A DNA stretch of 64,000 nucleotides from Candidatus Poribacteria bacterium (GTDB taxonomy: Bacteria > Poribacteria > WGA-4E > WGA-3G), in contig OZ251518.1 of the NCBI GenBank assembly GCA_965242965.1, forward strand, positions 1,536,001 through 1,600,000, in the 5' to 3' direction. Made by a program: the position numbers and the translations under genes. This document shows positions 1 to 64,000 of this stretch, in pieces. Each line of letters begins with the position of its first letter. Positions within the stretch are counted from its first letter, which is position 1. The notes beneath the pieces are model-generated. The model did not search any database and was not told where the DNA came from. It saw nothing but the letters and a program-made list of their open reading frames with translations.

Positions 1-240
1 TTGTTCAGGGGGCACGGTGGTGCCGCTTTCATTCTTGAATTTGCCGCTCTTGTCGACGAGCAACTGTGTCGTTTGGAAGTTATCGGATGCCCAGTCGTAA
101 GCGGCTTCCTCAACTTCACCTAGTTTATTATCCGCTGCCAATACGCCGACGGTGACGTTCGCGGCATGGATTGGGAGATTCACCGCTGCCGAAAAGAGCA
201 TCGCGAGGAATAGATAGGAAAATAGCGTTGATTTTTTCAT
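1..240 (-). CDS. Secreted protein, N-terminal part (runs off window start)
   Basis: ATG at 240 preceded by an AGGAGA RBS. The frame MKKSTLFSYLFLAMLFSAAVNLPIHAANV... stays open to position 1 and begins like a signal peptide. Confidence 0.75.
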   Translation of the reverse strand, partial: MKKSTLFSYLFLAMLFSAAVNLPIHAANVTVGVLAADNKLGEVEEAAYDWASDNFQTTQLLVDKSGKFKNESGTTVPPEQ

Positions 241-274
241 GAGTTTCTCCTTTTTTTATTATTGCATTGGGATG

Positions 275-552
275 CATGGCGAGGGGAACCCTCTCGCATG
301 CGCGTGTGGCATCCGAGGGCCCTCGCTCTACGGTGAGGGGTGGCGTTTTTTATCGTAGCGCGGGGGCCTGTCCCCCGCGATCTCCATCGACAAGATGTGT
401 TTTTCCACCTCTGTAGTTCGGGAGCGCCCGCTCCCGAACAGGTCAGGATCAGGCGATCCTGAACTACGGTGCCTGGTGCGCGAGCGATGGCGAGGGACAG
501 GCCCTCGCCCTCCGATGAAGAGTATTGCATCGAGACCAGGAGGTCTCTCCTA
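275..552. repeat. Mosaic cluster of GTAG-headed REP-like hairpins
   Basis: Contains GTAGCGCGGGGGCCTGTCCCCCGCG, a GTAGTTCGGGAGC..GCTCCCGAAC doublet, GGCGAGGGACAGGCCCTCGCC and GAGACCAGGAGGTCTCTCCTAC, all recurring across the window. Confidence 0.9.
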
Positions 553-1332
553 CAACAACAGCGATTCTATCAGCCCCTCTTGCGGACTAGAGGCGTTCGC
601 GTAAAGTTTGCGCGGGATGCGGCCCGCTAAAAATGCCGCTCTGCCCGCTTCAATCGCCTTTTTCATCGCCTCTGCCATGAGCACCGGACGGTGCGCCTTC
701 GCAACCGCGGTGTTGAGTAACACGCCGTCGCATCCTAATTCCATCGCCACGGCGGCATCCGATGCGGTGCCGACCCCGGCATCCACAATGAGCGGCACCT
801 GCACGATATCGCGGATGATCTGCAGGTTATAGGGATTCCGAATCCCCATCCCTGAGCCGATCGGCGCGCCTAACGGCATCACCGCCGCACACCCGATATC
901 TTCCAACTTCTTACACGTAATCGGATCATCGTTGCAATAGGGCAACACGGTAAACCCATCTTTGACTAGCGTCACCGCCGCGCTGAGCAGCTGCTCCACA
1001 TCAGGAAACAGCGTCTGTTCATCGCCGATGACTTCCAGTTTGATGAGCGGTGTCTCCAATGCCTCGCGCGCGAGGCGCGCCGTGAGAACTGCATCCTTCG
1101 CCGTGAAACAGCCTGCTGTATTCGGCAGAATGGTGATGCCGCGTGCGCGGAGCAACGCAAACACATTCTCGCCGGACGAGTCAGTGAATTTCACGCGCCG
1201 CATTGAGACAGTGGCGATTTCGGCACCGCTGGCAACCAACGCCTCTGTCATCACGTGGAAATTCGGGTACCCGGCTGTCCCGATAAGCAGTCGGGAGTGA
1301 TAGGTTTTATCCGCGATTTTTAATTCTTGCAT
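550..1332 (-). CDS. thiG: Thiazole synthase
   Basis: Motifs [46 protein letters not shown] and LLNTAVA. Start set at MQELKIADK (ORF track starts at 1359). Confidence 0.97.
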
Positions 1333-1654
1333 CTGTTTGCTCTCGATTCGTTTTTTCATATAACACTACGCCATCGCGCTGGATCTCCGCAACCATCTCG
1401 GGGTTACGAATATTCTTGAAAATGGTGAGATCGATTTTGTAGGGTAAAGGTCCTTCGTAGAAATCATTCGCAATATGAGAAACAATCGTATGTGTGAGTG
1501 CCGCGCTCCCGTTGAGCGTCACATCGATGTCAGACCCGTTTTGATATGTGCCTTTGGCGCGTGAGCCGTATAACACCGCCTCTTCCACTTCGGGATAGCG
1601 ACTGAAGACCTTGGTGAGCTCTTGGAGCGTCCGCGTTGACAAGCCGTATTTCAT
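1307..1654 (-). CDS. Minimal nucleotidyltransferase (MNT, HI0073-like antitoxin)
   Basis: LYGSRAKG...SDIDV motif (GS-x10-DxD) in 115 aa. Overlaps the upstream HEPN gene by 4 bp. Confidence 0.9.
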
Positions 1655-2076
1655 AACGATTCTTCCTGTTTCAGCAGCGCGAGCCGAGTTAGCAATCCGC
1701 CGAATTCACCAAAATAGGTGTTGAGGATTTCTTCAACGACCGCGGCTGCAGTTTCTTCGTCATACGTATGCGGAATCAGATTGCGTTTGTCAATCATATC
1801 CATCCAGACTTCGTCGTTTTCAATGAGCCCCTGCTTAAAGGCTTCACGGGTTGTATCCCGCGAACCGTATAAATTTTGCACGCCCCGGGCTCCAAGGAAA
1901 TCCTTCAAGGTCTTCCATGCCAATTCGTGGGTATATTCAAACCCTTGGATTAATCCTTGCTGTTCTAGTTCAGAGAGTTGGCGTTGCGCCGCCAATTCAA
2001 CTGCGGCTTTCAATCGCGAAAAAGCCTTGCTAAAACTATTGGCTCGTTGTAGCCAGCGAGGCTCTTGGGTGTTCAT
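1651..2076 (-). CDS. HEPN-type nucleotidyltransferase substrate-binding protein (HI0074 family)
   Basis: GLIQGFEYTHELAWKTLKDFL and an R-x4-H motif (RNLIPHTY). Paired with the MNT gene. Confidence 0.9.
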   Translation of the reverse strand: MNTQEPRWLQRANSFSKAFSRLKAAVELAAQRQLSELEQQGLIQGFEYTHELAWKTLKDFLGARGVQNLYGSRDTTREAFKQGLIENDEVWMDMIDKRNLIPHTYDEETAAAVVEEILNTYFGEFGGLLTRLALLKQEESL

Positions 2077-2107
2077 ATTTTTGTGGTTGTTCCTCTGTAA
2101 GGCGAGG

Positions 2108-2320
2108 GGTAGGAGAGACCTCCTGGTCTCGATGCAAGATTCTTGCTGTCCCCTGCCCTACGAGTTATTTGGCGATCGGTGCATGGCGAGGGACAGGCCC
2201 TCGCCCTACGAGTTGTTACGAGTTGTTTGGTGATCGGTGCATGGCGAGGGACAGGCCCGCGCCCTACGATATCGGGCATTTGGTGATCGGTGCATGGCGA
2301 GGGACAGGCCCTCGCCCTAC
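2108..2320. repeat. Tandem REP-like units (3x GATCGGTGCATGGCGAGGGACAGGCCC(T/G)CGCCCTACGA) plus a GTAGGAGAGACC hairpin
   Basis: Three direct copies about 51-59 bp apart. Confidence 0.9.
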
Positions 2321-2336
2321 GATATTCGGGGAGAGG

Positions 2337-2543
2337 CTATCCACCCTGAACAGCGCGGATAATTTCTACCTCGCTGTTTTCGTCAATCTTCTTCTGATGC
2401 CACGCCGCTTGCGGGACGACTTCCCGATTCACCGCGACAGCGATGCCCGGTTGCTTCGGCTCAAGCCCTATTTCAAGCAGCAGTTCGTAGAGGGTTAACT
2501 CGGCATTGACATTCTTGTCTTCGCCGTTAATGCGTATTTTCAT
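2337..2543 (-). CDS. thiS: Sulfur carrier protein ThiS
   Basis: MKIRINGE...IAVAVNREVVP...VEIIRAVQGG, 68 aa with C-terminal GG. The ORF-track extension to 2639 is repeat-derived. Confidence 0.95.
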   Translation of the reverse strand: MKIRINGEDKNVNAELTLYELLLEIGLEPKQPGIAVAVNREVVPQAAWHQKKIDENSEVEIIRAVQGG

Positions 2544-2568
2544 TGTTATGGGCTGCGTTCCATTTCCT

Positions 2569-2762
2569 CGTAGGGCGAGGGCCTGTCCCTCGCCATGCAA
2601 CGATCGCGGGGGAAACCCGCTCGGATGCGCGTATGGCATCCGAGGGCCCCCGCGCTACGGTGAAAGAGAACCGTCCGCGGACCCCGTAGGGCGAGGGACA
2701 GGCCCTCGCCATGCAACGATCGCCAAACGACTCGTAGGGCGAGGGCCTGTCCCTCGCGATCC
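2569..2762. repeat. REP-like mosaic cluster
   Basis: Several GTAGGGCGAGGG(CCTGT/ACAGG)CCCTCGC units and one loop-extended unit. Confidence 0.9.
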
Positions 2763-3962
2763 CTAGACGGTTAAAAAACGTTCAATTTGAAAAGGCGCGA
2801 TTGTCGGCGACAGTTCGCCTGTTAAAATCAGTTTCGCTATTTCATAGGCGGTGACAGGCGTGAGCAGGATGCCGTTCCGATAATGTCCCGTCGCCACGAT
2901 GAGATTGTCGATCGGCGTGTGCCCGAGGATGGGGGCATTGTCTCGGCTTCCTGGCCGTAAACCTGTCCACGTCTCCAAAATCGGCAGTTCGTAAACGCCC
3001 GGGACTGCCTCCCATGCGCCGCGGAGAAGCTCAAACATGCCGCCCGCCGTCAGGCGAGTATCAAACCCCATTTCCTCACTTGTCGCGCCAATGATGAGTC
3101 TGCCATCGGTTCGCGGCACGAGATATACCGACATCGGATACCGTGCCCGCACCGTGCGGATAACCGTTTCAACAGCGATGCCTGCCTCCATCTGGAGTGC
3201 CAACATCTGTCCTTTAACCGGACGCACCGGCGGACGGATGGCATCGGGAATGCCCGCAATTTGTGAAGACCAGGGCCCCGCCGCGAGGACTATCACGTCA
3301 GCCGTGTGCAATTGAGTATTGCATCGAGACCGGGAAGTTTCTCCGGCGGTGTTGCATCGAGACCGGGAGGTCTCTCCTACTGATACTCCGATTGCGGCAC
3401 CGTTTTTCACCTCAATTCGTTCCACGCAACTATTTTCATGCAACACGCCGCCGCGTGCCTGATAAGCACGCTGCAAGGCGGTAACCATGCGGCGGTTGTC
3501 CACCTGATGGTCTGCTGCACAATGGATTGCTGCCGTGACGCGCGGTGAGAGCGCGGGTTCAATCTCACGCGCCTCTCTTCCGGTGAGCCATTCAGCGTCC
3601 AATCCCAACTGCTGTTGCGAATCATATAAATGGCGGAGTTGATGCGTATCGTCAGGCTCCAATCCGACGATGAGCGTGCCTTCGGCGCGATAGCCGATGG
3701 ACATGGCTGCATCTGCTTCCAATTCCTTCACCCACTGCGGATAGCGTGCCAAACTGTGGCAGCCTAACTTCAAGAGTTCCGGCTCTTCGGTGTGTGCTTC
3801 GGCGAGTGGCGCGAGCATTCCGGCGGCAGCCCAAGAGGCAGCGCGCCCTGCACGTTCGCGTTCATAAAGCGTGACAGAAGCACCTGCCTTCGCCAGCTGC
3901 CACCCGATGCCGAGTCCGATTACGCCGCCACCGATGATAATAACGTTTCTGTTTTCCGCCAT
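2763..3962 (-). CDS. thiO: Glycine oxidase
   Basis: GGGVIG FAD motif, ASWAAAGML, PVKGQM, WTGLRP and GHYRNGILL, in thi operon context. Start at MAENRNV. Confidence 0.95.
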   Translation of the reverse strand: MAENRNVIIIGGGVIGLGIGWQLAKAGASVTLYERERAGRAASWAAAGMLAPLAEAHTEEPELLKLGCHSLARYPQWVKELEADAAMSIGYRAEGTLIVGLEPDDTHQLRHLYDSQQQLGLDAEWLTGREAREIEPALSPRVTAAIHCAADHQVDNRRMVTALQRAYQARGGVLHENSCVERIEVKNGAAIGVSVGETSRSRCNTAGETSRSRCNTQLHTADVIVLAAGPWSSQIAGIPDAIRPPVRPVKGQMLALQMEAGIAVETVIRTVRARYPMSVYLVPRTDGRLIIGATSEEMGFDTRLTAGGMFELLRGAWEAVPGVYELPILETWTGLRPGSRDNAPILGHTPIDNLIVATGHYRNGILLTPVTAYEIAKLILTGELSPTIAPFQIERFLTV

Positions 3963-4017
3963 AGATTTGTCCGGTCCGCGCGTCCTCTTCAGGGTGTAAG
4001 GACAGCTATCTATATCT

Positions 4018-4286
4018 GAGGGTGTTTCATAACTCAAGAAACCGTCCGGTTACCGTAGCGCGGGGGCCTGTCCCCCGCGAGCGTCCCCTAGTCCACCTCT
4101 GTAGTTCGGGATCGCCTGATCCCGAACGGGTCAGGATCAGGCGATCCTGACCTACAGGGGTGACGCGGTCTGACAGCCGAACGCGTGGCGAGGGACAGGC
4201 CCTCGCCCTACGTGAAGGGGCGGCGTTTTCTTCACCGGCGCGCGGGGACTGGCACCGCGACGTGGAGCGAGTTATGAAACACCCTC
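4018..4286. mobile_element. MITE-like element (TIR GAGGGTGTTTCATAA) with REP cargo; TSD imperfect
   Basis: Left end GAGGGTGTTTCATAACTC, right end GAGTTATGAAACACCCTC. Confidence 0.8.
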
Positions 4287-4302
4287 ATCTATAAGTTAGA
4301 AC

Positions 4303-5289
4303 TTACTCCTCCAATAGGTTAATAAAAAGTGCCTCTGTCGCCACCGTTTTGGAAATCAACCCTTTTTCATGGGCGAACTTCACGAACGCCGCCCACTTCT
4401 CAGCGGATTGCACCTGCGTTGTGGCGAATACCTCCAACGTATCCCGAAAAGCGAGTTCATCTAACTCCTTGCGGACATCCGGATTCGCCTTGAAATAGAG
4501 TGCCAGTGCCTCGTCCGGGTTCGCTTTAGTGAATTGAATCGCCTCGCGAATCGCCAGCATCAGTTTTTTGGCAGTCATCGGATTCTCCTTCAAAAACGCG
4601 TCGTTGGAGATGATGACGAGTTCGTAATAGTCGGGGATGCCGTGTTCTTCCAGCGGGAAATAATCTGCCGCCGCACCCTCCAATTTCAGTTCGTTAATCT
4701 CGTAATTCCGAAACGGCCCGATAACAGCATCGATTTTGCCTGTCATCAGGGAGGACGAGATATTCGTGCTGACGTTTATCAACTCGTAATCGTCTTCCGC
4801 TAATCCTGCCGCCGCGGCGATAGCATTAAAGAGGAGGACATCCAGCGGTGCGACGGTGTAGCCGATCTTCTTCCCTTTGAAATCTGCAGGCGTTTTAATG
4901 CCGGATTTCTTAAGGAAACTGATGGTGTTAAGCGGCTTTTCTACGAGCAGCCCGATTGCCTTGACAGGCAAGTCCGCCGCACGCGCGATTGTCACACCGT
5001 GTTGGTAATCAATAGCGAACGGGTATTTCCCGGCGGCTACGAGTTTAATCGGCGCGCTCGGGTCGCCGCCCCAGTGGAGTTCCACCTCCAACCCGTGCTT
5101 GGCGAACAGTTTGTTCTCCTGGGCGACGTAGAGTGGGACGTGGTCTGCATTCGGAAACCACTCCAGCAACAGCGTCACTTTCTCTAGTTCACCTTCCGGA
5201 TGGCCATCCGCGTGGATATCAAATTGTCCTATCAATAGGATACCACAACTGATGGCAAAAATCAAACAAATTATAGTTTTCATGAGCAT
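4303..5289 (-). CDS. thiY: ABC substrate-binding protein, NMT1/THI5 (ThiY-like)
   Basis: LEWFPNADHVPLYVA and GIPDYYELV motifs with a signal peptide, in the TPP-regulated operon. Confidence 0.85.
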   Translation of the reverse strand: MLMKTIICLIFAISCGILLIGQFDIHADGHPEGELEKVTLLLEWFPNADHVPLYVAQENKLFAKHGLEVELHWGGDPSAPIKLVAAGKYPFAIDYQHGVTIARAADLPVKAIGLLVEKPLNTISFLKKSGIKTPADFKGKKIGYTVAPLDVLLFNAIAAAAGLAEDDYELINVSTNISSSLMTGKIDAVIGPFRNYEINELKLEGAAADYFPLEEHGIPDYYELVIISNDAFLKENPMTAKKLMLAIREAIQFTKANPDEALALYFKANPDVRKELDELAFRDTLEVFATTQVQSAEKWAAFVKFAHEKGLISKTVATEALFINLLEE

Positions 5290-5349
5290 TCTCCTATTTT
5301 CTTACTCTTATCGTTTGTGTGACTGTGTTTGGACTTGTCCTTTCACAGT

Positions 5350-5436
5350 CCGTAGCGCGAGGGCCTGTCCCTCGCGACCGTTGTTTACTAACTTACCTTT
5401 TCACAGTCCGTAGCGCGAGGGCCTGTCCCTCGCGCC
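5350..5436. repeat. Tandem pair of REP-like units
   Basis: 2x TTTCACAGTCCGTAGCGCGAGGGCCTGTCCCTCGCG...TGTTTACTAACTT. Confidence 0.85.
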
Positions 5437-5473
5437 CCTTGTTTACTAACTTGCCGTGTTTCAACATCCGCGC

Positions 5474-6259
5474 TTATTCTCGCGTTCGGGATTGTCGGGA
5501 TGACGCGCGTCGCCACGGCATGGCGTATGCCTCTATCAGCGTCATCAACCCGAAAAGGCCCACGCCTAAAAACGTTAGACAAAAAATTGCGGCAAAAACC
5601 AGTGAGACTTGGAGTCTCCCGTTGGCATACAACATGAGGTATCCCAAGCCCGCGCTCGCGCCTGCCCATTCGCCGATGACGGCACCGATAGTTGAGACAG
5701 AGATGCCGATTTTCGCACCAGTGAAGATAGAGGGAAGTGCCGAGGGCACATGCACCTTCCACAGAATCTGCCATCGACTCGCTTGCAAAATCCGGAAGAG
5801 GTTCACCGTATCCGGGTCTGACGATTTTAATCCGTCCAACGTATTCAGCACCATCGCGAAGAATACGATGAGCGCAGCCATGATAACTTTCGGCGCAATC
5901 CCGTAGCCGAACCACAGCACCAATAACGGGGCAATCGCGAACACCGGCACCGCCTGTGAACCGATGACATAGGGGTAGAACGCCTTCTCTAGCACCGGGA
6001 ATTCAAACATCAGCACCGCTAGCGGGATACCGACACCCGTGGCGAGGGCAAAGCCGAGCAACATTTCTTGAAGCGTCACCAGCGTATGTTTCAGCAACAA
6101 TGCCCGTTTCTCAAAGAGCGTCACGACGATGTCCGAGGGCGCGGGTAAGATGTAGTGCGGTGTGTTGAAAATATGCACCCATGCCTCCCACGCCCCGAGG
6201 ATGCCGAAAAGGATTGCCCACGGCAACACCGTGGTGACGCGCCTCGCGAACCTTCCCAT
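5474..6259 (-). CDS. thiX: ABC permease (ThiX/SsuC-like)
   Basis: LPAPS, PVFAIAPL, an EAA-like loop and GAVIGEW...GLGY. Alternative GTG start at 6274. Confidence 0.85.
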   Translation of the reverse strand: MGRFARRVTTVLPWAILFGILGAWEAWVHIFNTPHYILPAPSDIVVTLFEKRALLLKHTLVTLQEMLLGFALATGVGIPLAVLMFEFPVLEKAFYPYVIGSQAVPVFAIAPLLVLWFGYGIAPKVIMAALIVFFAMVLNTLDGLKSSDPDTVNLFRILQASRWQILWKVHVPSALPSIFTGAKIGISVSTIGAVIGEWAGASAGLGYLMLYANGRLQVSLVFAAIFCLTFLGVGLFGLMTLIEAYAMPWRRASSRQSRTRE

Positions 6260-6276
6260 AATTGCCCATCCCACAG

Positions 6277-6320
6277 AAAAAGCCGCCTCCTGTTTCTACC
6301 TGCGAGGAAAAGGAGACGGC
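6277..6320 (-). terminator. Hairpin plus U-tract (probable riboswitch expression platform, also pairs an AGGAGG)
   Basis: Minus strand GCCGTCTCCT...AGGAGGCGGC-TTTTT, between the aptamer and thiX. Confidence 0.6.
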
Positions 6321-6461
6321 GTGAGATGTGCAATAAGGGATGCCATGGCAGTGGGAGATACCTCCCGGTTTCAATGCCTTCCCATATTGCTGCAAATCAG
6401 TTTTCTGTCGTTCGCAATGCGTTGTTCAGTAACTGCAAGGATAACGCTTGCGCTGTCCAGA

Positions 6462-6550
6462 AATTTCCCTACGCTGGCATAACCCAGATCAGGTTCAAAG
6501 GGTGTTTTCTCAGCTCTTTGTAGGCGTGAACCTAAATTGAGCACCCCATA
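6462..6550 (-). ncRNA. TPP riboswitch
   Basis: Minus strand GGGGTGCTC...GAGCTGAGAAAACACCCTTTGAACCTGATCTGGGTTATGCCAGCGTAGGGAA matches the THI-box consensus and lies upstream of thi genes. Confidence 0.96.
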
Positions 6551-6564
6551 ATGTCATTGAAAAA

Positions 6565-6594
6565 ATTATATCATAATTTCCAAAATAGTTGCAA
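6565..6594 (-). promoter_or_regulatory. Sigma70-like promoter of the thi operon
   Basis: TTGCAA-18 bp-TATAAT directly upstream of the aptamer. Confidence 0.6.
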
Positions 6595-6627
6595 CAAATT
6601 TTTTTACGGTAGAAACCGCCGTGATAC

Positions 6628-6868
6628 CGTAGCGCGGGGGCCTGTCCCCCGCGATGCCCCAGTTTCATCCGAGCATGGCGAGGGACAGGCCCTCGCCCTA
6701 CGGTATAAATAACCGTCTACGGTGGAAACCGCCGCGATACCGTAGCGCGGGGGCCTGTCCCCCGCGATGCCCCGGCTTATCCAAGTCTGGCGATGGACAG
6801 GCCCTCGCCCTACGGTGGAAATAACAAACCGCCCCGATACCGTAGCGCGGGGGCCTGTCCCCCGCGAT
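6628..6868. repeat. Alternating REP-like units (BIME-like)
   Basis: 3x CCGTAGCGCGGGGGCCTGTCCCCCGCGATGCC alternating with 2 inverted GGCGA(G/T)GGACAGGCCCTCGCCCTAC. Confidence 0.9.
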
Positions 6869-6879
6869 GCCTCTAATCT

Positions 6880-7980
6880 TTATTCAATCGACACCGCCTG
6901 TGCCGGAATTTCCACACCCTGCTCGTTCCAAAATTTATAGGCACCGGAATGGAGCGGCGTGACGAACGCTTTTGGTGCGTTTTCTACCGTCATATCCGCA
7001 GCGGCACCTTGCGTCGCTGTCATAATCGCTTGCATTCCTTCCGCTGCGTAAACGTTCGTGAGGAAATTATAGACGATTTCCGCTGACACATCTTTGTGCG
7101 CGATGAGGAGCGTCGGCATCAGAATCGTATTGACAGCTTCCTCCGGTTGCGGCCGAGTGATACTCGTGAGTGCATCGGCATCTGGTGTCGCCTCGCCGCC
7201 GTATGCGCCTGCAGGAATTGTCCCAGAGAGGTAGAACGGATACTGTTCATAGAAACCTGAGGCTTGAGCAGGCGCGTCCAAATCCAGCATTCTGATGGGC
7301 GTATTCGCTGCAAGTTCACGAATCGCATCGTTTGGAATCCCGACGAGCCAGAGGAACGCGTCTGCTTCGCCACTTTGGAGAGCCATCGCGCCCTCTGTGC
7401 CACCTTTGTAAACCGGCGTAATCTGTCCCCAGATGCCCGCCGCTGTCGCGAGACGTTCCAGTGTTTGTGCCGTGCCGGAACCGAGTCCGCCAGTCGCCAC
7501 ATTTTTACCCGCCAGATCTGCGAATTCCTGAATTTCGCTAACTTCGGTAACTACCAATTGCGCGTACGCGATATAGAGCAGCGTTACGACGCGGACATTC
7601 GTTTTCGCGCCTTCTTCGGCGAAAATTTCCGTGCCGTTGTAACCTAAATATGTCTCGGCGGCGAACGCAAGCCCGAAGGAATTCGGGTTGTCATGGACGC
7701 GGCGCGTGTTTTCGACAGAGCCAGGTGAAGGTTCAGTAACGACTTCCCGGCTCGGCTCCTGTTGCGTCAAAATTCCTGCAATCGCGTTGGCGAACGGTTC
7801 AAAACTGCCGCCCGGAGTCCCCGCCGCAATTGTCAAACGAGGCGCGGTTTCTTCTGACGTTACTGATGTGGTCGGCAGCAGTTCCTTCTGAACCCTATCG
7901 CATCCACTGACGGCGAGAATGAACGCCAACATAATAATAGCGAGGGCTTGCGCGGAGCAACGCCCTAAGTTCATCTGCAT
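6880..7980 (-). CDS. TAXI-family TRAP solute-binding lipoprotein
   Basis: Lipobox VSGC, GTPGGSF, SPGSVEN, GGLGSGT and PLHSGAYKFW. The upstream ORF extension is MITE-derived. Confidence 0.9.
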   Translation of the reverse strand: MQMNLGRCSAQALAIIMLAFILAVSGCDRVQKELLPTTSVTSEETAPRLTIAAGTPGGSFEPFANAIAGILTQQEPSREVVTEPSPGSVENTRRVHDNPNSFGLAFAAETYLGYNGTEIFAEEGAKTNVRVVTLLYIAYAQLVVTEVSEIQEFADLAGKNVATGGLGSGTAQTLERLATAAGIWGQITPVYKGGTEGAMALQSGEADAFLWLVGIPNDAIRELAANTPIRMLDLDAPAQASGFYEQYPFYLSGTIPAGAYGGEATPDADALTSITRPQPEEAVNTILMPTLLIAHKDVSAEIVYNFLTNVYAAEGMQAIMTATQGAAADMTVENAPKAFVTPLHSGAYKFWNEQGVEIPAQAVSIE

Positions 7981-8030
7981 TTTAGCATTCCTTTCGTGTT
8001 TTTTACGTAGGATAAACGCACCACTAATTT

Positions 8031-8293
8031 GAAGGTGTTTCATAAATCGCTTAGCGGGGCGGGGACAGGCCCCGCGCTTCGGTGAAAAAAACGCCTTCCC
8101 TTCAAGTAGGGCGAGGGACAGGCCCTCGCCATGCGTTTGGCTGTCAGACCGCATCACCTTTGTAGGTCAGGATCGCCTGATCCTGACCCGTTCGGGATCG
8201 GGCGATCCCGAACTACAGAGGGGGCAGATACCTGCCGGTAGTCGCCCGCCTCCATGGGCGATAACTACCGAAACGGATTTATGAAACACCCTC
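8031..8293. mobile_element. MITE-like element with perfect 8-bp TSD ACTAATTT
   Basis: TIRs GAAGGTGTTTCATAAAT / ATTTATGAAACACCCTC. ACTAATTT at 8023-8030 and 8294-8301. Confidence 0.88.
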
Positions 8294-8304
8294 ACTAATT
8301 TGCG

Positions 8305-9333
8305 TTAATCCTTTGGTTTAGCATGTTCGGGAATTTCCACTCCCTGCTCACTCCAAAACCGATAGGCACCGGCATGTAGCGGAATGAGAAACGCTTTTGG
8401 GCCGTTTTCTACCGTCATATCTGCAGCCGCCTGATTGAGCTGGAGCATCGCCTGATGTCCCGCCGGCGCATACACATGCTTGAGGAGCGCGTAGATAGTT
8501 TCTTCCGATACATCTTTATGCGCTATCAGCACCGTCGGCATCAAAATCGTCTTCACCGATTCAACTTTTCCTTCGTAGGCTCCCTCCGGCAATGCCCCCG
8601 ATAGATAAAACGGATACTTTTCATAGAATCCGTATTTTTTGGCGGGTGTGTCCAGATCGAGCATCCGAACGGATTTAATGGTTGTCAGTTGAATGATGGC
8701 GTTATTCGGGACGCTGACGAGCCACTGGAAGGCGGCAACTTGGCCATCTTGGAGTGCCTCGGCGGCGGCGGTGCCGCCCTTGTAAATCGGCGTGAACTCC
8801 CCCCAGATACCTGCTGTCCGCGCGAGCCGTTCTAACGTCTGTGCTGTGCCGGAACCGCTGGGACCGCTCGCAACCTTTTTGCCGACAATGTCCTCAAATT
8901 GATGCACATCGCTATTCGCGAGCGTGGAGAGCTGATCATAGGCCATAAAGAGCAGTGTCACCATCCGGATGTTGGTTTTCGGTCCCTCTTCGGCGAAAAT
9001 CTCTTGGCCGTGATAACCTAGATAACTTTCAGAGGCGAAGACAACGCCGAGTGTTTCGGCATCGCCATTGACGCGGCGCGTATTTTCAACGGAACCCGCG
9101 GATGCCTCCACCGATATTTTGAGGTGCGGTTCATGTTGTGCAACGACGCGGCTAATGCCGCCTGCAAACTGCGAGAAACTGCCGCCGATGGAACCGCCCA
9201 TGATGGATAGCCATTCCGTTTTGCGCGTCTCGGAACTTTCTTTTGGGGTATTTTTCTTATCTCCACATCCGCAGAACGCGCTGAGTCCTATTAGGACGAG
9301 AAATATCCACAAAGCGTGAGGCTTTTTTGGCAT
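8305..9333 (-). CDS. TAXI-family TRAP solute-binding lipoprotein (paralogue)
   Basis: FCGC lipobox, GGSIGGSF, SAGSVEN, GPSGSGT and PLHAGAYRFW. Confidence 0.9.
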   Translation of the reverse strand: MPKKPHALWIFLVLIGLSAFCGCGDKKNTPKESSETRKTEWLSIMGGSIGGSFSQFAGGISRVVAQHEPHLKISVEASAGSVENTRRVNGDAETLGVVFASESYLGYHGQEIFAEEGPKTNIRMVTLLFMAYDQLSTLANSDVHQFEDIVGKKVASGPSGSGTAQTLERLARTAGIWGEFTPIYKGGTAAAEALQDGQVAAFQWLVSVPNNAIIQLTTIKSVRMLDLDTPAKKYGFYEKYPFYLSGALPEGAYEGKVESVKTILMPTVLIAHKDVSEETIYALLKHVYAPAGHQAMLQLNQAAADMTVENGPKAFLIPLHAGAYRFWSEQGVEIPEHAKPKD

Positions 9334-9363
9334 AATTGCTCCTTCCGAATGAGTTATGCAGTA

Positions 9364-9392
9364 ATTATACCACGAAAGAAGCGCGATTGCAA
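9364..9392 (-). promoter_or_regulatory. Sigma70-like promoter
   Basis: TTGCAA-17 bp-TATAAT with an extended -10 TG. Confidence 0.65.
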
Positions 9393-9496
9393 ATAAAATT
9401 AATTTAGCAATTTGGGTTTTTTGTCAACGTTTTTTAGAGATATTTAGTTTTCGGTTTTGCTATCAATGTTGAAAATGGATAACGGTTCTCCTTTTT

Positions 9497-9974
9497 GTAG
9501 TGCAGGATCGCCTGATCCTGCCCGGTTTGAGATCAGGCGATCTCAAACTACAGAGATGGGAGGACTGATACCCGTTTGAGATCCGGCGATCTCAAACTAC
9601 AGAGGTGGCGAGGGACAGGCCCTCGCCCTACGGTGAAGCGGAGGCGGCCTTGACAACCGTAGCGCGGGGGCCTGTCCCCCGCGATGCCGCTAGTTGTCTG
9701 AATCAGGATTTACAAGATTATAGGATTTGCCGGATTATCTTCTTTGAGTTCTACGATAACGGAAACGCCTCGGGCACGGCGAGTGACAGGTCCAGGCGAT
9801 TCCGTTCTCCTATTCTATAGTTCGGGAGCACCCGCTCCCGAACGGGTCAAGAGAAGACACGCCTGCCCGAGAGAATAAGCCCACCGCTGTAGTTTGTGCG
9901 TGGTTGAAGGTCTGGCAGCATCAAGACAAGGAGGTCTCTCCTACAGGGAAGACATTGAGTTATGAAACACCCTC
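9497..9974. repeat. REP-like mosaic ending in a single right TIR
   Basis: Several GTAG hairpins and TATGAAACACCCTC at 9961-9974. No left TIR seen. Confidence 0.85.
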
Positions 9975-9982
9975 ATTTTAAT

Positions 9983-10011
9983 TTGACAAACAATGTGTTT
10001 TGTGATATTCT
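9983..10011 (+). promoter_or_regulatory. Sigma70-like promoter
   Basis: TTGACA-17 bp-TATTCT. Confidence 0.6.
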
Positions 10012-10360
10012 TAATATCAGCCTGTTGGCTGAGAATACCACCAACAGCATCCCATCGCTTCAGCGTTGGGAGTATGTTAAAGGTTGAGACGTTCTCAACC
10101 GAGAATAACCTCTTTTTTCACGTACATCGGGTGCGGTGATGATTTTATCAATTCAACATTTCATCACCACTCTCCGATGTCAAATCCCGACCTATTCTTG
10201 AGATGGGTAAACGAGAAAAGGGAACCTTGACAAGAACCGCGCCGTTCCGATAAACAGATCGGATATAGGGGTTCCCTGCAAGGGAGTCCCTATACCCCAT
10301 CGCTTACCGCAATCAGAATTTGCGATACAGCGTCTTTTTTCCAAAAGGAGGCATTGCCCA

Positions 10361-11032
10361 ATGCGAAAAATAGCGATTTTCACGCTAATAATAGTTGTTG
10401 TCATAGCGGGTTGGATGCTTTACCTAGAGCATGATAAAAAGACTTTTATGGAAAGTCTGCCGAAACCACCCGAGCCAGTGAATCCCCGTGTGAACAATTC
10501 TGCCACAGCGGATTCGCCGCCGTTCCAGACCGGCACCAGCACCGGCGAGACTAGCACCGACACTGGCGAAGTCTCATCGGCTGTGCCGCAGGAATCGGTT
10601 CCAGCGAACAGTGACACCCCTGTCCAAGAGAACGAGGACATCACGGTGGGTGATGAGTGGAGAATTGACGATTCACTCCCGCGCGACGAGCCGTCCGATC
10701 TGTGGCAACAACCAGAGAAGTCGGTGGACAGAACGCCACATTTAGAATGGTCTCCAGACGAGCGAGCCGATGCGATGCGAGATTCGTATCTTGAAATGTT
10801 CGGCAATATTCCGCAAGTTTATGTTGCATCCGAATACCAGCGAAAACTTTTCAAAAACGAACGGATGACTATTGACGAACATATTGCTGGCAAAGAGGCC
10901 CTCTTCTACCTCTATCCTCAGCAAAATCAACTCATGTTGGAATTGCTCAGGACGATGAAGGCAGCGGGTATCACTCACTTGGACTACGAGGTTGAGTTTA
11001 ATATATCAGAGTTCGCTGACGACGAAGACTAG
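10361..11032 (+). CDS. Hypothetical protein with N-terminal membrane anchor and low-complexity linker
   Basis: AGGAGG RBS, 223 aa, hydrophobic N-terminus and a Pro/Ser/Thr-rich linker. Confidence 0.8.
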   Translation: MRKIAIFTLIIVVVIAGWMLYLEHDKKTFMESLPKPPEPVNPRVNNSATADSPPFQTGTSTGETSTDTGEVSSAVPQESVPANSDTPVQENEDITVGDEWRIDDSLPRDEPSDLWQQPEKSVDRTPHLEWSPDERADAMRDSYLEMFGNIPQVYVASEYQRKLFKNERMTIDEHIAGKEALFYLYPQQNQLMLELLRTMKAAGITHLDYEVEFNISEFADDED

Positions 11033-11050
11033 AACGCTTATGCCACGGTA

Positions 11051-11207
11051 CCGTAGGAGAGACCTCCTGGTCTTGATGCAATACCGTAGGCGCGCCCGCC
11101 CGGTCTCTCCTACTGGGAAGACATTGAGATATGAAATACCCTCAGATGAAATAGGATGGCCGCAGAAAATGAACCCGGTATGCGCGGTTTTCAACCGCGC
11201 ATACCGG
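11051..11207. repeat. REP-like units, degenerate right TIR and palindrome CCGGTATGCGCGGTT-TTC-AACCGCGCATACCGG
   Basis: Read directly from the sequence. Confidence 0.8.
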
Positions 11208-11324
11208 GGGATTCTGGTGTTTCTGTCCTGTAAAATTTGAAACCAGCAAGGAGAATGTTCTGTTTCACCTGCTTCACTCGTTTCACACAACCTGTAGGAC
11301 AACTCTAGACATCCGTTCTTACAA

Positions 11325-14135
11325 TCACGCGGTATACTCCTCCAACTCGCTCCCCAGCGCATTTGGCTTTCGGCACACGTGAAATTTCCACGTGCCATAC
11401 TGTTTGGCATGATTGACGGCCTTCACCCACCGTTGTGCCGCCTGATGCTTCGCTGCGTCTCGCGGTCTTTCCCTTCCTTTGATTTCCACGATGATCTTCA
11501 CGCCGTTCGTTAAGACAACGATGAAGTCCGGAACGTAGTCCCGCGAGGCATCCTCAAAATAATAGGGGATAGTGAACCCGAGCCCATCATTGCGGACATA
11601 ACTTTTAACAAGGGTAGAGCGTTCCAGTTGAACCGCCGCGCTTCCCTCCCACGTGCTATCCATCGTTACGAAGTTGACGTGACTCTTCTCAGTCGGCTGG
11701 CAGTCTTTGGTGGTACTGAAATCGACATCCGCCGAGCTGCCCGATGGCTTATTTGGGTTGATGCTAGGCAGAAGCGTTGTCTCGCCAGCCTTTTCGTTCG
11801 GGTGAATCGCGTTGAGGAAAAGGTTGACAACCTGCTCCTTATACGTCACGTTTCCTAATTCGCGTTTGTCAGTGTAGCCAAACTTTATCTTCGTGCGTGT
11901 ATAGTCATCTACCAACCGGTAAACCTGAGGGAATAACTGACAGCGAGACAAAACCGGTTTCTCCTGCCACTGAGCTATCGGCAGTCTCTCCAAAATTCGC
12001 TTGACGATGTCAAACTGAATCGTCTGAAAGTGATTGGCATCGTAATACGCCTGCCGGCTCTGTTCAAGGAGTTCGCCGAGATAAATAGGGTTTCCTTCGC
12101 TCAACGTAATGCCACCGGAGAAGACCTCGGGGGCACCTTCAAGGCGGAGTTCCTCCATGTTTGCTACATCCGCCGTGATAGCATCGTGGTGAAGGTTAGG
12201 GTAGCAGTTTTCAACGTTGGGAAACCGAATCTCATGCTGGTGCCGTTCTGGCAAAGCACGGACGCGAGTGGTGGGTTTATCAACACGCACATCCGATTTT
12301 TTCTTCCCTTTGAACGGGATGAGCGTGAACGGGATACCGTAAATGTCAACGTATTCGGCGGGCAGAAGCCCTGTCTGCGCATCGATGTCGTAGCTCATAC
12401 GGCGGAGCCCACGTCCGACAACCTGTTCGCACAGTAGCTGACTCCGAAACGCGCGCAACCCGATAATCTGCGTGACGTTGTTGGCATCCCACCCCTCGTT
12501 GAGCATCGAGACAGAAACGACACACCGAATCTGCTCACCCGGCTGTCCCTCCTTTCCTATCGTGCTGACTACCTTACGGAGGGAATCGGCATCGGCCCCC
12601 TCTTCCGTAAGCCGCTTGCTATCGATGCGGAACGTCTTCACGTCGCCTTCGCTGTTTTTCAGTGCATCAAAAATGTCACTGTGCCCATAAACGACGCGTT
12701 TGCCATTTTCGTCTGCAATCACCTGCTCCCCCGAGATACGGCGATGGAATTCTTCCGCAACCTTCGTCGCTGGACAGACGACAATCATGCAATTCGGTGT
12801 CTTGGATGGGTTTTCATTGAACTGCCGTTTCCATTGACTAGCCAGTGTGATGAGCGCGTCGTTTGCCGCCCGATAAATTTCTTCGGGTGTGGGCTGTTTG
12901 CCTACCTTGGCCGTGATGTGCTCCCACAGGCGGAAATAGTGTGGTTCCGGTCTGCCAGTGCTATCGCTGATGGGGATGCGCGGGATTTTGGTGATGCCGC
13001 TCTCAATCGCATCGCCGAGCCCGAAGTCGCTCACCAGCCACTCAAACGGCTTTCCTTCCGGATGCCCACTGCCGCGCAGATAAAAGGGGGTTGCGGAGAG
13101 ATCTATGGCGAACCGAATGCCGCACGCCTGCTGAATCAGGTCCAACCCCTGAATCCATACGGTGGCAGTCTGCCGTTCCGCCGATTCTTCCCGGTTAAGT
13201 GTTGTCTCAGGTTCAAAGGGGCGATAGGCGTGGTGCCCTTCATCGTTCAGCACCATAATTTCGCCGCGTCCGGCGAGTTCGCCTAAGATGCGCGCAGCAT
13301 AAGCATCCGCTGTTTCCTCCCCCTTTTGCACGACACGGTGCGCCGTGCCGCCCTCTGCATGTTCCGATGCCTTTTCTAGTTGGTGCCAGTTGGTAATCTT
13401 CACCTTCCCGCGCCGGAGGAACGCCTTGAGCATCGGCGGCACTAAGTCAAACGCATCGTAATAGTTGTCCGGCGCGTCCGGACGCAAGACCTGGAGGCGT
13501 TCCTTGATTGTGAGGTTCGGGCAAATCGCCAGCACTGCAGATGGAAACCGCGTATCGGAACGCACCTTCCCACGATTACAAAATGTCCACGCGATGAGCA
13601 TCGCCATGACGACTGTTTTCCCGCTCCCTGTCGCCATCTTACACCCGTATCGGATGAGTTCGCCATCGCGGAGTTGCGCGAAATCTGCATCGCCGAATGC
13701 CGGGGTGAATCCGACGCGATGCTTCGGCCGGCGTATCTCAGCAAGGTAGATAACAGTTTCCACCGCTTCCAACTGACAGAAAAAGAGCGGACGCTGCCTA
13801 TTTTCACGCTGCCAATATCGCAAGAGTTGTCGAGTAACGTGCGTGGCGTTCCGATAGTTGGAAGCACGCCACCGCCGTACATCTTCACGCAGCGCGTTCA
13901 CTAACTGCAAGGTACTCCAGCCTTCTTCCTGCACGAGGCCGAACTGCAATTGTTCATCGGCGGTCGCGTGCTGTTCCACCCAATAACCGGCGGCACGGCG
14001 GCCGCTCAGTTTGCTCGGCCTGCCGGTATCCTTATCGTAAACCCAATGTGCATCTGGTTCAGCGTAAGGCGAACACAGAATCGGTTCGTCAACTGGTTGA
14101 ATCGGGATTTCTTGTTGTTTTTGGTTTTTAGGCAT
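11325..14135 (-). CDS. res: Type III restriction enzyme Res subunit
   Basis: KMATGSGKT Walker A, NDEGHH, LSATP, LNEGWDA, QVVGRGLR and a C-terminal YVPDF...VEIKG PD-(D/E)xK nuclease. Start at MPKNQKQ. Confidence 0.92.
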   Translation of the reverse strand: MPKNQKQQEIPIQPVDEPILCSPYAEPDAHWVYDKDTGRPSKLSGRRAAGYWVEQHATADEQLQFGLVQEEGWSTLQLVNALREDVRRWRASNYRNATHVTRQLLRYWQRENRQRPLFFCQLEAVETVIYLAEIRRPKHRVGFTPAFGDADFAQLRDGELIRYGCKMATGSGKTVVMAMLIAWTFCNRGKVRSDTRFPSAVLAICPNLTIKERLQVLRPDAPDNYYDAFDLVPPMLKAFLRRGKVKITNWHQLEKASEHAEGGTAHRVVQKGEETADAYAARILGELAGRGEIMVLNDEGHHAYRPFEPETTLNREESAERQTATVWIQGLDLIQQACGIRFAIDLSATPFYLRGSGHPEGKPFEWLVSDFGLGDAIESGITKIPRIPISDSTGRPEPHYFRLWEHITAKVGKQPTPEEIYRAANDALITLASQWKRQFNENPSKTPNCMIVVCPATKVAEEFHRRISGEQVIADENGKRVVYGHSDIFDALKNSEGDVKTFRIDSKRLTEEGADADSLRKVVSTIGKEGQPGEQIRCVVSVSMLNEGWDANNVTQIIGLRAFRSQLLCEQVVGRGLRRMSYDIDAQTGLLPAEYVDIYGIPFTLIPFKGKKKSDVRVDKPTTRVRALPERHQHEIRFPNVENCYPNLHHDAITADVANMEELRLEGAPEVFSGGITLSEGNPIYLGELLEQSRQAYYDANHFQTIQFDIVKRILERLPIAQWQEKPVLSRCQLFPQVYRLVDDYTRTKIKFGYTDKRELGNVTYKEQVVNLFLNAIHPNEKAGETTLLPSINPNKPSGSSADVDFSTTKDCQPTEKSHVNFVTMDSTWEGSAAVQLERSTLVKSYVRNDGLGFTIPYYFEDASRDYVPDFIVVLTNGVKIIVEIKGRERPRDAAKHQAAQRWVKAVNHAKQYGTWKFHVCRKPNALGSELEEYTA

Positions 14136-14156
14136 TGTTTTCTCCTTAAGAGTGCA

Positions 14157-14233
14157 GTGGCGAGGGACAGGCCCTCGCCCTACGATGAAAAGGGAAGGCT
14201 CGGTATATCGCGAGGGACAGGCCCTCGCCCTAC
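14157..14233. repeat. REP-like doublet between mod and res
   Basis: 2x GCGAGGGACAGGCCCTCGCCCTACGATGAA. Confidence 0.9.
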
Positions 14234-17100
14234 GATGAAGTCGGAAGTTTCTCAATCTTCATCAACTCATTCCCGCGCCGATCGATGACCTTCACGGCGA
14301 TGCGGTTGTGATTGCCCGCCGAAAACGGCAGCGACTCTGTCCCCGAAAACGCCGCTAGACTCTCCTCATCAACCACCGTCTTTAGCGAGCGCGCGATGTT
14401 AGTCCACGCTTTTTTATTCGGGAAAAATGACTGCGTGGGACAGAAAGTGCGGCCGTCGTAATCCGTGTCCAAAAACCACGCCGCGACTTTATCCGCCTGC
14501 GTCGGTTCAATTGTGTTATCGACAGGATCGTAGGTATCCACGCCTTCCATCTTGACGAAGAACTGCTCATCATCAGTCTTCATTACCTCCATTCGTGGCG
14601 CGCCGATGACGGTGAAGAGCTGATCGCTGTGCGTCTGCCGCAGCAGGTCTTCCATCGCGACATCCGGCGTAATCTGCACGAGATGCGTTTGCACGCGCTT
14701 GTGCTCGTCCTGAATAATCGCCTGCGCCTCCGCCTCAAAGTGAAAGCCGGCGAACAACAGGACATCATAATGGCGACGCGCTTCGCTCAGGCACTCTTCC
14801 ACGAGCAAAGCACTTACCGGCCCGTGCTGCGGCCCGAACACAACCCCTACATCGCGTTCATCGTCCTCAAACTGTCCTTCCGCGTGGAAGAGATCGTCGC
14901 CCGGCAGTAGTTCAAACCGGGCAAAATGCTTGCGCCCACCTTCAAAGTGGACACCGCCTATTTTGAGCAATTGCGCCATCCGTTCCAGATACGCGGTGGC
15001 GTTCGCAGGCTCCCTATCCACTTCAACAGATACCGCTTCCACGTCTAACGACTCCGCTGGTGGTTGCACTCCTTCCACGGTGAAGGGACCGCTTACGCGC
15101 ATCAGGCCCTTCTGCACTTCCGGCTGATCGACGAGCTCCTCCTGCTTTGCGGATGCAGCGATACAGTCATTAACCTCCTTCATCTTGGCTTGCCACGCTT
15201 TCCGGAACCCGATTACTGCCTTTTGCAACGCCTCGGGCCAGTCTGCATCGGTATCAAACGGCACCTCCCATTCTTCCCATGCCGTTTCAGGCAAATCCCA
15301 TCGCCGCCGGTCTGCCTCTGTTACATCACGCCTCCTTTTCTGCTGCAACTTCAGTTTGAGTTGCTTCCTTAGCGGAGGCGTGACGGTTTTCAGCGCGGTG
15401 TTGAGAGCGGCTAACTTCTCCGCGATTATCGGTTCATGCTTCTCGAAAATGGGGTCCAGCGCGCTGTTGTTCGCTATGTCCCTGAGTTGGATGTGAGGAA
15501 TCTGCTCAAGGACAAACCCGCCGCCGACACCTTCCGATGCGTCCTTGAGTTTGTAGTAGTCAAACGTCGCTGTGAGGAGGCGGGTCCGCGCGAGGGTAAT
15601 CGCGATGCGAGAGGTATCAATGGTTATCCAACGCCGTCCCCACTGTTCTGCAACGTAAGCAGTGGTACCGCTGCCGCACGTCGGGTCTAAGACGATATCC
15701 CCCGGGTCTGTGCTCATCAGAATGCAACGCTGAACGGCAGTTGTGTTGGTTTGCACCACATAAACCTTGTTTATTTCGGAGAGTTGCTCACGCCAAAAAT
15801 TGGTGACTTCCGTGTAAGGAGCGTCGGCAAAGTAGTACTTATAGCTTAGATTAGTCTCAAGCGGGATTAACCTGTTCGCTCTTGCGAGTTTCTCTAACCC
15901 CTCAAGACTACACCGCCAGCCTCGCCCATGTTTGGGCCTGTATTCCTTACCGCGGAATGCAAAAACCTGATTCATGGCATCTCCACCGGAAGCAGAAAAC
16001 AGACTGCTGGTTGTGAAAAGTTCAGCGTTTCGGGATAGATTTTGTCCAGCAGAAGCCGAAACTACCTCGCCCGTTGGCAATTCGGCTTTTGAGAATCTGT
16101 TTCTGTCGGACATCTTCTCCAAGAACAGTTGACGAAACTTCAACTGCTCCCGATCCTTGGCATACCAAAGGATAAAGTCGTTTAGGGTTGATAGATACTT
16201 ACTTGTGGAGGTGCTTCGTGTTCTTAACACAATCTCCGCCACAAAATTGTCCGCCCCGAACACTTCATCAAGCAAGCAACGCACCTGATGGACATTCTTA
16301 ACGCTTATCTGCACGAAGATGCTCCCTGAATCCTTGAGCAGTTCGCGAGTGACGACGAACCGTTTTCGCAAATAGGAGAGATAGGAGTGAACTCCGAGTT
16401 CCCACGTATCACGATACGCCTTGATCTGTTCAACTTCGCGCGAAAGGTGCCTATCGCTGTCCCCGCCGCTTGTATCAAACACCTCCGGTTGGAAGTTGGA
16501 GCGGAAGTTGATGCCGTAAGGCGGATCGATGTATGCCATCTGCACCTGGCCTGCCAAACCTTCGCGGTGCGCGAGCGAATCCATCACCATCAGACTATCG
16601 CCGAGGATGAGCCGGTTGGACCACGGGACATCGTGCTCGTAGAATTTCACTGCCTCGCGATATTTCTGCTGCGGATCAGCGAATAAGTCGCGTTGGACAT
16701 CGTTCCGCTTGGCGGTTTCAAGAATGGCTTGCGCGCTGAGCCGTTCGTGAATGAAGAGCGCGACCGGATCGACGGTAAAGGACGTGCCTTCCTCGCGTTT
16801 GTTTGCCCATTCTAGCCACGGCTGCGCGTGGAGTGCGTCCGCGAGAGACTGCGCCTCTTCAGCGGTTAGGGGCCGCTCCTGCGATGCAGTTATAAGACTA
16901 CAGATTTGTGAAGGGGGGGGCTTATAGTCCGAATCGAACCGGAGGATGGGTTGGAGATGCGGGTTGTAGTAGTATTCTATCGGTGGCATTTCAGCGATAT
17001 CTCCTTCGGCACCGAGCCCAACAGGTGGGTTGTTCGTTCGGGTTTTGGTGTCGTGATGGTATGTCCGCGTTTGCGGTGTGTTCCTATTATTTCGTGCCAT
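14230..17100 (-). CDS. mod: Type III R-M adenine methyltransferase Mod subunit (beta class)
   Basis: NRLILGDSL, YIDPPYG (motif IV) preceding LDPTCGSGTT (motif I), and C-terminal IAVKVIDRRG. Adjacent to res. Confidence 0.92.
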   Translation of the reverse strand: MARNNRNTPQTRTYHHDTKTRTNNPPVGLGAEGDIAEMPPIEYYYNPHLQPILRFDSDYKPPPSQICSLITASQERPLTAEEAQSLADALHAQPWLEWANKREEGTSFTVDPVALFIHERLSAQAILETAKRNDVQRDLFADPQQKYREAVKFYEHDVPWSNRLILGDSLMVMDSLAHREGLAGQVQMAYIDPPYGINFRSNFQPEVFDTSGGDSDRHLSREVEQIKAYRDTWELGVHSYLSYLRKRFVVTRELLKDSGSIFVQISVKNVHQVRCLLDEVFGADNFVAEIVLRTRSTSTSKYLSTLNDFILWYAKDREQLKFRQLFLEKMSDRNRFSKAELPTGEVVSASAGQNLSRNAELFTTSSLFSASGGDAMNQVFAFRGKEYRPKHGRGWRCSLEGLEKLARANRLIPLETNLSYKYYFADAPYTEVTNFWREQLSEINKVYVVQTNTTAVQRCILMSTDPGDIVLDPTCGSGTTAYVAEQWGRRWITIDTSRIAITLARTRLLTATFDYYKLKDASEGVGGGFVLEQIPHIQLRDIANNSALDPIFEKHEPIIAEKLAALNTALKTVTPPLRKQLKLKLQQKRRRDVTEADRRRWDLPETAWEEWEVPFDTDADWPEALQKAVIGFRKAWQAKMKEVNDCIAASAKQEELVDQPEVQKGLMRVSGPFTVEGVQPPAESLDVEAVSVEVDREPANATAYLERMAQLLKIGGVHFEGGRKHFARFELLPGDDLFHAEGQFEDDERDVGVVFGPQHGPVSALLVEECLSEARRHYDVLLFAGFHFEAEAQAIIQDEHKRVQTHLVQITPDVAMEDLLRQTHSDQLFTVIGAPRMEVMKTDDEQFFVKMEGVDTYDPVDNTIEPTQADKVAAWFLDTDYDGRTFCPTQSFFPNKKAWTNIARSLKTVVDEESLAAFSGTESLPFSAGNHNRIAVKVIDRRGNELMKIEKLPTSS

Positions 17101-17271
17101 GGTTGATGACTCCTTTGGATGCGCGTTGGGCGGATAGAGACATCCGCCCTGACAAAGTTGCTGCGCTGGGTGGCGATAGACAATCGTCCTGGCAATTGGC
17201 TCGGGTTTCGACAGTTACGGAAATCCGGCTTGATGCCTGGGGCGTTGTTTTGCGCGCCGCCCGCGCGGTTG

Positions 17272-19095
17272 CTAAAAGAGGGTTTTCAGATACTCAATGA
17301 CTTCGGCTCCGAGCGTCGTCAAGATGAGCGTAGATGTCACGGTGGCAAGCATTCCGAGGAGGAGTTTCCAAGGGCTCAGGGCTCCCCTGAGTTCGGCGAA
17401 TTCCTGTCGGGCTTTTTCGTTATCCTCAAAGAGTTTGTCAAACTTCTTGTCGAATTCCTCGTGACGCTTGGCATTTTCCTGCACGAATGCCTGAAACAGT
17501 GCTTCGTTACGCGCGTGGCTTTCGCGAAGTTTTGCCATTTCTCGTTCAGCGTTTTCGCGGAGCACTGCGTATGCCTGATCGGCTTTCTCGCGGTCTTGCT
17601 CGGTTTTCTCAAATCGCCGGTTAAATGCCGCGTCTCGTTCGGCATTCTCTTTGGCGTTTGCTTCGATGAGTGCCTTGGTTCGCGCGTGGCTTTCGGCAAA
17701 TTGCCGGAGTTGCCTGTCAATGTCTGTGCTGCGCGCTGCTTCCTGTTTTACGCGTTCCGCATCGTGTTGCGTCAGTGCCTCCACCGTCGCTTCCAAGCGT
17801 GTGAGGTTTTCACTGTGCTTGGCCTGTTCGCCGATTTGCTGTTCAACTCGTGCGTCGCGTTCGGCATTCTCCTTGGCAAGTGCTTCCCAGAGCGCGTCGG
17901 TTCGCGCCTGGTTTTCGGCAAGTTGCTGGAATTGCCTGTCAATGGCGGCATCTCGCGCTGCCTGCTGTTTTGCGCGTTCGGCATCACGTTGTGTAAGTGC
18001 CTCCACCGCCGCTTCCAAGCGTGTGAGGTTTTCACTGTGCTTGGCCTGTTCGTCGGTTTGCCGGTCAACTCGTGCGTCTCGTTCGGCATTCTCCTTGGCA
18101 AGTGCTTCCCAGAGCGCGTCGGTTCGCGCCTGGTTTTCAGCGAGTTGCCGGAGTTGCTTGTCAATGGCTGCGCTGCGCGCTGCTTCCTGTTTTGCGCGTT
18201 CGGCATCGCGCTGGGCAGCTGCTTCCAAGAGAGCGTCAGTTCGTGCTTGACTTTCTCGGATTTTCGCCATTTCTCGTTCGGCGTTTTCGCGGAGAGCTGC
18301 GTATGCCTGATTGGCTTTCTCGCGGTCTTCTCCAAGTTTATCAAGTCGGCTGTCAATGGCTGCATCTCGCGCTGCCTGCTGTTTGGCACGTTCGGCATCG
18401 TGTTGCGTCAGTGCCTCCACCGCCGCTTCCAAGCGTGTGAGGTTCTCATTGTGCTTGGCCTGTTCGTCGGTTTGCTGTTCAACTCGTGCGTCTCGTTCGG
18501 CGTTCTCCTTGGCAAGTGCTTCCCAGAGCGCGTCAGTTCGTGCTTGGTTTTCAGCAAGTTGCCGGATTTGCCGATCAATCGCTGCGCTGCGCGCTGCTTC
18601 CTGTTTATCTCGTTCTGCCTCGCGCGTGGCGAGTGTTTCGACGAGTGCGTCGGTTCGCGCCTGGTTTTCAGCGAGTTGCCGGAGTTGCCGGTTAAGTGCC
18701 GTGTCTCGGGCTTCTTGCTGTTTATCTCGTTCTGCCTCGCGCGTGGCGAGTGTTTCGACGAGTGCGTCGGTTCGCGTCTGGTTTTCGACGAGTTGCTGGA
18801 GTTGCCGGTTAAGTGCTGCGTCTCGTTCTGTCTCGCGATTAGTGAGTGCTTCAAAGAGGCCCGCTTGACTTTCACGGAGTTCTTCAACGGTTCGCTCTTG
18901 GCTCTTGGAAAGGGTGCCAATAACTTGGACGATTTGCCCTAGCTGCTGCACAACCACCTGAGCCTTCTGATCGCTTTTCACGTAGTTTTCTGAGAGGGCA
19001 GCGGCGTTCGCAGCAAGTTGCTCCAAAAAGCCTTCTACCCGTTCAACCTGCTCCTCAAGTGTGTTGTTCTGCTCAACGTTAACTGTATCCATCAT
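17272..19095 (-). CDS. Tandem-repeat coiled-coil protein with C-terminal transmembrane helix
   Basis: AGGAGA RBS, ~35-39 aa E/Q/A/R-rich repeats (ENQARTDALWEALAKENAERD) and a hydrophobic tail LLLGMLATVTSTLILTTLG. Confidence 0.85.
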   Translation of the reverse strand: MMDTVNVEQNNTLEEQVERVEGFLEQLAANAAALSENYVKSDQKAQVVVQQLGQIVQVIGTLSKSQERTVEELRESQAGLFEALTNRETERDAALNRQLQQLVENQTRTDALVETLATREAERDKQQEARDTALNRQLRQLAENQARTDALVETLATREAERDKQEAARSAAIDRQIRQLAENQARTDALWEALAKENAERDARVEQQTDEQAKHNENLTRLEAAVEALTQHDAERAKQQAARDAAIDSRLDKLGEDREKANQAYAALRENAEREMAKIRESQARTDALLEAAAQRDAERAKQEAARSAAIDKQLRQLAENQARTDALWEALAKENAERDARVDRQTDEQAKHSENLTRLEAAVEALTQRDAERAKQQAARDAAIDRQFQQLAENQARTDALWEALAKENAERDARVEQQIGEQAKHSENLTRLEATVEALTQHDAERVKQEAARSTDIDRQLRQFAESHARTKALIEANAKENAERDAAFNRRFEKTEQDREKADQAYAVLRENAEREMAKLRESHARNEALFQAFVQENAKRHEEFDKKFDKLFEDNEKARQEFAELRGALSPWKLLLGMLATVTSTLILTTLGAEVIEYLKTLF

Positions 19096-19159
19096 ATCTC
19101 CTTTGTAAACTCGCGTAAGGACAAAACTTGCAAATCTGAAGTCCTCCCCTCAGTTAAAT

Positions 19160-19478
19160 GAGGGTGTTTCATAAATCGCTGTAGGAGAGACCTCCCGGTC
19201 TCGATGCAATAGGGCGGTGCACCTACCGGGGCAGCGGCGGCAGAAAGTCCCCCTTCATCGTAGGGCGAGGGCCTGTCCCTCGCCATCGCTCGCGCGCCGG
19301 GTCCTGTAGTTCGGGATCGCCTGATCCCGAACCGTTTGTGATCAGGCGATCACAAACTACAGAGAGGGAAACACACATCGTGACGATGGAGATCGCGGGG
19401 GACAGGCCCCCGCGCTACGGGAACATCAAGACCAGGAGGTCTCTCCTACGGTATTGCATCGAAATATGAAACACCCTC
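19160..19478. mobile_element. MITE-like element with perfect 8-bp TSD AGTTAAAT
   Basis: TIRs at both ends. AGTTAAAT at 19152-19159 and 19479-19486. Confidence 0.9.
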
Positions 19479-19648
19479 AGTTAAATGACTCGTTTGAACT
19501 TTCCAACGTAAGTTTACCATATTTTGATAGTATTTGTCAAGTTTTTTATGAAAAAATCTGACAAAAACGAATTTTATTGCATTAAAACCCACCCTGTGGT
19601 AAACTAAATAAGCAGATAGCCAAAACGAAATGTTTATAGGAGACCGAA

Positions 19649-20974
19649 ATGAAACGCTTTTTCGCATATCCACTGTTAGGCGCGCTCAGCTTGTGCCTCA
19701 TGATAGGTGTTATCGCTAATAGCGGCGCGACTTCGGAGTCGGAAGAGGCGGCGCACCCGGCAGGGAAACGCATCGCTGTCCTCTACTTTGAGGACCACAC
19801 CAACTTCGATTCCTCCACAGGATGCGGCTGTATTCCCGGCTTCATCGGCAGAATCTTCGGCACCAAAAAGCGGTGGGACCTGGAATCTGGCTTCGTCACC
19901 ATACTCAACCGGAAACTCGCCGCAACCGGTGTCTATCGTCCGGTGAGTTGGGACGAATTGCTGGATGCTATGGCGCAGATGACGCTCTCGCGGGATACAC
20001 TGAGGAAACTGAGCACCGTCCAGCGGGCAAAACTTGCCCAACTGCTCAACGCCGATGTCCTCGTTACCGGTGATATCCGACATTTTAATCAGGAACGTTT
20101 GAGAGCCAATGCTTCACGCACACTGAGGGAAGGCGGACGACAAGCCAATCAAACCAGCGCGAGTTTCATGACTGGCTTTCAAGTCATGGGGCATCTACAC
20201 CGCGCCACTGTGAAATTGGACATGAACTTTTACGATAAATACGGCGAAAGCATCAAGGTTCACGATAAGAAGGAAAAGATAATGGTGTCACAACTCCGGA
20301 TTGTAGCAAGCCGGGACCACTCTCTCGCAGGGACAAGAGCCGCCGCCCTGGAAGCCAGTGTGACCGAACAAGGAACCAATCTCTCCTTTGGACAGACGCG
20401 GGCAACGCAACAAAAGTATCCAAACCCAATTGTGAACCCAACGAAACTCAACGAAATTCAGTTTGCTACCACGCAAAGAGATGTTGACGAAGAAAATCCT
20501 CACCATTACGATGAAACACTCCTCGGTATGGTGACGAACGAGGCATTAATCAAAGTCGTGCTCGCGCTCCGTGATAACGTCGGACCGAATTTCATCACGC
20601 CGTGGGAGACGCAAGCTGCAACTGACGAAGAGGATACGGAGCCATCGAAAACGGTATCGGCTGGCCCCATAAAAGGGAAAATCCAACACGTGGAGAACAA
20701 GGACATCTACGTCACTATCGGCTCTGCCCAGGGCATCGCTATCAACCAGCGGTTCGCTGTCTATACCAAAGGCAAACCGATTCGCGATATAGACACGGGT
20801 GAAATCCTGACATACGTGCCTCGCAAAATCGCTATTATCACTGTCGTTGACATCCAGACTGATAAAATCTCGGTTTTCCGCCTCGTTGAAGGAACCGATA
20901 CGCTGAAGCCAGGTGATGTCGTGCAGGAGATAACCGCCGAGGAAGAGGAATCGACACCACCTGAATCGCAATAA
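19649..20974 (+). CDS. Secreted CsgG/FlgT-like protein
   Basis: Signal peptide, RIAVLYFEDH...NADVLVTGDI (CsgG/TolB_N-like) and a C-terminal IYVTIGSAQGI...IRDIDTGEIL FlgT_C-like domain. Confidence 0.65.
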   Translation: MKRFFAYPLLGALSLCLMIGVIANSGATSESEEAAHPAGKRIAVLYFEDHTNFDSSTGCGCIPGFIGRIFGTKKRWDLESGFVTILNRKLAATGVYRPVSWDELLDAMAQMTLSRDTLRKLSTVQRAKLAQLLNADVLVTGDIRHFNQERLRANASRTLREGGRQANQTSASFMTGFQVMGHLHRATVKLDMNFYDKYGESIKVHDKKEKIMVSQLRIVASRDHSLAGTRAAALEASVTEQGTNLSFGQTRATQQKYPNPIVNPTKLNEIQFATTQRDVDEENPHHYDETLLGMVTNEALIKVVLALRDNVGPNFITPWETQAATDEEDTEPSKTVSAGPIKGKIQHVENKDIYVTIGSAQGIAINQRFAVYTKGKPIRDIDTGEILTYVPRKIAIITVVDIQTDKISVFRLVEGTDTLKPGDVVQEITAEEEESTPPESQ

Positions 20975-20984
20975 GGAGGACACT

Positions 20985-22037
20985 ATGAACCGCACATTCA
21001 TCGTTTTATTTCTCACGTGTTGCGCCGTGCTTTGGGGATGCGCAGACCCTTCCGCACCCAAAAAGAGCGAACAGGCGACTACGACTCCCGCCAAGAAGAT
21101 TAAAATCGGGCTCTCCATGGATTCACTGCGAGTGGAACGGTGGCAGAAGGACCGGGACATTTTCAAGGCGGAAGCGGAAAAACTCGGCGCGGAAGTTATC
21201 GTGCAATCCGCTGATGGCGACGAACGACGACAGAACGAACAGGCAGAAAACATGATTACGCAAGGCGTAGATGTCCTCGTCGTCATCCCGAAGGATAGCG
21301 TTGCCGCCGCCCAAATTGTCCAAGCGGCGCACGCTGAAGGAATAAAAGTCCTTGCCTACGACAGACTCATTCGTGAGAGTGAACCAGACCTCTACATCTC
21401 TTTTGATAACGAGCAGGTGGGCTATTTGCAGGCGGAATACCTCCTCCGCCAAAAGCCAAACGGGGATTATTTCCTACTCGGCGGGGCACCGACAGATAAC
21501 AACGCGCAACTCCTCCGCAAGGGACAACGCCGCGCCTTGCAAGGGGCTATTGATGCAGGCGACATTCGGTTGGTGGCGGACGGGAAACACTGGGCAGTCA
21601 ACTGGGATGCGCGCGATGCACTGAAGAAGACAGAGCAGGTACTGACGCAGACGAACAATCGCATCGATGCCGTTGTCGCATCCAACGATGGCACGGCTGG
21701 CGGCGTTATCCAAGCCTTGGAAGGACAGAACCTCGCCGGGAGAGTGCTGGTATCAGGGCAAGATGCAGAGTTGTCCGCGTGCCAACGGATTGTCAAAGGC
21801 ACGCAAACGATGACTGTCTACAAGCCGATTCACCTCATCGCAACGAAAGCGGCGCAAGCCGCTGTCGCACTCGCAAAGGGAGAACAGATCTCGGAAGCCA
21901 CTCAGACTGTCAACAACGGAAAAGTTGATGTGCCATCGATTTTGCTCACCCCCATTCAGGTGGACAAAGCGAACCTTGATGAGATTGTCATCAAAGACGG
22001 TTTCCACTCGCGCGAGGCGGTTTATCAGACAGAATAA
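20985..22037 (+). CDS. xylF: D-xylose-type ABC substrate-binding lipoprotein
   Basis: IGLSMDSLRVERWQKDRDIF, AYDRLI, ISFDNEQVG, GGAPTDNNA, SNDGTAGG, SGQDA and TMTVYKP. Confidence 0.88.
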   Translation: MNRTFIVLFLTCCAVLWGCADPSAPKKSEQATTTPAKKIKIGLSMDSLRVERWQKDRDIFKAEAEKLGAEVIVQSADGDERRQNEQAENMITQGVDVLVVIPKDSVAAAQIVQAAHAEGIKVLAYDRLIRESEPDLYISFDNEQVGYLQAEYLLRQKPNGDYFLLGGAPTDNNAQLLRKGQRRALQGAIDAGDIRLVADGKHWAVNWDARDALKKTEQVLTQTNNRIDAVVASNDGTAGGVIQALEGQNLAGRVLVSGQDAELSACQRIVKGTQTMTVYKPIHLIATKAAQAAVALAKGEQISEATQTVNNGKVDVPSILLTPIQVDKANLDEIVIKDGFHSREAVYQTE

Positions 22038-22057
22038 GTGGGCGGTTCATCAGCACC

Positions 22058-22270
22058 CGTAGGGCGCGGGCCTGTCCCGCGCCATCGTGCAACTCTCAAA
22101 AGAATCGTAGGGCGCGGGCCTGTCCCGCGCCATCATGCAATTCTGGTCAGCATTCGAGACCGGGAGGTCTCTCCTACTGTTCGTCAGCACCCGTAGGGCG
22201 CGGGCCTGTCCTGCGCCATCGTCCAACTCTCAAAAGAATCGTAAGGCGTGGGCCTGTCCCCCGCCATCGT
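22058..22270 (+). repeat. Tandem REP-like units (4x GTAGGGCGCGGGCCTGTCCCGCGCCATC variants)
   Basis: Direct copies with one inverted GAGACC unit between them. Confidence 0.9.
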
Positions 22271-22289
22271 CCAACACTCGGAAAAATAA

Positions 22290-23453
22290 ATGCCCATTTT
22301 TCTTTTCGGCATAGATTCAGGCGGCATTGGCATCGCCGACCGGATTAGCTGGATGTGGGGCTCCGATGCGTATCAGAGTCTCCTCGTCATCGCGTGCCTC
22401 GCCGCTGGCGGGTGGCTCATCCGATACGCCGCTCGGCGTGAATACTGGCGGAACGCGGCAAGACAAATCCGCAGCAACCGTCTCGCGCTCGTCTGCCTCG
22501 GTATTCTCACCCTCTATGTGCTGATTGGCGTGTTGGATAGTATCATCTGGCGCGACCCGGTTGTCGGCAAAGATGGCACGCTGACACGAAACGAAAGCGG
22601 CAGCGTCGTTTACAGACCGCGGGGGTTGAGCATTTTGGACAGACTCTGCACACCGCTTCGGGAAAGGACAGAGAGAACCTATTCTGCCCCTTTCGCCACG
22701 CATCTGTATGCGAAAAGCACCTCACCGGAAACCGGCAGACGGGAATATCCATCGCTGAACCATCCCCGAAGCCATTGGCTTGGCACGGACAAAGTCGGAA
22801 ACGATGTCCTCTATCGCGCGCTGAAAGGCATCCGCACCGGGCTAATTATCGGCGGATTTACGACGCTGATCGCCGTGCCGTTTGCGATTTTATTCGGTGT
22901 CGCCGCCGGTTACTTCGGCGGCTGGGTAGACGATGGCGTGCAATACCTCTACTCAACGCTCGCCTCTATTCCCAGTATCCTGCTCATCGTCGCCTTCATG
23001 TTGATATTCGGACAAGGACTCTTCAACCTCTGTCTCATCATGGGGATTAGCAGTTGGACAGGTTTGTGCCGCATCTTGCGCGGCGAGACGTTGAAACTCC
23101 GTGAATTGGAATATGTCCAAGCCGCCGAGGCGTTCGGTGTCAACCGCGCTGCGATTATCCTGAAGCATCTCATTCCCAACCTGATGCACATCGTGCTTAT
23201 CTCCGCCATTTTGCGATTTAGCAGCTTGGTGCTGACAGAGGCACTGCTGAGTTATCTCCAAATCGGTGTGGAACCGACGACAGGGAGTTGGGGTAATATG
23301 ATTAACACAGCGCGTTTGGAACTCGCCCGCGACCCGATTGTGTGGTGGAATTTAGCGGCGGCGTTCACGTTTATGTTTGGATTAGTGTTGCCCGCGAATC
23401 TATTTGGCGATGCTGTCCGTGATGCCTTGGACCCGAGACTGCGGACAGAGTAA
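22290..23453 (+). CDS. Peptide ABC permease (OppC/DppC-like)
   Basis: HWLGTDKVGNDV, EYVQAAEAFG, HLIPN and GDAVRDALDPR. Confidence 0.9.
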   Translation: MPIFLFGIDSGGIGIADRISWMWGSDAYQSLLVIACLAAGGWLIRYAARREYWRNAARQIRSNRLALVCLGILTLYVLIGVLDSIIWRDPVVGKDGTLTRNESGSVVYRPRGLSILDRLCTPLRERTERTYSAPFATHLYAKSTSPETGRREYPSLNHPRSHWLGTDKVGNDVLYRALKGIRTGLIIGGFTTLIAVPFAILFGVAAGYFGGWVDDGVQYLYSTLASIPSILLIVAFMLIFGQGLFNLCLIMGISSWTGLCRILRGETLKLRELEYVQAAEAFGVNRAAIILKHLIPNLMHIVLISAILRFSSLVLTEALLSYLQIGVEPTTGSWGNMINTARLELARDPIVWWNLAAAFTFMFGLVLPANLFGDAVRDALDPRLRTE

Positions 23454-23466
23454 TCCTCAATTCAAT

Positions 23467-23945
23467 GAGGGTGTTTCATAACTCGCTCAACGTCGCGGTG
23501 ACAGTCCCCCGCGCTGCGGTGAAAAATGGGGAATTGCCGGTAGGAGAGACCTCCTAGTCTCGATTTCTTCCGGTAGGAGAGACCTCGGGTCTCGATGTTC
23601 CCGTAGCGCGGGGGCCTGTCCCCCGCGAGCGTTGGGCCCCATTCTGTAGGTCAAGATCGCCTGATCTTGACCCGTTCGGGATCAGGCGATCCCGAACTAC
23701 TTTTATAGGGTCCGGGCATGGCGAGGGACAGGCCCCCGCCCTACGGTGAGGGGGACTGTTTTTTCCCGTAGCGCGGGGGCCTGTCCCCGAGATCGCAGCA
23801 TGGCGAGGGACAGGCCCTCGCCCTACGATGAAGGGGGACCTTCTAGTGCCGCGGCCCGGTAGGCGCGCCGCCCTATTGCATCGAGACCGGGAGGTCTCGC
23901 CTACGGGGACATCGCTCGCATCGAGACCGGGAGGTCTCTCCTACC
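23467..23945. repeat. Left TIR followed by a long REP mosaic
   Basis: GAGGGTGTTTCATAACTC at 23467 followed by about 10 hairpin modules. Confidence 0.88.
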
Positions 23946-24011
23946 GGGGAAACGGAATCGTTCGGGATTTCGCTAAACCATTTTTACAAAACGTTGATAG
24001 GAGGCGGAGAA

Positions 24012-24542
24012 GTGATTGGGAAAAACGTTGTCATAGCGGTGCTGCTTTCTTGTCTAATGCTGGCAGTCGTGCTAATCGGTTGCGGTGAAGATGCCGATGA
24101 ACCGTCTGCGGAAGACCTGGTCGGCACATGGGAACCCGTTGTGCATAGTGACGAAACGCCGAACGACGCGGTCCAGTTGACTGAGGTTGTTTTTGGTGCC
24201 GATAGCGCATTGTTCTGGAAAGTCCACGTGAAAGGGGAAGAGGATGGCATTGCTTTCAAGATTGATGTGACGATGAAAGGCACTTATGTTGTGTCGGGCT
24301 TGAGTTTGACATTCGTGGGTAAATCTGTGGAGACAAAAGCGGATTTTACTTTCCCACCGCCAGCTGAAGAAATTGAATCCGAAGTGCTTATTGGGCTTAC
24401 TAGAGAGTTGTCCAATCAGGCGAGGACAGATCTTGAACAAGACTTTGAATCAGAAAACTGGAATGGCACATGGCGTTTGGCAGGAGACATCCTCACCTTA
24501 ACTCGCGATGATGGCACCGAGATTGTCTTGAGAAGAAAATAA
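24012..24542 (+). CDS. Lipoprotein, lipocalin-like beta barrel
   Basis: AGGAGG RBS with GTG start, lipobox LIGC, LVGTWE and GTWRLAGDILTLT. Confidence 0.75.
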   Translation: MIGKNVVIAVLLSCLMLAVVLIGCGEDADEPSAEDLVGTWEPVVHSDETPNDAVQLTEVVFGADSALFWKVHVKGEEDGIAFKIDVTMKGTYVVSGLSLTFVGKSVETKADFTFPPPAEEIESEVLIGLTRELSNQARTDLEQDFESENWNGTWRLAGDILTLTRDDGTEIVLRRK

Positions 24543-24636
24543 ATTGGCTCTCGGCGGTGGTTAAAAACGAACAACGGGCATCGCTGCCCGTTGTCCACCG
24601 TCGCCCTCGCCCCACGGGAAAAAACGGCACTTCCCC

Positions 24637-24926
24637 GTAGGGCGAGGGCCCTCGGATGCCACACGCGCATCCGAGCGGGTTCCCCTCGCCATCGTCCGCG
24701 CGCCAGGCCCTGTAGGTCAGAATCGCCTGATCCTGACCCGTTCGGGAGCGGGCGCTCCCGAACTACAGAGATGGGCCCGATGCCTGCCGGTATTCGCCCG
24801 CCTTCCAAGGCGGGATAACTACCGAAACGGAGTTATGAAACACCCTCAAATAACGTAGTGCGGGGGCCTGTCCCCCGCATGCCTCAACTGTTCCGAATAG
24901 CGTAGTGCGGGGGCCTGTCCCCCGCA
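24637..24926. repeat. REP mosaic with right TIR ending at 24847
   Basis: TATGAAACACCCTC plus GTAGTGCGGGGGCCTGTCCCCCGCA units. Confidence 0.88.
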
Positions 24927-24943
24927 GGGCCCAGAATCAGTCT

Positions 24944-25399
24944 TTACTCGTATTCCTTGAGGAACCCGACAAACTCGCGCCGGTGCTTTTCCTCATCGGC
25001 GAGGAGCCGGATGCAGAGGTCTTGCGTGACGTAGTCAATGCCATCGCACAACCGAATAATTTTGTTATACTGATCGATTGCGAGGTTTTCGGCTTTGATA
25101 ACACCGTGGATAGTCGTCACAAGATCGGTGGAATCTTCCGGCGGCTGAAGCGATGCCTGTTCCGGTTTAAAGGCGAACGAGCCCGGAACCCGACCGCCGA
25201 GCTCCTTCACACGATTTGCCAACTCCTGGGCATGCGTTAATTCCACTTGGATGTCTGTCGCGAGAGATTTTTTGATCTCCTCGGCGCGAATGCCATCCAA
25301 ATCGACAGAAATCGCCAAGTAGTTAATCGTGGCTTCCAACTCTAGCCAATAAGCACACGTTAACTCTTTGATGATAATGTCCGTTTTTTCCTGAGTCAT
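24944..25399 (-). CDS. Ferritin/DPS-like four-helix-bundle protein
   Basis: ELEATINY, ELTHAQELANRVKELGG, AENLAIDQY and DEEKH di-iron ExxH motifs. Start at MTQEK. Confidence 0.88.
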   Translation of the reverse strand: MTQEKTDIIIKELTCAYWLELEATINYLAISVDLDGIRAEEIKKSLATDIQVELTHAQELANRVKELGGRVPGSFAFKPEQASLQPPEDSTDLVTTIHGVIKAENLAIDQYNKIIRLCDGIDYVTQDLCIRLLADEEKHRREFVGFLKEYE

Positions 25400-25424
25400 G
25401 ATGTATCTCCTCTTGTAGGTTAAT

Positions 25425-25710
25425 GAGGGTGTTTCATCTGCCATCGTCCCGATGTGTGTTTCCCCTTCTGTAGTTTGTGATCGCCTGATCACAAACGGGT
25501 CAGGATCAGGCGATCCTGAACTACAGAGTCTGGCGCGCGGACGCTGGCGAGGGCCTGTCCCTCGCCCTACGGGGAAGTGCCGTTTTTTCCGTAGCGCGGG
25601 GGCCTGTCCCCCGCGATCGTTGGATTGCGCGGACGATATTGAGACAGGGAGGGCTCTCCTACTGCATTGAGATAGGGAGGACTCTCCTAACAGATTTATG
25701 AAACATCCTC
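25425..25710. mobile_element. MITE-like element with perfect 8-bp TSD AGGTTAAT
   Basis: GAGGGTGTTTCAT...ATGAAACATCCTC. AGGTTAAT at 25417-25424 and 25711-25718. Confidence 0.9.
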
Positions 25711-25814
25711 AGGTTAATAAACTTCAATTTCAATACGTTTAATAGTATACCACAAGTGGAGACGAATTTCAAGTTTTTTTGCATTTTAATCGTTTTTTCT
25801 CCGTTTTTCTCCAT

Positions 25815-26582
25815 CTAATGCGCTAAACTTGGCATCACCCACGGATATCCACCCGGATGTGACAAAACCTCAAACGGAATGCCGTAGACTTCTGATAACT
25901 GCTCCAGCGTTAGCACGTCCCTCGGTGAGCCACATGCAACCGGCTCTCCGTCTTTTAGCATCAGCAGCCGGTCTGCATACATTGAGGCGAGATTCAAATC
26001 GTGGATGGCGGTGATAACCGTTTTCCGCTGACGACAGAGAGTTTTGCACAAGTTGAGGATCTGCACGTGATGCCTCGGGTCGAGATGGTTTGTCGGTTCA
26101 TCTAATAAAAAGAGTTCCGGTGTCTGCGCGAGGATCCTTGCAATGTCAACACGACTTGCCTCGCCGCCGGATAATGTCGGATAGAGCCGTTCCGCGAAGA
26201 TGTCCGCCTCAACCTTTCGCAGTGCTTCTTGCACAATGTGCAGGTCGCGAGCTGTCTCCTTTGCTCCGTTCAGATACGGATACCTCCCGAACAGCACGAT
26301 TTCCATGCTGGTAAACGGAAAGTTCACATCGCGTTTTTGTTGCAGGTAAGCGCGAAGGCGCGCGAACTCGCGCGGTTCATAGGTGTCAATCGGTTTCCCG
26401 AACAAGCGAATATTCCCTGTCGTGGGAGTGAGTTCGCCTGAAATCAGACGCAGCAGGGTGGATTTCCCGGCACCGTTAGGTCCGACAAGACACCACAAAG
26501 TGCCTGCTTCAATGGTGAGGGTGATGTCCCGGACGAGCCAGTTTCCACCAATTCGGTAACCGACTTGGTTTAATTCAATCAT
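25815..26582 (-). CDS. hmuV: Heme ABC transporter ATP-binding protein
   Basis: GPNGAGKSTLL, LSGGE, LLDEPTNHLD and HDLNLA, in hmu context. Confidence 0.9.
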   Translation of the reverse strand: MIELNQVGYRIGGNWLVRDITLTIEAGTLWCLVGPNGAGKSTLLRLISGELTPTTGNIRLFGKPIDTYEPREFARLRAYLQQKRDVNFPFTSMEIVLFGRYPYLNGAKETARDLHIVQEALRKVEADIFAERLYPTLSGGEASRVDIARILAQTPELFLLDEPTNHLDPRHHVQILNLCKTLCRQRKTVITAIHDLNLASMYADRLLMLKDGEPVACGSPRDVLTLEQLSEVYGIPFEVLSHPGGYPWVMPSLAH

Positions 26583-26616
26583 ATTGTCCTCTGAATTTTT
26601 CGGTAAGTAGTTTGAT

Positions 26617-26995
26617 GAGGGTGTTTCATAAATCCCTCGCCATGTGTTTTGCTGTCAGACTTCATCACCCCTGTAGGGCAAGATCAGACGATCTCGACCT
26701 GTTCGGGTGCAGGCGCACCCGAACTACAGAGGTCTGCCCGGTGCCTGCCGGTAGGCGGGACATCCTTGTCCCGATACGGTGGGCATCGAGACCGGGAGGT
26801 CTCTCCTACCGGGGACAAGGAAAGGTGCACCCGAACTACAGAGGTCTGCCCGGTGCCTGCCGGTAGGCGGGACATCCTTGTCCCGATACGGTGGGCATCA
26901 AGACCAGGAGGGCTCTCCTACCGGGGACATCGCTTGCATCGAGAACGGGACAGCGCGCCGACTGGAAGCAATCGAGACCGGGAGGTCTCTCCTAC
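26617..26995. repeat. Left TIR plus REP mosaic with internal ~110-bp tandem duplication
   Basis: 2x GCACCCGAACTACAGAGGTCTGCCCGGTGCCTGCCGGTAGGCGGGACATCCTTGTCCCG... Confidence 0.88.
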
Positions 26996-27035
26996 CGGGG
27001 AGGAGGAAAACTGAATCGTTCTGGAGATATTCCTC

Positions 27036-28031
27036 CTACAGAAAGACTTCGCGTTTAAATCGAAGCAGCAGCCATAGAAAAAACGGTCCGCCGATGAGCG
27101 CAGTCACGACACCGACAGGCAATTCGGCAGGCACGACAACGGTTCGGGAGAACAGATCCGCGAGGACTAGCAGTATCGCGCCGCCCACGGCTGAGCCCGG
27201 TAGAACATACCGATGGTCTGCCCCACCTATCAGTCGTATGAGATGCGGCACAACGAGCCCGACGAAGCCAATGCCGCCCGCGGCCGATACCGCTGCGCCT
27301 ACCATCAGCGCGACACCGAAGATTGCCCACCGTTTCAAAGAGTCCGTTGAAACACCGAGGTGGTATGCCTCGGATTCGCCTAGACTCATCGCATTCAACG
27401 CGGCCGCGAGGCGTAGTAGCACAAACATCCCTATAACCGCTATCGGCAGTGTGATGAAAACGACAGGCCACGTCGCGCCGCCAAAGCCGCCGAGCAGCCA
27501 GAAGGTGAGACTGCGCAGCTGCTCATCATCGGCAAGGAATGTCATCACGCCTATACCTGCGCCTGCGAAACTGTTGAGTGCGATACCTGCCAGGAGCAAC
27601 GTCACCGTGCTAACGCTACCCTGTGATTCCGCAATTTTCCAGACACCGATAGTGACGAGCATCCCACACACGAAGGCGGCGAGAGGTAACCCCCACACCC
27701 CTAATGCCCCACTGCCTATTAACACAATCCATAGCGTCGCCCCGAGGCCCGCGCCCGCTGTCACGCCTATTAAACCCGGGTCTGCCAGCGGGTTTCGGAA
27801 GATGCCTTGTAGCGTTGCCCCCGAAATCGCCAACATCGCGCCGACAACGGCAGACAAGACGACGCGCGGAAACCGGACATAAATGAGCACGGCGAAACCA
27901 TCTTCCCTGAAAAGAAGAACTTGTGGAATTCGCCATGGCAGAATCTGATACGCACCTACCCCCGCGGCGATGCTGATGGAGAGGGGTAGTAAACCGCTCA
28001 GGATAAAAAGAATCTTTGCACGTTTTTGCAT
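27036..28031 (-). CDS. hmuU: Heme ABC permease (FecCD family)
   Basis: RFPRV, FRNPLADPGLIG, IGFVGLVVPH and ELPVGVVTALIGGPFF. Confidence 0.92.
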   Translation of the reverse strand: MQKRAKILFILSGLLPLSISIAAGVGAYQILPWRIPQVLLFREDGFAVLIYVRFPRVVLSAVVGAMLAISGATLQGIFRNPLADPGLIGVTAGAGLGATLWIVLIGSGALGVWGLPLAAFVCGMLVTIGVWKIAESQGSVSTVTLLLAGIALNSFAGAGIGVMTFLADDEQLRSLTFWLLGGFGGATWPVVFITLPIAVIGMFVLLRLAAALNAMSLGESEAYHLGVSTDSLKRWAIFGVALMVGAAVSAAGGIGFVGLVVPHLIRLIGGADHRYVLPGSAVGGAILLVLADLFSRTVVVPAELPVGVVTALIGGPFFLWLLLRFKREVFL

Positions 28032-28079
28032 GGAGAAAGATGTTGGGCTCAGACTAGCCCAACCTACCCTACCTAAGGG

Positions 28080-29048
28080 TTATTCGCCTGTCGCCTCGAA
28101 ATGTCCATCAGCCTCATAGATGCCGTGGAACAAATCCAGAGCCGCACGGCCGCAGCGAGGACCGAATCCGGATAAATACTGTCCACTCATCGTCACGATG
28201 CGTCGGTTGCGTCCAGCCGGTGTGTGCGCCAAACCCGGCAATTTAAGCAGTCCGTCTACGCCGCCGAGCGACTCCAGTCCCGTTGTAAATAGCACATAGA
28301 CATCGGGTTGCGCCGTAATCACTGCCTCCGCAGTCATCGATTTACTGCCTTTGATGTCACCCGCGGCGTTTTCTGCGCCAACAATTTCAAGCATCGCACC
28401 TGGCGCGGAATCTTTGCCGAGCACAAAGGCGGTTTGCGGGCCTCGCAGATAGAGAAATAGCACCTTCTGTCCTGTCCAATCTGCCCGAGCAGCCTTGAGT
28501 TTTTCCTCCAATTTTTCGATGTCCGCGTCTAAAGCAGTTATTAATTCTGCAGCCTGTTTTTGGCATCCGACTGCTGCGCCGATGGTGCGCAAGCGTTGCT
28601 TGGCTGCTTCAAAACTTCGCGGCTCTTTCAGTAGTAGGACGGTTACACCCGCCATGCGAAGTTGTTCGATGACTTGCGGCGGTTTCACGTCATCTCTTCC
28701 GATAACGAGCGTCGGTTTCAAGGAGAGAATGCCTTCCACGTTGAGCCGATACTGATACCCGACACTCGGCAGTTTCTCTCTGACATTTTTAGGATAGGTT
28801 GACGAAGCATCACAGCCGACAACGTTCTCACCGACACCCAGCGCGAACAGGATTTCGGTGGTGCTGCCGTTCAGACTCACGATACGTTCCGATGACGTGA
28901 TAACGATGCTTTCGCCTGCGGCATCAGTCACCGTCGTCGCCATTGCCTGAAGCGGGATTAACAGGATTGACAAGAGGGACAGGATAAGCGGGAACCCTGC
29001 TGTCCCGGAACGCTTTTGATGTGCGGCGAAAGAAGTATGCCTTTTCAT
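28080..29048 (-). CDS. hmuT: Heme ABC periplasmic binding protein
   Basis: RIVSLNGSTTEI, VGYQYRLNVEGILSLKP, TPAGRN and GFGPR. Confidence 0.9.
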   Translation of the reverse strand: MKRHTSFAAHQKRSGTAGFPLILSLLSILLIPLQAMATTVTDAAGESIVITSSERIVSLNGSTTEILFALGVGENVVGCDASSTYPKNVREKLPSVGYQYRLNVEGILSLKPTLVIGRDDVKPPQVIEQLRMAGVTVLLLKEPRSFEAAKQRLRTIGAAVGCQKQAAELITALDADIEKLEEKLKAARADWTGQKVLFLYLRGPQTAFVLGKDSAPGAMLEIVGAENAAGDIKGSKSMTAEAVITAQPDVYVLFTTGLESLGGVDGLLKLPGLAHTPAGRNRRIVTMSGQYLSGFGPRCGRAALDLFHGIYEADGHFEATGE

Positions 29049-29145
29049 TTTTCACTCCTCAGGAGATGAGTCGTCGGGCACAGAGCAGATTGAAAATAAG
29101 GAGATTCTGATGCGTCCTGCCCCATGCCCAACGATTCATTCAGCG

Positions 29146-29808
29146 TTAAAACCTAGGACTTCCATCCGGCTGATGGACGTATTCAAACGTCACGAAGCCG
29201 CTGTCCTGCTTGTTCTCATTATCCTTGTAATATCCGACGAAGCGGAGTTTGGCGAACGTTCCATCCGCCGCCTTCACAACAAACACCCTGTCTTCCAAGG
29301 GTAAAATCCAGTGTGTCGGCGGGCCCGTGTAGAGATACCATCCCTTCTCGCTTTGCGGCACGATGGCGAGCGTATCGGCAGTGTCAGCGACGTAACCGTC
29401 TGCCGGTGCAGTCGCGACTGCCGCGAACGTCGTCTCGGTAAGCATCACAACGCTGCCCGCGCCGGGGCCGCTGATGCCGCCGTTAAGTTTGACCTGGGTT
29501 CGCTGGAAGCCGATGTCCCACGCCTCCGACGTGGCGGCATCTTCAACGTCCACAACATCACCGGTAGCAAAGGCGAAGTATGTCCACGCCTCCCTATTCG
29601 TTGCGTCAATTGTGAACGTCACCGCTTCCAGCATCTCAATGGGTTCCGCAAGCGGTTCTTCTGCCTCTGTGGTAACCGTCTCGGTAGTTCCCGGTTCCGC
29701 GAGGAGGTGTTCAAGGGTTTCCTCATCAGCCGAGTTGCAACCGAAAAGGATGCACAACCCCAACCCGATGAGAACCTGCCAGTTAACAAAACCTCTGACT
29801 TTTTCCAT
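29146..29808 (-). CDS. HmuY-like heme-binding lipoprotein
   Basis: Lipobox LFGC, WTYFAF, WDIGFQR, NGGISGPG, GWYLY and FAKLRFVGYY. Confidence 0.85.
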   Translation of the reverse strand: MEKVRGFVNWQVLIGLGLCILFGCNSADEETLEHLLAEPGTTETVTTEAEEPLAEPIEMLEAVTFTIDATNREAWTYFAFATGDVVDVEDAATSEAWDIGFQRTQVKLNGGISGPGAGSVVMLTETTFAAVATAPADGYVADTADTLAIVPQSEKGWYLYTGPPTHWILPLEDRVFVVKAADGTFAKLRFVGYYKDNENKQDSGFVTFEYVHQPDGSPRF

Positions 29809-29933
29809 CGTAATTCTCCTTATGATGAGCGGCGCGGTTTGGAACCTCGCCGCTCTGTAGCGAATGCGCGCTTGGAGAGCGCGCCTGCAGGAAATAGAGG
29901 ACGCGCGCGATGCCGCGCCCTACAACGTGCGAA

Positions 29934-30167
29934 TCAAACCTTGATTGACACGTCCATGTTCTCCAAGTTGAGTTCCTCAGTCACCGGCTTTTCTGCCTCC
30001 TGCAGAATGCGCACGGCTTCGCTGAAAACATCGGCGACTTGGAAGAAATCGTTGGCATCCATGGCGATGTCCAAGGTGCGGTAGCGGAAATGGATGTGCC
30101 CTTCAAGACATTGATAAATGGCACACACATCGCCTTGCGATAAGAATTCGGTTCTATAACGACTCAT
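29934..30167 (-). CDS. Small hypothetical protein with C-x3-C-x2-GHIH motif
   Basis: GGAGG RBS, 77 aa, co-oriented inside the heme operon. Confidence 0.75.
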   Translation of the reverse strand: MSRYRTEFLSQGDVCAIYQCLEGHIHFRYRTLDIAMDANDFFQVADVFSEAVRILQEAEKPVTEELNLENMDVSIKV

Positions 30168-30199
30168 TTCAAACCTCCCATAATTTCGGGGGTAGTAGC

Positions 30200-30835
30200 C
30201 TACTGGCGGTGTTTAATCGCCGCCCACGTCGTTGTTGCCTTTTGGCGGACATCAACGCTAGTAGGTTCGGATTCTGCTTCAACGAGATTGCGGCTGCCAT
30301 CGTCTTGCAAAGCATATTCGATGCTGATGTGCGCCGCGCCCTCTTTGGCTTCGTTGTTTGCGTAATAGCCGATGAAGCGGAGTTTCGCAAAATTGCCGTC
30401 TGCTGTCTGTAAGACATAGACTTTGGGGTTCGGCAAAACCCAGTGATTCGGCGGTCCGGTATAGGTATACCATCCATCGCCTCGCGCGAACGTTGCAATC
30501 TGCTCCGTATCGGCGACATAATCGCCTTCTGGAGCCTCAAGGACATCTTCATAAGCGACATCCTTCACTGCGATTGCGCCGCCTTCGCCGGGACCGCTGG
30601 TACCGCCGTTGATGATAACCTCGGTTCGCTTGCAACCGAGGTCCCACTCCATCGCAGTCTCGGCATCGTCTACTTCGACTACCTCGCCTGCGAGGAGATT
30701 TACATACGCCCAATTGTCGCGGCTAGTCGCGTTAATCGTGAGCGTGTTTTGGTGAATTTCAGCGTGCGCGCCCAAAAGCACGCAGCTGAAAGCGAAAAGG
30801 ACAAGTGAAGTTGTGAAAAACGTGTGCCTTTTCAT
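30200..30835 (-). CDS. Secreted HmuY-like protein with C-terminal KxTTWxxIK motif
   Basis: Paralogue of 29146..29808 (WDLGCKR, NGGTSGPG, FAKLRFIGYY) with a non-lipoprotein signal peptide. Confidence 0.85.
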   Translation of the reverse strand: MKRHTFFTTSLVLFAFSCVLLGAHAEIHQNTLTINATSRDNWAYVNLLAGEVVEVDDAETAMEWDLGCKRTEVIINGGTSGPGEGGAIAVKDVAYEDVLEAPEGDYVADTEQIATFARGDGWYTYTGPPNHWVLPNPKVYVLQTADGNFAKLRFIGYYANNEAKEGAAHISIEYALQDDGSRNLVEAESEPTSVDVRQKATTTWAAIKHRQ

Positions 30836-30852
30836 CTCAAATAACTCCTTTG

Positions 30853-32763
30853 TTAGTATGATAAGGAGAGGCCGCCATAAAATGAACGGCCGACAAACGT
30901 GTAAAATGTCGGAATTTTGAAGTCGAAAATGTTATTGCACCCGAACACGGCTTTGAACGATTTGAAGAGCGTCTTGGAGACGCGGACGTTCCAAATCCAG
31001 TAACTCGGCGCGAATTCGTCCGGCTCAAGCACTTTGTCTCCATCGTCAAAAAACCCCCATTGACTTGCGTATCGCCCGCGCAGACCGGCGTGGAAACCGC
31101 TGTTGTCATGCCAATACGCTAGTTTCAGCGTGCCGCTATGCGTGGAACGGTTCAGTAACGGTAATCCGCTCGCCTTGTCCGCGCCGCGCAAGTAGGCATA
31201 CCCGACTGTCGAAGTGAAACCGCCGATTGAACCGATAACGGCTTCAACGTCAAACCCCTCCGTGAACGCCTCGCTGATGTTCTGGTATTGGAACTTACTG
31301 CCGCCCGCCGCACTTCTCCCGATGCGCTCCGCCTCAATCAGATTGCTCAGATCATTGCGATACAGGTGAATCCGCCCAAGCAGACCCTCGGCTACCTGAT
31401 ATTCCACGCCGAAATTCCAACTATGTGAGGATTCAGGCTGAAGTGCTGGATTGCCCAAGACCTGGTATCCGGAAGTAACGTTCGTGAAATCGAGATAGAG
31501 GTTCTTGAAATCGGGCGCGCGGAACCCTTGGCCATACGAAGCCCGCACCCGCAAATCGTCTGTTATCCGATACAGCGTGCTCACCTTTGGACTCAGATGC
31601 ATGCCAAATTCGGAATGATTGTCCAAACGGCCGCCTACTACAAGCGCGATGGCTGCAATGGGCCGGAACTCGTTTTGGAGAAAGAACGAATTGGTAACGA
31701 GCCCGCGCTCCCCGCTGATGATGCGTTGAGATTGCAGGTTTTCAAGGATAACCTCCCCGCCAAGACTCAGGTGATGCTTCTCCCGAAGAACCGTGTTGAA
31801 TTGGACTTCGCCTTTCCCCAAGTCTTGGATATTCAGGTTCCGGGAAGTCGTCCTGCCGGTGCTTCTGTCAAGGACGGTGGATTCGTCATCGTATCGGGTT
31901 GCGTAGAGTTTGCCTATCAACTTTGCCTGCGGGTTAAACGTGTGTGCCACGCCAAAACTGCCGCTAAAATTCTCAATGTCGCCGAGCCGGTCAAACGCGA
32001 GGGGGCCGTTTTCGCTGATACCCTCTTGGGCTTGCGTGAAGTATTGCCCGGAAAGGAGCAGCGTTGTCGCTGGCGTGAGTTGATATTCGGTGCGCGCCGA
32101 GCCGGTCCAGTTGGCGTAACCGTCAATCGTAGTGCCCAGGTCTGCAGCATCCAGATCGATGGGGTCTCGGCGGTTGCCGCTGAGTGTCAAAAGCGCGTTG
32201 AGTTTGTCGCGCTTGAATTCAACGGTGCCTCTGCCATCAAAGGTGCTGTTTTGTTCAAAGTTTTGGGATACCTGCACCGAAAAAGGCGAAGTTGCCTTGC
32301 GCGTGATAATGTTAATCACACCGCCCAGCGCGGCATTCCCGAAAAGCGATGCGGATGCACCCTTGACAATCTCAATACGCTCAACGTTTTCGATGGCGAT
32401 TCTCGCCAGATCGAGTTTACCGGCGATGCGTCCGACTTGCGGTTCACCGTCCATGAGGATGAGCACGTATTCGGAGTCAAGCCCTTGGAGTTGCACGCCA
32501 TCGCCGTGGCCGTCGCGATGGACAACGATGCCGGCTTGATGTTCAAGCACCTCTCCGATATTTTCTGCGCCTGTCTCCTCAATCTCGTCGCGCGTAATGA
32601 GCGTGGTGATAACCGGCGTATCTTTGAGGCGTTGTGCAGTCTTCGTCGCTGTGACGACAACCGGCTCGATTTCAACGGGGATATCGGTGCTGCTTGCCCA
32701 TCCCTGTCCCGTGAGTGCGAGCAAAAATAAAAGGCATTTGCAAACTTCCGGTCTGAAATTCAT
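30853..32763 (-). CDS. TonB-dependent receptor (heme/HmuR-like)
   Basis: VVVTATKT TonB box, ERIEIVKGASASLFG...GGVINIIT plug, RAPDF, GNPALQPE and a C-terminal aromatic residue. Confidence 0.92.
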   Translation of the reverse strand: MNFRPEVCKCLLFLLALTGQGWASSTDIPVEIEPVVVTATKTAQRLKDTPVITTLITRDEIEETGAENIGEVLEHQAGIVVHRDGHGDGVQLQGLDSEYVLILMDGEPQVGRIAGKLDLARIAIENVERIEIVKGASASLFGNAALGGVINIITRKATSPFSVQVSQNFEQNSTFDGRGTVEFKRDKLNALLTLSGNRRDPIDLDAADLGTTIDGYANWTGSARTEYQLTPATTLLLSGQYFTQAQEGISENGPLAFDRLGDIENFSGSFGVAHTFNPQAKLIGKLYATRYDDESTVLDRSTGRTTSRNLNIQDLGKGEVQFNTVLREKHHLSLGGEVILENLQSQRIISGERGLVTNSFFLQNEFRPIAAIALVVGGRLDNHSEFGMHLSPKVSTLYRITDDLRVRASYGQGFRAPDFKNLYLDFTNVTSGYQVLGNPALQPESSHSWNFGVEYQVAEGLLGRIHLYRNDLSNLIEAERIGRSAAGGSKFQYQNISEAFTEGFDVEAVIGSIGGFTSTVGYAYLRGADKASGLPLLNRSTHSGTLKLAYWHDNSGFHAGLRGRYASQWGFFDDGDKVLEPDEFAPSYWIWNVRVSKTLFKSFKAVFGCNNIFDFKIPTFYTFVGRSFYGGLSLSY

Positions 32764-32781
32764 AACGTTCTCCTATTAAAT

Positions 32782-33082
32782 GAGGGTGTTTCATAAATCA
32801 ATGTCTTCCCGTTAGGAGAGACCTCCCAGTCTCGATGCCCACCGTATCGGGACAAGGATGTCCCTCCTACCGGGCGCGCACCGGGCCCACCTCTGTAGTT
32901 CGGGATCGCCTGATCCCGAATAGGTCAGGATCAGGCGATCCTGACCTACAGGGGTGAGGCGGTTTGAGAGCCAAACGCATGGCGAGGGACAGGCCCTCGC
33001 CCTACGTGAAGGGGAAGCGTTTTTTTCATCGTAGCGCGGGGGCCTGTCCCCCGCGACGTTGAGCGATTTATGAAACACCCTC
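32782..33082. mobile_element. MITE-like element (both TIRs; TSD degenerate)
   Basis: GAGGGTGTTTCATAAATC...GATTTATGAAACACCCTC with flanks TATTAAAT / ATTTAGAT. Confidence 0.8.
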
Positions 33083-33344
33083 ATTTAGATTCCGAATTTC
33101 CTTGACAATTGCAAGGACAATAAGGTATCCTAATTGATGCAGAAAAGGCGAAGGGCACAGAAACGCGCTGAACAATTAAGCGCGCACAGGCCACAGCACG
33201 TCAAACGGCAGGCGCGAAACAAATCGTCCCTCCGATTTGATGTCCATTAGAAACGTGGGTAACCGTTGCTAACAATTGGCGGTTGGGAGCAGGTTTCCCG
33301 GTTTCTCGCGTCGCTTTTTCTGCTTTTTTGCCGTCCTCCTTTCC

Positions 33345-33701
33345 TCAGTGCACCTTAAAGGGCCCACCGCGCGGTTCCTCCGCGAGTTCGGGACGGGTAG
33401 AATCGAGGAACACCTCGTGGAGTTCCAGTTTGTTCGACTGGGTGAACGCCTCTTTGGGCAGCGAACCCGATTGCGCGTGCCCCTTCCGGAACGCCTCCGA
33501 GTTTACCCAGTTTTCAAAGTCTTTCCGCGATTCCCAGAGCGTGAAAACCACGTAAGGGTCACCGGTGTTGACAGGCCGCAAGACCTGGTTTGAGATAAAC
33601 CCCGGCATCCCATCAACAAGCCGCGCACGATTTCGGAACCGTTCTTCAAACGCGTCCTGATAGTCAGGCGCGACGTAAATGCGGTTTGCAACGGTTATCA
33701 T
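33345..33701 (-). CDS. IsdG/HmoA-like heme-degrading monooxygenase (ABM family)
   Basis: N-terminal Asn (VANRI), FEERF, PGF, WESRKDFENW and FRKGH. Heads the heme operon behind Fur boxes. Confidence 0.85.
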   Translation of the reverse strand: MITVANRIYVAPDYQDAFEERFRNRARLVDGMPGFISNQVLRPVNTGDPYVVFTLWESRKDFENWVNSEAFRKGHAQSGSLPKEAFTQSNKLELHEVFLDSTRPELAEEPRGGPFKVH

Positions 33702-33724
33702 AAACTTTCTCCTTTTAGGTTTAT

Positions 33725-33772
33725 GAAAATGAGTCTCATTATCATAATTAATTGAAAATGAATCTCATTATC
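33725..33772. promoter_or_regulatory. Two Fur boxes
   Basis: GAAAATGAGTCTCATTATC (33725-33743) and GAAAATGAATCTCATTATC (33754-33772), versus consensus GATAATGATAATCATTATC. Confidence 0.88.
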
Positions 33773-33827
33773 AATTAACTAACGCTGATTGAACATGTTC
33801 CCGATTCGTATTCGGGAATATGTATAT

Positions 33828-33856
33828 ATGATACCACATGTATCAAAATTTGTCAA
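33828..33856 (-). promoter_or_regulatory. Sigma70 promoter of the heme operon
   Basis: TTGACA-17 bp-TATCAT with an extended TG. Confidence 0.75.
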
Positions 33857-33891
33857 ATTTTTTCTCGAAAAATCCGCGAGAAAACGTATGC

Positions 33892-35205
33892 CTATTTCAA
33901 ATGCGTCTCCACCAATTCCCTGCCTGCTTTAAACATGTCATGGATGTGTAGGTACCGGAACAGCGAGCTCCGTCCTGTCAAATACAGATTCTTGAACTGC
34001 TCAAAATAGGCGACTAATTGTGCCACGTTTTCCTCAAAACCCACCTCAAGCACCGGATAGGCGAAAGGGAGTCTATAGGCGCGATAGTCAATAATCTCGT
34101 TTGTGGACAGCGTCGGTTCGACGTGACGTAACGCTTTCCACACCTTGGTTTTCAAGGCTTCCGTTGTTAGTGTCCACACCGCATCGTCGCGGTAGCACGG
34201 CAGTTCCAGCACGATGGCCGTCTGTCCTTCGGGTGCCATGTGCGGGCTGCGATTTTTCGGTTCATACAGACGCGTAAACGGAAACCGCACATCCGGAAAA
34301 TAGAGCGAGGCATTCGGCGAAAACGCGGCGCGTTCCAAACAAAATACGCAGACTACGAGATGCCGATATTTAATCCTATCCGCAAGCGCGCGAATTTCGG
34401 GCGGCGGTGGCGGTGCTAGGATACGGGTTGTCAGCGTCAGCGGCAACGTATTAATTACCGTGTTGGTATGGACATCTAGGTTGTCGTTGAGCACGAGGCG
34501 CGCGATTTTACCATCTCTGTGAATGATACGGCTGACCCGGTGGTTTAGTTTGATGTGTTCCGCGCCAATGAATTTGCACAACTTGTCTGAAATCATCCCG
34601 ATCCCATATTTCGGGTAAAAGAAGGGGCCGTCCAAGTGACGCGGATGCCTGTCTTTGAACAGGAGGAAACTCCGTAAATCCAACCCTTTTAATCTATTTC
34701 CTGCGATAGCGGTGGAGAGATTGTGCGGTGCCTCGCCCCACAATTTTTCGGAATAGTTGAGCAGAAAGCGTTCCGCTAACGTTTTTCCGTATTGGTTAAT
34801 CGCGAATGTCGCAAAGTCGTCTGCCCGAGCGCGAGGTTTAAACGAGACGTTTTCCCATGCGATTCTGCCTAAGGTTCTCGCGTCTAGTTTCTTTGTCAAA
34901 TCGTTCAATGCGAGGGGAAACCGATAGAATTTTCCCTGAAAGAAGATTTCACTCGGCGCGTCTACGCGGAAGAGGGCATCACCGAGGAGAGCCTTAACTT
35001 CCTGAGTTGTTTGTGCGTCTTTATCGTGAAATCGGTGTGCGCCGGTGTCAAACCGGAAGTCGCCTAACCGAAGCGTGCGGCAATTCCCACCTACGTGCGC
35101 GCTTGCTTCATAGATGGAGAAATCCAACCCCCGTTTTTTGGCGTAATACCCCGTTGTCAATCCCGCCGGTCCGCCGCCCAGGATATGTATGTCAGCATTT
35201 TTCAT
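33892..35205 (-). CDS. FAD-dependent oxidoreductase (protoporphyrinogen oxidase / UDP-galactopyranose mutase-like fold)
   Basis: GGGPAG, VGGNCRT, FDTGAHRF, YSEKLWG, FFYPKYGIG, AYPV and GRSSLFRY. Confidence 0.85.
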   Translation of the reverse strand: MKNADIHILGGGPAGLTTGYYAKKRGLDFSIYEASAHVGGNCRTLRLGDFRFDTGAHRFHDKDAQTTQEVKALLGDALFRVDAPSEIFFQGKFYRFPLALNDLTKKLDARTLGRIAWENVSFKPRARADDFATFAINQYGKTLAERFLLNYSEKLWGEAPHNLSTAIAGNRLKGLDLRSFLLFKDRHPRHLDGPFFYPKYGIGMISDKLCKFIGAEHIKLNHRVSRIIHRDGKIARLVLNDNLDVHTNTVINTLPLTLTTRILAPPPPPEIRALADRIKYRHLVVCVFCLERAAFSPNASLYFPDVRFPFTRLYEPKNRSPHMAPEGQTAIVLELPCYRDDAVWTLTTEALKTKVWKALRHVEPTLSTNEIIDYRAYRLPFAYPVLEVGFEENVAQLVAYFEQFKNLYLTGRSSLFRYLHIHDMFKAGRELVETHLK

Positions 35206-35219
35206 AACGATTTTTCCTG

Positions 35220-36869
35220 TCAATACACAAATAGCGGAATTTCGGGCCACATCCGATTCACATACGGATTGTGATAAAACAGCTTTTCTGTCTTGGGCGA
35301 GCGGTTCGGCAGAGGGCTGCCAATGACAACAAATTCGGTTTCCAATGCGTTAAGTTGCTCGAGGTCTGCTGCACTTTTAATCGGTATATAGACGGCTTCT
35401 ACCCCTTGCGAAGCGAGGTAGTATTTGATTAGCGGCACAGAGACAATGTGCAGTTTCTCGTTCTGCTGCGCGCGCAGATATTGTTGCACCTGCGCGATGG
35501 CTGTCGGTTTCGTGTGCTGCACGACGAGCGTGAGCGTCACGTAACTATAACAGAGACTAAAGACGATAAGGCATCCGCAAGCAAGTTGAGACAGAAATCC
35601 GCTTTTGCTCTTTTGCGGGACAATGCGGCTGCAAGCGATGGCAATACCGAGCCCTAAAAAGGGTAACATTGGTAAAACGTGCCGACTTTTATGGATAACG
35701 TTCTGCCCCAAAAATATCCACGCGACGTAAAGGACACACCCGACAAAAATAGGATGTTTGAACGCGCCGGTAAGGCGAAACTTGCTGCCCGAGCACCAAT
35801 TGGCGGTAATAATTCCGCATAAGGCAATCGTAGCGCAGCCGGTTATGAGATGTCGGCCCTGCCAATAAAGTCCAAATCCGTCTGCCCACACGCTCTCAAA
35901 AAGTTTTGTTACCCGCATCCACGCGCTCGGATGAGTGGCAATCGTCCCGCCGAAGTCTGAAAAATGCCCGGAGCTCTGTGTTCGCGCAGCGGCGACAAGC
36001 GCGTCCCATCCTGTGATGCTAATCAGCGGAATGAGCCAAACGCCGGTGCCGACAGCGGATGCTACTATCAGTAGCAGTGCCCTTCCGCTCGCGATGCCCT
36101 TAATGCCGCCAGCCTGCCACAACTGTATCAACAGCGCAGGTAGCAATATCGGCAGATACGAGAGCCGCACGCCGAGCAAAATCCCCGCGAGAAAAAATCC
36201 GATGTAGGCACGACGCGAGGTTGCAAGAAAATAGAGACTTGCTAGCATGAACGCAACTCCCATTGCGTCGGGCATGTAGCGGTTGCTCATCAGCCAGAGG
36301 AGCGGATTCATGCATATCACGAAAACCGTTGCAATTCCAACCGGTGTATTCACTCGGATTCCCGCGATTTTGAGCAGCCAATAGCACGTGAAAAAAGTCG
36401 ATAAACCTCCTATCAACGAAAATGCCACAGCATAGCGGCCTGTAACGGCGTAGAGCAATTTGGCGATAAAACAGAAAACCGGATACGCTGGAAAGTGCGG
36501 TTGCAACTTGGCGACATCGTAATCTACCATGCTCAGCGCAAAACGGAGACTATCTAAATCCTCTATGTAATAGATAGTGCTGAGCAGACGAGAACCGATG
36601 CAAATAAGAAGGACGACAGCCCACAGTTTTTTTGTCGTTCCTAGCGGTTGTTCACGTGCGTTTGGACGGGTGACGTTTGTCTTGTCAGGCCGACTTGACG
36701 TTGTCAAGTCTCGCAATCCTTGGAGAAAGGAGGGAAGAAAAGACAACGTCTTTTCGGCCTGATGAGTCAACGGTATCCTCTTTTTTGTTGTTCCTAGCGG
36801 TTGTTCACGTGTGTTTGGCCGTGTGACGTTTGTCTTGTCAGGCCGACTTGACGTTGTCAAGTCTTGCAA
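35220..36869 (-). CDS. Polytopic membrane protein, GT-C glycosyltransferase-like; start uncertain
   Basis: DSLRFAL...YDVAKLQPHFPAYP loop after TM1 and about 11 hydrophobic segments. The first ~80 aa derive from a duplicated segment. Confidence 0.65.
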   Translation of the reverse strand: MQDLTTSSRPDKTNVTRPNTREQPLGTTKKRIPLTHQAEKTLSFLPSFLQGLRDLTTSSRPDKTNVTRPNAREQPLGTTKKLWAVVLLICIGSRLLSTIYYIEDLDSLRFALSMVDYDVAKLQPHFPAYPVFCFIAKLLYAVTGRYAVAFSLIGGLSTFFTCYWLLKIAGIRVNTPVGIATVFVICMNPLLWLMSNRYMPDAMGVAFMLASLYFLATSRRAYIGFFLAGILLGVRLSYLPILLPALLIQLWQAGGIKGIASGRALLLIVASAVGTGVWLIPLISITGWDALVAAARTQSSGHFSDFGGTIATHPSAWMRVTKLFESVWADGFGLYWQGRHLITGCATIALCGIITANWCSGSKFRLTGAFKHPIFVGCVLYVAWIFLGQNVIHKSRHVLPMLPFLGLGIAIACSRIVPQKSKSGFLSQLACGCLIVFSLCYSYVTLTLVVQHTKPTAIAQVQQYLRAQQNEKLHIVSVPLIKYYLASQGVEAVYIPIKSAADLEQLNALETEFVVIGSPLPNRSPKTEKLFYHNPYVNRMWPEIPLFVY

Positions 36870-36872
36870 TCC
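36627..36872. repeat. ~92-bp direct repeat with 153-bp offset
   Basis: 36628-36719 versus 36781-36872, each containing the hairpin GACTTGAC-GTT-GTCAAGTC. Confidence 0.9.
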
Positions 36873-36923
36873 CTGTCGAAAGGCGGGAAGACGAAAACAA
36901 CGCCACGCGAACGACGAAAAAGT

Positions 36924-38249
36924 TTACCACCCTTCCATGTTCGCATTGGAAAAGCCGTAGGCTGCCTGCAAGACGCTCTTCGCCCGCTTGTAATCGGCTA
37001 CCTGCGTGTTATAGGCGTTGCTACCGGGCATATCATACATCGGAGAATCCCCCATGATGCCGTGCAACTCCGCCAACTGTCCGTCGTTAATCAGACGGAA
37101 TGGATTATACTGCAACGCCACCGTATACCCCTTCATTTCAGCCCAATGTTTGTTCAAGGCAGTTCGGTTTTCCTCTGCGGTGCCGAGTTTGGACATGTCG
37201 CTCAGGGTGTCGTTGATGTAGTGGACAACCGTCGCGGCGATGACTTTTTCCATGCCGTTTGCGGCGGTTTGCCGATGCGCGCTAATCTCCGCCACTGTGC
37301 CCTGGTTGGCTATCGCCGTCCGCCCTGCGAGGAAAGCCTCGAAAATCTCCTGTGTGAGATTCACACCGGAACCCCCTTTATCGCGCTTCCCCGCGTTTCG
37401 GGAGAGTCCGAAGTTGTATTCCGATTTGAAATCGATGCTGCCATCGCCGTTGGAATCGTAAGTGAAAACGTCAACCGAACCGGCGAGATGCTCATCGGTG
37501 TAGCGGGCATAATCCCTCGCGGCACCGAAGTAACCGAACGCTTCGTCCCAAGCGTGCTCCATTGCAGTATAGGCATCTGTCCCGTTGCGCGCCTCGCTAT
37601 TATCACGCTCAAGCAGCCCATTGAGATACACCCCTGTCGCTTGGTAATAAGGGACGGCACCGATAAGCACCTTGTTAATCATCTGTGTCAGATCTACGCC
37701 GTCATCGGTGGTATAAACCGCCGGGGTGCCGAGTTTATCCGCGTCTTGTGAATTGTCGGCGATAATCTTGAACCACTCACGCACCAAGTCATCCGCCGTG
37801 CGGTTGTAACCGATAGCCGGCTCATCTGAAATTTTGCCGACGAGGTTCTTCCCCGTGGAAATGGAAGAATACTTGTTTTCGAGTGGCGGCAGTGCCCCTG
37901 TCCCCGTGAGCGATGTCAAGTTCATGGCATCGTCATATTCGTAGAACTGGAGCATATCCTGCAGCGTGGCAGGACGCGCGCCATCTTTTCCAAGGCTATC
38001 GGTGAAAGTCTTCAGGTCTTGCAGCAGCAGATTGCGGACTACTTGCCCAGAATAGGCAACGCTGCTCTCACCTGCAGCAAAGCGGCTTTCAAAGACGTAA
38101 GCCTGTGGCACCGCGATGCCTTGCTGCTGTTCGACAAGTTCGTTTGCTGTCTCATCATTATCATCGTCACTCCCGCACGATGCGAGAAATATCGCGGTAA
38201 CGGCGAGTAAGACGGTTAACCACTGCAATTTGTTGGTGAAATTTAGCAT
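36924..38249 (-). CDS. DUF4856-like iron-uptake lipoprotein (imelysin-like helical fold)
   Basis: Lipobox LASC, SSVAYSGQ, TAMEHAWDEAFGYFG and HYIN...KHWAEMKG. Confidence 0.78.
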   Translation of the reverse strand: MLNFTNKLQWLTVLLAVTAIFLASCGSDDDNDETANELVEQQQGIAVPQAYVFESRFAAGESSVAYSGQVVRNLLLQDLKTFTDSLGKDGARPATLQDMLQFYEYDDAMNLTSLTGTGALPPLENKYSSISTGKNLVGKISDEPAIGYNRTADDLVREWFKIIADNSQDADKLGTPAVYTTDDGVDLTQMINKVLIGAVPYYQATGVYLNGLLERDNSEARNGTDAYTAMEHAWDEAFGYFGAARDYARYTDEHLAGSVDVFTYDSNGDGSIDFKSEYNFGLSRNAGKRDKGGSGVNLTQEIFEAFLAGRTAIANQGTVAEISAHRQTAANGMEKVIAATVVHYINDTLSDMSKLGTAEENRTALNKHWAEMKGYTVALQYNPFRLINDGQLAELHGIMGDSPMYDMPGSNAYNTQVADYKRAKSVLQAAYGFSNANMEGW

Positions 38250-38309
38250 TTTTTCTCCTATCAATGTTATCCCCTAACGGGGTTTTGCGGAAATCGCGCT
38301 TGCTAACAG

Positions 38310-40553
38310 CTACAATCCGCGTTTGATACCCAGAAGCACTTGTCGCCTCGGTCCGATGAGGATACCGGAGCTCAGGTGTGCTTCAGGCTGTCCTGCGTTA
38401 GAATGCAACCGCGAACCGATGTAGACGCGGTCAAAAATGTTTTTGGCAGTGACAAACACCTGCCATCGGTGGGTTAGGTTGTAATCTAAACTCGCATTAA
38501 CAATTGTGTAATTCGGAATAAGTCCGGTATCTCCACGATTGAAAGTCTGCTGGAGATTTTCAAAGTCCGTGAAGACGGTGTCAACGAACCGCATGTCCGC
38601 GCGCACGCGGAACGCGGTGCCAATCTGTTTCGAGATGCCGAGGGTTAAGGTGTGCCGCGGCGCGTAAGGCAGCTCATTGCCGTTCAGCACAACATCAACA
38701 TTGCCAGCGATGGTTGCAGATTTCACAATGCCATCCGTGACTTCTGTCTGAAGATAGGTATAGGCGAGGTTAACATCGGGCAGGATGGAGACAAATTCGG
38801 AGATGCCGACTGTCATTGCCATCTCAATCCCGGAGAGGGTAACCTTGCCTAAGTTCTTGAAAGCAGTGCCGCGTCCGGCTGCAACCAGGTCTTCAACCAA
38901 AATGAGGAACCCGGCAGTCTCAACAGCAAGCCCTGTCACTTCCGAACGAAGCCCGATTTCCATGTTCCAACTTCTTTCAGGTTTCAGATCCAGCCCGCCG
39001 GCATCGACGTTCTGTCCAAAGTTGGAAATCTTAAGCGCGCCGCTGGAAGGTGCCGTGTAGCCGCGATGGATACCCCCAAACAGATTCCATTGTCCCAACT
39101 GATAATTCGCGCCAATACCCGGCAACAAAACAGAGGAGACTTTGTCCGCAAACACCGCCCCACGGAGTCTGTCTACCCGTTCTTGTTTAAACACCTCAAA
39201 CCGCACGCCAGGGGTAACAGTTAGTTTCTGCCATTCCACTTGCTCCTTTGCATAAAGTGCGAGTGCGAGGGTTTCGTAGTGGTGACTTTGTCCGAGAATC
39301 TGCACGGGCTCTTCCGATGAACCGGGGGTGCCGGTGAAATAGACACCGTCGCGTGCATCGGGGGCATCGCCGATTTTCTTGTCGTCAATGAAGCGTTCCC
39401 AGTGAACGCGCGCCCCAATGTCAACATTCCCCAGTCCGCTACCGATTGTGTGTTTGAAGGTATAGTTCCGTTCAACACCACCGACGTAGAAGGTGCGTAA
39501 AATTCCGAAGTTGCTTTTGCCGTTGCCGATTCTGACGAGAGCCCCGGTCTGATAGTAAGGCACCGGTGTCAAATTCCCGGTTTCAAGTGCATCGGGACGG
39601 ACGAAGATATCGTCTTCGCGCCACCACCGCCTGTCAAAGATGCTCGTATATAGCGTCGTGTTGCTTATGAGATTCGGCGTGATTTTATGGGTGTAGATGA
39701 TATCCAAGGAGGTTCGCAACACCCTAAAATTGTCGTCCGCTTTAGGATTGAAATTCGGGTTCGTCCGAAAAGAGTGTTCAGTCAACCCTGTATAGGTAGC
39801 GTTTGAGTTCTCGAAATTGCCGTTAGCTTTGAGGTAAAGTCTCTTGTCCTCACTCAGCCGGAAGCGTGTCTTGAGCGTGCCGTTCACCTGGTCAAACGCG
39901 TTATTTTCCCGAAAGCCGTCTCCGTGTTTATAGAGGAGTTGGATATCGGACAGGACATTTTCTGTCCCCGTGCCTCGCAATTCTGAAAACACGCTGTAGT
40001 ATCCGTTGTTGCCGCTGGTGAGTTGCGTGGTGAATCCGCGCGCGTTGCCCGGCTTCTGCGTGAGATAATTAACGACACCGCCCATCGTTTGGGGCCCAAA
40101 CCGGAGCGCGGCACTGCCTTTAATCACCTCTACCGCGCCGATGCGCTCCGCCGGCGGATTGTAGTAGGCATTTGGATAAATGTAGACAGCGGGTTGGATG
40201 GGGATGCCGTCTTCTAGCAATAACACTCTAGCACTTCGGCGTGGGTTCAGCCCTCGGATGCCGATGCTCAGACGCGAATTGCCGAATCCATCGTCCGCGT
40301 AGCCGTTGATACCCGGCACCCGTTCAAGCAATTCTTGTGTGCCGATGGGACGGATAAGTTCTACGGTTTGCGGCTCCAGCATGCTCATTGTTCCGGTGAG
40401 CCGTCTATGTTGCCGCAGCGATTCGCCGATGATTTCCACCGGCGGCAGAACGACTGCCTCAGAAGTCTCGCGGGTATCGCTTTCTTGTGCTGAAGCCCGC
40501 GCGCCTTGCAGGAGCAGCATCATGAAGCAAACTATGGCGAAAAGTCGATACAT
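38310..40553 (-). CDS. TonB-dependent receptor, FecA-like
   Basis: IGIRGLNPRRSARVLLLEDGIP, YYNPPAERI, VIKGSAALRFGPQTMGGVVNY and LPYAP. Confidence 0.9.
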   Translation of the reverse strand: MYRLFAIVCFMMLLLQGARASAQESDTRETSEAVVLPPVEIIGESLRQHRRLTGTMSMLEPQTVELIRPIGTQELLERVPGINGYADDGFGNSRLSIGIRGLNPRRSARVLLLEDGIPIQPAVYIYPNAYYNPPAERIGAVEVIKGSAALRFGPQTMGGVVNYLTQKPGNARGFTTQLTSGNNGYYSVFSELRGTGTENVLSDIQLLYKHGDGFRENNAFDQVNGTLKTRFRLSEDKRLYLKANGNFENSNATYTGLTEHSFRTNPNFNPKADDNFRVLRTSLDIIYTHKITPNLISNTTLYTSIFDRRWWREDDIFVRPDALETGNLTPVPYYQTGALVRIGNGKSNFGILRTFYVGGVERNYTFKHTIGSGLGNVDIGARVHWERFIDDKKIGDAPDARDGVYFTGTPGSSEEPVQILGQSHHYETLALALYAKEQVEWQKLTVTPGVRFEVFKQERVDRLRGAVFADKVSSVLLPGIGANYQLGQWNLFGGIHRGYTAPSSGALKISNFGQNVDAGGLDLKPERSWNMEIGLRSEVTGLAVETAGFLILVEDLVAAGRGTAFKNLGKVTLSGIEMAMTVGISEFVSILPDVNLAYTYLQTEVTDGIVKSATIAGNVDVVLNGNELPYAPRHTLTLGISKQIGTAFRVRADMRFVDTVFTDFENLQQTFNRGDTGLIPNYTIVNASLDYNLTHRWQVFVTAKNIFDRVYIGSRLHSNAGQPEAHLSSGILIGPRRQVLLGIKRGL

Positions 40554-40562
40554 GCCTTCCTC

Positions 40563-40772
40563 CTAAAATCGCTTTGGGTTCCGTGGCTGCGCCTGTGCGC
40601 TGGGCTCTGGATTGCCTTGCGTTGGCTCGTTCACAGGTAGGTTCGTATTACCGTAACTGCCCGTTTCTTCTGTCGCTTCGGACATAGGTGAAAGCAACGG
40701 ATCGCTCTCACATCCAAGCAACACGATACTGCTGGCTATTATGAAGAATAGCACCAAAAGTCTCAAATTCAT
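40563..40772 (-). CDS. Small lipoprotein (69 aa)
   Basis: MNLRLLVLFFIIASSIVLLGC lipobox, ending 10 bp before the TonB receptor. Confidence 0.7.
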   Translation of the reverse strand: MNLRLLVLFFIIASSIVLLGCESDPLLSPMSEATEETGSYGNTNLPVNEPTQGNPEPSAQAQPRNPKRF

Positions 40773-40795
40773 TGCCAATATCCTAAGGTTTAATT

Positions 40796-41078
40796 GAGAG
40801 TGTTTCGTAAATCGTTTTCCCCGGTAGGAGAGACCTCCTGGTCTCGATGCATCGCGCATGCGAGAGACCGTAGTTCGGGAGCGCCTGCTCCCGAACGGGT
40901 CAAGATCAGGCGATCTTGACCTACAGAGAAGGGCGGCTCGGTCACCGTAGGGCGAGGGCCTGTCCCTCGCCATCGTTCGCACACCCCAACGCTCGCGGGG
41001 GACAGGCCCCCGCGCTACGGGCACATCGAGACCAAGAGGTCTCTCCTACGGTATTGCATCGAAATATGAAACACCCTC
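40796..41078. mobile_element. MITE-like element with perfect 8-bp TSD GTTTAATT
   Basis: GAGAGTGTTTCGTA...TATGAAACACCCTC. GTTTAATT at 40788-40795 and 41079-41086. Confidence 0.9.
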
Positions 41079-41084
41079 GTTTAA

Positions 41085-42521
41085 TTACAAAGATTCTAGA
41101 AACGCGATCAGCGCATCGCGTTCCGGTTGCGACATCTGTTCAACGGCGCGCCGCGATACCTCCGCTTCTCCACCGTGCCAGAGAATCGCTTCCATTAAGT
41201 TGCGCGCTCTGCCATCATGGAGGAAGTTCGTGTGGCCATTCACCCGCTGCACCAAACCGATACCCCACAACGGCGGTGTCCGCCACTCTGTCCCACTCGC
41301 GTGAAAATCGGGACGGTTGTCTGCCAAACCGGGGCCCATGTCGTGCAATAACAGATCCGTATACGGATGGATTGTCTGATTGCTGACAGATGGCACGCCG
41401 GGTAAAACGCCTGTCCTAAACGTCGGAACATGACAACTCGCGCACTGTGCTTGCGCAAAAAGACGTTCGCCTTGCTGGACGAGAGGATTGTCAACATTAC
41501 GCCGCGCTGGCACCGCCAACGTTTGCACATAAAATGTCACTACCTCTAGGATTTCGTCGCTGACTTCCGGTGTTGCTCCTGCACTCGGGGTTTCGTTCCT
41601 GCCGGGATATTGCCCCACCGAACTTTCGAGTAAGAACAGCGAAGTGGTGATACCCATGTCGTCGTGATATGCCGAAGCTACCTGCTGGAGAAGCGTCGGC
41701 TGGTTCGCCTTCCACCCGAAGCGGCCGAGGGCTTTCCGCTGCTGCACCACATCCCACACATAATTCGGCTTGCCGGAGATACCATCACCGTCGCTATCCG
41801 CCTCGTCTGCATAGGCGAGGATGGATTCTTCCGGAATGGCTTCTAGCAGTCCGAGCCCGAAGACAACTGGCGCGACGCGCGGCGACACTTCAACGTCATC
41901 TGGCAGTGGACGATAGGTTTCCGTGAACGTGTAATTCGGATAACTGAGACGCACACGCGTGCCATCTGCCATCGTCAGCGGTTCCTCAGTCCAGTCTATC
42001 TGGACGGTGCCTTCCGGCTGTATTCCGACGATGGCTCGGTTATTCAATTGTGTGCCGAATCCCGGTACCGGCACCGGCGGTTTCCCTTCCAACGCGGTAT
42101 CAGGCCGCGGTAAACTCAGTCGAAAGAGCAATGATACCAACTCCTCGTTAGGACGAGGCGGTCTGCCCCGGCCATCGCGCGCGTGGCAGTTGATGCACGA
42201 AACGTTGTTATAGATAGGCCCTAACCCCGGATTCACCACCGCAGGCGCAGTTACAAACACTGCCTCAAATTCAACGTCGCCTTCCAGATGTTTTGCAAAT
42301 GCTGCTTCACTCAAATTCGGCGCGGGCACCGAGAAGGCGTGGCTTGACGCGTCAAAAACAGTCGTTTCTCCACCGGAAAGCGCGCCGGTAGAAAGGACAG
42401 GCATTGACTCCACGGCGATGGGTGATTCGGCATCACACGCGCTCAGCAGAAACGGCACGATGAAGGTTAAGGATAGGCACAGCCTATAAACAGTTTGCAG
42501 ATGTTTCATATCTTTAAACAT
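41085..42521 (-). CDS. Di-heme oxidoreductase family lipoprotein (DHOR/DUF1111)
   Basis: Two CxxCH motifs (CINCH, CASCH), GRFGWKA, TDLLLHDMG, WRTPPLWG and LHDGRAR. Confidence 0.92.
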   Translation of the reverse strand: MFKDMKHLQTVYRLCLSLTFIVPFLLSACDAESPIAVESMPVLSTGALSGGETTVFDASSHAFSVPAPNLSEAAFAKHLEGDVEFEAVFVTAPAVVNPGLGPIYNNVSCINCHARDGRGRPPRPNEELVSLLFRLSLPRPDTALEGKPPVPVPGFGTQLNNRAIVGIQPEGTVQIDWTEEPLTMADGTRVRLSYPNYTFTETYRPLPDDVEVSPRVAPVVFGLGLLEAIPEESILAYADEADSDGDGISGKPNYVWDVVQQRKALGRFGWKANQPTLLQQVASAYHDDMGITTSLFLLESSVGQYPGRNETPSAGATPEVSDEILEVVTFYVQTLAVPARRNVDNPLVQQGERLFAQAQCASCHVPTFRTGVLPGVPSVSNQTIHPYTDLLLHDMGPGLADNRPDFHASGTEWRTPPLWGIGLVQRVNGHTNFLHDGRARNLMEAILWHGGEAEVSRRAVEQMSQPERDALIAFLESL

Positions 42522-42616
42522 TTTTTGGGAGGGAACAACCTAATGGCTGCTCCCTTCCAAAACGAAATAGCCCACGGCATGGCGAGGGACAAGCCCCGCG
42601 CTGCCGGTTTCAAGGA

Positions 42617-43705
42617 TTAGTTAAACTCACTCGCTTGGACAAGCGGGAGGATATCTTGTTCTAGCGTCTGCTGCACCTTGCTGACAGCGTCAATTGCCGC
42701 TTGCACAGCGGCACGGTTGGTAGTAATTGCGTCGCGGAACGGAGCCGGAATAGCACCGATGGTATTGATGGCTGTCTGCACCTCTGCTTGGAAGCGCGCG
42801 TCCAACGCCGCGTCTTTGCTGTTCACAAATTCGTTGAGTCCCTGTCCATCGCCCACGAATTTCCCCATATAGACATTCTGGATGCCTCGGATATTGTCTT
42901 GGAAATCCGTGATGGAATTGAAACTAAACTGCGATTCGACAAGAGTCGTGTCCGATTCGTTGTAAGGGTCGGAGATTTTGCCGTTGGCGACTTCATCGGC
43001 GATGGTTATCATGCCGTTCACCATCTCCTGCACGGCGGAACTCTGCGATGGGTAAATCGCGCTACCGGTTCCAGCCTGTGCGACGGCACTGCTAAAATTC
43101 TCGCCTTCCGGTGCCCACGCGAGACGCAATTGCGCGGTACTCGCCTTGAGATTCTCTGTCGTTGAGACGAGGTATTCCAATTCACGTTCGGTGATGTCCG
43201 ATGCCTCGCGCTTGTCACCTTCGCGGAACAGCAAGAATTCAATGGTGTGGAACCCTTTCTGCGTATCTTCCAAACCGCTGACAAAGTCCACCGTGAGCAT
43301 ATCGCTGCTGTCCAAAACGGATTGGAGATTCACGTGATCTACGGGCCAACTATCCAGTGCCGGATCCAACCCTTGGGTATCAACCGGCCCAAATAGGAAC
43401 GATTCGCTCTGTTCCCAAGGCGTTCGTGTCGCTTTCCAAGCGGTTTGCGCTTTCGCCAGATTCGCCGGTGAGGTATCCGCCGCCAACGCTTTGACAGCCG
43501 TCAGCAGTTCACCTGCCTTGGCATCTAAATCGGCGTAGGTAGCCAAGACGACGGTGTTGGCGAAATCGTTGAGCATCGTGCCGGCTTCAAAAGTTTCCGC
43601 GCTGGATTCTACTTCAGCATCATCGTCGTCGCTGCCACATCCGATAACAGCGGCGAATGCAAGTAGTAAGCAAGAGAACAATGTCCAAATTTTATAGCAT
43701 TTCAT
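42617..43705 (-). CDS. Imelysin-family iron-regulated lipoprotein (IrpA-like)
   Basis: Lipobox VIGC, WEQSESFLFGP, LDSWP, GFHTIE (GxHxxE) and ESQFS. Confidence 0.9.
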   Translation of the reverse strand: MKCYKIWTLFSCLLLAFAAVIGCGSDDDDAEVESSAETFEAGTMLNDFANTVVLATYADLDAKAGELLTAVKALAADTSPANLAKAQTAWKATRTPWEQSESFLFGPVDTQGLDPALDSWPVDHVNLQSVLDSSDMLTVDFVSGLEDTQKGFHTIEFLLFREGDKREASDITERELEYLVSTTENLKASTAQLRLAWAPEGENFSSAVAQAGTGSAIYPSQSSAVQEMVNGMITIADEVANGKISDPYNESDTTLVESQFSFNSITDFQDNIRGIQNVYMGKFVGDGQGLNEFVNSKDAALDARFQAEVQTAINTIGAIPAPFRDAITTNRAAVQAAIDAVSKVQQTLEQDILPLVQASEFN

Positions 43706-43749
43706 AAGGTTTATCTTGCCTATCATGGATAGGCGTTAGAGCCTCCGAA

Positions 43750-44961
43750 TTAATATTGAAACCCAAAACCGAGTGAAAAGGTATTCTCCCGATTTTTATC
43801 CGTTGTGGCGAGTCGCCGAAGCGAGTAGTGTCCTTTGAAAACGAGTTGCGGATGCGCGTGGTAGTTCACGCCGAACGTCCACGTGGTGCGTTCCCACCGC
43901 GGGTTGTCAAAGATAACGCCTTCAACGCTTGCCATTGTATCGTAATAATCGTAACGCGCGAACACATCGCATCTCGTGTCGGTAGGCGCGGGCAGGAAAA
44001 GGGACAAGACATCGTAACCTGCCTCCAGATACCATCCTAAGGCGGTGCTGCCGATAGGTGTCCGCTTCACATTGAGGTTATTAGAGAGCGCGCGGTTGAC
44101 TTTGGAGAGCCTGTCTGCGTTTTCTAGCGTTCCCCAAAGCACCAAACCGCGCACCTTCACGGCGTTCACCTCGTAAAACCCGTGCAGGCTGACAATCCCG
44201 ACGTTGGCAGTGAAGTCGACATCGGGTTTCGGACGATTGGCGGCGGTGTCGCCATAATAGCCGGAGATGCCGACGGTTGCGCCTTCCCGCAGCCTGTAAT
44301 CGAGTCGTCCGACAAACGCGGGTGCCTCGGCATTGATTGTTTCAAACCGCAATTGGTGCCCCGGCACTATCCAATGCCGCGAACTAAACCCGGTTGAATC
44401 CAATCCGTTGATGACTTGCGCCTGATAATTCAAGGCACCGAGTGTGCCGAAGATTTCAACGCCTGTCTCGTGCCAAATCGTCGGGATGAGGTGCGTCTCT
44501 GCCTCCGGACGCGTTGTGGTGAAGTAGTGCTGCGGCCGGTGCCGTTTTGCGACAAGCCCCACCGGGACTATAATATGTCCGACGCGGAGGTTGAGCGCGG
44601 GTTTGAGAGAGAACACGGCCGCTAGTTTCTCAACGATGACTTCGCCGCCTTTTTCTATTTCTGTCTCAAATTCGCCGAACTCCTCGAATTTATCGAATTC
44701 CATCGTGCTGCCGGTGCCGCCGTGCTCAAGTTCCAGTTCCGCTTCAAGGCGGATGGTATCGTTGATACGGTATTTCGGCGCGATGACGAGGCGTTCCACG
44801 TCAATAGCGGCGCGTCTACCCGGGTCAAGTTCCCAATCGAAATGGGAATAGTGAATCACACCGTAACCTGAAACCGAAAACGGATTTGATGCTGCAGGGG
44901 CAGGCGCGCCTATCCAAATGAAAATTCCCCAAATGGTGAGGAAAGCCAACTGTTTTTTCAT
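43750..44961 (-). CDS. Outer-membrane beta-barrel/porin associated with imelysin
   Basis: Signal peptide, ELELEHGG, EKGGEV, IPTIWHETG and C-terminal GFGFQY. Start at MKKQLAF. Confidence 0.8.
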   Translation of the reverse strand: MKKQLAFLTIWGIFIWIGAPAPAASNPFSVSGYGVIHYSHFDWELDPGRRAAIDVERLVIAPKYRINDTIRLEAELELEHGGTGSTMEFDKFEEFGEFETEIEKGGEVIVEKLAAVFSLKPALNLRVGHIIVPVGLVAKRHRPQHYFTTTRPEAETHLIPTIWHETGVEIFGTLGALNYQAQVINGLDSTGFSSRHWIVPGHQLRFETINAEAPAFVGRLDYRLREGATVGISGYYGDTAANRPKPDVDFTANVGIVSLHGFYEVNAVKVRGLVLWGTLENADRLSKVNRALSNNLNVKRTPIGSTALGWYLEAGYDVLSLFLPAPTDTRCDVFARYDYYDTMASVEGVIFDNPRWERTTWTFGVNYHAHPQLVFKGHYSLRRLATTDKNRENTFSLGFGFQY

Positions 44962-44976
44962 AAATAATTCTATTTT

Positions 44977-45158
44977 GATAATGAATCTCATTATCAAAAT
45001 AACCATCGTTCGTTTCGTTAGACAGATATAGAAGAGCGGATATGGAAAACCGCCCTAAATGATAATGAGTCTCATTATCTTAACGGTTTCACGATTGCCG
45101 CGTTTATCAGAATTTTCTGCGAGCAGCGCGAAATTCCGCGATAACGAGTCTCATTATC
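44977..45158. promoter_or_regulatory. Three Fur boxes
   Basis: GATAATGAATCTCATTATC (44977-44995), GATAATGAGTCTCATTATC (45061-45079) and GATAACGAGTCTCATTATC (45140-45158). Confidence 0.92.
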
Positions 45159-45161
45159 TTA

Positions 45162-45263
45162 ATTATACCCATATTTTTCGCGTTTGTCAAGAAAAAAACG
45201 CGAAAAATGGTAATTAATGCCATTTATGCTATTAATTATACCCACATTTTTCGCGTTTGTCAA
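45162..45263 (-). promoter_or_regulatory. Two tandem perfect-consensus sigma70 promoters
   Basis: TTGACA-17-TATAAT at 45190-45162 and again at 45263-45235. Confidence 0.88.
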
Positions 45264-45315
45264 GAAAAAAGCAATTTTTTTTGCAATTTTCCGATTTTGT
45301 CAGAGATGCCGTTCT

Positions 45316-46149
45316 TTATTCTTCGACATCAATGAGCAATTCGCGGCCGTTTAACGGTTGCACCGGCCGATTGTTGCGATGGATAATGGCTGCGAACGCG
45401 GCAATTTGCGCTTCCGACATCTCAATAGGTGCCGTCATCACAAACCAATTGACTCCCTCCGAGCATGGAGGCGTAGTCAACGAACCTTCATAACGGTAGG
45501 TATCCCGCGCGCTCGGCAGCAGTTCTTCAACGTTGAAAGTAACGTGCTCAACGCGTTTTGTTTCGCCTGCGGCGGTTGGCAGATGCGCCCAGATCTCGTT
45601 AAAAGCGGCATTTTCACTGCCGTCCTCGATTAGCACCCCGATGACAGCCAGCGTGCCATCTTCACTTTTATGAACGAGGTGCATTTCCATATCAAACAGC
45701 TCGCCTGCAACCGTGTGTTCACTCGGCGTGTGGAAGTGGAATTGCAGGAGTTGATACCGCGTTCCGTCGACCTCAATCGAACTTCCTGCGTCGGGCTCTG
45801 CCGGATACCCCACCTCAATTGTATGGCCGTTGTGACGAATGTCTAGCGTTGTCGGTTGATAATTGAAGGTGATAGCCGGGAGTTCTGTCGGCGTTGCGTT
45901 CACCAAGTCGATGGGAGATTGGTGCATTCCCACCGCACACAAACTATATCCCGAATTGAGTTTACCCCAAACGTTAGGACCGTTTTCTGCTTCGTAGCCC
46001 CATTCCACCTTGTGGACATCGGATGTCACATTGATGGCTTTCTGGCAACTGGTCGTCCACATAAGCATCGCTATGATAACTCCTAGTTTTGCGAGATGCG
46101 CTTGCAAGCGAAAGGCTGCAAGGCAACGGTGATTTGACTTAATACGCAT
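45316..46149 (-). CDS. cah: Alpha-class carbonic anhydrase (exported)
   Basis: WGY, QSPIDL, NGHTI, QFHFHTPSEH, EMHLVH, YEGSLTTPPCSEGV and NNRPVQPLNGR. Confidence 0.95.
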   Translation of the reverse strand: MRIKSNHRCLAAFRLQAHLAKLGVIIAMLMWTTSCQKAINVTSDVHKVEWGYEAENGPNVWGKLNSGYSLCAVGMHQSPIDLVNATPTELPAITFNYQPTTLDIRHNGHTIEVGYPAEPDAGSSIEVDGTRYQLLQFHFHTPSEHTVAGELFDMEMHLVHKSEDGTLAVIGVLIEDGSENAAFNEIWAHLPTAAGETKRVEHVTFNVEELLPSARDTYRYEGSLTTPPCSEGVNWFVMTAPIEMSEAQIAAFAAIIHRNNRPVQPLNGRELLIDVEE

Positions 46150-46282
46150 AACAAATTTCCTCCTGAGAAAACGGAATCCGTGGAAAATCTGAGTCGTTTC
46201 CGCTCCCTCTTCAGTGGCGTTTAATCTCTATCTGAGTATAACCTGAAATGTCTGTTTTGTGCAAGGAAAAAATTATTTGATT

Positions 46283-46839
46283 GAAGGTGTTTCATATCTC
46301 GATGGCTTCCCCGTAGGAGAGACCTCCTGGTCTCGAATTCTTCCGGTAGGAGAGACCTCCCGGTCTCGATGTTCCCGTAGCGCGGGGGCCTGTCCCCCGC
46401 GATGGCTCAAAACCGTTTTTTTCACCGTAGCGCGGGGGCCTGTCCCCCGCGAGCTCCATCGTCAAGATGCCATCTTAGGTCCTTTAGGACCTTAATGTCT
46501 ATAGAAAAACGTGTCGTTACGTTTTCAAGGTCCTTTAGGTCCTTAATAAAAAACACGCGCCGCATCAAAGCATATTAAGGACCTAAAGGACCTTAAATCT
46601 CTTCACGTCGCCGACTGCTATAGACATTAAGGTCCTACGGACCTAAGAGACGTTATTTCCACCGTAGCGCGGGGGCCTGTCCCCCGCGATGGTTGGGATG
46701 CGCGAGGCATGGCGAGGGAAACCCTCTCGCATGCGCGTATAGCATGCGAGGGCCCAAGCCCTACGGTGCGGGGTGGCATTTTTTCCCCGTAGCGCGGGGG
46801 CCTGTCCCCGCGACGTTGAGCGATTTATGAAACCCCCTC
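46283..46839. mobile_element. Large TIR-bounded mosaic (557 bp) containing an ATAG-family element; no TSD
   Basis: GAAGGTGTTTCATA...TATGAAACCCCCTC. Confidence 0.75.
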
Positions 46840-46841
46840 GT

Positions 46842-46934
46842 TTAATCTTTGTTGGCTTCTTTTATCACGTCCCGGATGACGATACCGAGTGTCGTGAAAA
46901 AAATGACTACCGTGAGAATTGCAACCCATTCCAT
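46842..46934 (-). CDS. Putative 30-aa single-pass membrane peptide MEWVAILTVVIFFTTLGIVIRDVIKEANKD
   Basis: GGAGG RBS, TGATG overlap with the upstream mini-ORF and a hydrophobic core. Confidence 0.45.
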   Translation of the reverse strand: MEWVAILTVVIFFTTLGIVIRDVIKEANKD

Positions 46935-47011
46935 CACAAATCCTCCAAAGCCAGTGAAATGGCAAATACTACCTTCAACCAGCCAATTTCTTCCTTGAGT
47001 TTATCGCACAT
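46934..47011 (-). pseudogene. 25-aa ORF MCDKLKEEIGWLKVVFAISLALEDL, probably an internally deleted small membrane protein
   Basis: GGAGG RBS and an upstream promoter. Resembles the joined ends of a small hypothetical family recalled from memory, not verified. Confidence 0.4.
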
Positions 47012-47082
47012 ATCAGGTAATACCTCCATTACGTAGTATAACTTGAAATGTCTGTTTTGTGCAAGGAAAAAATTATTTGATT

Positions 47083-47415
47083 GCGGGTGTTTCATATCTC
47101 GATGGCTTCCCCGTAGGAGAGACCTCCTGGTCTCGATTTCTTCCGGTAGGAGAGACCTCCCGGTCTCGATGTTCCCGTAGCGCGGGGCCCTCGGATGCCA
47201 TACGCGCATCCGAGCGGGTTTCCCTCGCGTTGTCCTTCGTTCTCCCCACTCTGTAGTTTGTGATCGCCTGATCACAAACGGGTCAAGAGCAGGCGCTCTT
47301 GACCTACAGAGGGGATAGCGTTCGATCGCGCCGACGATGGCGAGGGACAGGCCCTCGCCCTACGGTGCGGGGGGGGCGTTTTTTCCCGTAGCGCGGGGGT
47401 CTGTCCCCCGCGATC
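47083..47415. repeat. Degenerate left TIR plus REP mosaic
   Basis: The first ~100 bp are nearly identical to 46283-46385. Confidence 0.85.
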
Positions 47416-47416
47416 G

Positions 47417-50400
47417 TTAGAGTGCACCGAACAACTCCGGCAATCCCCCAACAATACCCACCGTCCGAACACTCACCTCCACCACTTGCCCAAGAAGCCG
47501 AACAATATATTCATCATCAGCAACGCGGTTCGGATCGGAGAGCAACTGACTTCGCTTGTGCGTTTTCACATGATACTGATTCACCACCCACTCCAACGCC
47601 GAATACGCACCCAACCGATACGCAAACGCATCCGCCGGAATTGCACCTATCGTGAGGAAATCGTTGTAGCGCAACGCCGTTTTATCCGCAGAGAATTTCA
47701 TCTTCTTCGACACGCGATAATCGATCGGCAACTCGCGGTTCTCAATCGGTTGCAAGCCGGCATACTCCGGCGACGACTCGTAATTGACATGGAGTTCCGC
47801 CAACTGCGCACCCGCCGCCGCAAAGCCCCAGAAATCTGGCGCGAACGGAATATGCGGTAAATCTAACTTGAGATTATCGGCATACGTCTCGCGATATGCC
47901 GGATGATGCAACAACCCGTAAGTGTAGTTGAAGATGTCCCATTTCGTGATGCTCTCGTCGCCGTAGTGCGCACGGAACGCCGCCAATGCCCAATCGGTGA
48001 TGTTCTCACGGCGTTCCGAACCATCCTCTGCGTAGGTATAGAATGGAAAGCACTGCGTTTTTTCAAGAATATCAACCGATGGGAGCAAATCTGTCATGAG
48101 CGTTTGGAACGGTTTGCCGCTGCCAATCCCGCTGACGCAAATCGCGCGATTCTCGTTCTCTGTCTCAGGCACCGGGAAAATGGAGGGCATCAGAGAGACT
48201 CGATGAGCTATCTGCCTGTCGAAATAGAGGTTCGATTTGGTAAAGGGCCGATAAAGATGATCGCGCACCTTTGCTGCTGAGAACGCGGCGAGGTTCCCTC
48301 TTTTCAATTCCGCTTTGAGCCTTTCATCCCACTTGATTTTGGTGTTGTCAGCACTCACAAAATTGTTGAGATTCGCCTCCAACTCGGTGCGCCGCTGCCA
48401 GCGCGCGACTTCGGCGTTGTAGAACTCCATCATCCGAGACAGATTTGCCGTGAGAGCGGCCTCGTTGAAGTTGATCGCCCATTCATCGCGGCCCGTTTTC
48501 ACGCCGTTGCTGTAAGTCTTAAACATCGCGCCGATGCCTGCGCCTTTCGCCGCCTTTACCGTCTTGCTGCCGAGGGGGAGAAAGGTGTTGAACTCGTCGC
48601 GGAGCCCCTCGGTGAGCCAGATGTGACGTTCGTTGGGTTGAATGTTCTGCCACGTGAGATTGCCGACATGCTCGCGTTCGTTCAACCACTCCATCTTGCG
48701 GCTGGCATCCCATGTGGCGGTTTCGCCGTGGTAGAGGATGCGGGCCGGTTTTTCTGAGGTGTCTCGCTTTTTCACCAAGATGGCGATACACACGCCGACC
48801 TGGATGCCGAAAACGTTGGAGGTGCCCGGGTCGCCCGCGCGGATATTTCCGCCTAAATCCAGCACATAGAGGGTATCAAAATCCTGCGCGAGGTGTTTAC
48901 GCATGCCATCAAACGCGATACCGTCAATAAAGGAGCGGTTCGTGACGAACGCCACGATCCCCTCGATGCCGAGTTTATCGGTGCCCCAGCGATAGGATTT
49001 CACATACGGATCATAGAGCGCGCCTTTCCGTTGCGCAACAGAATCTTTAGCGTAAGTATCGCGCACGCGCGCATCCACGCCTTCATATTTGCGGTTCGGG
49101 TTATTGTCATTCTCGTTTTTCTGCCCGGCGTTATAGGGCGGATTTCCGATGACGACGAACATCGGTGTGGCTTTCTGCTCCTCCACGCGCAGGGTATTCG
49201 CCTGTGAGAAATAGGCAAACTGCCCGGTCTGGTTCGGTGCATCGCGGACATCAAACGTATCAAAAGTATCCACGAGGCAGATCTTCTCAAACGGCAAGTA
49301 GGACTGCGTCGCTTGGAAATATTCGTGCTCGATGTTCATGCTGGCGATGTAGTAGGGGAGCAGGAGCACCTCGTTGCAATGCAGTTCTTCGCGATATTTA
49401 CGTTTCAGGGCGCGGCCATCGATCTCGCGCATCAGCCGGACGATGAAGTTGCCGGTGCCGACAAAGGCATCGATGAGATGCACGCCGCTATCGGATACCG
49501 TTTTGCCGAATTCTTCCTTGAGGACATGGTTAACGCTCTTCACCATGAAATCGACGAGGGGTTGCGGCGTGTAGACGATGCCGTGCGTATCCGCAACAGC
49601 GACAGAAAATCCTTGGAAAAACTGCTCGTAAACGGTATTCAGGAAGTGCTGTTTCTGGGAAAAATCGCGGCAGAGTAGGGAGGCTTGCTCAATGGCGAGA
49701 TAGAACGGATCGAGGCTTGCCAAGAACTCGTGCCGACTAAATGCCTGCGAGGTGAGCGCGTCAATGACGTTCTCAATCTCGCGGGCGATGATATTCCGCC
49801 GCGTGAAATCCGGATTGGCGAAAACGGTGCGGAAGGTGCGTTCCGTCAAAATGTGCTGTGTCAGCATCTCCTCCACGGCGGCTTGCGAGAGATTCGGGTT
49901 GATGGAGGCGCGGCAGTGTGCATAGAAATCGGCGAACGCCTCGCGATACGCGGCGTTGGTTTCGCGTTCCGCGGCGATGCGCTGCGTGAGTTCTGCTCCG
50001 AGTGCTGGCACTTTCTCCTTGAATTCGGCGACAGCGGCGTGCCAATTTTCAATCGCCGTGTGCGGATTCGCGAACAACTTTTCAAGCGCATCGCATAATT
50101 GACCCGGGTCCCCGAGGTCTGCGTCAAGCACTTTTTGTCCGTTTTGGTAGAGAATCCCGCGTTCTGGCGTTTGGAAGAAGATGTTATCGTCGGGATAGCC
50201 GACGGCGAATTTCTCTTGGACTGCTTTCGGCAAATCGTCGTCAACATCTTTGAATTCGCAGGCGGCGAGGGGGAGCCCGTAGGCATCGAGGAGCATGCCA
50301 TCGATGACAATCCGAGTGCCGGCTTCGGTGCGGACGGCGTATTGCGGCACGAGGGTGGCATCTACTTGTTTCGCGCAGGCGTGGAGTAGTGCTTGAAACG

Positions 50401-50509
50401 GCGTGCTGACTGCGCCTTCGTGTTTGATATCGCGGGCGGCGTATGCCTTGAGCGTGGCGTAGTATTCTCGCACGGGTTTGTGGTGTGGTTTCAGGGTTAA
50501 TTGTTTCAT
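47417..50509 (-). CDS. Single-chain R-M enzyme: N-terminal PD-(D/E)xK-like domain, gamma-class N6 MTase, Type ISP-like C-terminal specificity domain
   Basis: IDG...CEFKD, GIVYTP, DAFVGTGNF, GNPPY, YRPFTK, DIFNYTYGLLH and LAELHVNYE. No helicase motifs. Start at MKQLTLK. Confidence 0.85.
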   Translation of the reverse strand: MKQLTLKPHHKPVREYYATLKAYAARDIKHEGAVSTPFQALLHACAKQVDATLVPQYAVRTEAGTRIVIDGMLLDAYGLPLAACEFKDVDDDLPKAVQEKFAVGYPDDNIFFQTPERGILYQNGQKVLDADLGDPGQLCDALEKLFANPHTAIENWHAAVAEFKEKVPALGAELTQRIAAERETNAAYREAFADFYAHCRASINPNLSQAAVEEMLTQHILTERTFRTVFANPDFTRRNIIAREIENVIDALTSQAFSRHEFLASLDPFYLAIEQASLLCRDFSQKQHFLNTVYEQFFQGFSVAVADTHGIVYTPQPLVDFMVKSVNHVLKEEFGKTVSDSGVHLIDAFVGTGNFIVRLMREIDGRALKRKYREELHCNEVLLLPYYIASMNIEHEYFQATQSYLPFEKICLVDTFDTFDVRDAPNQTGQFAYFSQANTLRVEEQKATPMFVVIGNPPYNAGQKNENDNNPNRKYEGVDARVRDTYAKDSVAQRKGALYDPYVKSYRWGTDKLGIEGIVAFVTNRSFIDGIAFDGMRKHLAQDFDTLYVLDLGGNIRAGDPGTSNVFGIQVGVCIAILVKKRDTSEKPARILYHGETATWDASRKMEWLNEREHVGNLTWQNIQPNERHIWLTEGLRDEFNTFLPLGSKTVKAAKGAGIGAMFKTYSNGVKTGRDEWAINFNEAALTANLSRMMEFYNAEVARWQRRTELEANLNNFVSADNTKIKWDERLKAELKRGNLAAFSAAKVRDHLYRPFTKSNLYFDRQIAHRVSLMPSIFPVPETENENRAICVSGIGSGKPFQTLMTDLLPSVDILEKTQCFPFYTYAEDGSERRENITDWALAAFRAHYGDESITKWDIFNYTYGLLHHPAYRETYADNLKLDLPHIPFAPDFWGFAAAGAQLAELHVNYESSPEYAGLQPIENRELPIDYRVSKKMKFSADKTALRYNDFLTIGAIPADAFAYRLGAYSALEWVVNQYHVKTHKRSQLLSDPNRVADDEYIVRLLGQVVEVSVRTVGIVGGLPELFGAL

Positions 50510-50555
50510 ATCGGATATGATAACATGAATGGGGATAAATGTCAAGGGAAAAATC

Positions 50556-50775
50556 GAGCAGGATTTACACGATTAGGAGCAGGATTTACACGATTAGGAG
50601 CAGGATTTACAGGATTTCACAGGATTTGCAAGATTAGATCTCTGGTGCGTCGGCGCGGTTGTGGCCTGCCACGGGGGATTCGATGCATCAGACTCTATAA
50701 TCTTGCTAATCTTGATAAATCTTGAAAATCCTGCTCATATCCTGTGAAATCTTGAAAATCTTGAAAATCCTGCTT
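50556..50775. repeat. Short-period tandem array (GAGCAGGATTTACACGATTAG) with an inverted AAATCTTG/AAATCCTG array
   Basis: Two full 21-bp copies plus a partial copy and 9-10 bp subunits. The complementary arm lies at ~50698-50775. Confidence 0.85.
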
Positions 50776-50787
50776 CAGACGATTGGC

Positions 50788-51475
50788 ATGGCGAGGGACA
50801 GGCCCTCGCCCTACGTGTAAGGGACGGCGTTTTTTTCACCGTAGCGCGGGGGCCTGTCCCCCGCGAACGTTCGATCCGCGAAAAAATCTCTTCAGGTCCT
50901 TTAGGTCCTGCATGTCTATAGCACCTCGCCGACGAAAAAAACGCTAAGGTCCTTTAGGTCCTTAATAAGCAGCAGAAAACATTAAGGTCCTAAAGGACCT
51001 TGAGGACTTGGCGAGCCACGTATGCTATAGACATTAAGGTCCTACGGACCTTGAGGAGAACCCATCCCTGGCCCGTAGCGCGGGGGCCTGTCCCCCGCGA
51101 TTGTTCGATCCGCGCGAAAACCACACGCAGACCCAGGCCGTTTCCCTCTCGATCGAGGCATGGCGAGGGACAGGCCCTCGCCCTACGTGAAGGGGCGGCG
51201 TTTTTTCATCGTAGCGCGGGGGCCTGTCCCCCGCGTTGGCCAGCGTCAAGCGGTGGCGTTTTAGGTCCTTTAGGTCCTTAATGTCTATAGAAAAACGTGT
51301 CGGCCCATGTCAAGGTCCTTTAGGTCCTTAATAGGAAAACATGCGGCACGTCAAAGCATATTAAGGACCTAAAGGACCTTAGGGTTCTTCGCAGGCGCGC
51401 GTGCTATAGACATTAAGGTCCTACGGACCTAAGAGACGTTTTTTCATCGTAGGGCGGGGGACAGGCCCCCGCGAA
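50788..51475. repeat. Long mosaic of GTAG units and two ATAG-family (AGGTCCT/AGGACCT) elements
   Basis: Read directly from the sequence. Confidence 0.9.
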
Positions 51476-51563
51476 CATTCCCCAACAAGGAGCATTTACA
51501 AAAAAAACTTGCAAATTTTGCGAAAAAGTGTTACAATAAATTTAAGTTTTTAAACGGACAGAC

Positions 51564-52370
51564 ATGGAGAACATCATGGCACAAAACAGCGGCGACTATT
51601 ACATCAAGCAGGGGCTCACTAAGAACGTCATGGGCCACTTCGAGCACGCCATTTACGATTTTGACCTGGCCATTGAACTCGGTGCAGAAAACATCAATCA
51701 GGCTTACAACCTCCGAGGCATGGCGAAATACTCCCTGGGGAAGTACGAGGAAGCCATCAAGGATTATGATAAGGCTATTGAACTCGACCCGGGGGAACGG
51801 GATGCCTACCATTTTCGCGCGCTCGCGAACTATGAAATGGGCAACTACGAGGAGGCCATCAAAGATTATGACATTGATGTCCAACACAACCCCGAGAACA
51901 TGGAGGCGTATTACTCCCGCGGCATGGCGAAAAGGAAATTGAATCGGCATGCGGAGGCGATTAAGGACTTTGACAAGTCACTCAAGATTAACCCGCGCTT
52001 CGCCGAGGCTTATCTTGAACGTGCTAATTCAAAGTTTGACATGCAGCTCTATCGGGAGTCGATTCGGGATTTCGATAAGGCACTCCGGTATAACAGCGGG
52101 CTCGTTGACGCGCTCGCGGCGCGTGCCGCGGCGAAATCCAAACTCGGCATGCCGGTTGCGACACTCAAGGATGCCGAAGAGCTTATCAAACTCAAACCCG
52201 AGGATGCAAGAGGCTACGTCCTCCGCGCGCAAGCGAACCGAGCCCTCGGACACGAAGACCTGGCACAGCAGGATGCCCAAAAAGGCATGGACATCGTGCA
52301 AGAAGCAGGCGGCTCCGTGCCCGGCCTGAAAGTTACTATCATCCCTCTCCCGAAGGAAGACGAAAAATGA
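51564..52370 (+). CDS. Tetratricopeptide repeat protein
   Basis: 34-aa repeats such as AYNLRGMAKYSLGKYEEAIKDYDKAIELDP. TTGCAA-17-TACAAT promoter upstream. Confidence 0.93.
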   Translation: MENIMAQNSGDYYIKQGLTKNVMGHFEHAIYDFDLAIELGAENINQAYNLRGMAKYSLGKYEEAIKDYDKAIELDPGERDAYHFRALANYEMGNYEEAIKDYDIDVQHNPENMEAYYSRGMAKRKLNRHAEAIKDFDKSLKINPRFAEAYLERANSKFDMQLYRESIRDFDKALRYNSGLVDALAARAAAKSKLGMPVATLKDAEELIKLKPEDARGYVLRAQANRALGHEDLAQQDAQKGMDIVQEAGGSVPGLKVTIIPLPKEDEK

Positions 52371-53200
52371 GACTGAGCTGCCTCCCTGTCTCACTTTACG
52401 ATGACATCTTCACCGGGAAACGCACCGTTGCCGACTGGGTCGGTTTGGGCGCGAAACTGGGGCTTGATGCAGTGGATTTCAGCATCAAATTTTTTCCACG
52501 GCGCATCGCGGACACTTACCACCGAATGCTTGCCGTCCTCGCGTGTGAAAAATTCCGCATCACTCCCTGCATGCTCGCGTGCTATTCCGATTTCACGCAC
52601 CCGGATGCAGCGCAACGCGAGGCAGAACTGACGCAACTCAAGGCGGACATTGAATTGGCAGACCTGCTGGGCGCGCGATTCGTCCGCATCACGGCAGGAC
52701 AAAACCATCCCGGCATCCCGCGCGACGAAGGCGTGCAATGGGTAACCGAAGGATTCCGCCGCGCCCTTGACGAGGCAGACACGCGCGGCATCACCCTTGC
52801 TTATGAGAACCACACCAAGGGCGCGCCGTGGGACTATTGGGACTTCTCGCAACCGACAGAGATTTTCCTCCAAATCCTAGACAGCCTCGCTGATACACCG
52901 CTCGGGGTATGCTTTGATACCGCTAATCCGCTCGTCCTCGGCGAAGATGTCCTCGCGCTGCTTGATGCGGTGCTTGAACGGGTAGTCGTTATTCACGTCT
53001 TCGATCTTCGTGAAGTCGGCGCGTTTGAGCCGGTGCGCGTCGGCACTGGTGCAGCTCCTATTCCGCAAGTCTTCTCCCGCATGCGAGCGGCAGGGTATGA
53101 TGGCTGGCTCAGCATTGAAGAAGCCAGCCGTTCCGGCGAAGAGGGATTTGTGGAATCGATTGCGTTCGTTCGAGAGGCGTGGCTGCACGCCGTTTTATGA
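52367..53200 (+). CDS. Sugar phosphate isomerase/epimerase (xylose isomerase-like TIM barrel)
   Basis: LAYENH, CFDTAN, IHVFD, GTG and YDGWLSIE. Confidence 0.88.
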   Translation: MRLSCLPVSLYDDIFTGKRTVADWVGLGAKLGLDAVDFSIKFFPRRIADTYHRMLAVLACEKFRITPCMLACYSDFTHPDAAQREAELTQLKADIELADLLGARFVRITAGQNHPGIPRDEGVQWVTEGFRRALDEADTRGITLAYENHTKGAPWDYWDFSQPTEIFLQILDSLADTPLGVCFDTANPLVLGEDVLALLDAVLERVVVIHVFDLREVGAFEPVRVGTGAAPIPQVFSRMRAAGYDGWLSIEEASRSGEEGFVESIAFVREAWLHAVL

Positions 53201-53219
53201 GCAACGCGCAAATCGGGAT

Positions 53220-53818
53220 CGCGGGGGACAGGCCCCCGCGCTACGGTAACTGCGAAAGGTAGGAGAGACCTCCCGGTCTCGATGCGCCGGTAGGCATCGG
53301 GCCCACCTCTGTAGTTTGTGATCGCCTGATCACAAACGGGTCAGGATCTGGCGATCCTGACCTACAGAGTCGGGCGCGCGGACCCTCGCCCTACGGTGGC
53401 GTGCCGTTTTTTTTTCGTAGCGCGGGGGCCTGTCCCCCGCGATCTCCATTGTCAAGAGGGTGTTTTAGGTCCTTTAGGACCTTAATGTCTATAGCAGCAT
53501 GTGTCGTTCTGTTTTCAAGGTCCTTTAGGTCCTTAATAGATTTTGCCATGCCGCGCGTGTTTTTATTAAGGACCTAAAGGACCTTAGGGCTCTTCGCGTC
53601 TGCGCGTGCTATAGACATGCAGGACCTAAAGGACCTGAAGAGAAAGGAGAGACGTTTTTTTTCGTAGCGCGGGGGCCCTCGGATGCCATCCGCGCATCCG
53701 AGCGGGTTTCCCCCGCGAGCGTTGGAGTGCACGGACGATGGCGAGGGACAGGCCCTCGCCCTACGGTGAGGGGTGGCGTTTTTTCATCGTAGCGCGGGGG
53801 CCTGTCCCCCGCACTACG
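53220..53818. repeat. REP mosaic with an ATAG-family element
   Basis: Read directly from the sequence. Confidence 0.9.
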
Positions 53819-53859
53819 ATATACGGTAACTGCGAAAGCACGCCTACCTTACCTGCTTC

Positions 53860-54717
53860 TTAACCCCGCGACGGTTCACTCATCCGTTCCCGTGCCTGAC
53901 GCGACAATTCCGCCAGATGCCCATCGTTCGCCATCACCTGTTCAAGGTGAATCTTCCGTTCGGATGTAGCTGTCCTTACCATCTTTTCGCCATATTTCCG
54001 ATCGATCCAGAATCGCGCTGCCCCACTGATGTATGCCTGCAGCGCGTCCAACTTCTCCGCCGGATACCGTTGGCAGAGATTGATGGTAAACATGCGCCGT
54101 CGCTCGCCACCGCCGAATGCGGCGTGCTTCGTGTTGTGGTTGAACAGCACCAGATCGCCGGGGGTTGTCTCCAATGCGACGGCCGGCACATCCTTCCCGT
54201 GCAATTCCCACAACTCTTGGCTCTTCCCGATCTGCTTGGAGAGCCCATCGGCGTAATTATCGCCGAAGAGATGACTACCGGGAATGACGCGCAGCGCACC
54301 GGTATCCCGTGTCAGCGGATCGAGATAAAACGCAATCTTGATATGCGCCGGGTCTTCCAGTTTATGCCCGCCATCTGAGTGCCAGCCGGTATCGCCGACG
54401 TAGAAGTTTCCATCGCTGCCCATGTAGTTGAAATCGTCACCGAGCAGTGTCTTGGCGATTGCGAGAATCCTCGGGTCATCGAGTAGCGAGCAGAGTTCTT
54501 CGTGCTGATCGATGAATGGCACGATGCATGAGCGCGCCATGCCTTCGTGCGGTTGCCCGTTATGTCCGCCGCCGCGTTCTTCCCAGACCTCTTCAAACGC
54601 GTTCTGAATCGCGGAAATCCGGTCTGCCATCAGTTGCGGAAATCCGAGATACCCGAATGTCTTGAAAAAGTTAATCTCCGAGTCGGTGAGGTTGAAGTTG
54701 CGTTGATTCATCTCCAT
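53860..54717 (-). CDS. Phytanoyl-CoA dioxygenase (PhyH) family protein
   Basis: FFKTFGYL, WHSD (HxD), GALRVIPGSH and PGDLVLF...KH...RR. Confidence 0.9.
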   Translation of the reverse strand: MEMNQRNFNLTDSEINFFKTFGYLGFPQLMADRISAIQNAFEEVWEERGGGHNGQPHEGMARSCIVPFIDQHEELCSLLDDPRILAIAKTLLGDDFNYMGSDGNFYVGDTGWHSDGGHKLEDPAHIKIAFYLDPLTRDTGALRVIPGSHLFGDNYADGLSKQIGKSQELWELHGKDVPAVALETTPGDLVLFNHNTKHAAFGGGERRRMFTINLCQRYPAEKLDALQAYISGAARFWIDRKYGEKMVRTATSERKIHLEQVMANDGHLAELSRQARERMSEPSRG

Positions 54718-54798
54718 GTTCCTCCTATAGACTTGATGCGTTTTATTATATCAGATTTGCGATTAATTTTCCAAAGAAAAAATGCCGGTCGTGTGTAA

Positions 54799-55310
54799 CG
54801 TAGTGCGGGGGCCTGTCCCCCGCGATGCGTGCTTGAGCCGCAAACCGGCCCGATACCGTAGCGCGGGGGCCTGTCCCCCGCGATCGTTGGGGTGTGCGCA
54901 CGATGACGAGGGACAGGCCCTCGCCCTACGGTGACCGAGCCGCCCTCCTCTGTAGGTCAAGATCGCCTGATCTTGACCCGTTCGGGAGCAGGCGCTCCCG
55001 AACTACGGTTTCTCGCATGCGCGATGCATCGAGACCAGGAGGTCTCTCCTACCGGGTAAAACGATTTATGAAACACCCTCAATAGGGATAACTACCGAAA
55101 CGGAGTTATGAAACACCCTCATGTAACGTAGCGCGGGGGCCTGTCCCCCGCGATGTTCGACCGTAACAAAAAACGTCCGAGTCTCCAGGGATTCAGACGT
55201 TTTCTCTCATCCGATGCATGGCGAGGGACAGGCACTCGCCCTACGTAGGAAGGACAGCGGAAAGACGCGGCCTAACGGGAACCGCTAGCGAGGGACAGGC
55301 CCTCGCCCTA
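54799..55310. repeat. REP mosaic with two tandem right TIRs (ending 55080 and 55120)
   Basis: TATGAAACACCCTC occurs twice, 40 bp apart. Confidence 0.88.
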
Positions 55311-55386
55311 CGATAGGAAGGGCGGCGGAAAGGCTCAGACTACGGGAACCGCCCAGTAGGCGCGCTTCCTATTGTCCTTGAGTTCT

Positions 55387-57357
55387 TCAGCGATTCTTTT
55401 TCGTTGCTGGAGACGCGAGGTCCCACAAAAGCACCGTGCCATCGTGACTACCACTTACGAGTGTCTGTCCATCGGGACTGAAACACACGCTGTTGACAGG
55501 TGCCGTGTGTCCGGTAAGGGTTTGGCGGAGTTGTCCAGTTTTGACATCCCAGAGCCGAATCGCGCTGTCCCAAGCCTCCGCTGCCTCCGAACTTCCACTG
55601 GCGAGTGTCTGCCCATCCGGACTGAAACATAAGCTCAAGGCACTGGAGTCAATGTCACTGGTAAGCGTCTTTTTGAGTTTTCCGGTGTTGACATCCCAGA
55701 GGTAGATGGTGTCCACATCACCCTCCACCTGGACTGTACGGCTACTTGCGAGTGTTTGTCCATCCGGACTGAAACGCACGCTCAGAACATCAAAGGAGCT
55801 GGTGAGTGTCTTTCGGAGTTTTCCGGTGTTGACATCCCAGAGGAGAATCGTGTTGCTCCCACCACTTGCAAGTATATACCCATCGGGACTGAAACCCACG
55901 CTAGAAACTGCGTTGGTGTGTTCTTTGAGCATTTGTTGAAGTTCACCGGTAGCGACATCCCAGAGGCGAACCGTTTGGTCTTCACTGCCACTAGCGAGTG
56001 TTTGTCCATCTGGACTGAAACACACGCTCTTGACTGCGTCGGTATGTCCGATGAAAGGCTTCCTGAGTGTGCCGGTAAGCACGTCCCACAGCCAAATCAT
56101 TCCATCTCCACCACCACTTGCAAGTATCTGTCCGTTGGGACTGAAACATACGCTATTGATGCCGCGGGTGTGGCCAATGGGAGTCTGGCGGCGTTCGCCA
56201 GTGGTGACATCCCAGAGCCCAATTGTGCTACCCGAGCTTGTTTGAGTCTTCTCCCCCCAAACATTCCAGAGATCCATTGTGCTGTCCGCACCTCCACTGA
56301 CGAGCATCTGTCCATCAGGGGCGAATCCCACGCTATTGATGCCGCGGGTGTGGCTGATGAGAGTTTGACGGCGTTCGCTGGTTTTGACATCCCAGAAGTG
56401 AATCGTGCTGTCCGAACAACTACTTGCGAGAGTGTTCCCATCGGGAGAAAAACACATGCTGATGACATTACCGGTGTGTCCAGTGAGGGTTTGGCGCAGT
56501 TCACTAGTTTTGACATCCCAGAGCCGAATCTTGCCGTCACGACTGGTACTTGCGAGTGTATTCCCGTCGGGACTGAAGCGCGCACTACGTCCGGTAAAGG
56601 TGTTTCGGAGTGTGCCAGTAGCGACATCCCAGAGGCGAATCTTTTCATTATTCCACCCTTCACTAACAAGCGTCTGGCCGTTGGGGCTGATACTCAGGTG
56701 ATAGTCTTCATCGATGTGTCCGGTGAGTGTCTTTTTGAGTGCCCCGGTGTTAACATCCCATAGGCGAACCGTTTTGTCATAACTGGCACTTGCGAGAGTG
56801 TTCCCGTCGGGGCTGAAACGCACGCTGCCAATCGAGCCTGTGTGTCCTTTAAACGTCTTTTGGATTACGCCAGTGTTGACATCCTGAAGGTAAATCGTGT
56901 AGTCCCCATTCTTATCACTGGCCAGCGTCTGTCCATCCGGGAAGAAACGCACGTCATCAACTAGGGCACCGTCGAGTGTCTTTTTGAGTTTTTCGGTGGT
57001 GATATCCCAAAGGTAAATCGTGCTAAACCTGTCTCCAGCGTACCCTACCCTGCTGACAATGGCAAGTGTTTCCACGTCCGGACTAAAATGGATACTATTG
57101 ACAGTACCGGTGTGCCCGGGGAACAAAGCGACTTCTTTGAAAGTATTGGCATCATACAGCCACACCCCGATCTTACTCGCAACTGCCAGCAATCTCCCAT
57201 CCGGCGAATACGCAATTTCCCCAGTGAGCGCGCCTTTGCCGAGACGCATTTTGGCCCCCTCAGGTAATCCCCATCGGGTGTAATCCTGTGCGGGGGCAGT
57301 TGTGCTGATTAGCAGTGCGATGAGTAGTAGTGTCACTGTCAAAATGGTGTTTTTCAT
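55387..57357 (-). CDS. Secreted WD40-repeat protein
   Basis: Signal peptide and about 14 GHT...FSPDG.TLASGS.D.T..LWD repeats. Start at MKNTILT. Confidence 0.95.
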   Translation of the reverse strand: MKNTILTVTLLLIALLISTTAPAQDYTRWGLPEGAKMRLGKGALTGEIAYSPDGRLLAVASKIGVWLYDANTFKEVALFPGHTGTVNSIHFSPDVETLAIVSRVGYAGDRFSTIYLWDITTEKLKKTLDGALVDDVRFFPDGQTLASDKNGDYTIYLQDVNTGVIQKTFKGHTGSIGSVRFSPDGNTLASASYDKTVRLWDVNTGALKKTLTGHIDEDYHLSISPNGQTLVSEGWNNEKIRLWDVATGTLRNTFTGRSARFSPDGNTLASTSRDGKIRLWDVKTSELRQTLTGHTGNVISMCFSPDGNTLASSCSDSTIHFWDVKTSERRQTLISHTRGINSVGFAPDGQMLVSGGADSTMDLWNVWGEKTQTSSGSTIGLWDVTTGERRQTPIGHTRGINSVCFSPNGQILASGGGDGMIWLWDVLTGTLRKPFIGHTDAVKSVCFSPDGQTLASGSEDQTVRLWDVATGELQQMLKEHTNAVSSVGFSPDGYILASGGSNTILLWDVNTGKLRKTLTSSFDVLSVRFSPDGQTLASSRTVQVEGDVDTIYLWDVNTGKLKKTLTSDIDSSALSLCFSPDGQTLASGSSEAAEAWDSAIRLWDVKTGQLRQTLTGHTAPVNSVCFSPDGQTLVSGSHDGTVLLWDLASPATKKNR

Positions 57358-57446
57358 GAGAAATCTCTCCTTCAAAATTGTGCCGATTATCGCAGATTTT
57401 GCTTTGCTTGTCAACGTATTTTTTTCAGATAATGGGCAGACCTAGG

Positions 57447-57626
57447 CATGGCGAGGGACAGGCCCTCGCACTACGAGAAAGGAAAAGCGAGTGCCACCAA
57501 ACCACCGTAGCGCGGGGGCCTGTCCCCCGCGATCTCTCAACCGTAACAAAAAACGTCCGAGTCTCTAGGGATTCAGATGTTTTCTCTCACATCCGATGCA
57601 TGGCGAGGGACAGGCCCTCGCCCTAC
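57447..57626. repeat. REP block duplicated with 55128-55245
   Basis: Both blocks share the spacer CCGTAACAAAAAACGTCCGAGTCTC(C/T)AGGGATTCAGA. Confidence 0.85.
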
Positions 57627-57694
57627 GGTGAAGGAACAGCGAGTGCCGCCAAACCACCGTATCCGCTCGTCGTTGACATCTTCGGAAACTATTT

Positions 57695-59767
57695 CTATTC
57701 CGGACGATGCAAGTCCCACAAGAGCACCGTGCCATCGTAACTCCCACTAGCGAGCGTGCGCCCATCGGGACTGAAACACACGCTAGAGACACCACGGGTG
57801 TGCCCAGCGAAGGTTCTTTGGAGTTCCCCGGTGGTGACATCCCACAGAGGAATTGTGTCATTCCAACTCCCACTAGCGAGTGTTTGTCCATCAGGGCTAA
57901 AACACAGGCTCCAGACAGAATTACTTTCAGTCTGTCCGATAGGGGTATTTCGGGGTGTGTCGGTGGTGACATCCCACAAAAGAATCGTGCCGAAACCTTC
58001 GCTTGAGCTTAGACTAGCGAGCGTCTGTCCATCGGGACTGAAACACATGCTATCAACACCCTCATTCTGGACGGTAAGCATATTTCGGAGTGTTCCGGTA
58101 GTCACATCCCATAGAAGAATCGCGCTACCGCCGCCCTCTCTAAGTGCAGTTCTGCCACTAGCGAGCGTCTGCCCATCCGGGCTGAAACACACGCTAGAGA
58201 CAGCGGTATGTCCGATAAGGGTAAGGGTATTTCGGAGTTTTCCAGTATCAACATCCCAGAGGCGAATTGTGTTTGTGTCGTCCCAGCTGCCACTAGCGAG
58301 CATCTGTCCATCTGGGCTGAAACACACGCTCTCAACACCCTCGGTGTGCCCAGTGAGGATATTCTGGTTTGTGCCGGTAGCGACATCCCAGAGGCGTATC
58401 GTTTGGTCTCCACTGCCACTTGCGAGTGTCTGTCCATCGGGACTGAAACATACACTCGTAACATGGGCAGTGTGGCCAATGAGAATTCGTTGAAGTTCGC
58501 CGCTGTTGGCATGCCAGAGGCGAATTGTGTTATCTCTATTACCACTAGCGAGTGTCTGTCCATCAGGACTGAAACACACGCTCTCAGCAGAACTTGTGTG
58601 TTCCGCGACGGTTTTTTCAAGTGTTGCGGTTTTGACATTCCAAAATCGAATCGTGTTGTCGTCACTCCGACTCGTTTTGTCTGCACTTCGACTGACGAGC
58701 GTTTGCCCATCAGACCCGAAACACACAATCTGGACAGAATCTGTGTGTCCGGTGAGCGTCTTTTTGAGTTTTCCGGTGTTGACATCCCAGAGCCGAATCG
58801 TTTTGTCTCGACTACTACTGGCGAGCGTGTTGCCATCCGGACTGAAACGCACGCTATAGATATTGTGGGTGTGTCCGGTGAGCGTTTTTTTGAGTTTTCC
58901 GGTGTTGACATCCCATAGTTGAATCGTTTTGTCCCGACTACCACTGGCGAGTGTGTTGCCATCCGGACTGAAACGCGCGTTCCAGAGCCCGAGGAGTGTT
59001 TGGCGGAGTTCGCCGGTATCAACATCCCAGAGCTGAATCGTTCTGTCTTCACTTCCACTAGCGAGTGTGCGCCCATCCAGACTAAAACTCACCCGCCAGA
59101 CAGAATCGGTGTGGCCGGTGAGGGTATTCCGGTGTTTTCCGGTATCAACATCCCATAGTTGAATCGTTCTGTCTTCACTCCCACTAGCGAGTGTGCGCCC
59201 ATCCGGACTGAAACACACGCTATTTATCTGTTCGGTGTGTTCGTTGAGGATTTTTTGGCGTTTTCCAGTGTCAACATTCCAGAGGTGAATTGAGTTTCCC
59301 CAAGCCCCAATTGAGTTGTCCCAAACCCCACTAGCGAGCATCTGTCCATCCGGACTGAAACACATGCTTATTGAGTTGGCGTATCCGTTGCGGATTTTTG
59401 GGTTCAGGATTTTTTGGAGTTTTCCAGTGTCAACGTTCCAGAGGTGAATTGAGCCGTTCATCCCTCCGGCGAGCGTCTGTCCATCCGGGCTGAAACACAG
59501 GACACGGACAGAATCGGGATAGCCGATAGGGAGTAGGGCAAGTTCCTTGGAGGTATTGGCATCATACAGCCACACCCCAATCTCACTCGCAACTGCCACT
59601 AAGCTGCCATCCGGCGAATACGCAATTTCCCCCGTGAGCGTGCCTTTGCCCAGGCGTAGTTTGGCCCCATCGGGTAATCCCCATCGGGTGTAATCCTGTG
59701 CGGGGGCGGTTGTGCTGATTAGCAGTGCGATGAGTAGTAGCGTCACTGTCAAAATGGTGTTTTTCAT
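57695..59767 (-). CDS. Secreted WD40-repeat protein (tandem paralogue)
   Basis: Near-identical first ~75 aa to 55387..57357 and about 14 WD repeats. Confidence 0.95.
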   Translation of the reverse strand: MKNTILTVTLLLIALLISTTAPAQDYTRWGLPDGAKLRLGKGTLTGEIAYSPDGSLVAVASEIGVWLYDANTSKELALLPIGYPDSVRVLCFSPDGQTLAGGMNGSIHLWNVDTGKLQKILNPKIRNGYANSISMCFSPDGQMLASGVWDNSIGAWGNSIHLWNVDTGKRQKILNEHTEQINSVCFSPDGRTLASGSEDRTIQLWDVDTGKHRNTLTGHTDSVWRVSFSLDGRTLASGSEDRTIQLWDVDTGELRQTLLGLWNARFSPDGNTLASGSRDKTIQLWDVNTGKLKKTLTGHTHNIYSVRFSPDGNTLASSSRDKTIRLWDVNTGKLKKTLTGHTDSVQIVCFGSDGQTLVSRSADKTSRSDDNTIRFWNVKTATLEKTVAEHTSSAESVCFSPDGQTLASGNRDNTIRLWHANSGELQRILIGHTAHVTSVCFSPDGQTLASGSGDQTIRLWDVATGTNQNILTGHTEGVESVCFSPDGQMLASGSWDDTNTIRLWDVDTGKLRNTLTLIGHTAVSSVCFSPDGQTLASGRTALREGGGSAILLWDVTTGTLRNMLTVQNEGVDSMCFSPDGQTLASLSSSEGFGTILLWDVTTDTPRNTPIGQTESNSVWSLCFSPDGQTLASGSWNDTIPLWDVTTGELQRTFAGHTRGVSSVCFSPDGRTLASGSYDGTVLLWDLHRPE

Positions 59768-59859
59768 GAGAAACCTCTCCTTTCAGACTTGATTTATTTT
59801 CGCAAACTTGGCATTTCTTGTCAACGTTTTTGTTGTCTGAATTTGGAACTAAGCAGCGA

Positions 59860-60101
59860 TCGCGGGGGACAGGCCCCCGCGCTACGGGCGGAGAACCCTC
59901 CTTTTCACCGTAGGGCGAGGGCCTGTCCCTCGCCGTGCGTTTGGCTGTCAGACTGCAGCACTCCTGTAGGTCAAGATCGCCTGATCTTGACCTGTTCGGG
60001 ATCAGGCGATCCCGAACTACAGAGGTGGGCCCGATGCCTGCCGGTATTCGGCCTCCCTCCAAGGCGAGATAAATACCGAAACGGAGTTATGAAACACCCT
60101 C
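59860..60101. repeat. REP mosaic ending in a right TIR
   Basis: TATGAAACACCCTC ends at 60101, followed by a TTGACA-17-TACACT promoter. Confidence 0.85.
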
Positions 60102-60177
60102 AATTTAATTTTTTTCTTGACAAAAAACCGAAAATAGATTACACTATTTTAAAACATATCACGCAAAGGAGGTTTTG

Positions 60178-62610
60178 ATGGAATACAAAGGGTTGCAACT
60201 GGATGAGTTTCAGGAGGATGCCATCGCCGCGATTAATCGCGATAACTCGGTGATTGTCACCGCGCCAACGGGCGCAGGGAAGACTGTCATCGCTGAATAT
60301 GCTGTCGAAAAGTGTATCCAAGAGAACCATCGGGTTATCTACACCGCGCCGATTAAGGCACTCAGCAATCAGAAATACCGCGATTTTTATGCCGAATATG
60401 GGGAGAAAATCGGCATCGTCACGGGCGATGTGGTACTGAATCCGTACGCGCAAGTGCTGCTGATGACTACCGAGATTTTCCGTAATACGATCTTTGATAA
60501 CATTGAGCGGCTTGACGATGTCGACTACGTTATTTTTGACGAGATCCACTATATTAACGACATCGCGCGCGGCACCGTCTGGGAAGAGAGCCTCATCTTC
60601 GCGCCGCAACATATCAAATTTGTCTGCCTGAGTGCCACTATTCCAAACATCGTGCACTTCGCCGAGTGGATGCAAAGTGTGCGGGAGATTAAGATTGAGG
60701 TTGTCGAAGAATTGAAGCGTCCGGTACCGCTGGAGCATTACCTCTATTTTCCCGATTACGGCATCGGCACGACAAAACATATCACGAGTCTGCAGAGAAA
60801 AGCGGCGCAAGCGGCGCGGAGAGAGCAGGAGGACGAAGAGCGCGCTCTGCCTGCCGGCATGATAGAGACACCGCTGCTCCCTTACCTCCACCGCGAAAAT
60901 CGGCTACCGTGCCTCTATTTCTGTTTTAGCCGCAAGGGGTGTGAAGCAAACGCCGCCCATTATGCCGATGGGAGACACCGGACACTGCTGAAGAGATGGC
61001 AGCGGCGGGAGATTTTAGCGAAATTTGACGCGCTCTGCATCCAGTTTGACATCGTTGAGGAAAAGGACATCGCCGAGTTCCGCCGGTTGGTGAGCCGCGG
61101 CATCGCTTATCATCACGCCGGGATGCTGCCGACGCTCAAAGAGGTAGTCGAACGCCTCTTTACATCGGGTTTAATTCAGCTCCTCTTTACGACAGAGACG
61201 TTCGCTGTCGGCATCAACATGCCGGCGTGCACCGTCGTTTTTGACAGCCTTGAGAAATTTGATGGCATCGGGTTCCGGTATCTCAAGTCCCGCGAGTATC
61301 ATCAGATGGCGGGGCGCGCGGGCAGACGCGGCATTGATACCATCGGCTACGTCTACGCGCAAACTCAGCCGCTCTATGCAGACGCGGACGAAGTCCGCAA
61401 AGTTGTCGGCAACAAGATTGAACCGATAGAGAGTCAGTTTAACCTCTCTTATTCCAGCATCCTCAATCTTTATGAGAAATATGGCGACGACATTTACGAT
61501 GTCTACACGATGAGTTTGAGCAATCATCAAAATTACACCCGCATCGCCCAACTCAACACGCAGATTGAGACGCTTGGCGAAAAATGCAAGGCACTGCCGC
61601 GTCCGACGTGCATCCACGAAGGTGTTGATGGCGTTGAACAGATCGAGACGCATTATCGCCTCAAACGGAATACCGAAAAGGCACTACAGCGGTTTCAGGT
61701 AGACATCACCAAAATCAAGGCGGAGACGCGCGGGAAGAAGCGGCGAAAGCAGCGTATCAAGCGGCTGGCACCGATTCACAAGCAGATTAAGAAGATTCAA
61801 GCCGGGAGCACGAAGAGTCTTTGCGACGGATGCCACCAACTGCGCGAATGCAGGGGACGCTATCAACGCATCCGCAAAGAGGAACAGCGCGTTCAGAAAC
61901 TCAAAAAGCAGACGAATGTGATTGAGAACTACCCGCGCCGCCAGATAGGAGCGCGCCTTAAAGTGTTGAAGGAACTCGGTTACATTGAAGGCGAAACAGT
62001 GCTGCCGCGGGGAAGCACCGCCTCGCGTCTCTACGGATATGAACTCCAACTAACGCAGTTGCTATTCAGCGGCTTTTTTGAACGACTCACCGAAGACGAA
62101 ATTAATTGCCTCATGGTGGCAATCGTCTCCGAACCGCGCAAAGACAGCTACTATCGCCCCCTCAGCAACGCGCGATTGCTCGGCGCGCTTGAAGCAGTCA
62201 CCGGCGAAATCGTACCCATCCAGCGGTTAGAGATGAAGCACAAAGTCTCGGAGATGACACCCATGTTAGAACTTCGCTTCTGCACGGCGATGCAGGAGTG
62301 GAGCCGCGGCTGTGAGTTTGATAAGTTGGAGGACTACGCCGATGTTGACGCTGGCGACTTTGTCCGAACCTTTAGACTTGTCATCGATCAGCTTCGCCAA
62401 ATCCGCCGCGCTATGTCCGGACATGGGGTTCTCGTTGATAAATTGAATCGGTGCATCGGGAAAATTAATCGGGGTGTCGTGGATGCCGAACGGCAGTTGC
62501 GCATCGGGCAAGAAAACGCGCCTGAGACAGAAACGGAAACAGCGGTAGAGACAGCGACAGCTGAAACTGACGATTCTTCGCAGGAACAGGAAGCTGAGGG
62601 TGTTTCATAA
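60178..62610 (+). CDS. Ski2-like/HelY DEAH-box RNA helicase with DSHCT domain
   Basis: APTGAGKT, PIKALSNQK, DEIH, LSATI, HHAGMLP, TETFAVGINMPA, QMAGRAGRRG and GDFVR...IDQLRQI. Confidence 0.93.
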   Translation: MEYKGLQLDEFQEDAIAAINRDNSVIVTAPTGAGKTVIAEYAVEKCIQENHRVIYTAPIKALSNQKYRDFYAEYGEKIGIVTGDVVLNPYAQVLLMTTEIFRNTIFDNIERLDDVDYVIFDEIHYINDIARGTVWEESLIFAPQHIKFVCLSATIPNIVHFAEWMQSVREIKIEVVEELKRPVPLEHYLYFPDYGIGTTKHITSLQRKAAQAARREQEDEERALPAGMIETPLLPYLHRENRLPCLYFCFSRKGCEANAAHYADGRHRTLLKRWQRREILAKFDALCIQFDIVEEKDIAEFRRLVSRGIAYHHAGMLPTLKEVVERLFTSGLIQLLFTTETFAVGINMPACTVVFDSLEKFDGIGFRYLKSREYHQMAGRAGRRGIDTIGYVYAQTQPLYADADEVRKVVGNKIEPIESQFNLSYSSILNLYEKYGDDIYDVYTMSLSNHQNYTRIAQLNTQIETLGEKCKALPRPTCIHEGVDGVEQIETHYRLKRNTEKALQRFQVDITKIKAETRGKKRRKQRIKRLAPIHKQIKKIQAGSTKSLCDGCHQLRECRGRYQRIRKEEQRVQKLKKQTNVIENYPRRQIGARLKVLKELGYIEGETVLPRGSTASRLYGYELQLTQLLFSGFFERLTEDEINCLMVAIVSEPRKDSYYRPLSNARLLGALEAVTGEIVPIQRLEMKHKVSEMTPMLELRFCTAMQEWSRGCEFDKLEDYADVDAGDFVRTFRLVIDQLRQIRRAMSGHGVLVDKLNRCIGKINRGVVDAERQLRIGQENAPETETETAVETATAETDDSSQEQEAEGVS

Positions 62611-62815
62611 ATCGTTCAACGTCGCGGGGACATGCCCCCGCGCTGCGGTGAAAAAGTGCCTCCCTTCACGTAGGGCGAGGGCCCTCGCATGCCACACGCG
62701 CATGCGAGCGGGTTCCCCTCGCCATGCGTTTGGCTGGCAGACTGCATCACACCTGTAGGTCAAGATCGCCTGATCTTGACCCGTTCGGGATCAGGCGATC
62801 CCGAACTACAGAGGT
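62596..62815. repeat. Left TIR (overlapping the helicase stop) plus REP mosaic
   Basis: GAGGGTGTTTCATAA encodes EGVS*. Confidence 0.85.
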
Positions 62816-63088
62816 GGGCCCGATGCCTTCTGGTATTCGCCCCTCCCCAAGGGCCGATGGGGTGGCTGCCCATTTTTCATTTCGGTGGTGCCAACCGAAA
62901 ACTGAATGTCTCTGGCATCCCGCGTTTTTCTCTTGCAATTAAAGGCGAGATTAGGTTAAAATACTGGGTAGTTGAGGGAAACCGTTCCCTCGCCGTGCAT
63001 TTTATATTTTTTAGACTTGCGCGGACGCGCAATCGCTATGCTCCCTCGGCGGGGTGCGGTTGCGTAACGCCTAATAGGAGAAATCACA

Positions 63089-63619
63089 ATGGCAAATCAA
63101 AACTTCGACCTGACCGGCACGCTCCAAGTGCGCGCCGCGGCAGAAAACGATGCAGAACATTTACACACATATTGCTTGGCGGATAAAACCAAAAAGCAGG
63201 TAACGGATGAACTCAAGGCTGACCTCGGGGACGACAGCCAGACTTATCGGCTCGTCGCGGAGGCTAGCGGTTACGCCATCGGGCAAATCAAGGTGGAGAA
63301 GAACCCCGGCAATGCCGAGATTGGGCAAATCGCTGACCTCGCCGTGTCAGGGCCTTTCCGGCAACTCGGTGTGGCAGACCATCTCATCAAAGCCGCCGAG
63401 TCCACCGCGCTGGAAAACGGCATGAAGACGCTTGAAATCGAATTCGCGCCGACAGAGGCCCCCCTTATTGAACGATATAAGGACTGGGGGTTCGCTGAAA
63501 AACCGGTCGTTATCCTCCAGAAGGAGCTCAGTGAGGCACCGGAAGAGGATGCCGCCGCTGATGCTGATGCCGATGAGGCTCCCGCGGATGGCGAGCAACA
63601 GGAACTCCTCAACGAGTAG
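63089..63619 (+). CDS. GNAT-family N-acetyltransferase with acidic tail
   Basis: AGGAGA RBS, LAVSGPFRQLGVADHLI (motif A) and YKDWGF. Confidence 0.85.
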   Translation: MANQNFDLTGTLQVRAAAENDAEHLHTYCLADKTKKQVTDELKADLGDDSQTYRLVAEASGYAIGQIKVEKNPGNAEIGQIADLAVSGPFRQLGVADHLIKAAESTALENGMKTLEIEFAPTEAPLIERYKDWGFAEKPVVILQKELSEAPEEDAAADADADEAPADGEQQELLNE

Positions 63620-63668
63620 CGAACGTGTCAGGGTGGATAGGAGCGATATCCACCCTGACATGTTGACT

Positions 63669-64000
63669 GAGGGTGTTTCATATCTCAATGGCTTCCTTGT
63701 AGGAGAGACCTCCTGGTCTCGATGTTCCCGTAGCGCGGGGGCCTGTCCCCCGCGATCTCCGTCGTCACGATGTGTGTTTCCGCTCTGTAGTTTGTGATCG
63801 CCTGATCACAAACAGGTCAGGATCAGGCGATCCTGACCTACAGTGCCTGGCGAGCGAACGATGGCGAGGGACAGGCCCTCGCCCTACGGGAACGCACGCC
63901 GTTTTTTCGGACGCATCGTTTTAGGTCCTTTAGGACCTACATGTCTATAGAAAAACGTGCAGGCACTTTTCAAGGTCCTTTAGGTCCTTAATAAAAAAAT
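63669..64000. repeat. Left TIR, REP mosaic and partial ATAG-family element (runs off window)
   Basis: GAGGGTGTTTCATATCTC at 63669. Confidence 0.85.

Follow-up and report, generated by a model that had tools for sequence, protein, structure and literature searches.

The seven segments with inverted ends in the window (the whole 64,000-nucleotide stretch of DNA that was analysed) are confirmed as genuine miniature transposons (MITEs), and their interiors are built from GTAG-headed REP hairpins. The best overall explanation is that they belong to a Type II MITE family, i.e., one that has only the terminal 17-18 bp in common with its parent; the family was probably amplified in trans by an insertion sequence since lost from this sponge-symbiont genome, and its REP interiors were probably remodelled in place after insertion. 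REP-filled MITEs of this kind are nested selfish elements, of which both components are known and the nesting is unusual.

The ends were located with the 14-bp query GAGGGTGTTTCATA, with at most two mismatches allowed. The window contains 25 such ends, compared with a mean of 0.33 and a maximum of 2 in shuffled sequence, and the whole genome contains 1025, including 298 inward-facing pairs less than 1 kb apart and 397 ends without a partner. The conserved terminal inverted repeats reach beyond the 14-bp core to approximately 17-18 bases. A perfect 8-bp target duplication flanks 64 of the 298 pairs, whereas shuffling of the partners yields 0.58; when one mismatch is tolerated, the numbers are 100 and 4.6, respectively. 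Duplications are thus more frequent than chance genome-wide, as the reading in the earlier note required. A second class consists of 9-bp duplications (26 perfect; 28 when counted as an offset class), and, with up to one mismatch, a duplication of 8 or 9 bp flanks 158 of the 298 pairs. The target consensus, ANTTAANT, is palindromic and AT-rich (A55 n T52 T54 A55 A47 n T50 among the 64 perfect duplications; A+T 85%). Together with the empty sites found in relatives (see below), these features bear out the view of the shell as a transposase-made MITE. The elements lie between genes, are small and lack coding capacity. Paired elements range from 60 to 959 bp in the length histogram, with a median of 368.5 bp; 25.5% fall at 260-319 bp and 59% measure at least 320 bp, so that the constant size of 263-319 bp noted earlier for six of the seven segments is a local accident.

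All seven segments in the window lie exactly where they had been placed, and each is bounded by inverted copies of GAGGGTGTTTCATA or of a variant with one or two mismatches. Four have the perfect 8-bp flanking duplications reported for them: the 263-bp element at 8031-8293 (ACTAATTT), which belongs to the largest near-clonal family (element 87 in the clustering); the 319-bp element at 19160-19478 (AGTTAAAT), in which a C-type hairpin adjoins both ends; the 286-bp element at 25425-25710 (AGGTTAAT); and the 283-bp element at 40796-41078 (GTTTAATT), whose left end has two mismatches. The flanks of the other three differ at three to four positions. The 269-bp element at 4018-4286, with founder-like cargo (modules A, D1, D2 and B), has no recognisable target duplication (CTATATCT / ATCTATAA), and decayed duplications flank the 301-bp element at 32782-33082 (TATTAAAT / ATTTAGAT), at whose site other repeats are present in the congeneric genome G001, and the 557-bp element at 46283-46839 (ATTTGATT / GTTTAATC). 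The cargo of the last also holds a nested, AT-richer palindromic element of a different family, with AGGTCC motifs.

The approximately ten unpaired ends of the earlier note proved to be eleven further ends, not all of which are solitary. One, on the plus strand, opens a 523-bp MITE of which the window holds the left part (63669-64000); the right end is located 191 bp past the window. Two others face inward across a 1381-bp, gene-bearing span (23467-24847), in which a separate REP array accompanies each end and an ordinary ORF (23994-24542) lies between the arrays; G001 has only 124 bp at this position. As this span has no target duplication, it probably represents two half elements. At 26617-27031 (plus strand), a left end is followed by a REP array and the right end is absent; G001 and contigs of runs X5, X8 and X11 lack this block, with a contig joint from 26600 to 27035. 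The unpaired ends lie on the minus strand at 9961-9974, 11130-11143 (one mismatch), 60088-60101 and, as two like-oriented ends at a spacing of 40 bp, 55067-55120 (55067-55080 and 55107-55120), and on the plus strand at 47083-47096 (one mismatch) and 62596-62609.

The enzyme that would have mobilised these shells is found in sister genera. In g2 and g5, matching ends lie approximately 1.1 kb apart and bound an intact insertion sequence. In particular, the copy at locus L018 is 1112 bp long, is flanked by a perfect 8-bp duplication (AAGTAATT) and encodes an ORF that passes the cut-off of the DDE_Tnp_1_3 profile (PF13612; 35.2 bits against 27). Among NCBIfam models, IS982 (NF033520) ranks best for the parent transposase, with 54.8 bits, a score far below the equivalog cut-off of 130; matches to IS5 and IS1182 are weak. 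Genome G116 has six copies of the insertion sequence, with transposase genes 99-100% identical to the query, and G161 has seven, whose transposase genes score identically to each other. Public homologues carry only the name 'hypothetical protein'.

In the genome studied here, searches with the DDE profiles PF01609, PF13737 and PF13612 returned nothing above the cut-off, a result that applies to one assembly of 94.66% marker completeness, which would not reveal a copy carried by an unassembled plasmid or by another strain. The best tblastn match to the parent transposase is a 66-aa fragment with 41% identity. Bases 1-130/147 of the insertion sequence survive at six loci with 70-75% identity, and IS-like subterminal sequence is still present on 44 of the 1025 ends. 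The earlier picture of a DDE-mobilised shell thus holds insofar as an IS982-like DDE parent with the same ends exists, intact in sister genera; in this genome, however, only relics remain, the transposase is absent and the DDE layer is extinct. This history makes the MITEs probable leftovers of a lost insertion sequence.

It is extremely improbable that the inverted ends are instead of the REP/RAYT type and were moved by a tyrosine (HUH) transposase. The ends do always adjoin GTAG hairpins, a RAYT gene is present, and, at least in passages of Di Nocera et al. (2013, PMC3733652), RAYT-type genes are described with flanking long inverted repeats that are unrelated to GTAG repeats. However, in sister genera the identical ends delimit an insertion sequence that encodes a DDE enzyme, the RAYT gene of this genome is flanked by REP arrays rather than by GAGGGTGTTTCATA ends, and the elements carry 8- or 9-bp target duplications. 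IS200/IS605-type HUH transposition is not known to make such duplications. Movement by an HUH enzyme is therefore contradicted by both the target duplications and the DDE parent.

The cargo consists of REPs, highly repeated, extragenic imperfect palindromes. The seven GTAG-headed families that were counted total at least 8201 copies in the genome. Both in the window and genome-wide, the interiors are made of these hairpin modules in differing order, as had been described; recurrent doublets in the shells include A-linker-B (in which the A/B orientation is uncertain) and D2/D1. Dispersed repeats account for 98% of interior sequence: for 83% of the bases there is a match to repeats also found at distances above 700 bp from any end, and unique sequence makes up 1.9%. 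With a catalogue of seven families at up to three mismatches, which covers only approximately 29% of interior bases, 207 module orders were distinguished among the 298 elements, an approximate figure, as the orientation of the near-palindromic A and B hairpins is not fully reliable.

The claim that the interiors are not clonal stands with regard to this number of orders, but it has to be qualified. A 266-bp founder with a fixed REP cassette has been copied many times as a unit, and the family derived from it comprises approximately 200 copies. Its private linkers occur in 207-234 copies, 74-81% of them no more than 600 bp from an end, and a 25-element cluster of approximately 266 bp is uniformly 92% conserved over ends, linkers and hairpins. 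Moreover, the C hairpin next to an end has a fixed orientation (330 vs 3). It is conceivable, though unlikely, that REP hairpins held at a fixed distance and orientation beside the ends belong to the transposition substrate or contribute to its regulation.

The same family bears on whether selection for a role in the host (transcription termination, mRNA stabilisation or protein binding, for instance) maintains the ends and hairpin arrays and, in place of mobile-element history, accounts for the conserved ends, which appears very unlikely. The intergenic location of the elements would fit such a role, as would the 530 perfect 14-mers among the 1025 ends, although detection at up to two mismatches inflates this apparent conservation. 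Against it, the ends of the founder family are no better conserved than its linkers, ends have been lost at two sites shared with G001 (A and C, see below), and relatives do without elements at the same sites.

A more serious, though still unlikely, alternative is that the shell is an active vehicle and the main spreader of REPs, the cargo having been reshuffled in donor elements and then transposed, such that its diversity predates insertion. The 64 elements with perfect duplications show 49 different module orders, a variety equally compatible with cargo that differed before insertion. Furthermore, end types combine freely, and duplications accompany many of the combinations (e.g., 34 of 55 type1/C pairs); the shell did spread the founder cassette; and run X5 contains a closely related strain without the element at 25425, which therefore was transposed fairly recently. 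On the other hand, when elements were clustered at 95% or higher identity and coverage, only one of 297 clusters contained two elements, which implies that there are almost no recent copies. The transposase was not found in this genome, and at three shared sites unlike cargo lies behind a common flank and one end or duplication. Finally, 5907 of the 8201 REP modules belong to clusters that have no contact with an end. The shell is thus not the main vehicle of REPs, and the earlier note's picture of a disseminating shell is weakened accordingly.

Remodelling of the cargo in place, the probable course of events, draws on comparison with relatives: G001, an 86%-complete draft of a congeneric but different species, and G002, which is also congeneric. 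The site of the 19160 element is empty in both, and so is that of the 25425 element, which in G001 is a single AGGTTACT; in addition, 25720 follows directly on 25425 in an X5 contig, from which the element and one copy of the duplication are absent. Empty orthologous sites with a single target copy, anticipated in the earlier note, therefore exist, and so do filled sites with differing cargo. Three such sites, which lie within approximately 10 kb of one G001 contig and are not independent samples, are shared with G001 and retain the flank and one end or duplication. At site A, the right end and flank are alike, the interior is different and the left end has been lost here. Site B has a duplication common to both genomes (AGTTAATT in G001, AGTTAATT/ACTTAATT here), whereas its length is 863 bp in one and approximately 480 bp in the other, of which only approximately 70 bp can be aligned. 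At site C, the end and its adjoining hairpin have been lost here relative to G001. The comparison of these sequences suggests that cargo changes in place, in line with the continual rearrangement proposed earlier; RAYT and gene conversion, to which that rearrangement was ascribed, are candidate agents only.

These shared sites might instead have arisen if different MITE variants had inserted independently at one favoured target, with the diversity reflecting many old, separately decayed subfamilies; cargo differences between the genomes would then be uninformative about change in place. The strong palindromic target preference, the agreement of the site B duplication AGTTAATT with the consensus, and an insertion in G001 (L108) that is absent here are in keeping with that possibility; the last implies that insertion continued after the lineages split. 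Nevertheless, G001 has five loci with ends (0-1 mismatch), of which three match occupied sites here to the exact base, far above chance for approximately 500 insertions in 5.7 Mb, and at sites A and C the end was lost here together with flanking or adjacent sequence, which indicates rearrangement and not fresh insertion. Independent insertion is accordingly a distinctly improbable source of the shared sites, though less so for site B, where different variants may have entered one hot target, and remodelling in place is preferred.

The search proposed in the earlier note, for RAYT genes flanked by each REP family, succeeded for one family only. The single RAYT is a 154-aa protein (120.6 bits against NF047646, cut-off 80) with D-type REP arrays on both sides of its gene; the genome has two PF01797 loci, this gene and an IS605-like element with a broken TnpA, and the PF01797 search yielded no RAYT belonging to families A, B, C or E. 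The RAYT is a candidate agent of hairpin turnover, with D-type arrays alone flanking its gene. That the DDE shell is functionally coupled to the HUH-type REP system, beyond mere nesting, is unlikely. If such coupling were real, RAYT-driven turnover within shells could serve as a built-in diversifier, and a single composite element would be the joint product of two unrelated transposition chemistries. REP mobility is not known to have been measured directly, and dated, bounded shells would make natural traps for measuring it.

From these observations we infer trans-mobilisation, an order of events and a set of possible remodelling agents. The parent would have been a 1.1-kb insertion sequence whose 332-337-aa DDE transposase (DDE_Tnp_1_3, IS982-like) inserts at ANTTAANT and duplicates 8, sometimes 9, bp. 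In the Poribacteria lineage, two parent ends may have come to enclose a piece of a REP array, giving the founder, and the founder and a few variants, each with an end-fixed REP hairpin, would then have been amplified in trans to approximately 300 complete copies and approximately 1000 ends. The parent subsequently decayed, it would seem, and the shells would for this reason now be immobile fossils. Their interiors, which consist of the same GTAG REP/REPIN hairpins as fill other intergenic DNA, would gain, lose and swap modules in place like all REP arrays here, whether through the single RAYT, hairpin slippage, or recombination or conversion between copies. Such turnover would explain both the locus-specific cargo behind constant ends and the many solitary ends.

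Nested mobile DNA has a reported precedent in Nostoc, where very small repeats inserted in MITEs and other repeats are said to have been described by Elhai and colleagues in 2008; reportedly, those repeats are not RAYT-linked GTAG REPs and do not make up nearly the whole of the MITE interiors. The parent resembles members of the IS982 family and the IS5-IS1182 superfamily in its length of approximately 1.1 kb and single DDE transposase ORF, and the IS982 family in passing the Pfam DDE_Tnp_1_3 cut-off with IS982 as the best NCBIfam match. It differs from the IS982 family in scoring far below the equivalog cut-off (54.8 vs 130 bits). Its ends start with GAGGG, and it makes an 8/9-bp duplication at ANTTAANT. 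Type II bacterial MITEs of variable size include, in the excerpts of Minnick (2024, PMC10969869) that bear on them, Chunjie of Geobacter and QMITE1/2 of Coxiella; like the present elements, they are described there as short and non-coding, with conserved inverted ends and target duplications, with the ends alone in common with an autonomous insertion sequence, with wide variation in size and sequence, and with many truncated copies missing an end. The words 'nested', 'cargo', 'REPIN' and 'modular' each occur zero times in that review. The present family differs in that its interior is almost wholly composed of independent GTAG REP/REPIN families, far commoner outside the elements, and in that the parent insertion sequence is missing from the genome. 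REP/BIME/REPIN sequences with RAYT, as portrayed in parts of Bertels & Rainey (2011, PMC3116915) and Di Nocera et al. (2013, PMC3733652), likewise comprise many GTAG-headed hairpin families, inverted doublets and higher-order arrays in extragenic DNA, one-family arrays that flank RAYT, and arrays that differ among relatives. In contrast to those systems, one RAYT was found here for at least 8201 copies of seven counted families, and a subset of the REPs is packaged between DDE-type ends with target duplications and has been copied together with the package.

Seven segments of the window (positions 1,536,001-1,600,000 of a 5.66-Mb contig) are bounded by inverted ends of the GAGGGTGTTTCATA type, exactly at the coordinates that an earlier note had read from the sequence (4018-4286, 8031-8293, 19160-19478, 25425-25710, 32782-33082, 40796-41078 and 46283-46839). 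With up to two mismatches, this 14-mer occurs 25 times in the window, compared with 0.33 times on average and at most 2 in dinucleotide shuffles, and eleven of the ends do not belong to the seven pairs. The perfect 8-bp flanking repeats claimed for four segments (ACTAATTT, AGTTAAAT, AGGTTAAT, and GTTTAATT) are present; those of the other three have 3-4 mismatches. Throughout the genome under study (G000; 2 contigs, 54% G+C, marker completeness of 94.66%), 1025 ends were found, which include 298 adjacent inward-facing pairs less than 1 kb apart, here called shells, and 397 ends without a partner. End conservation reaches inward to approx. position 17-20 (GAGGGTGTTTCATAAaTCg.T), and the outside flank reads A.TTAA.T.

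Duplications abutting the ends lie far above chance at 8-9 bp only. When right flanks are shuffled among elements as a null, perfect 8-bp duplications are expected at 0.58 pairs and are seen at 64 of the 298, and with at most one mismatch at 100 of 298 (4.6 shuffled). Perfect 9-bp duplications flank 26 pairs, and an 8- or 9-bp duplication with at most one mismatch flanks 158 of the 298, the four shuffled classes totaling approx. 8. The 64 perfect duplications yield a palindromic target consensus, A(55) n T(52) T(54) A(55) A(47) n T(50), with an A+T content of 85%. The 263-319 bp size of six of the seven segments proved not to be general: shell lengths are unconstrained (median 368.5 bp), and only 25.5% fall between 260 and 319 bp. 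Gene-carrying transposons were considered and rejected, as end pairs 0.9-6 kb apart include two perfect and two one-mismatch duplications, approximately the number expected by chance on a rough estimate. No transposase is encoded between the ends of widely spaced pairs in G000.

The proposal that shell interiors are not clonal holds for the great variety of module orders (207 in the 298 elements; for shells with a perfect duplication, 49 in 64) and fails for a near-clonal cluster of 25 elements. Clustering at a minimum of 90% coverage and 85% identity gives 242 clusters, 229 of them singletons; at 80%/80%, one 67-element cluster and 201 singletons are obtained, and at 95%/95%, a single pair only. 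The largest tight cluster comprises the 25 elements of approx. 266 bp, which share one plan: end, hairpin A, linker, hairpin B, linker, D2/D1 doublet, linker, a further hairpin, and end. Conservation in this cluster is a uniform 92% over ends, linkers, and hairpins, so that an approx. 266-bp founder was copied as a unit. The founder's private linkers are present in 207, 234, and 210 copies and its extra hairpin in 83, with 74-100% of these copies located within 600 bp of an end; at least one private linker is carried by 167 of the 298 shells.

Sequences immediately inside the ends fall into type 1 (309 ends), type 2 (153), a C-hairpin type (314), an IS-like type (44), a D type (18), and others (187). 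Where a C hairpin adjoins an end, its GTAG faces the end in 330 cases vs. 3, at a few discrete spacings; this arrangement is an inherited structure and not the product of random invasion. End types pair freely (1-2, 69 pairs; 1-C, 55; 1-other, 49; C-C, 38), and the share with duplications is similar across the pairings. A multi-copy restriction-modification gene of approx. 3 kb was rejected as shell cargo, since its seven loci lack consistent inward-facing bracketing ends. This gene, found at G000:C1:188773-192892 (L004) and, by megablast, at six further loci, encodes a single-chain methylase/restriction-type protein of 1023-1063 amino acids with an NPPY motif, which belongs to a 10-member ORF cluster.

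The cargo itself is not confined to shells. Seven GTAG-headed hairpin families were defined from the window and counted at up to three mismatches, giving 8201 copies in the genome: 2627 of family A, 1961 of B, 1825 of C, 1361 of D1-D3 (inverted doublets), and 427 of E. Only 5-33% of each family lies within paired shells, which make up 2.1% of the genome. Of the 2743 REP clusters, 599 are in contact with a single end and 86 with two; a further 2032, holding 5907 modules, contact none. The seven-family catalogue is incomplete, covering approx. 29% of interior bases; nevertheless, 83% of interior bases match repeats that also occur at distances above 700 bp from the nearest end, 15% match other shells only, and 1.9% are unique. 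The search for RAYT genes flanked by REPs recovered one such gene, with D-type REP arrays on either side, and only one for the seven families. The protein (154 amino acids) scores 120.6 bits against NF047646 (cut-off, 80) and forms the last 154 amino acids of a 368-amino-acid frame (L002 1417-2523; G000:C1 approx. 3147499-3148605), which is otherwise mostly read-through of the upstream REP array. A second Y1 match in G000 (L001; G000:C1:3123891-3127127) is an IS605-like element with a 408-amino-acid TnpB-type ORF and a TnpA gene broken by two TGA codons. Further small palindromes accompany the hairpins. Inside the element at 46283-46839, positions 46470-46650 hold a nested, AT-richer palindromic element of AGGTCCTTTAGGTCC-type motifs, whose 14-mer AGGTCCTTTAGGTC has 557 copies genome-wide; the palindrome is also present inside shared-site elements of the congener G001. 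At 24640-24693, and in the G001 locus L106, a small palindrome with the core CTCGGATGCC...GCATCCGAG occupies the loop in REP hairpins of type A or B, so that one hairpin is nested in another; 14-mers of this palindrome have approx. 355-379 copies.

An insertion sequence with matching ends, which the earlier note had suggested seeking, exists intact in sister genera, and G000 holds relics only. Among 176 genomes of the phylum, exact 13-mers of the end number 472 in G000 and 3 and 1 in its two congeners, while in many genomes from two sister genera the count runs from a few to approx. 40, typically as pairs approx. 1.1 kb apart. In particular, locus L018 of the sister-genus genome G116 spans 1112 bp, has a perfect duplication (AAGTAATT), and contains a 337-amino-acid ORF that scores 35.2 bits against Pfam DDE_Tnp_1_3 (cut-off, 27), 54.8 bits against NCBIfam IS982 (cut-off, 130), and 20.2 and 19.4 bits, both below cut-off, against IS5 and IS1182. 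Perfect 8-bp duplications flank two of the six copies of the sister-genus insertion sequence examined. G116 has six copies, with transposase genes 99-100% identical to the query, and a second sister-genus genome (G161) has seven with transposase scores equal to one another; the same query finds none in the congeners G001 and G002. Database homologues number 1307, are mostly 332 amino acids long, and, where named, are called 'hypothetical protein [Candidatus Poribacteria bacterium]'. In G000, the relics comprise transposase fragments of 66 and 37 amino acids at one locus, bases 1-130/147 of the insertion sequence at six loci (70-75% identity), and the IS-like sequence behind 44 ends. Profile searches of G000 with PF01609, PF13737, and PF13612 gave nothing over cut-off, and no transposase was recognizable, by eye from opening residues, among its listed multi-copy ORF families. 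Short derivatives in the sister genera (L104, L105) are simply the insertion sequence with an internal deletion and carry no REPs; REP-filled versions were seen in one genus only, in G000 and G001 (L106, L108, L109).

Empty orthologous sites, anticipated in the earlier note, were found: the window elements at 19160 and 25425 are missing in both G001 and G002, so insertion is recent on the genus scale. Moreover, a Logan contig of one sequencing run (X5) joins 25425 to 25720, leaving out 294 bases, i.e., the 286-bp element plus 8 bp, and also skips 26601-27031. Logan contigs from four runs, broken at nearly every repeat, yielded this one clean empty site and one indel, and a metagenome scan with an ABC-type ATPase gene as query returned no close strains, only distant homologues (26-49% identity). 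Conversely, the G001 element L108 occupies a site that is empty in G000. Near the 25425 element, G001 (L010 540-830, orthologous to window approx. 25711-25740) has a different repeat of approx. 210 bp, bounded by inverted ends of its own and containing other hairpin families (CCGGTAGGCGCGG...), which is absent from G000 at the same site; repeat families thus differ partly between the species. At 23994-24542, a 182-amino-acid ORF lies between two probable half MITEs, both made up of a single end with a REP array; in G001, the corresponding stretch is only 124 bp long, but the terminator-like hairpin found after the G000 ORF is retained.

G001 has five loci whose ends show 0-1 mismatch; three of them coincide with occupied G000 sites, and all three show different cargo at the same site. 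At site A, both genomes share the right end and its flank, matched flanks are 97-100% identical, and the interiors are unrelated; in G000, the left end and approx. 21 bp of flank are gone, replaced by other repeats. At site B, the G001 element measures 863 bp and is flanked by a perfect duplication (AGTTAATT), and G000 has approx. 480 bp between the same flanks (AGTTAATT/ACTTAATT), with a degenerate left end of another subterminal type and only approx. 70 bp alignable, at the right. At site C, G000 lacks the end and its C hairpin but retains part of the array behind them at approx. 90% identity. Loci L111 (G001) and L112 (G002) did not resolve to a single orthologous site. At these three sites, which all lie within approx. 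10 kb of one draft contig from another species, cargo and even ends change in place, and such change accounts for many solitary ends.

The shells are selfish DNA of a nested kind: the fossils of a burst of MITEs whose interiors are filled with REPs. The observation in the earlier note is confirmed, and its interpretation, a DDE-mobilized shell with continually rearranged REP cargo, is supported in part. Most probably, an IS982-like DDE insertion sequence supplied the ends and the staggered 8/9-bp insertion at ANTTAANT; in the genus of G000, these ends would have come to surround a piece of REP array, and the resulting founder and a few end variants would have been amplified in trans before the insertion sequence was lost. 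REP-array turnover, for which RAYT, slippage, or recombination are candidate agents, probably proceeds throughout G000, also behind the fossil ends. By our own arithmetic, approx. 5% divergence per site predicts that approx. 47% of 8-bp duplications are still perfect; since 31% (8 and 9 bp) are observed, additional rearrangement is needed, which the lost ends at shared sites fit.

The main value of the system lies in bounded containers for gauging REP turnover. To our knowledge, REP movement and the rate of array turnover have so far been deduced mostly from indirect evidence; here, approx. 300 containers with sharp, datable borders (inverted ends plus target duplication) enclose REP arrays, and because the borders are fixed, change behind them can be separated from change due to transposition. 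The case also presents, in a lineage of uncultivated sponge symbionts, a large MITE burst that has persisted beyond the loss of its parent insertion sequence, and the genome combines a very high load of REPs with just one RAYT. In annotation terms, the shells and arrays account for the unique-mosaic appearance of nearly all G000 intergenic spacers.

Both components have familiar counterparts. It is well established that bacterial MITEs can have nothing but their ends in common with an insertion sequence and can differ greatly in size (PMC10969869), and REPs, BIME arrays, REPIN doublets, and RAYTs are equally familiar (PMC3116915, PMC3733652). Our literature searches found no account of MITEs with a REP-built interior, nor of repeats in Poribacteria. 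The nearest precedent is reportedly that of Elhai et al. (2008), in which small repeats are nested in Nostoc MITEs.
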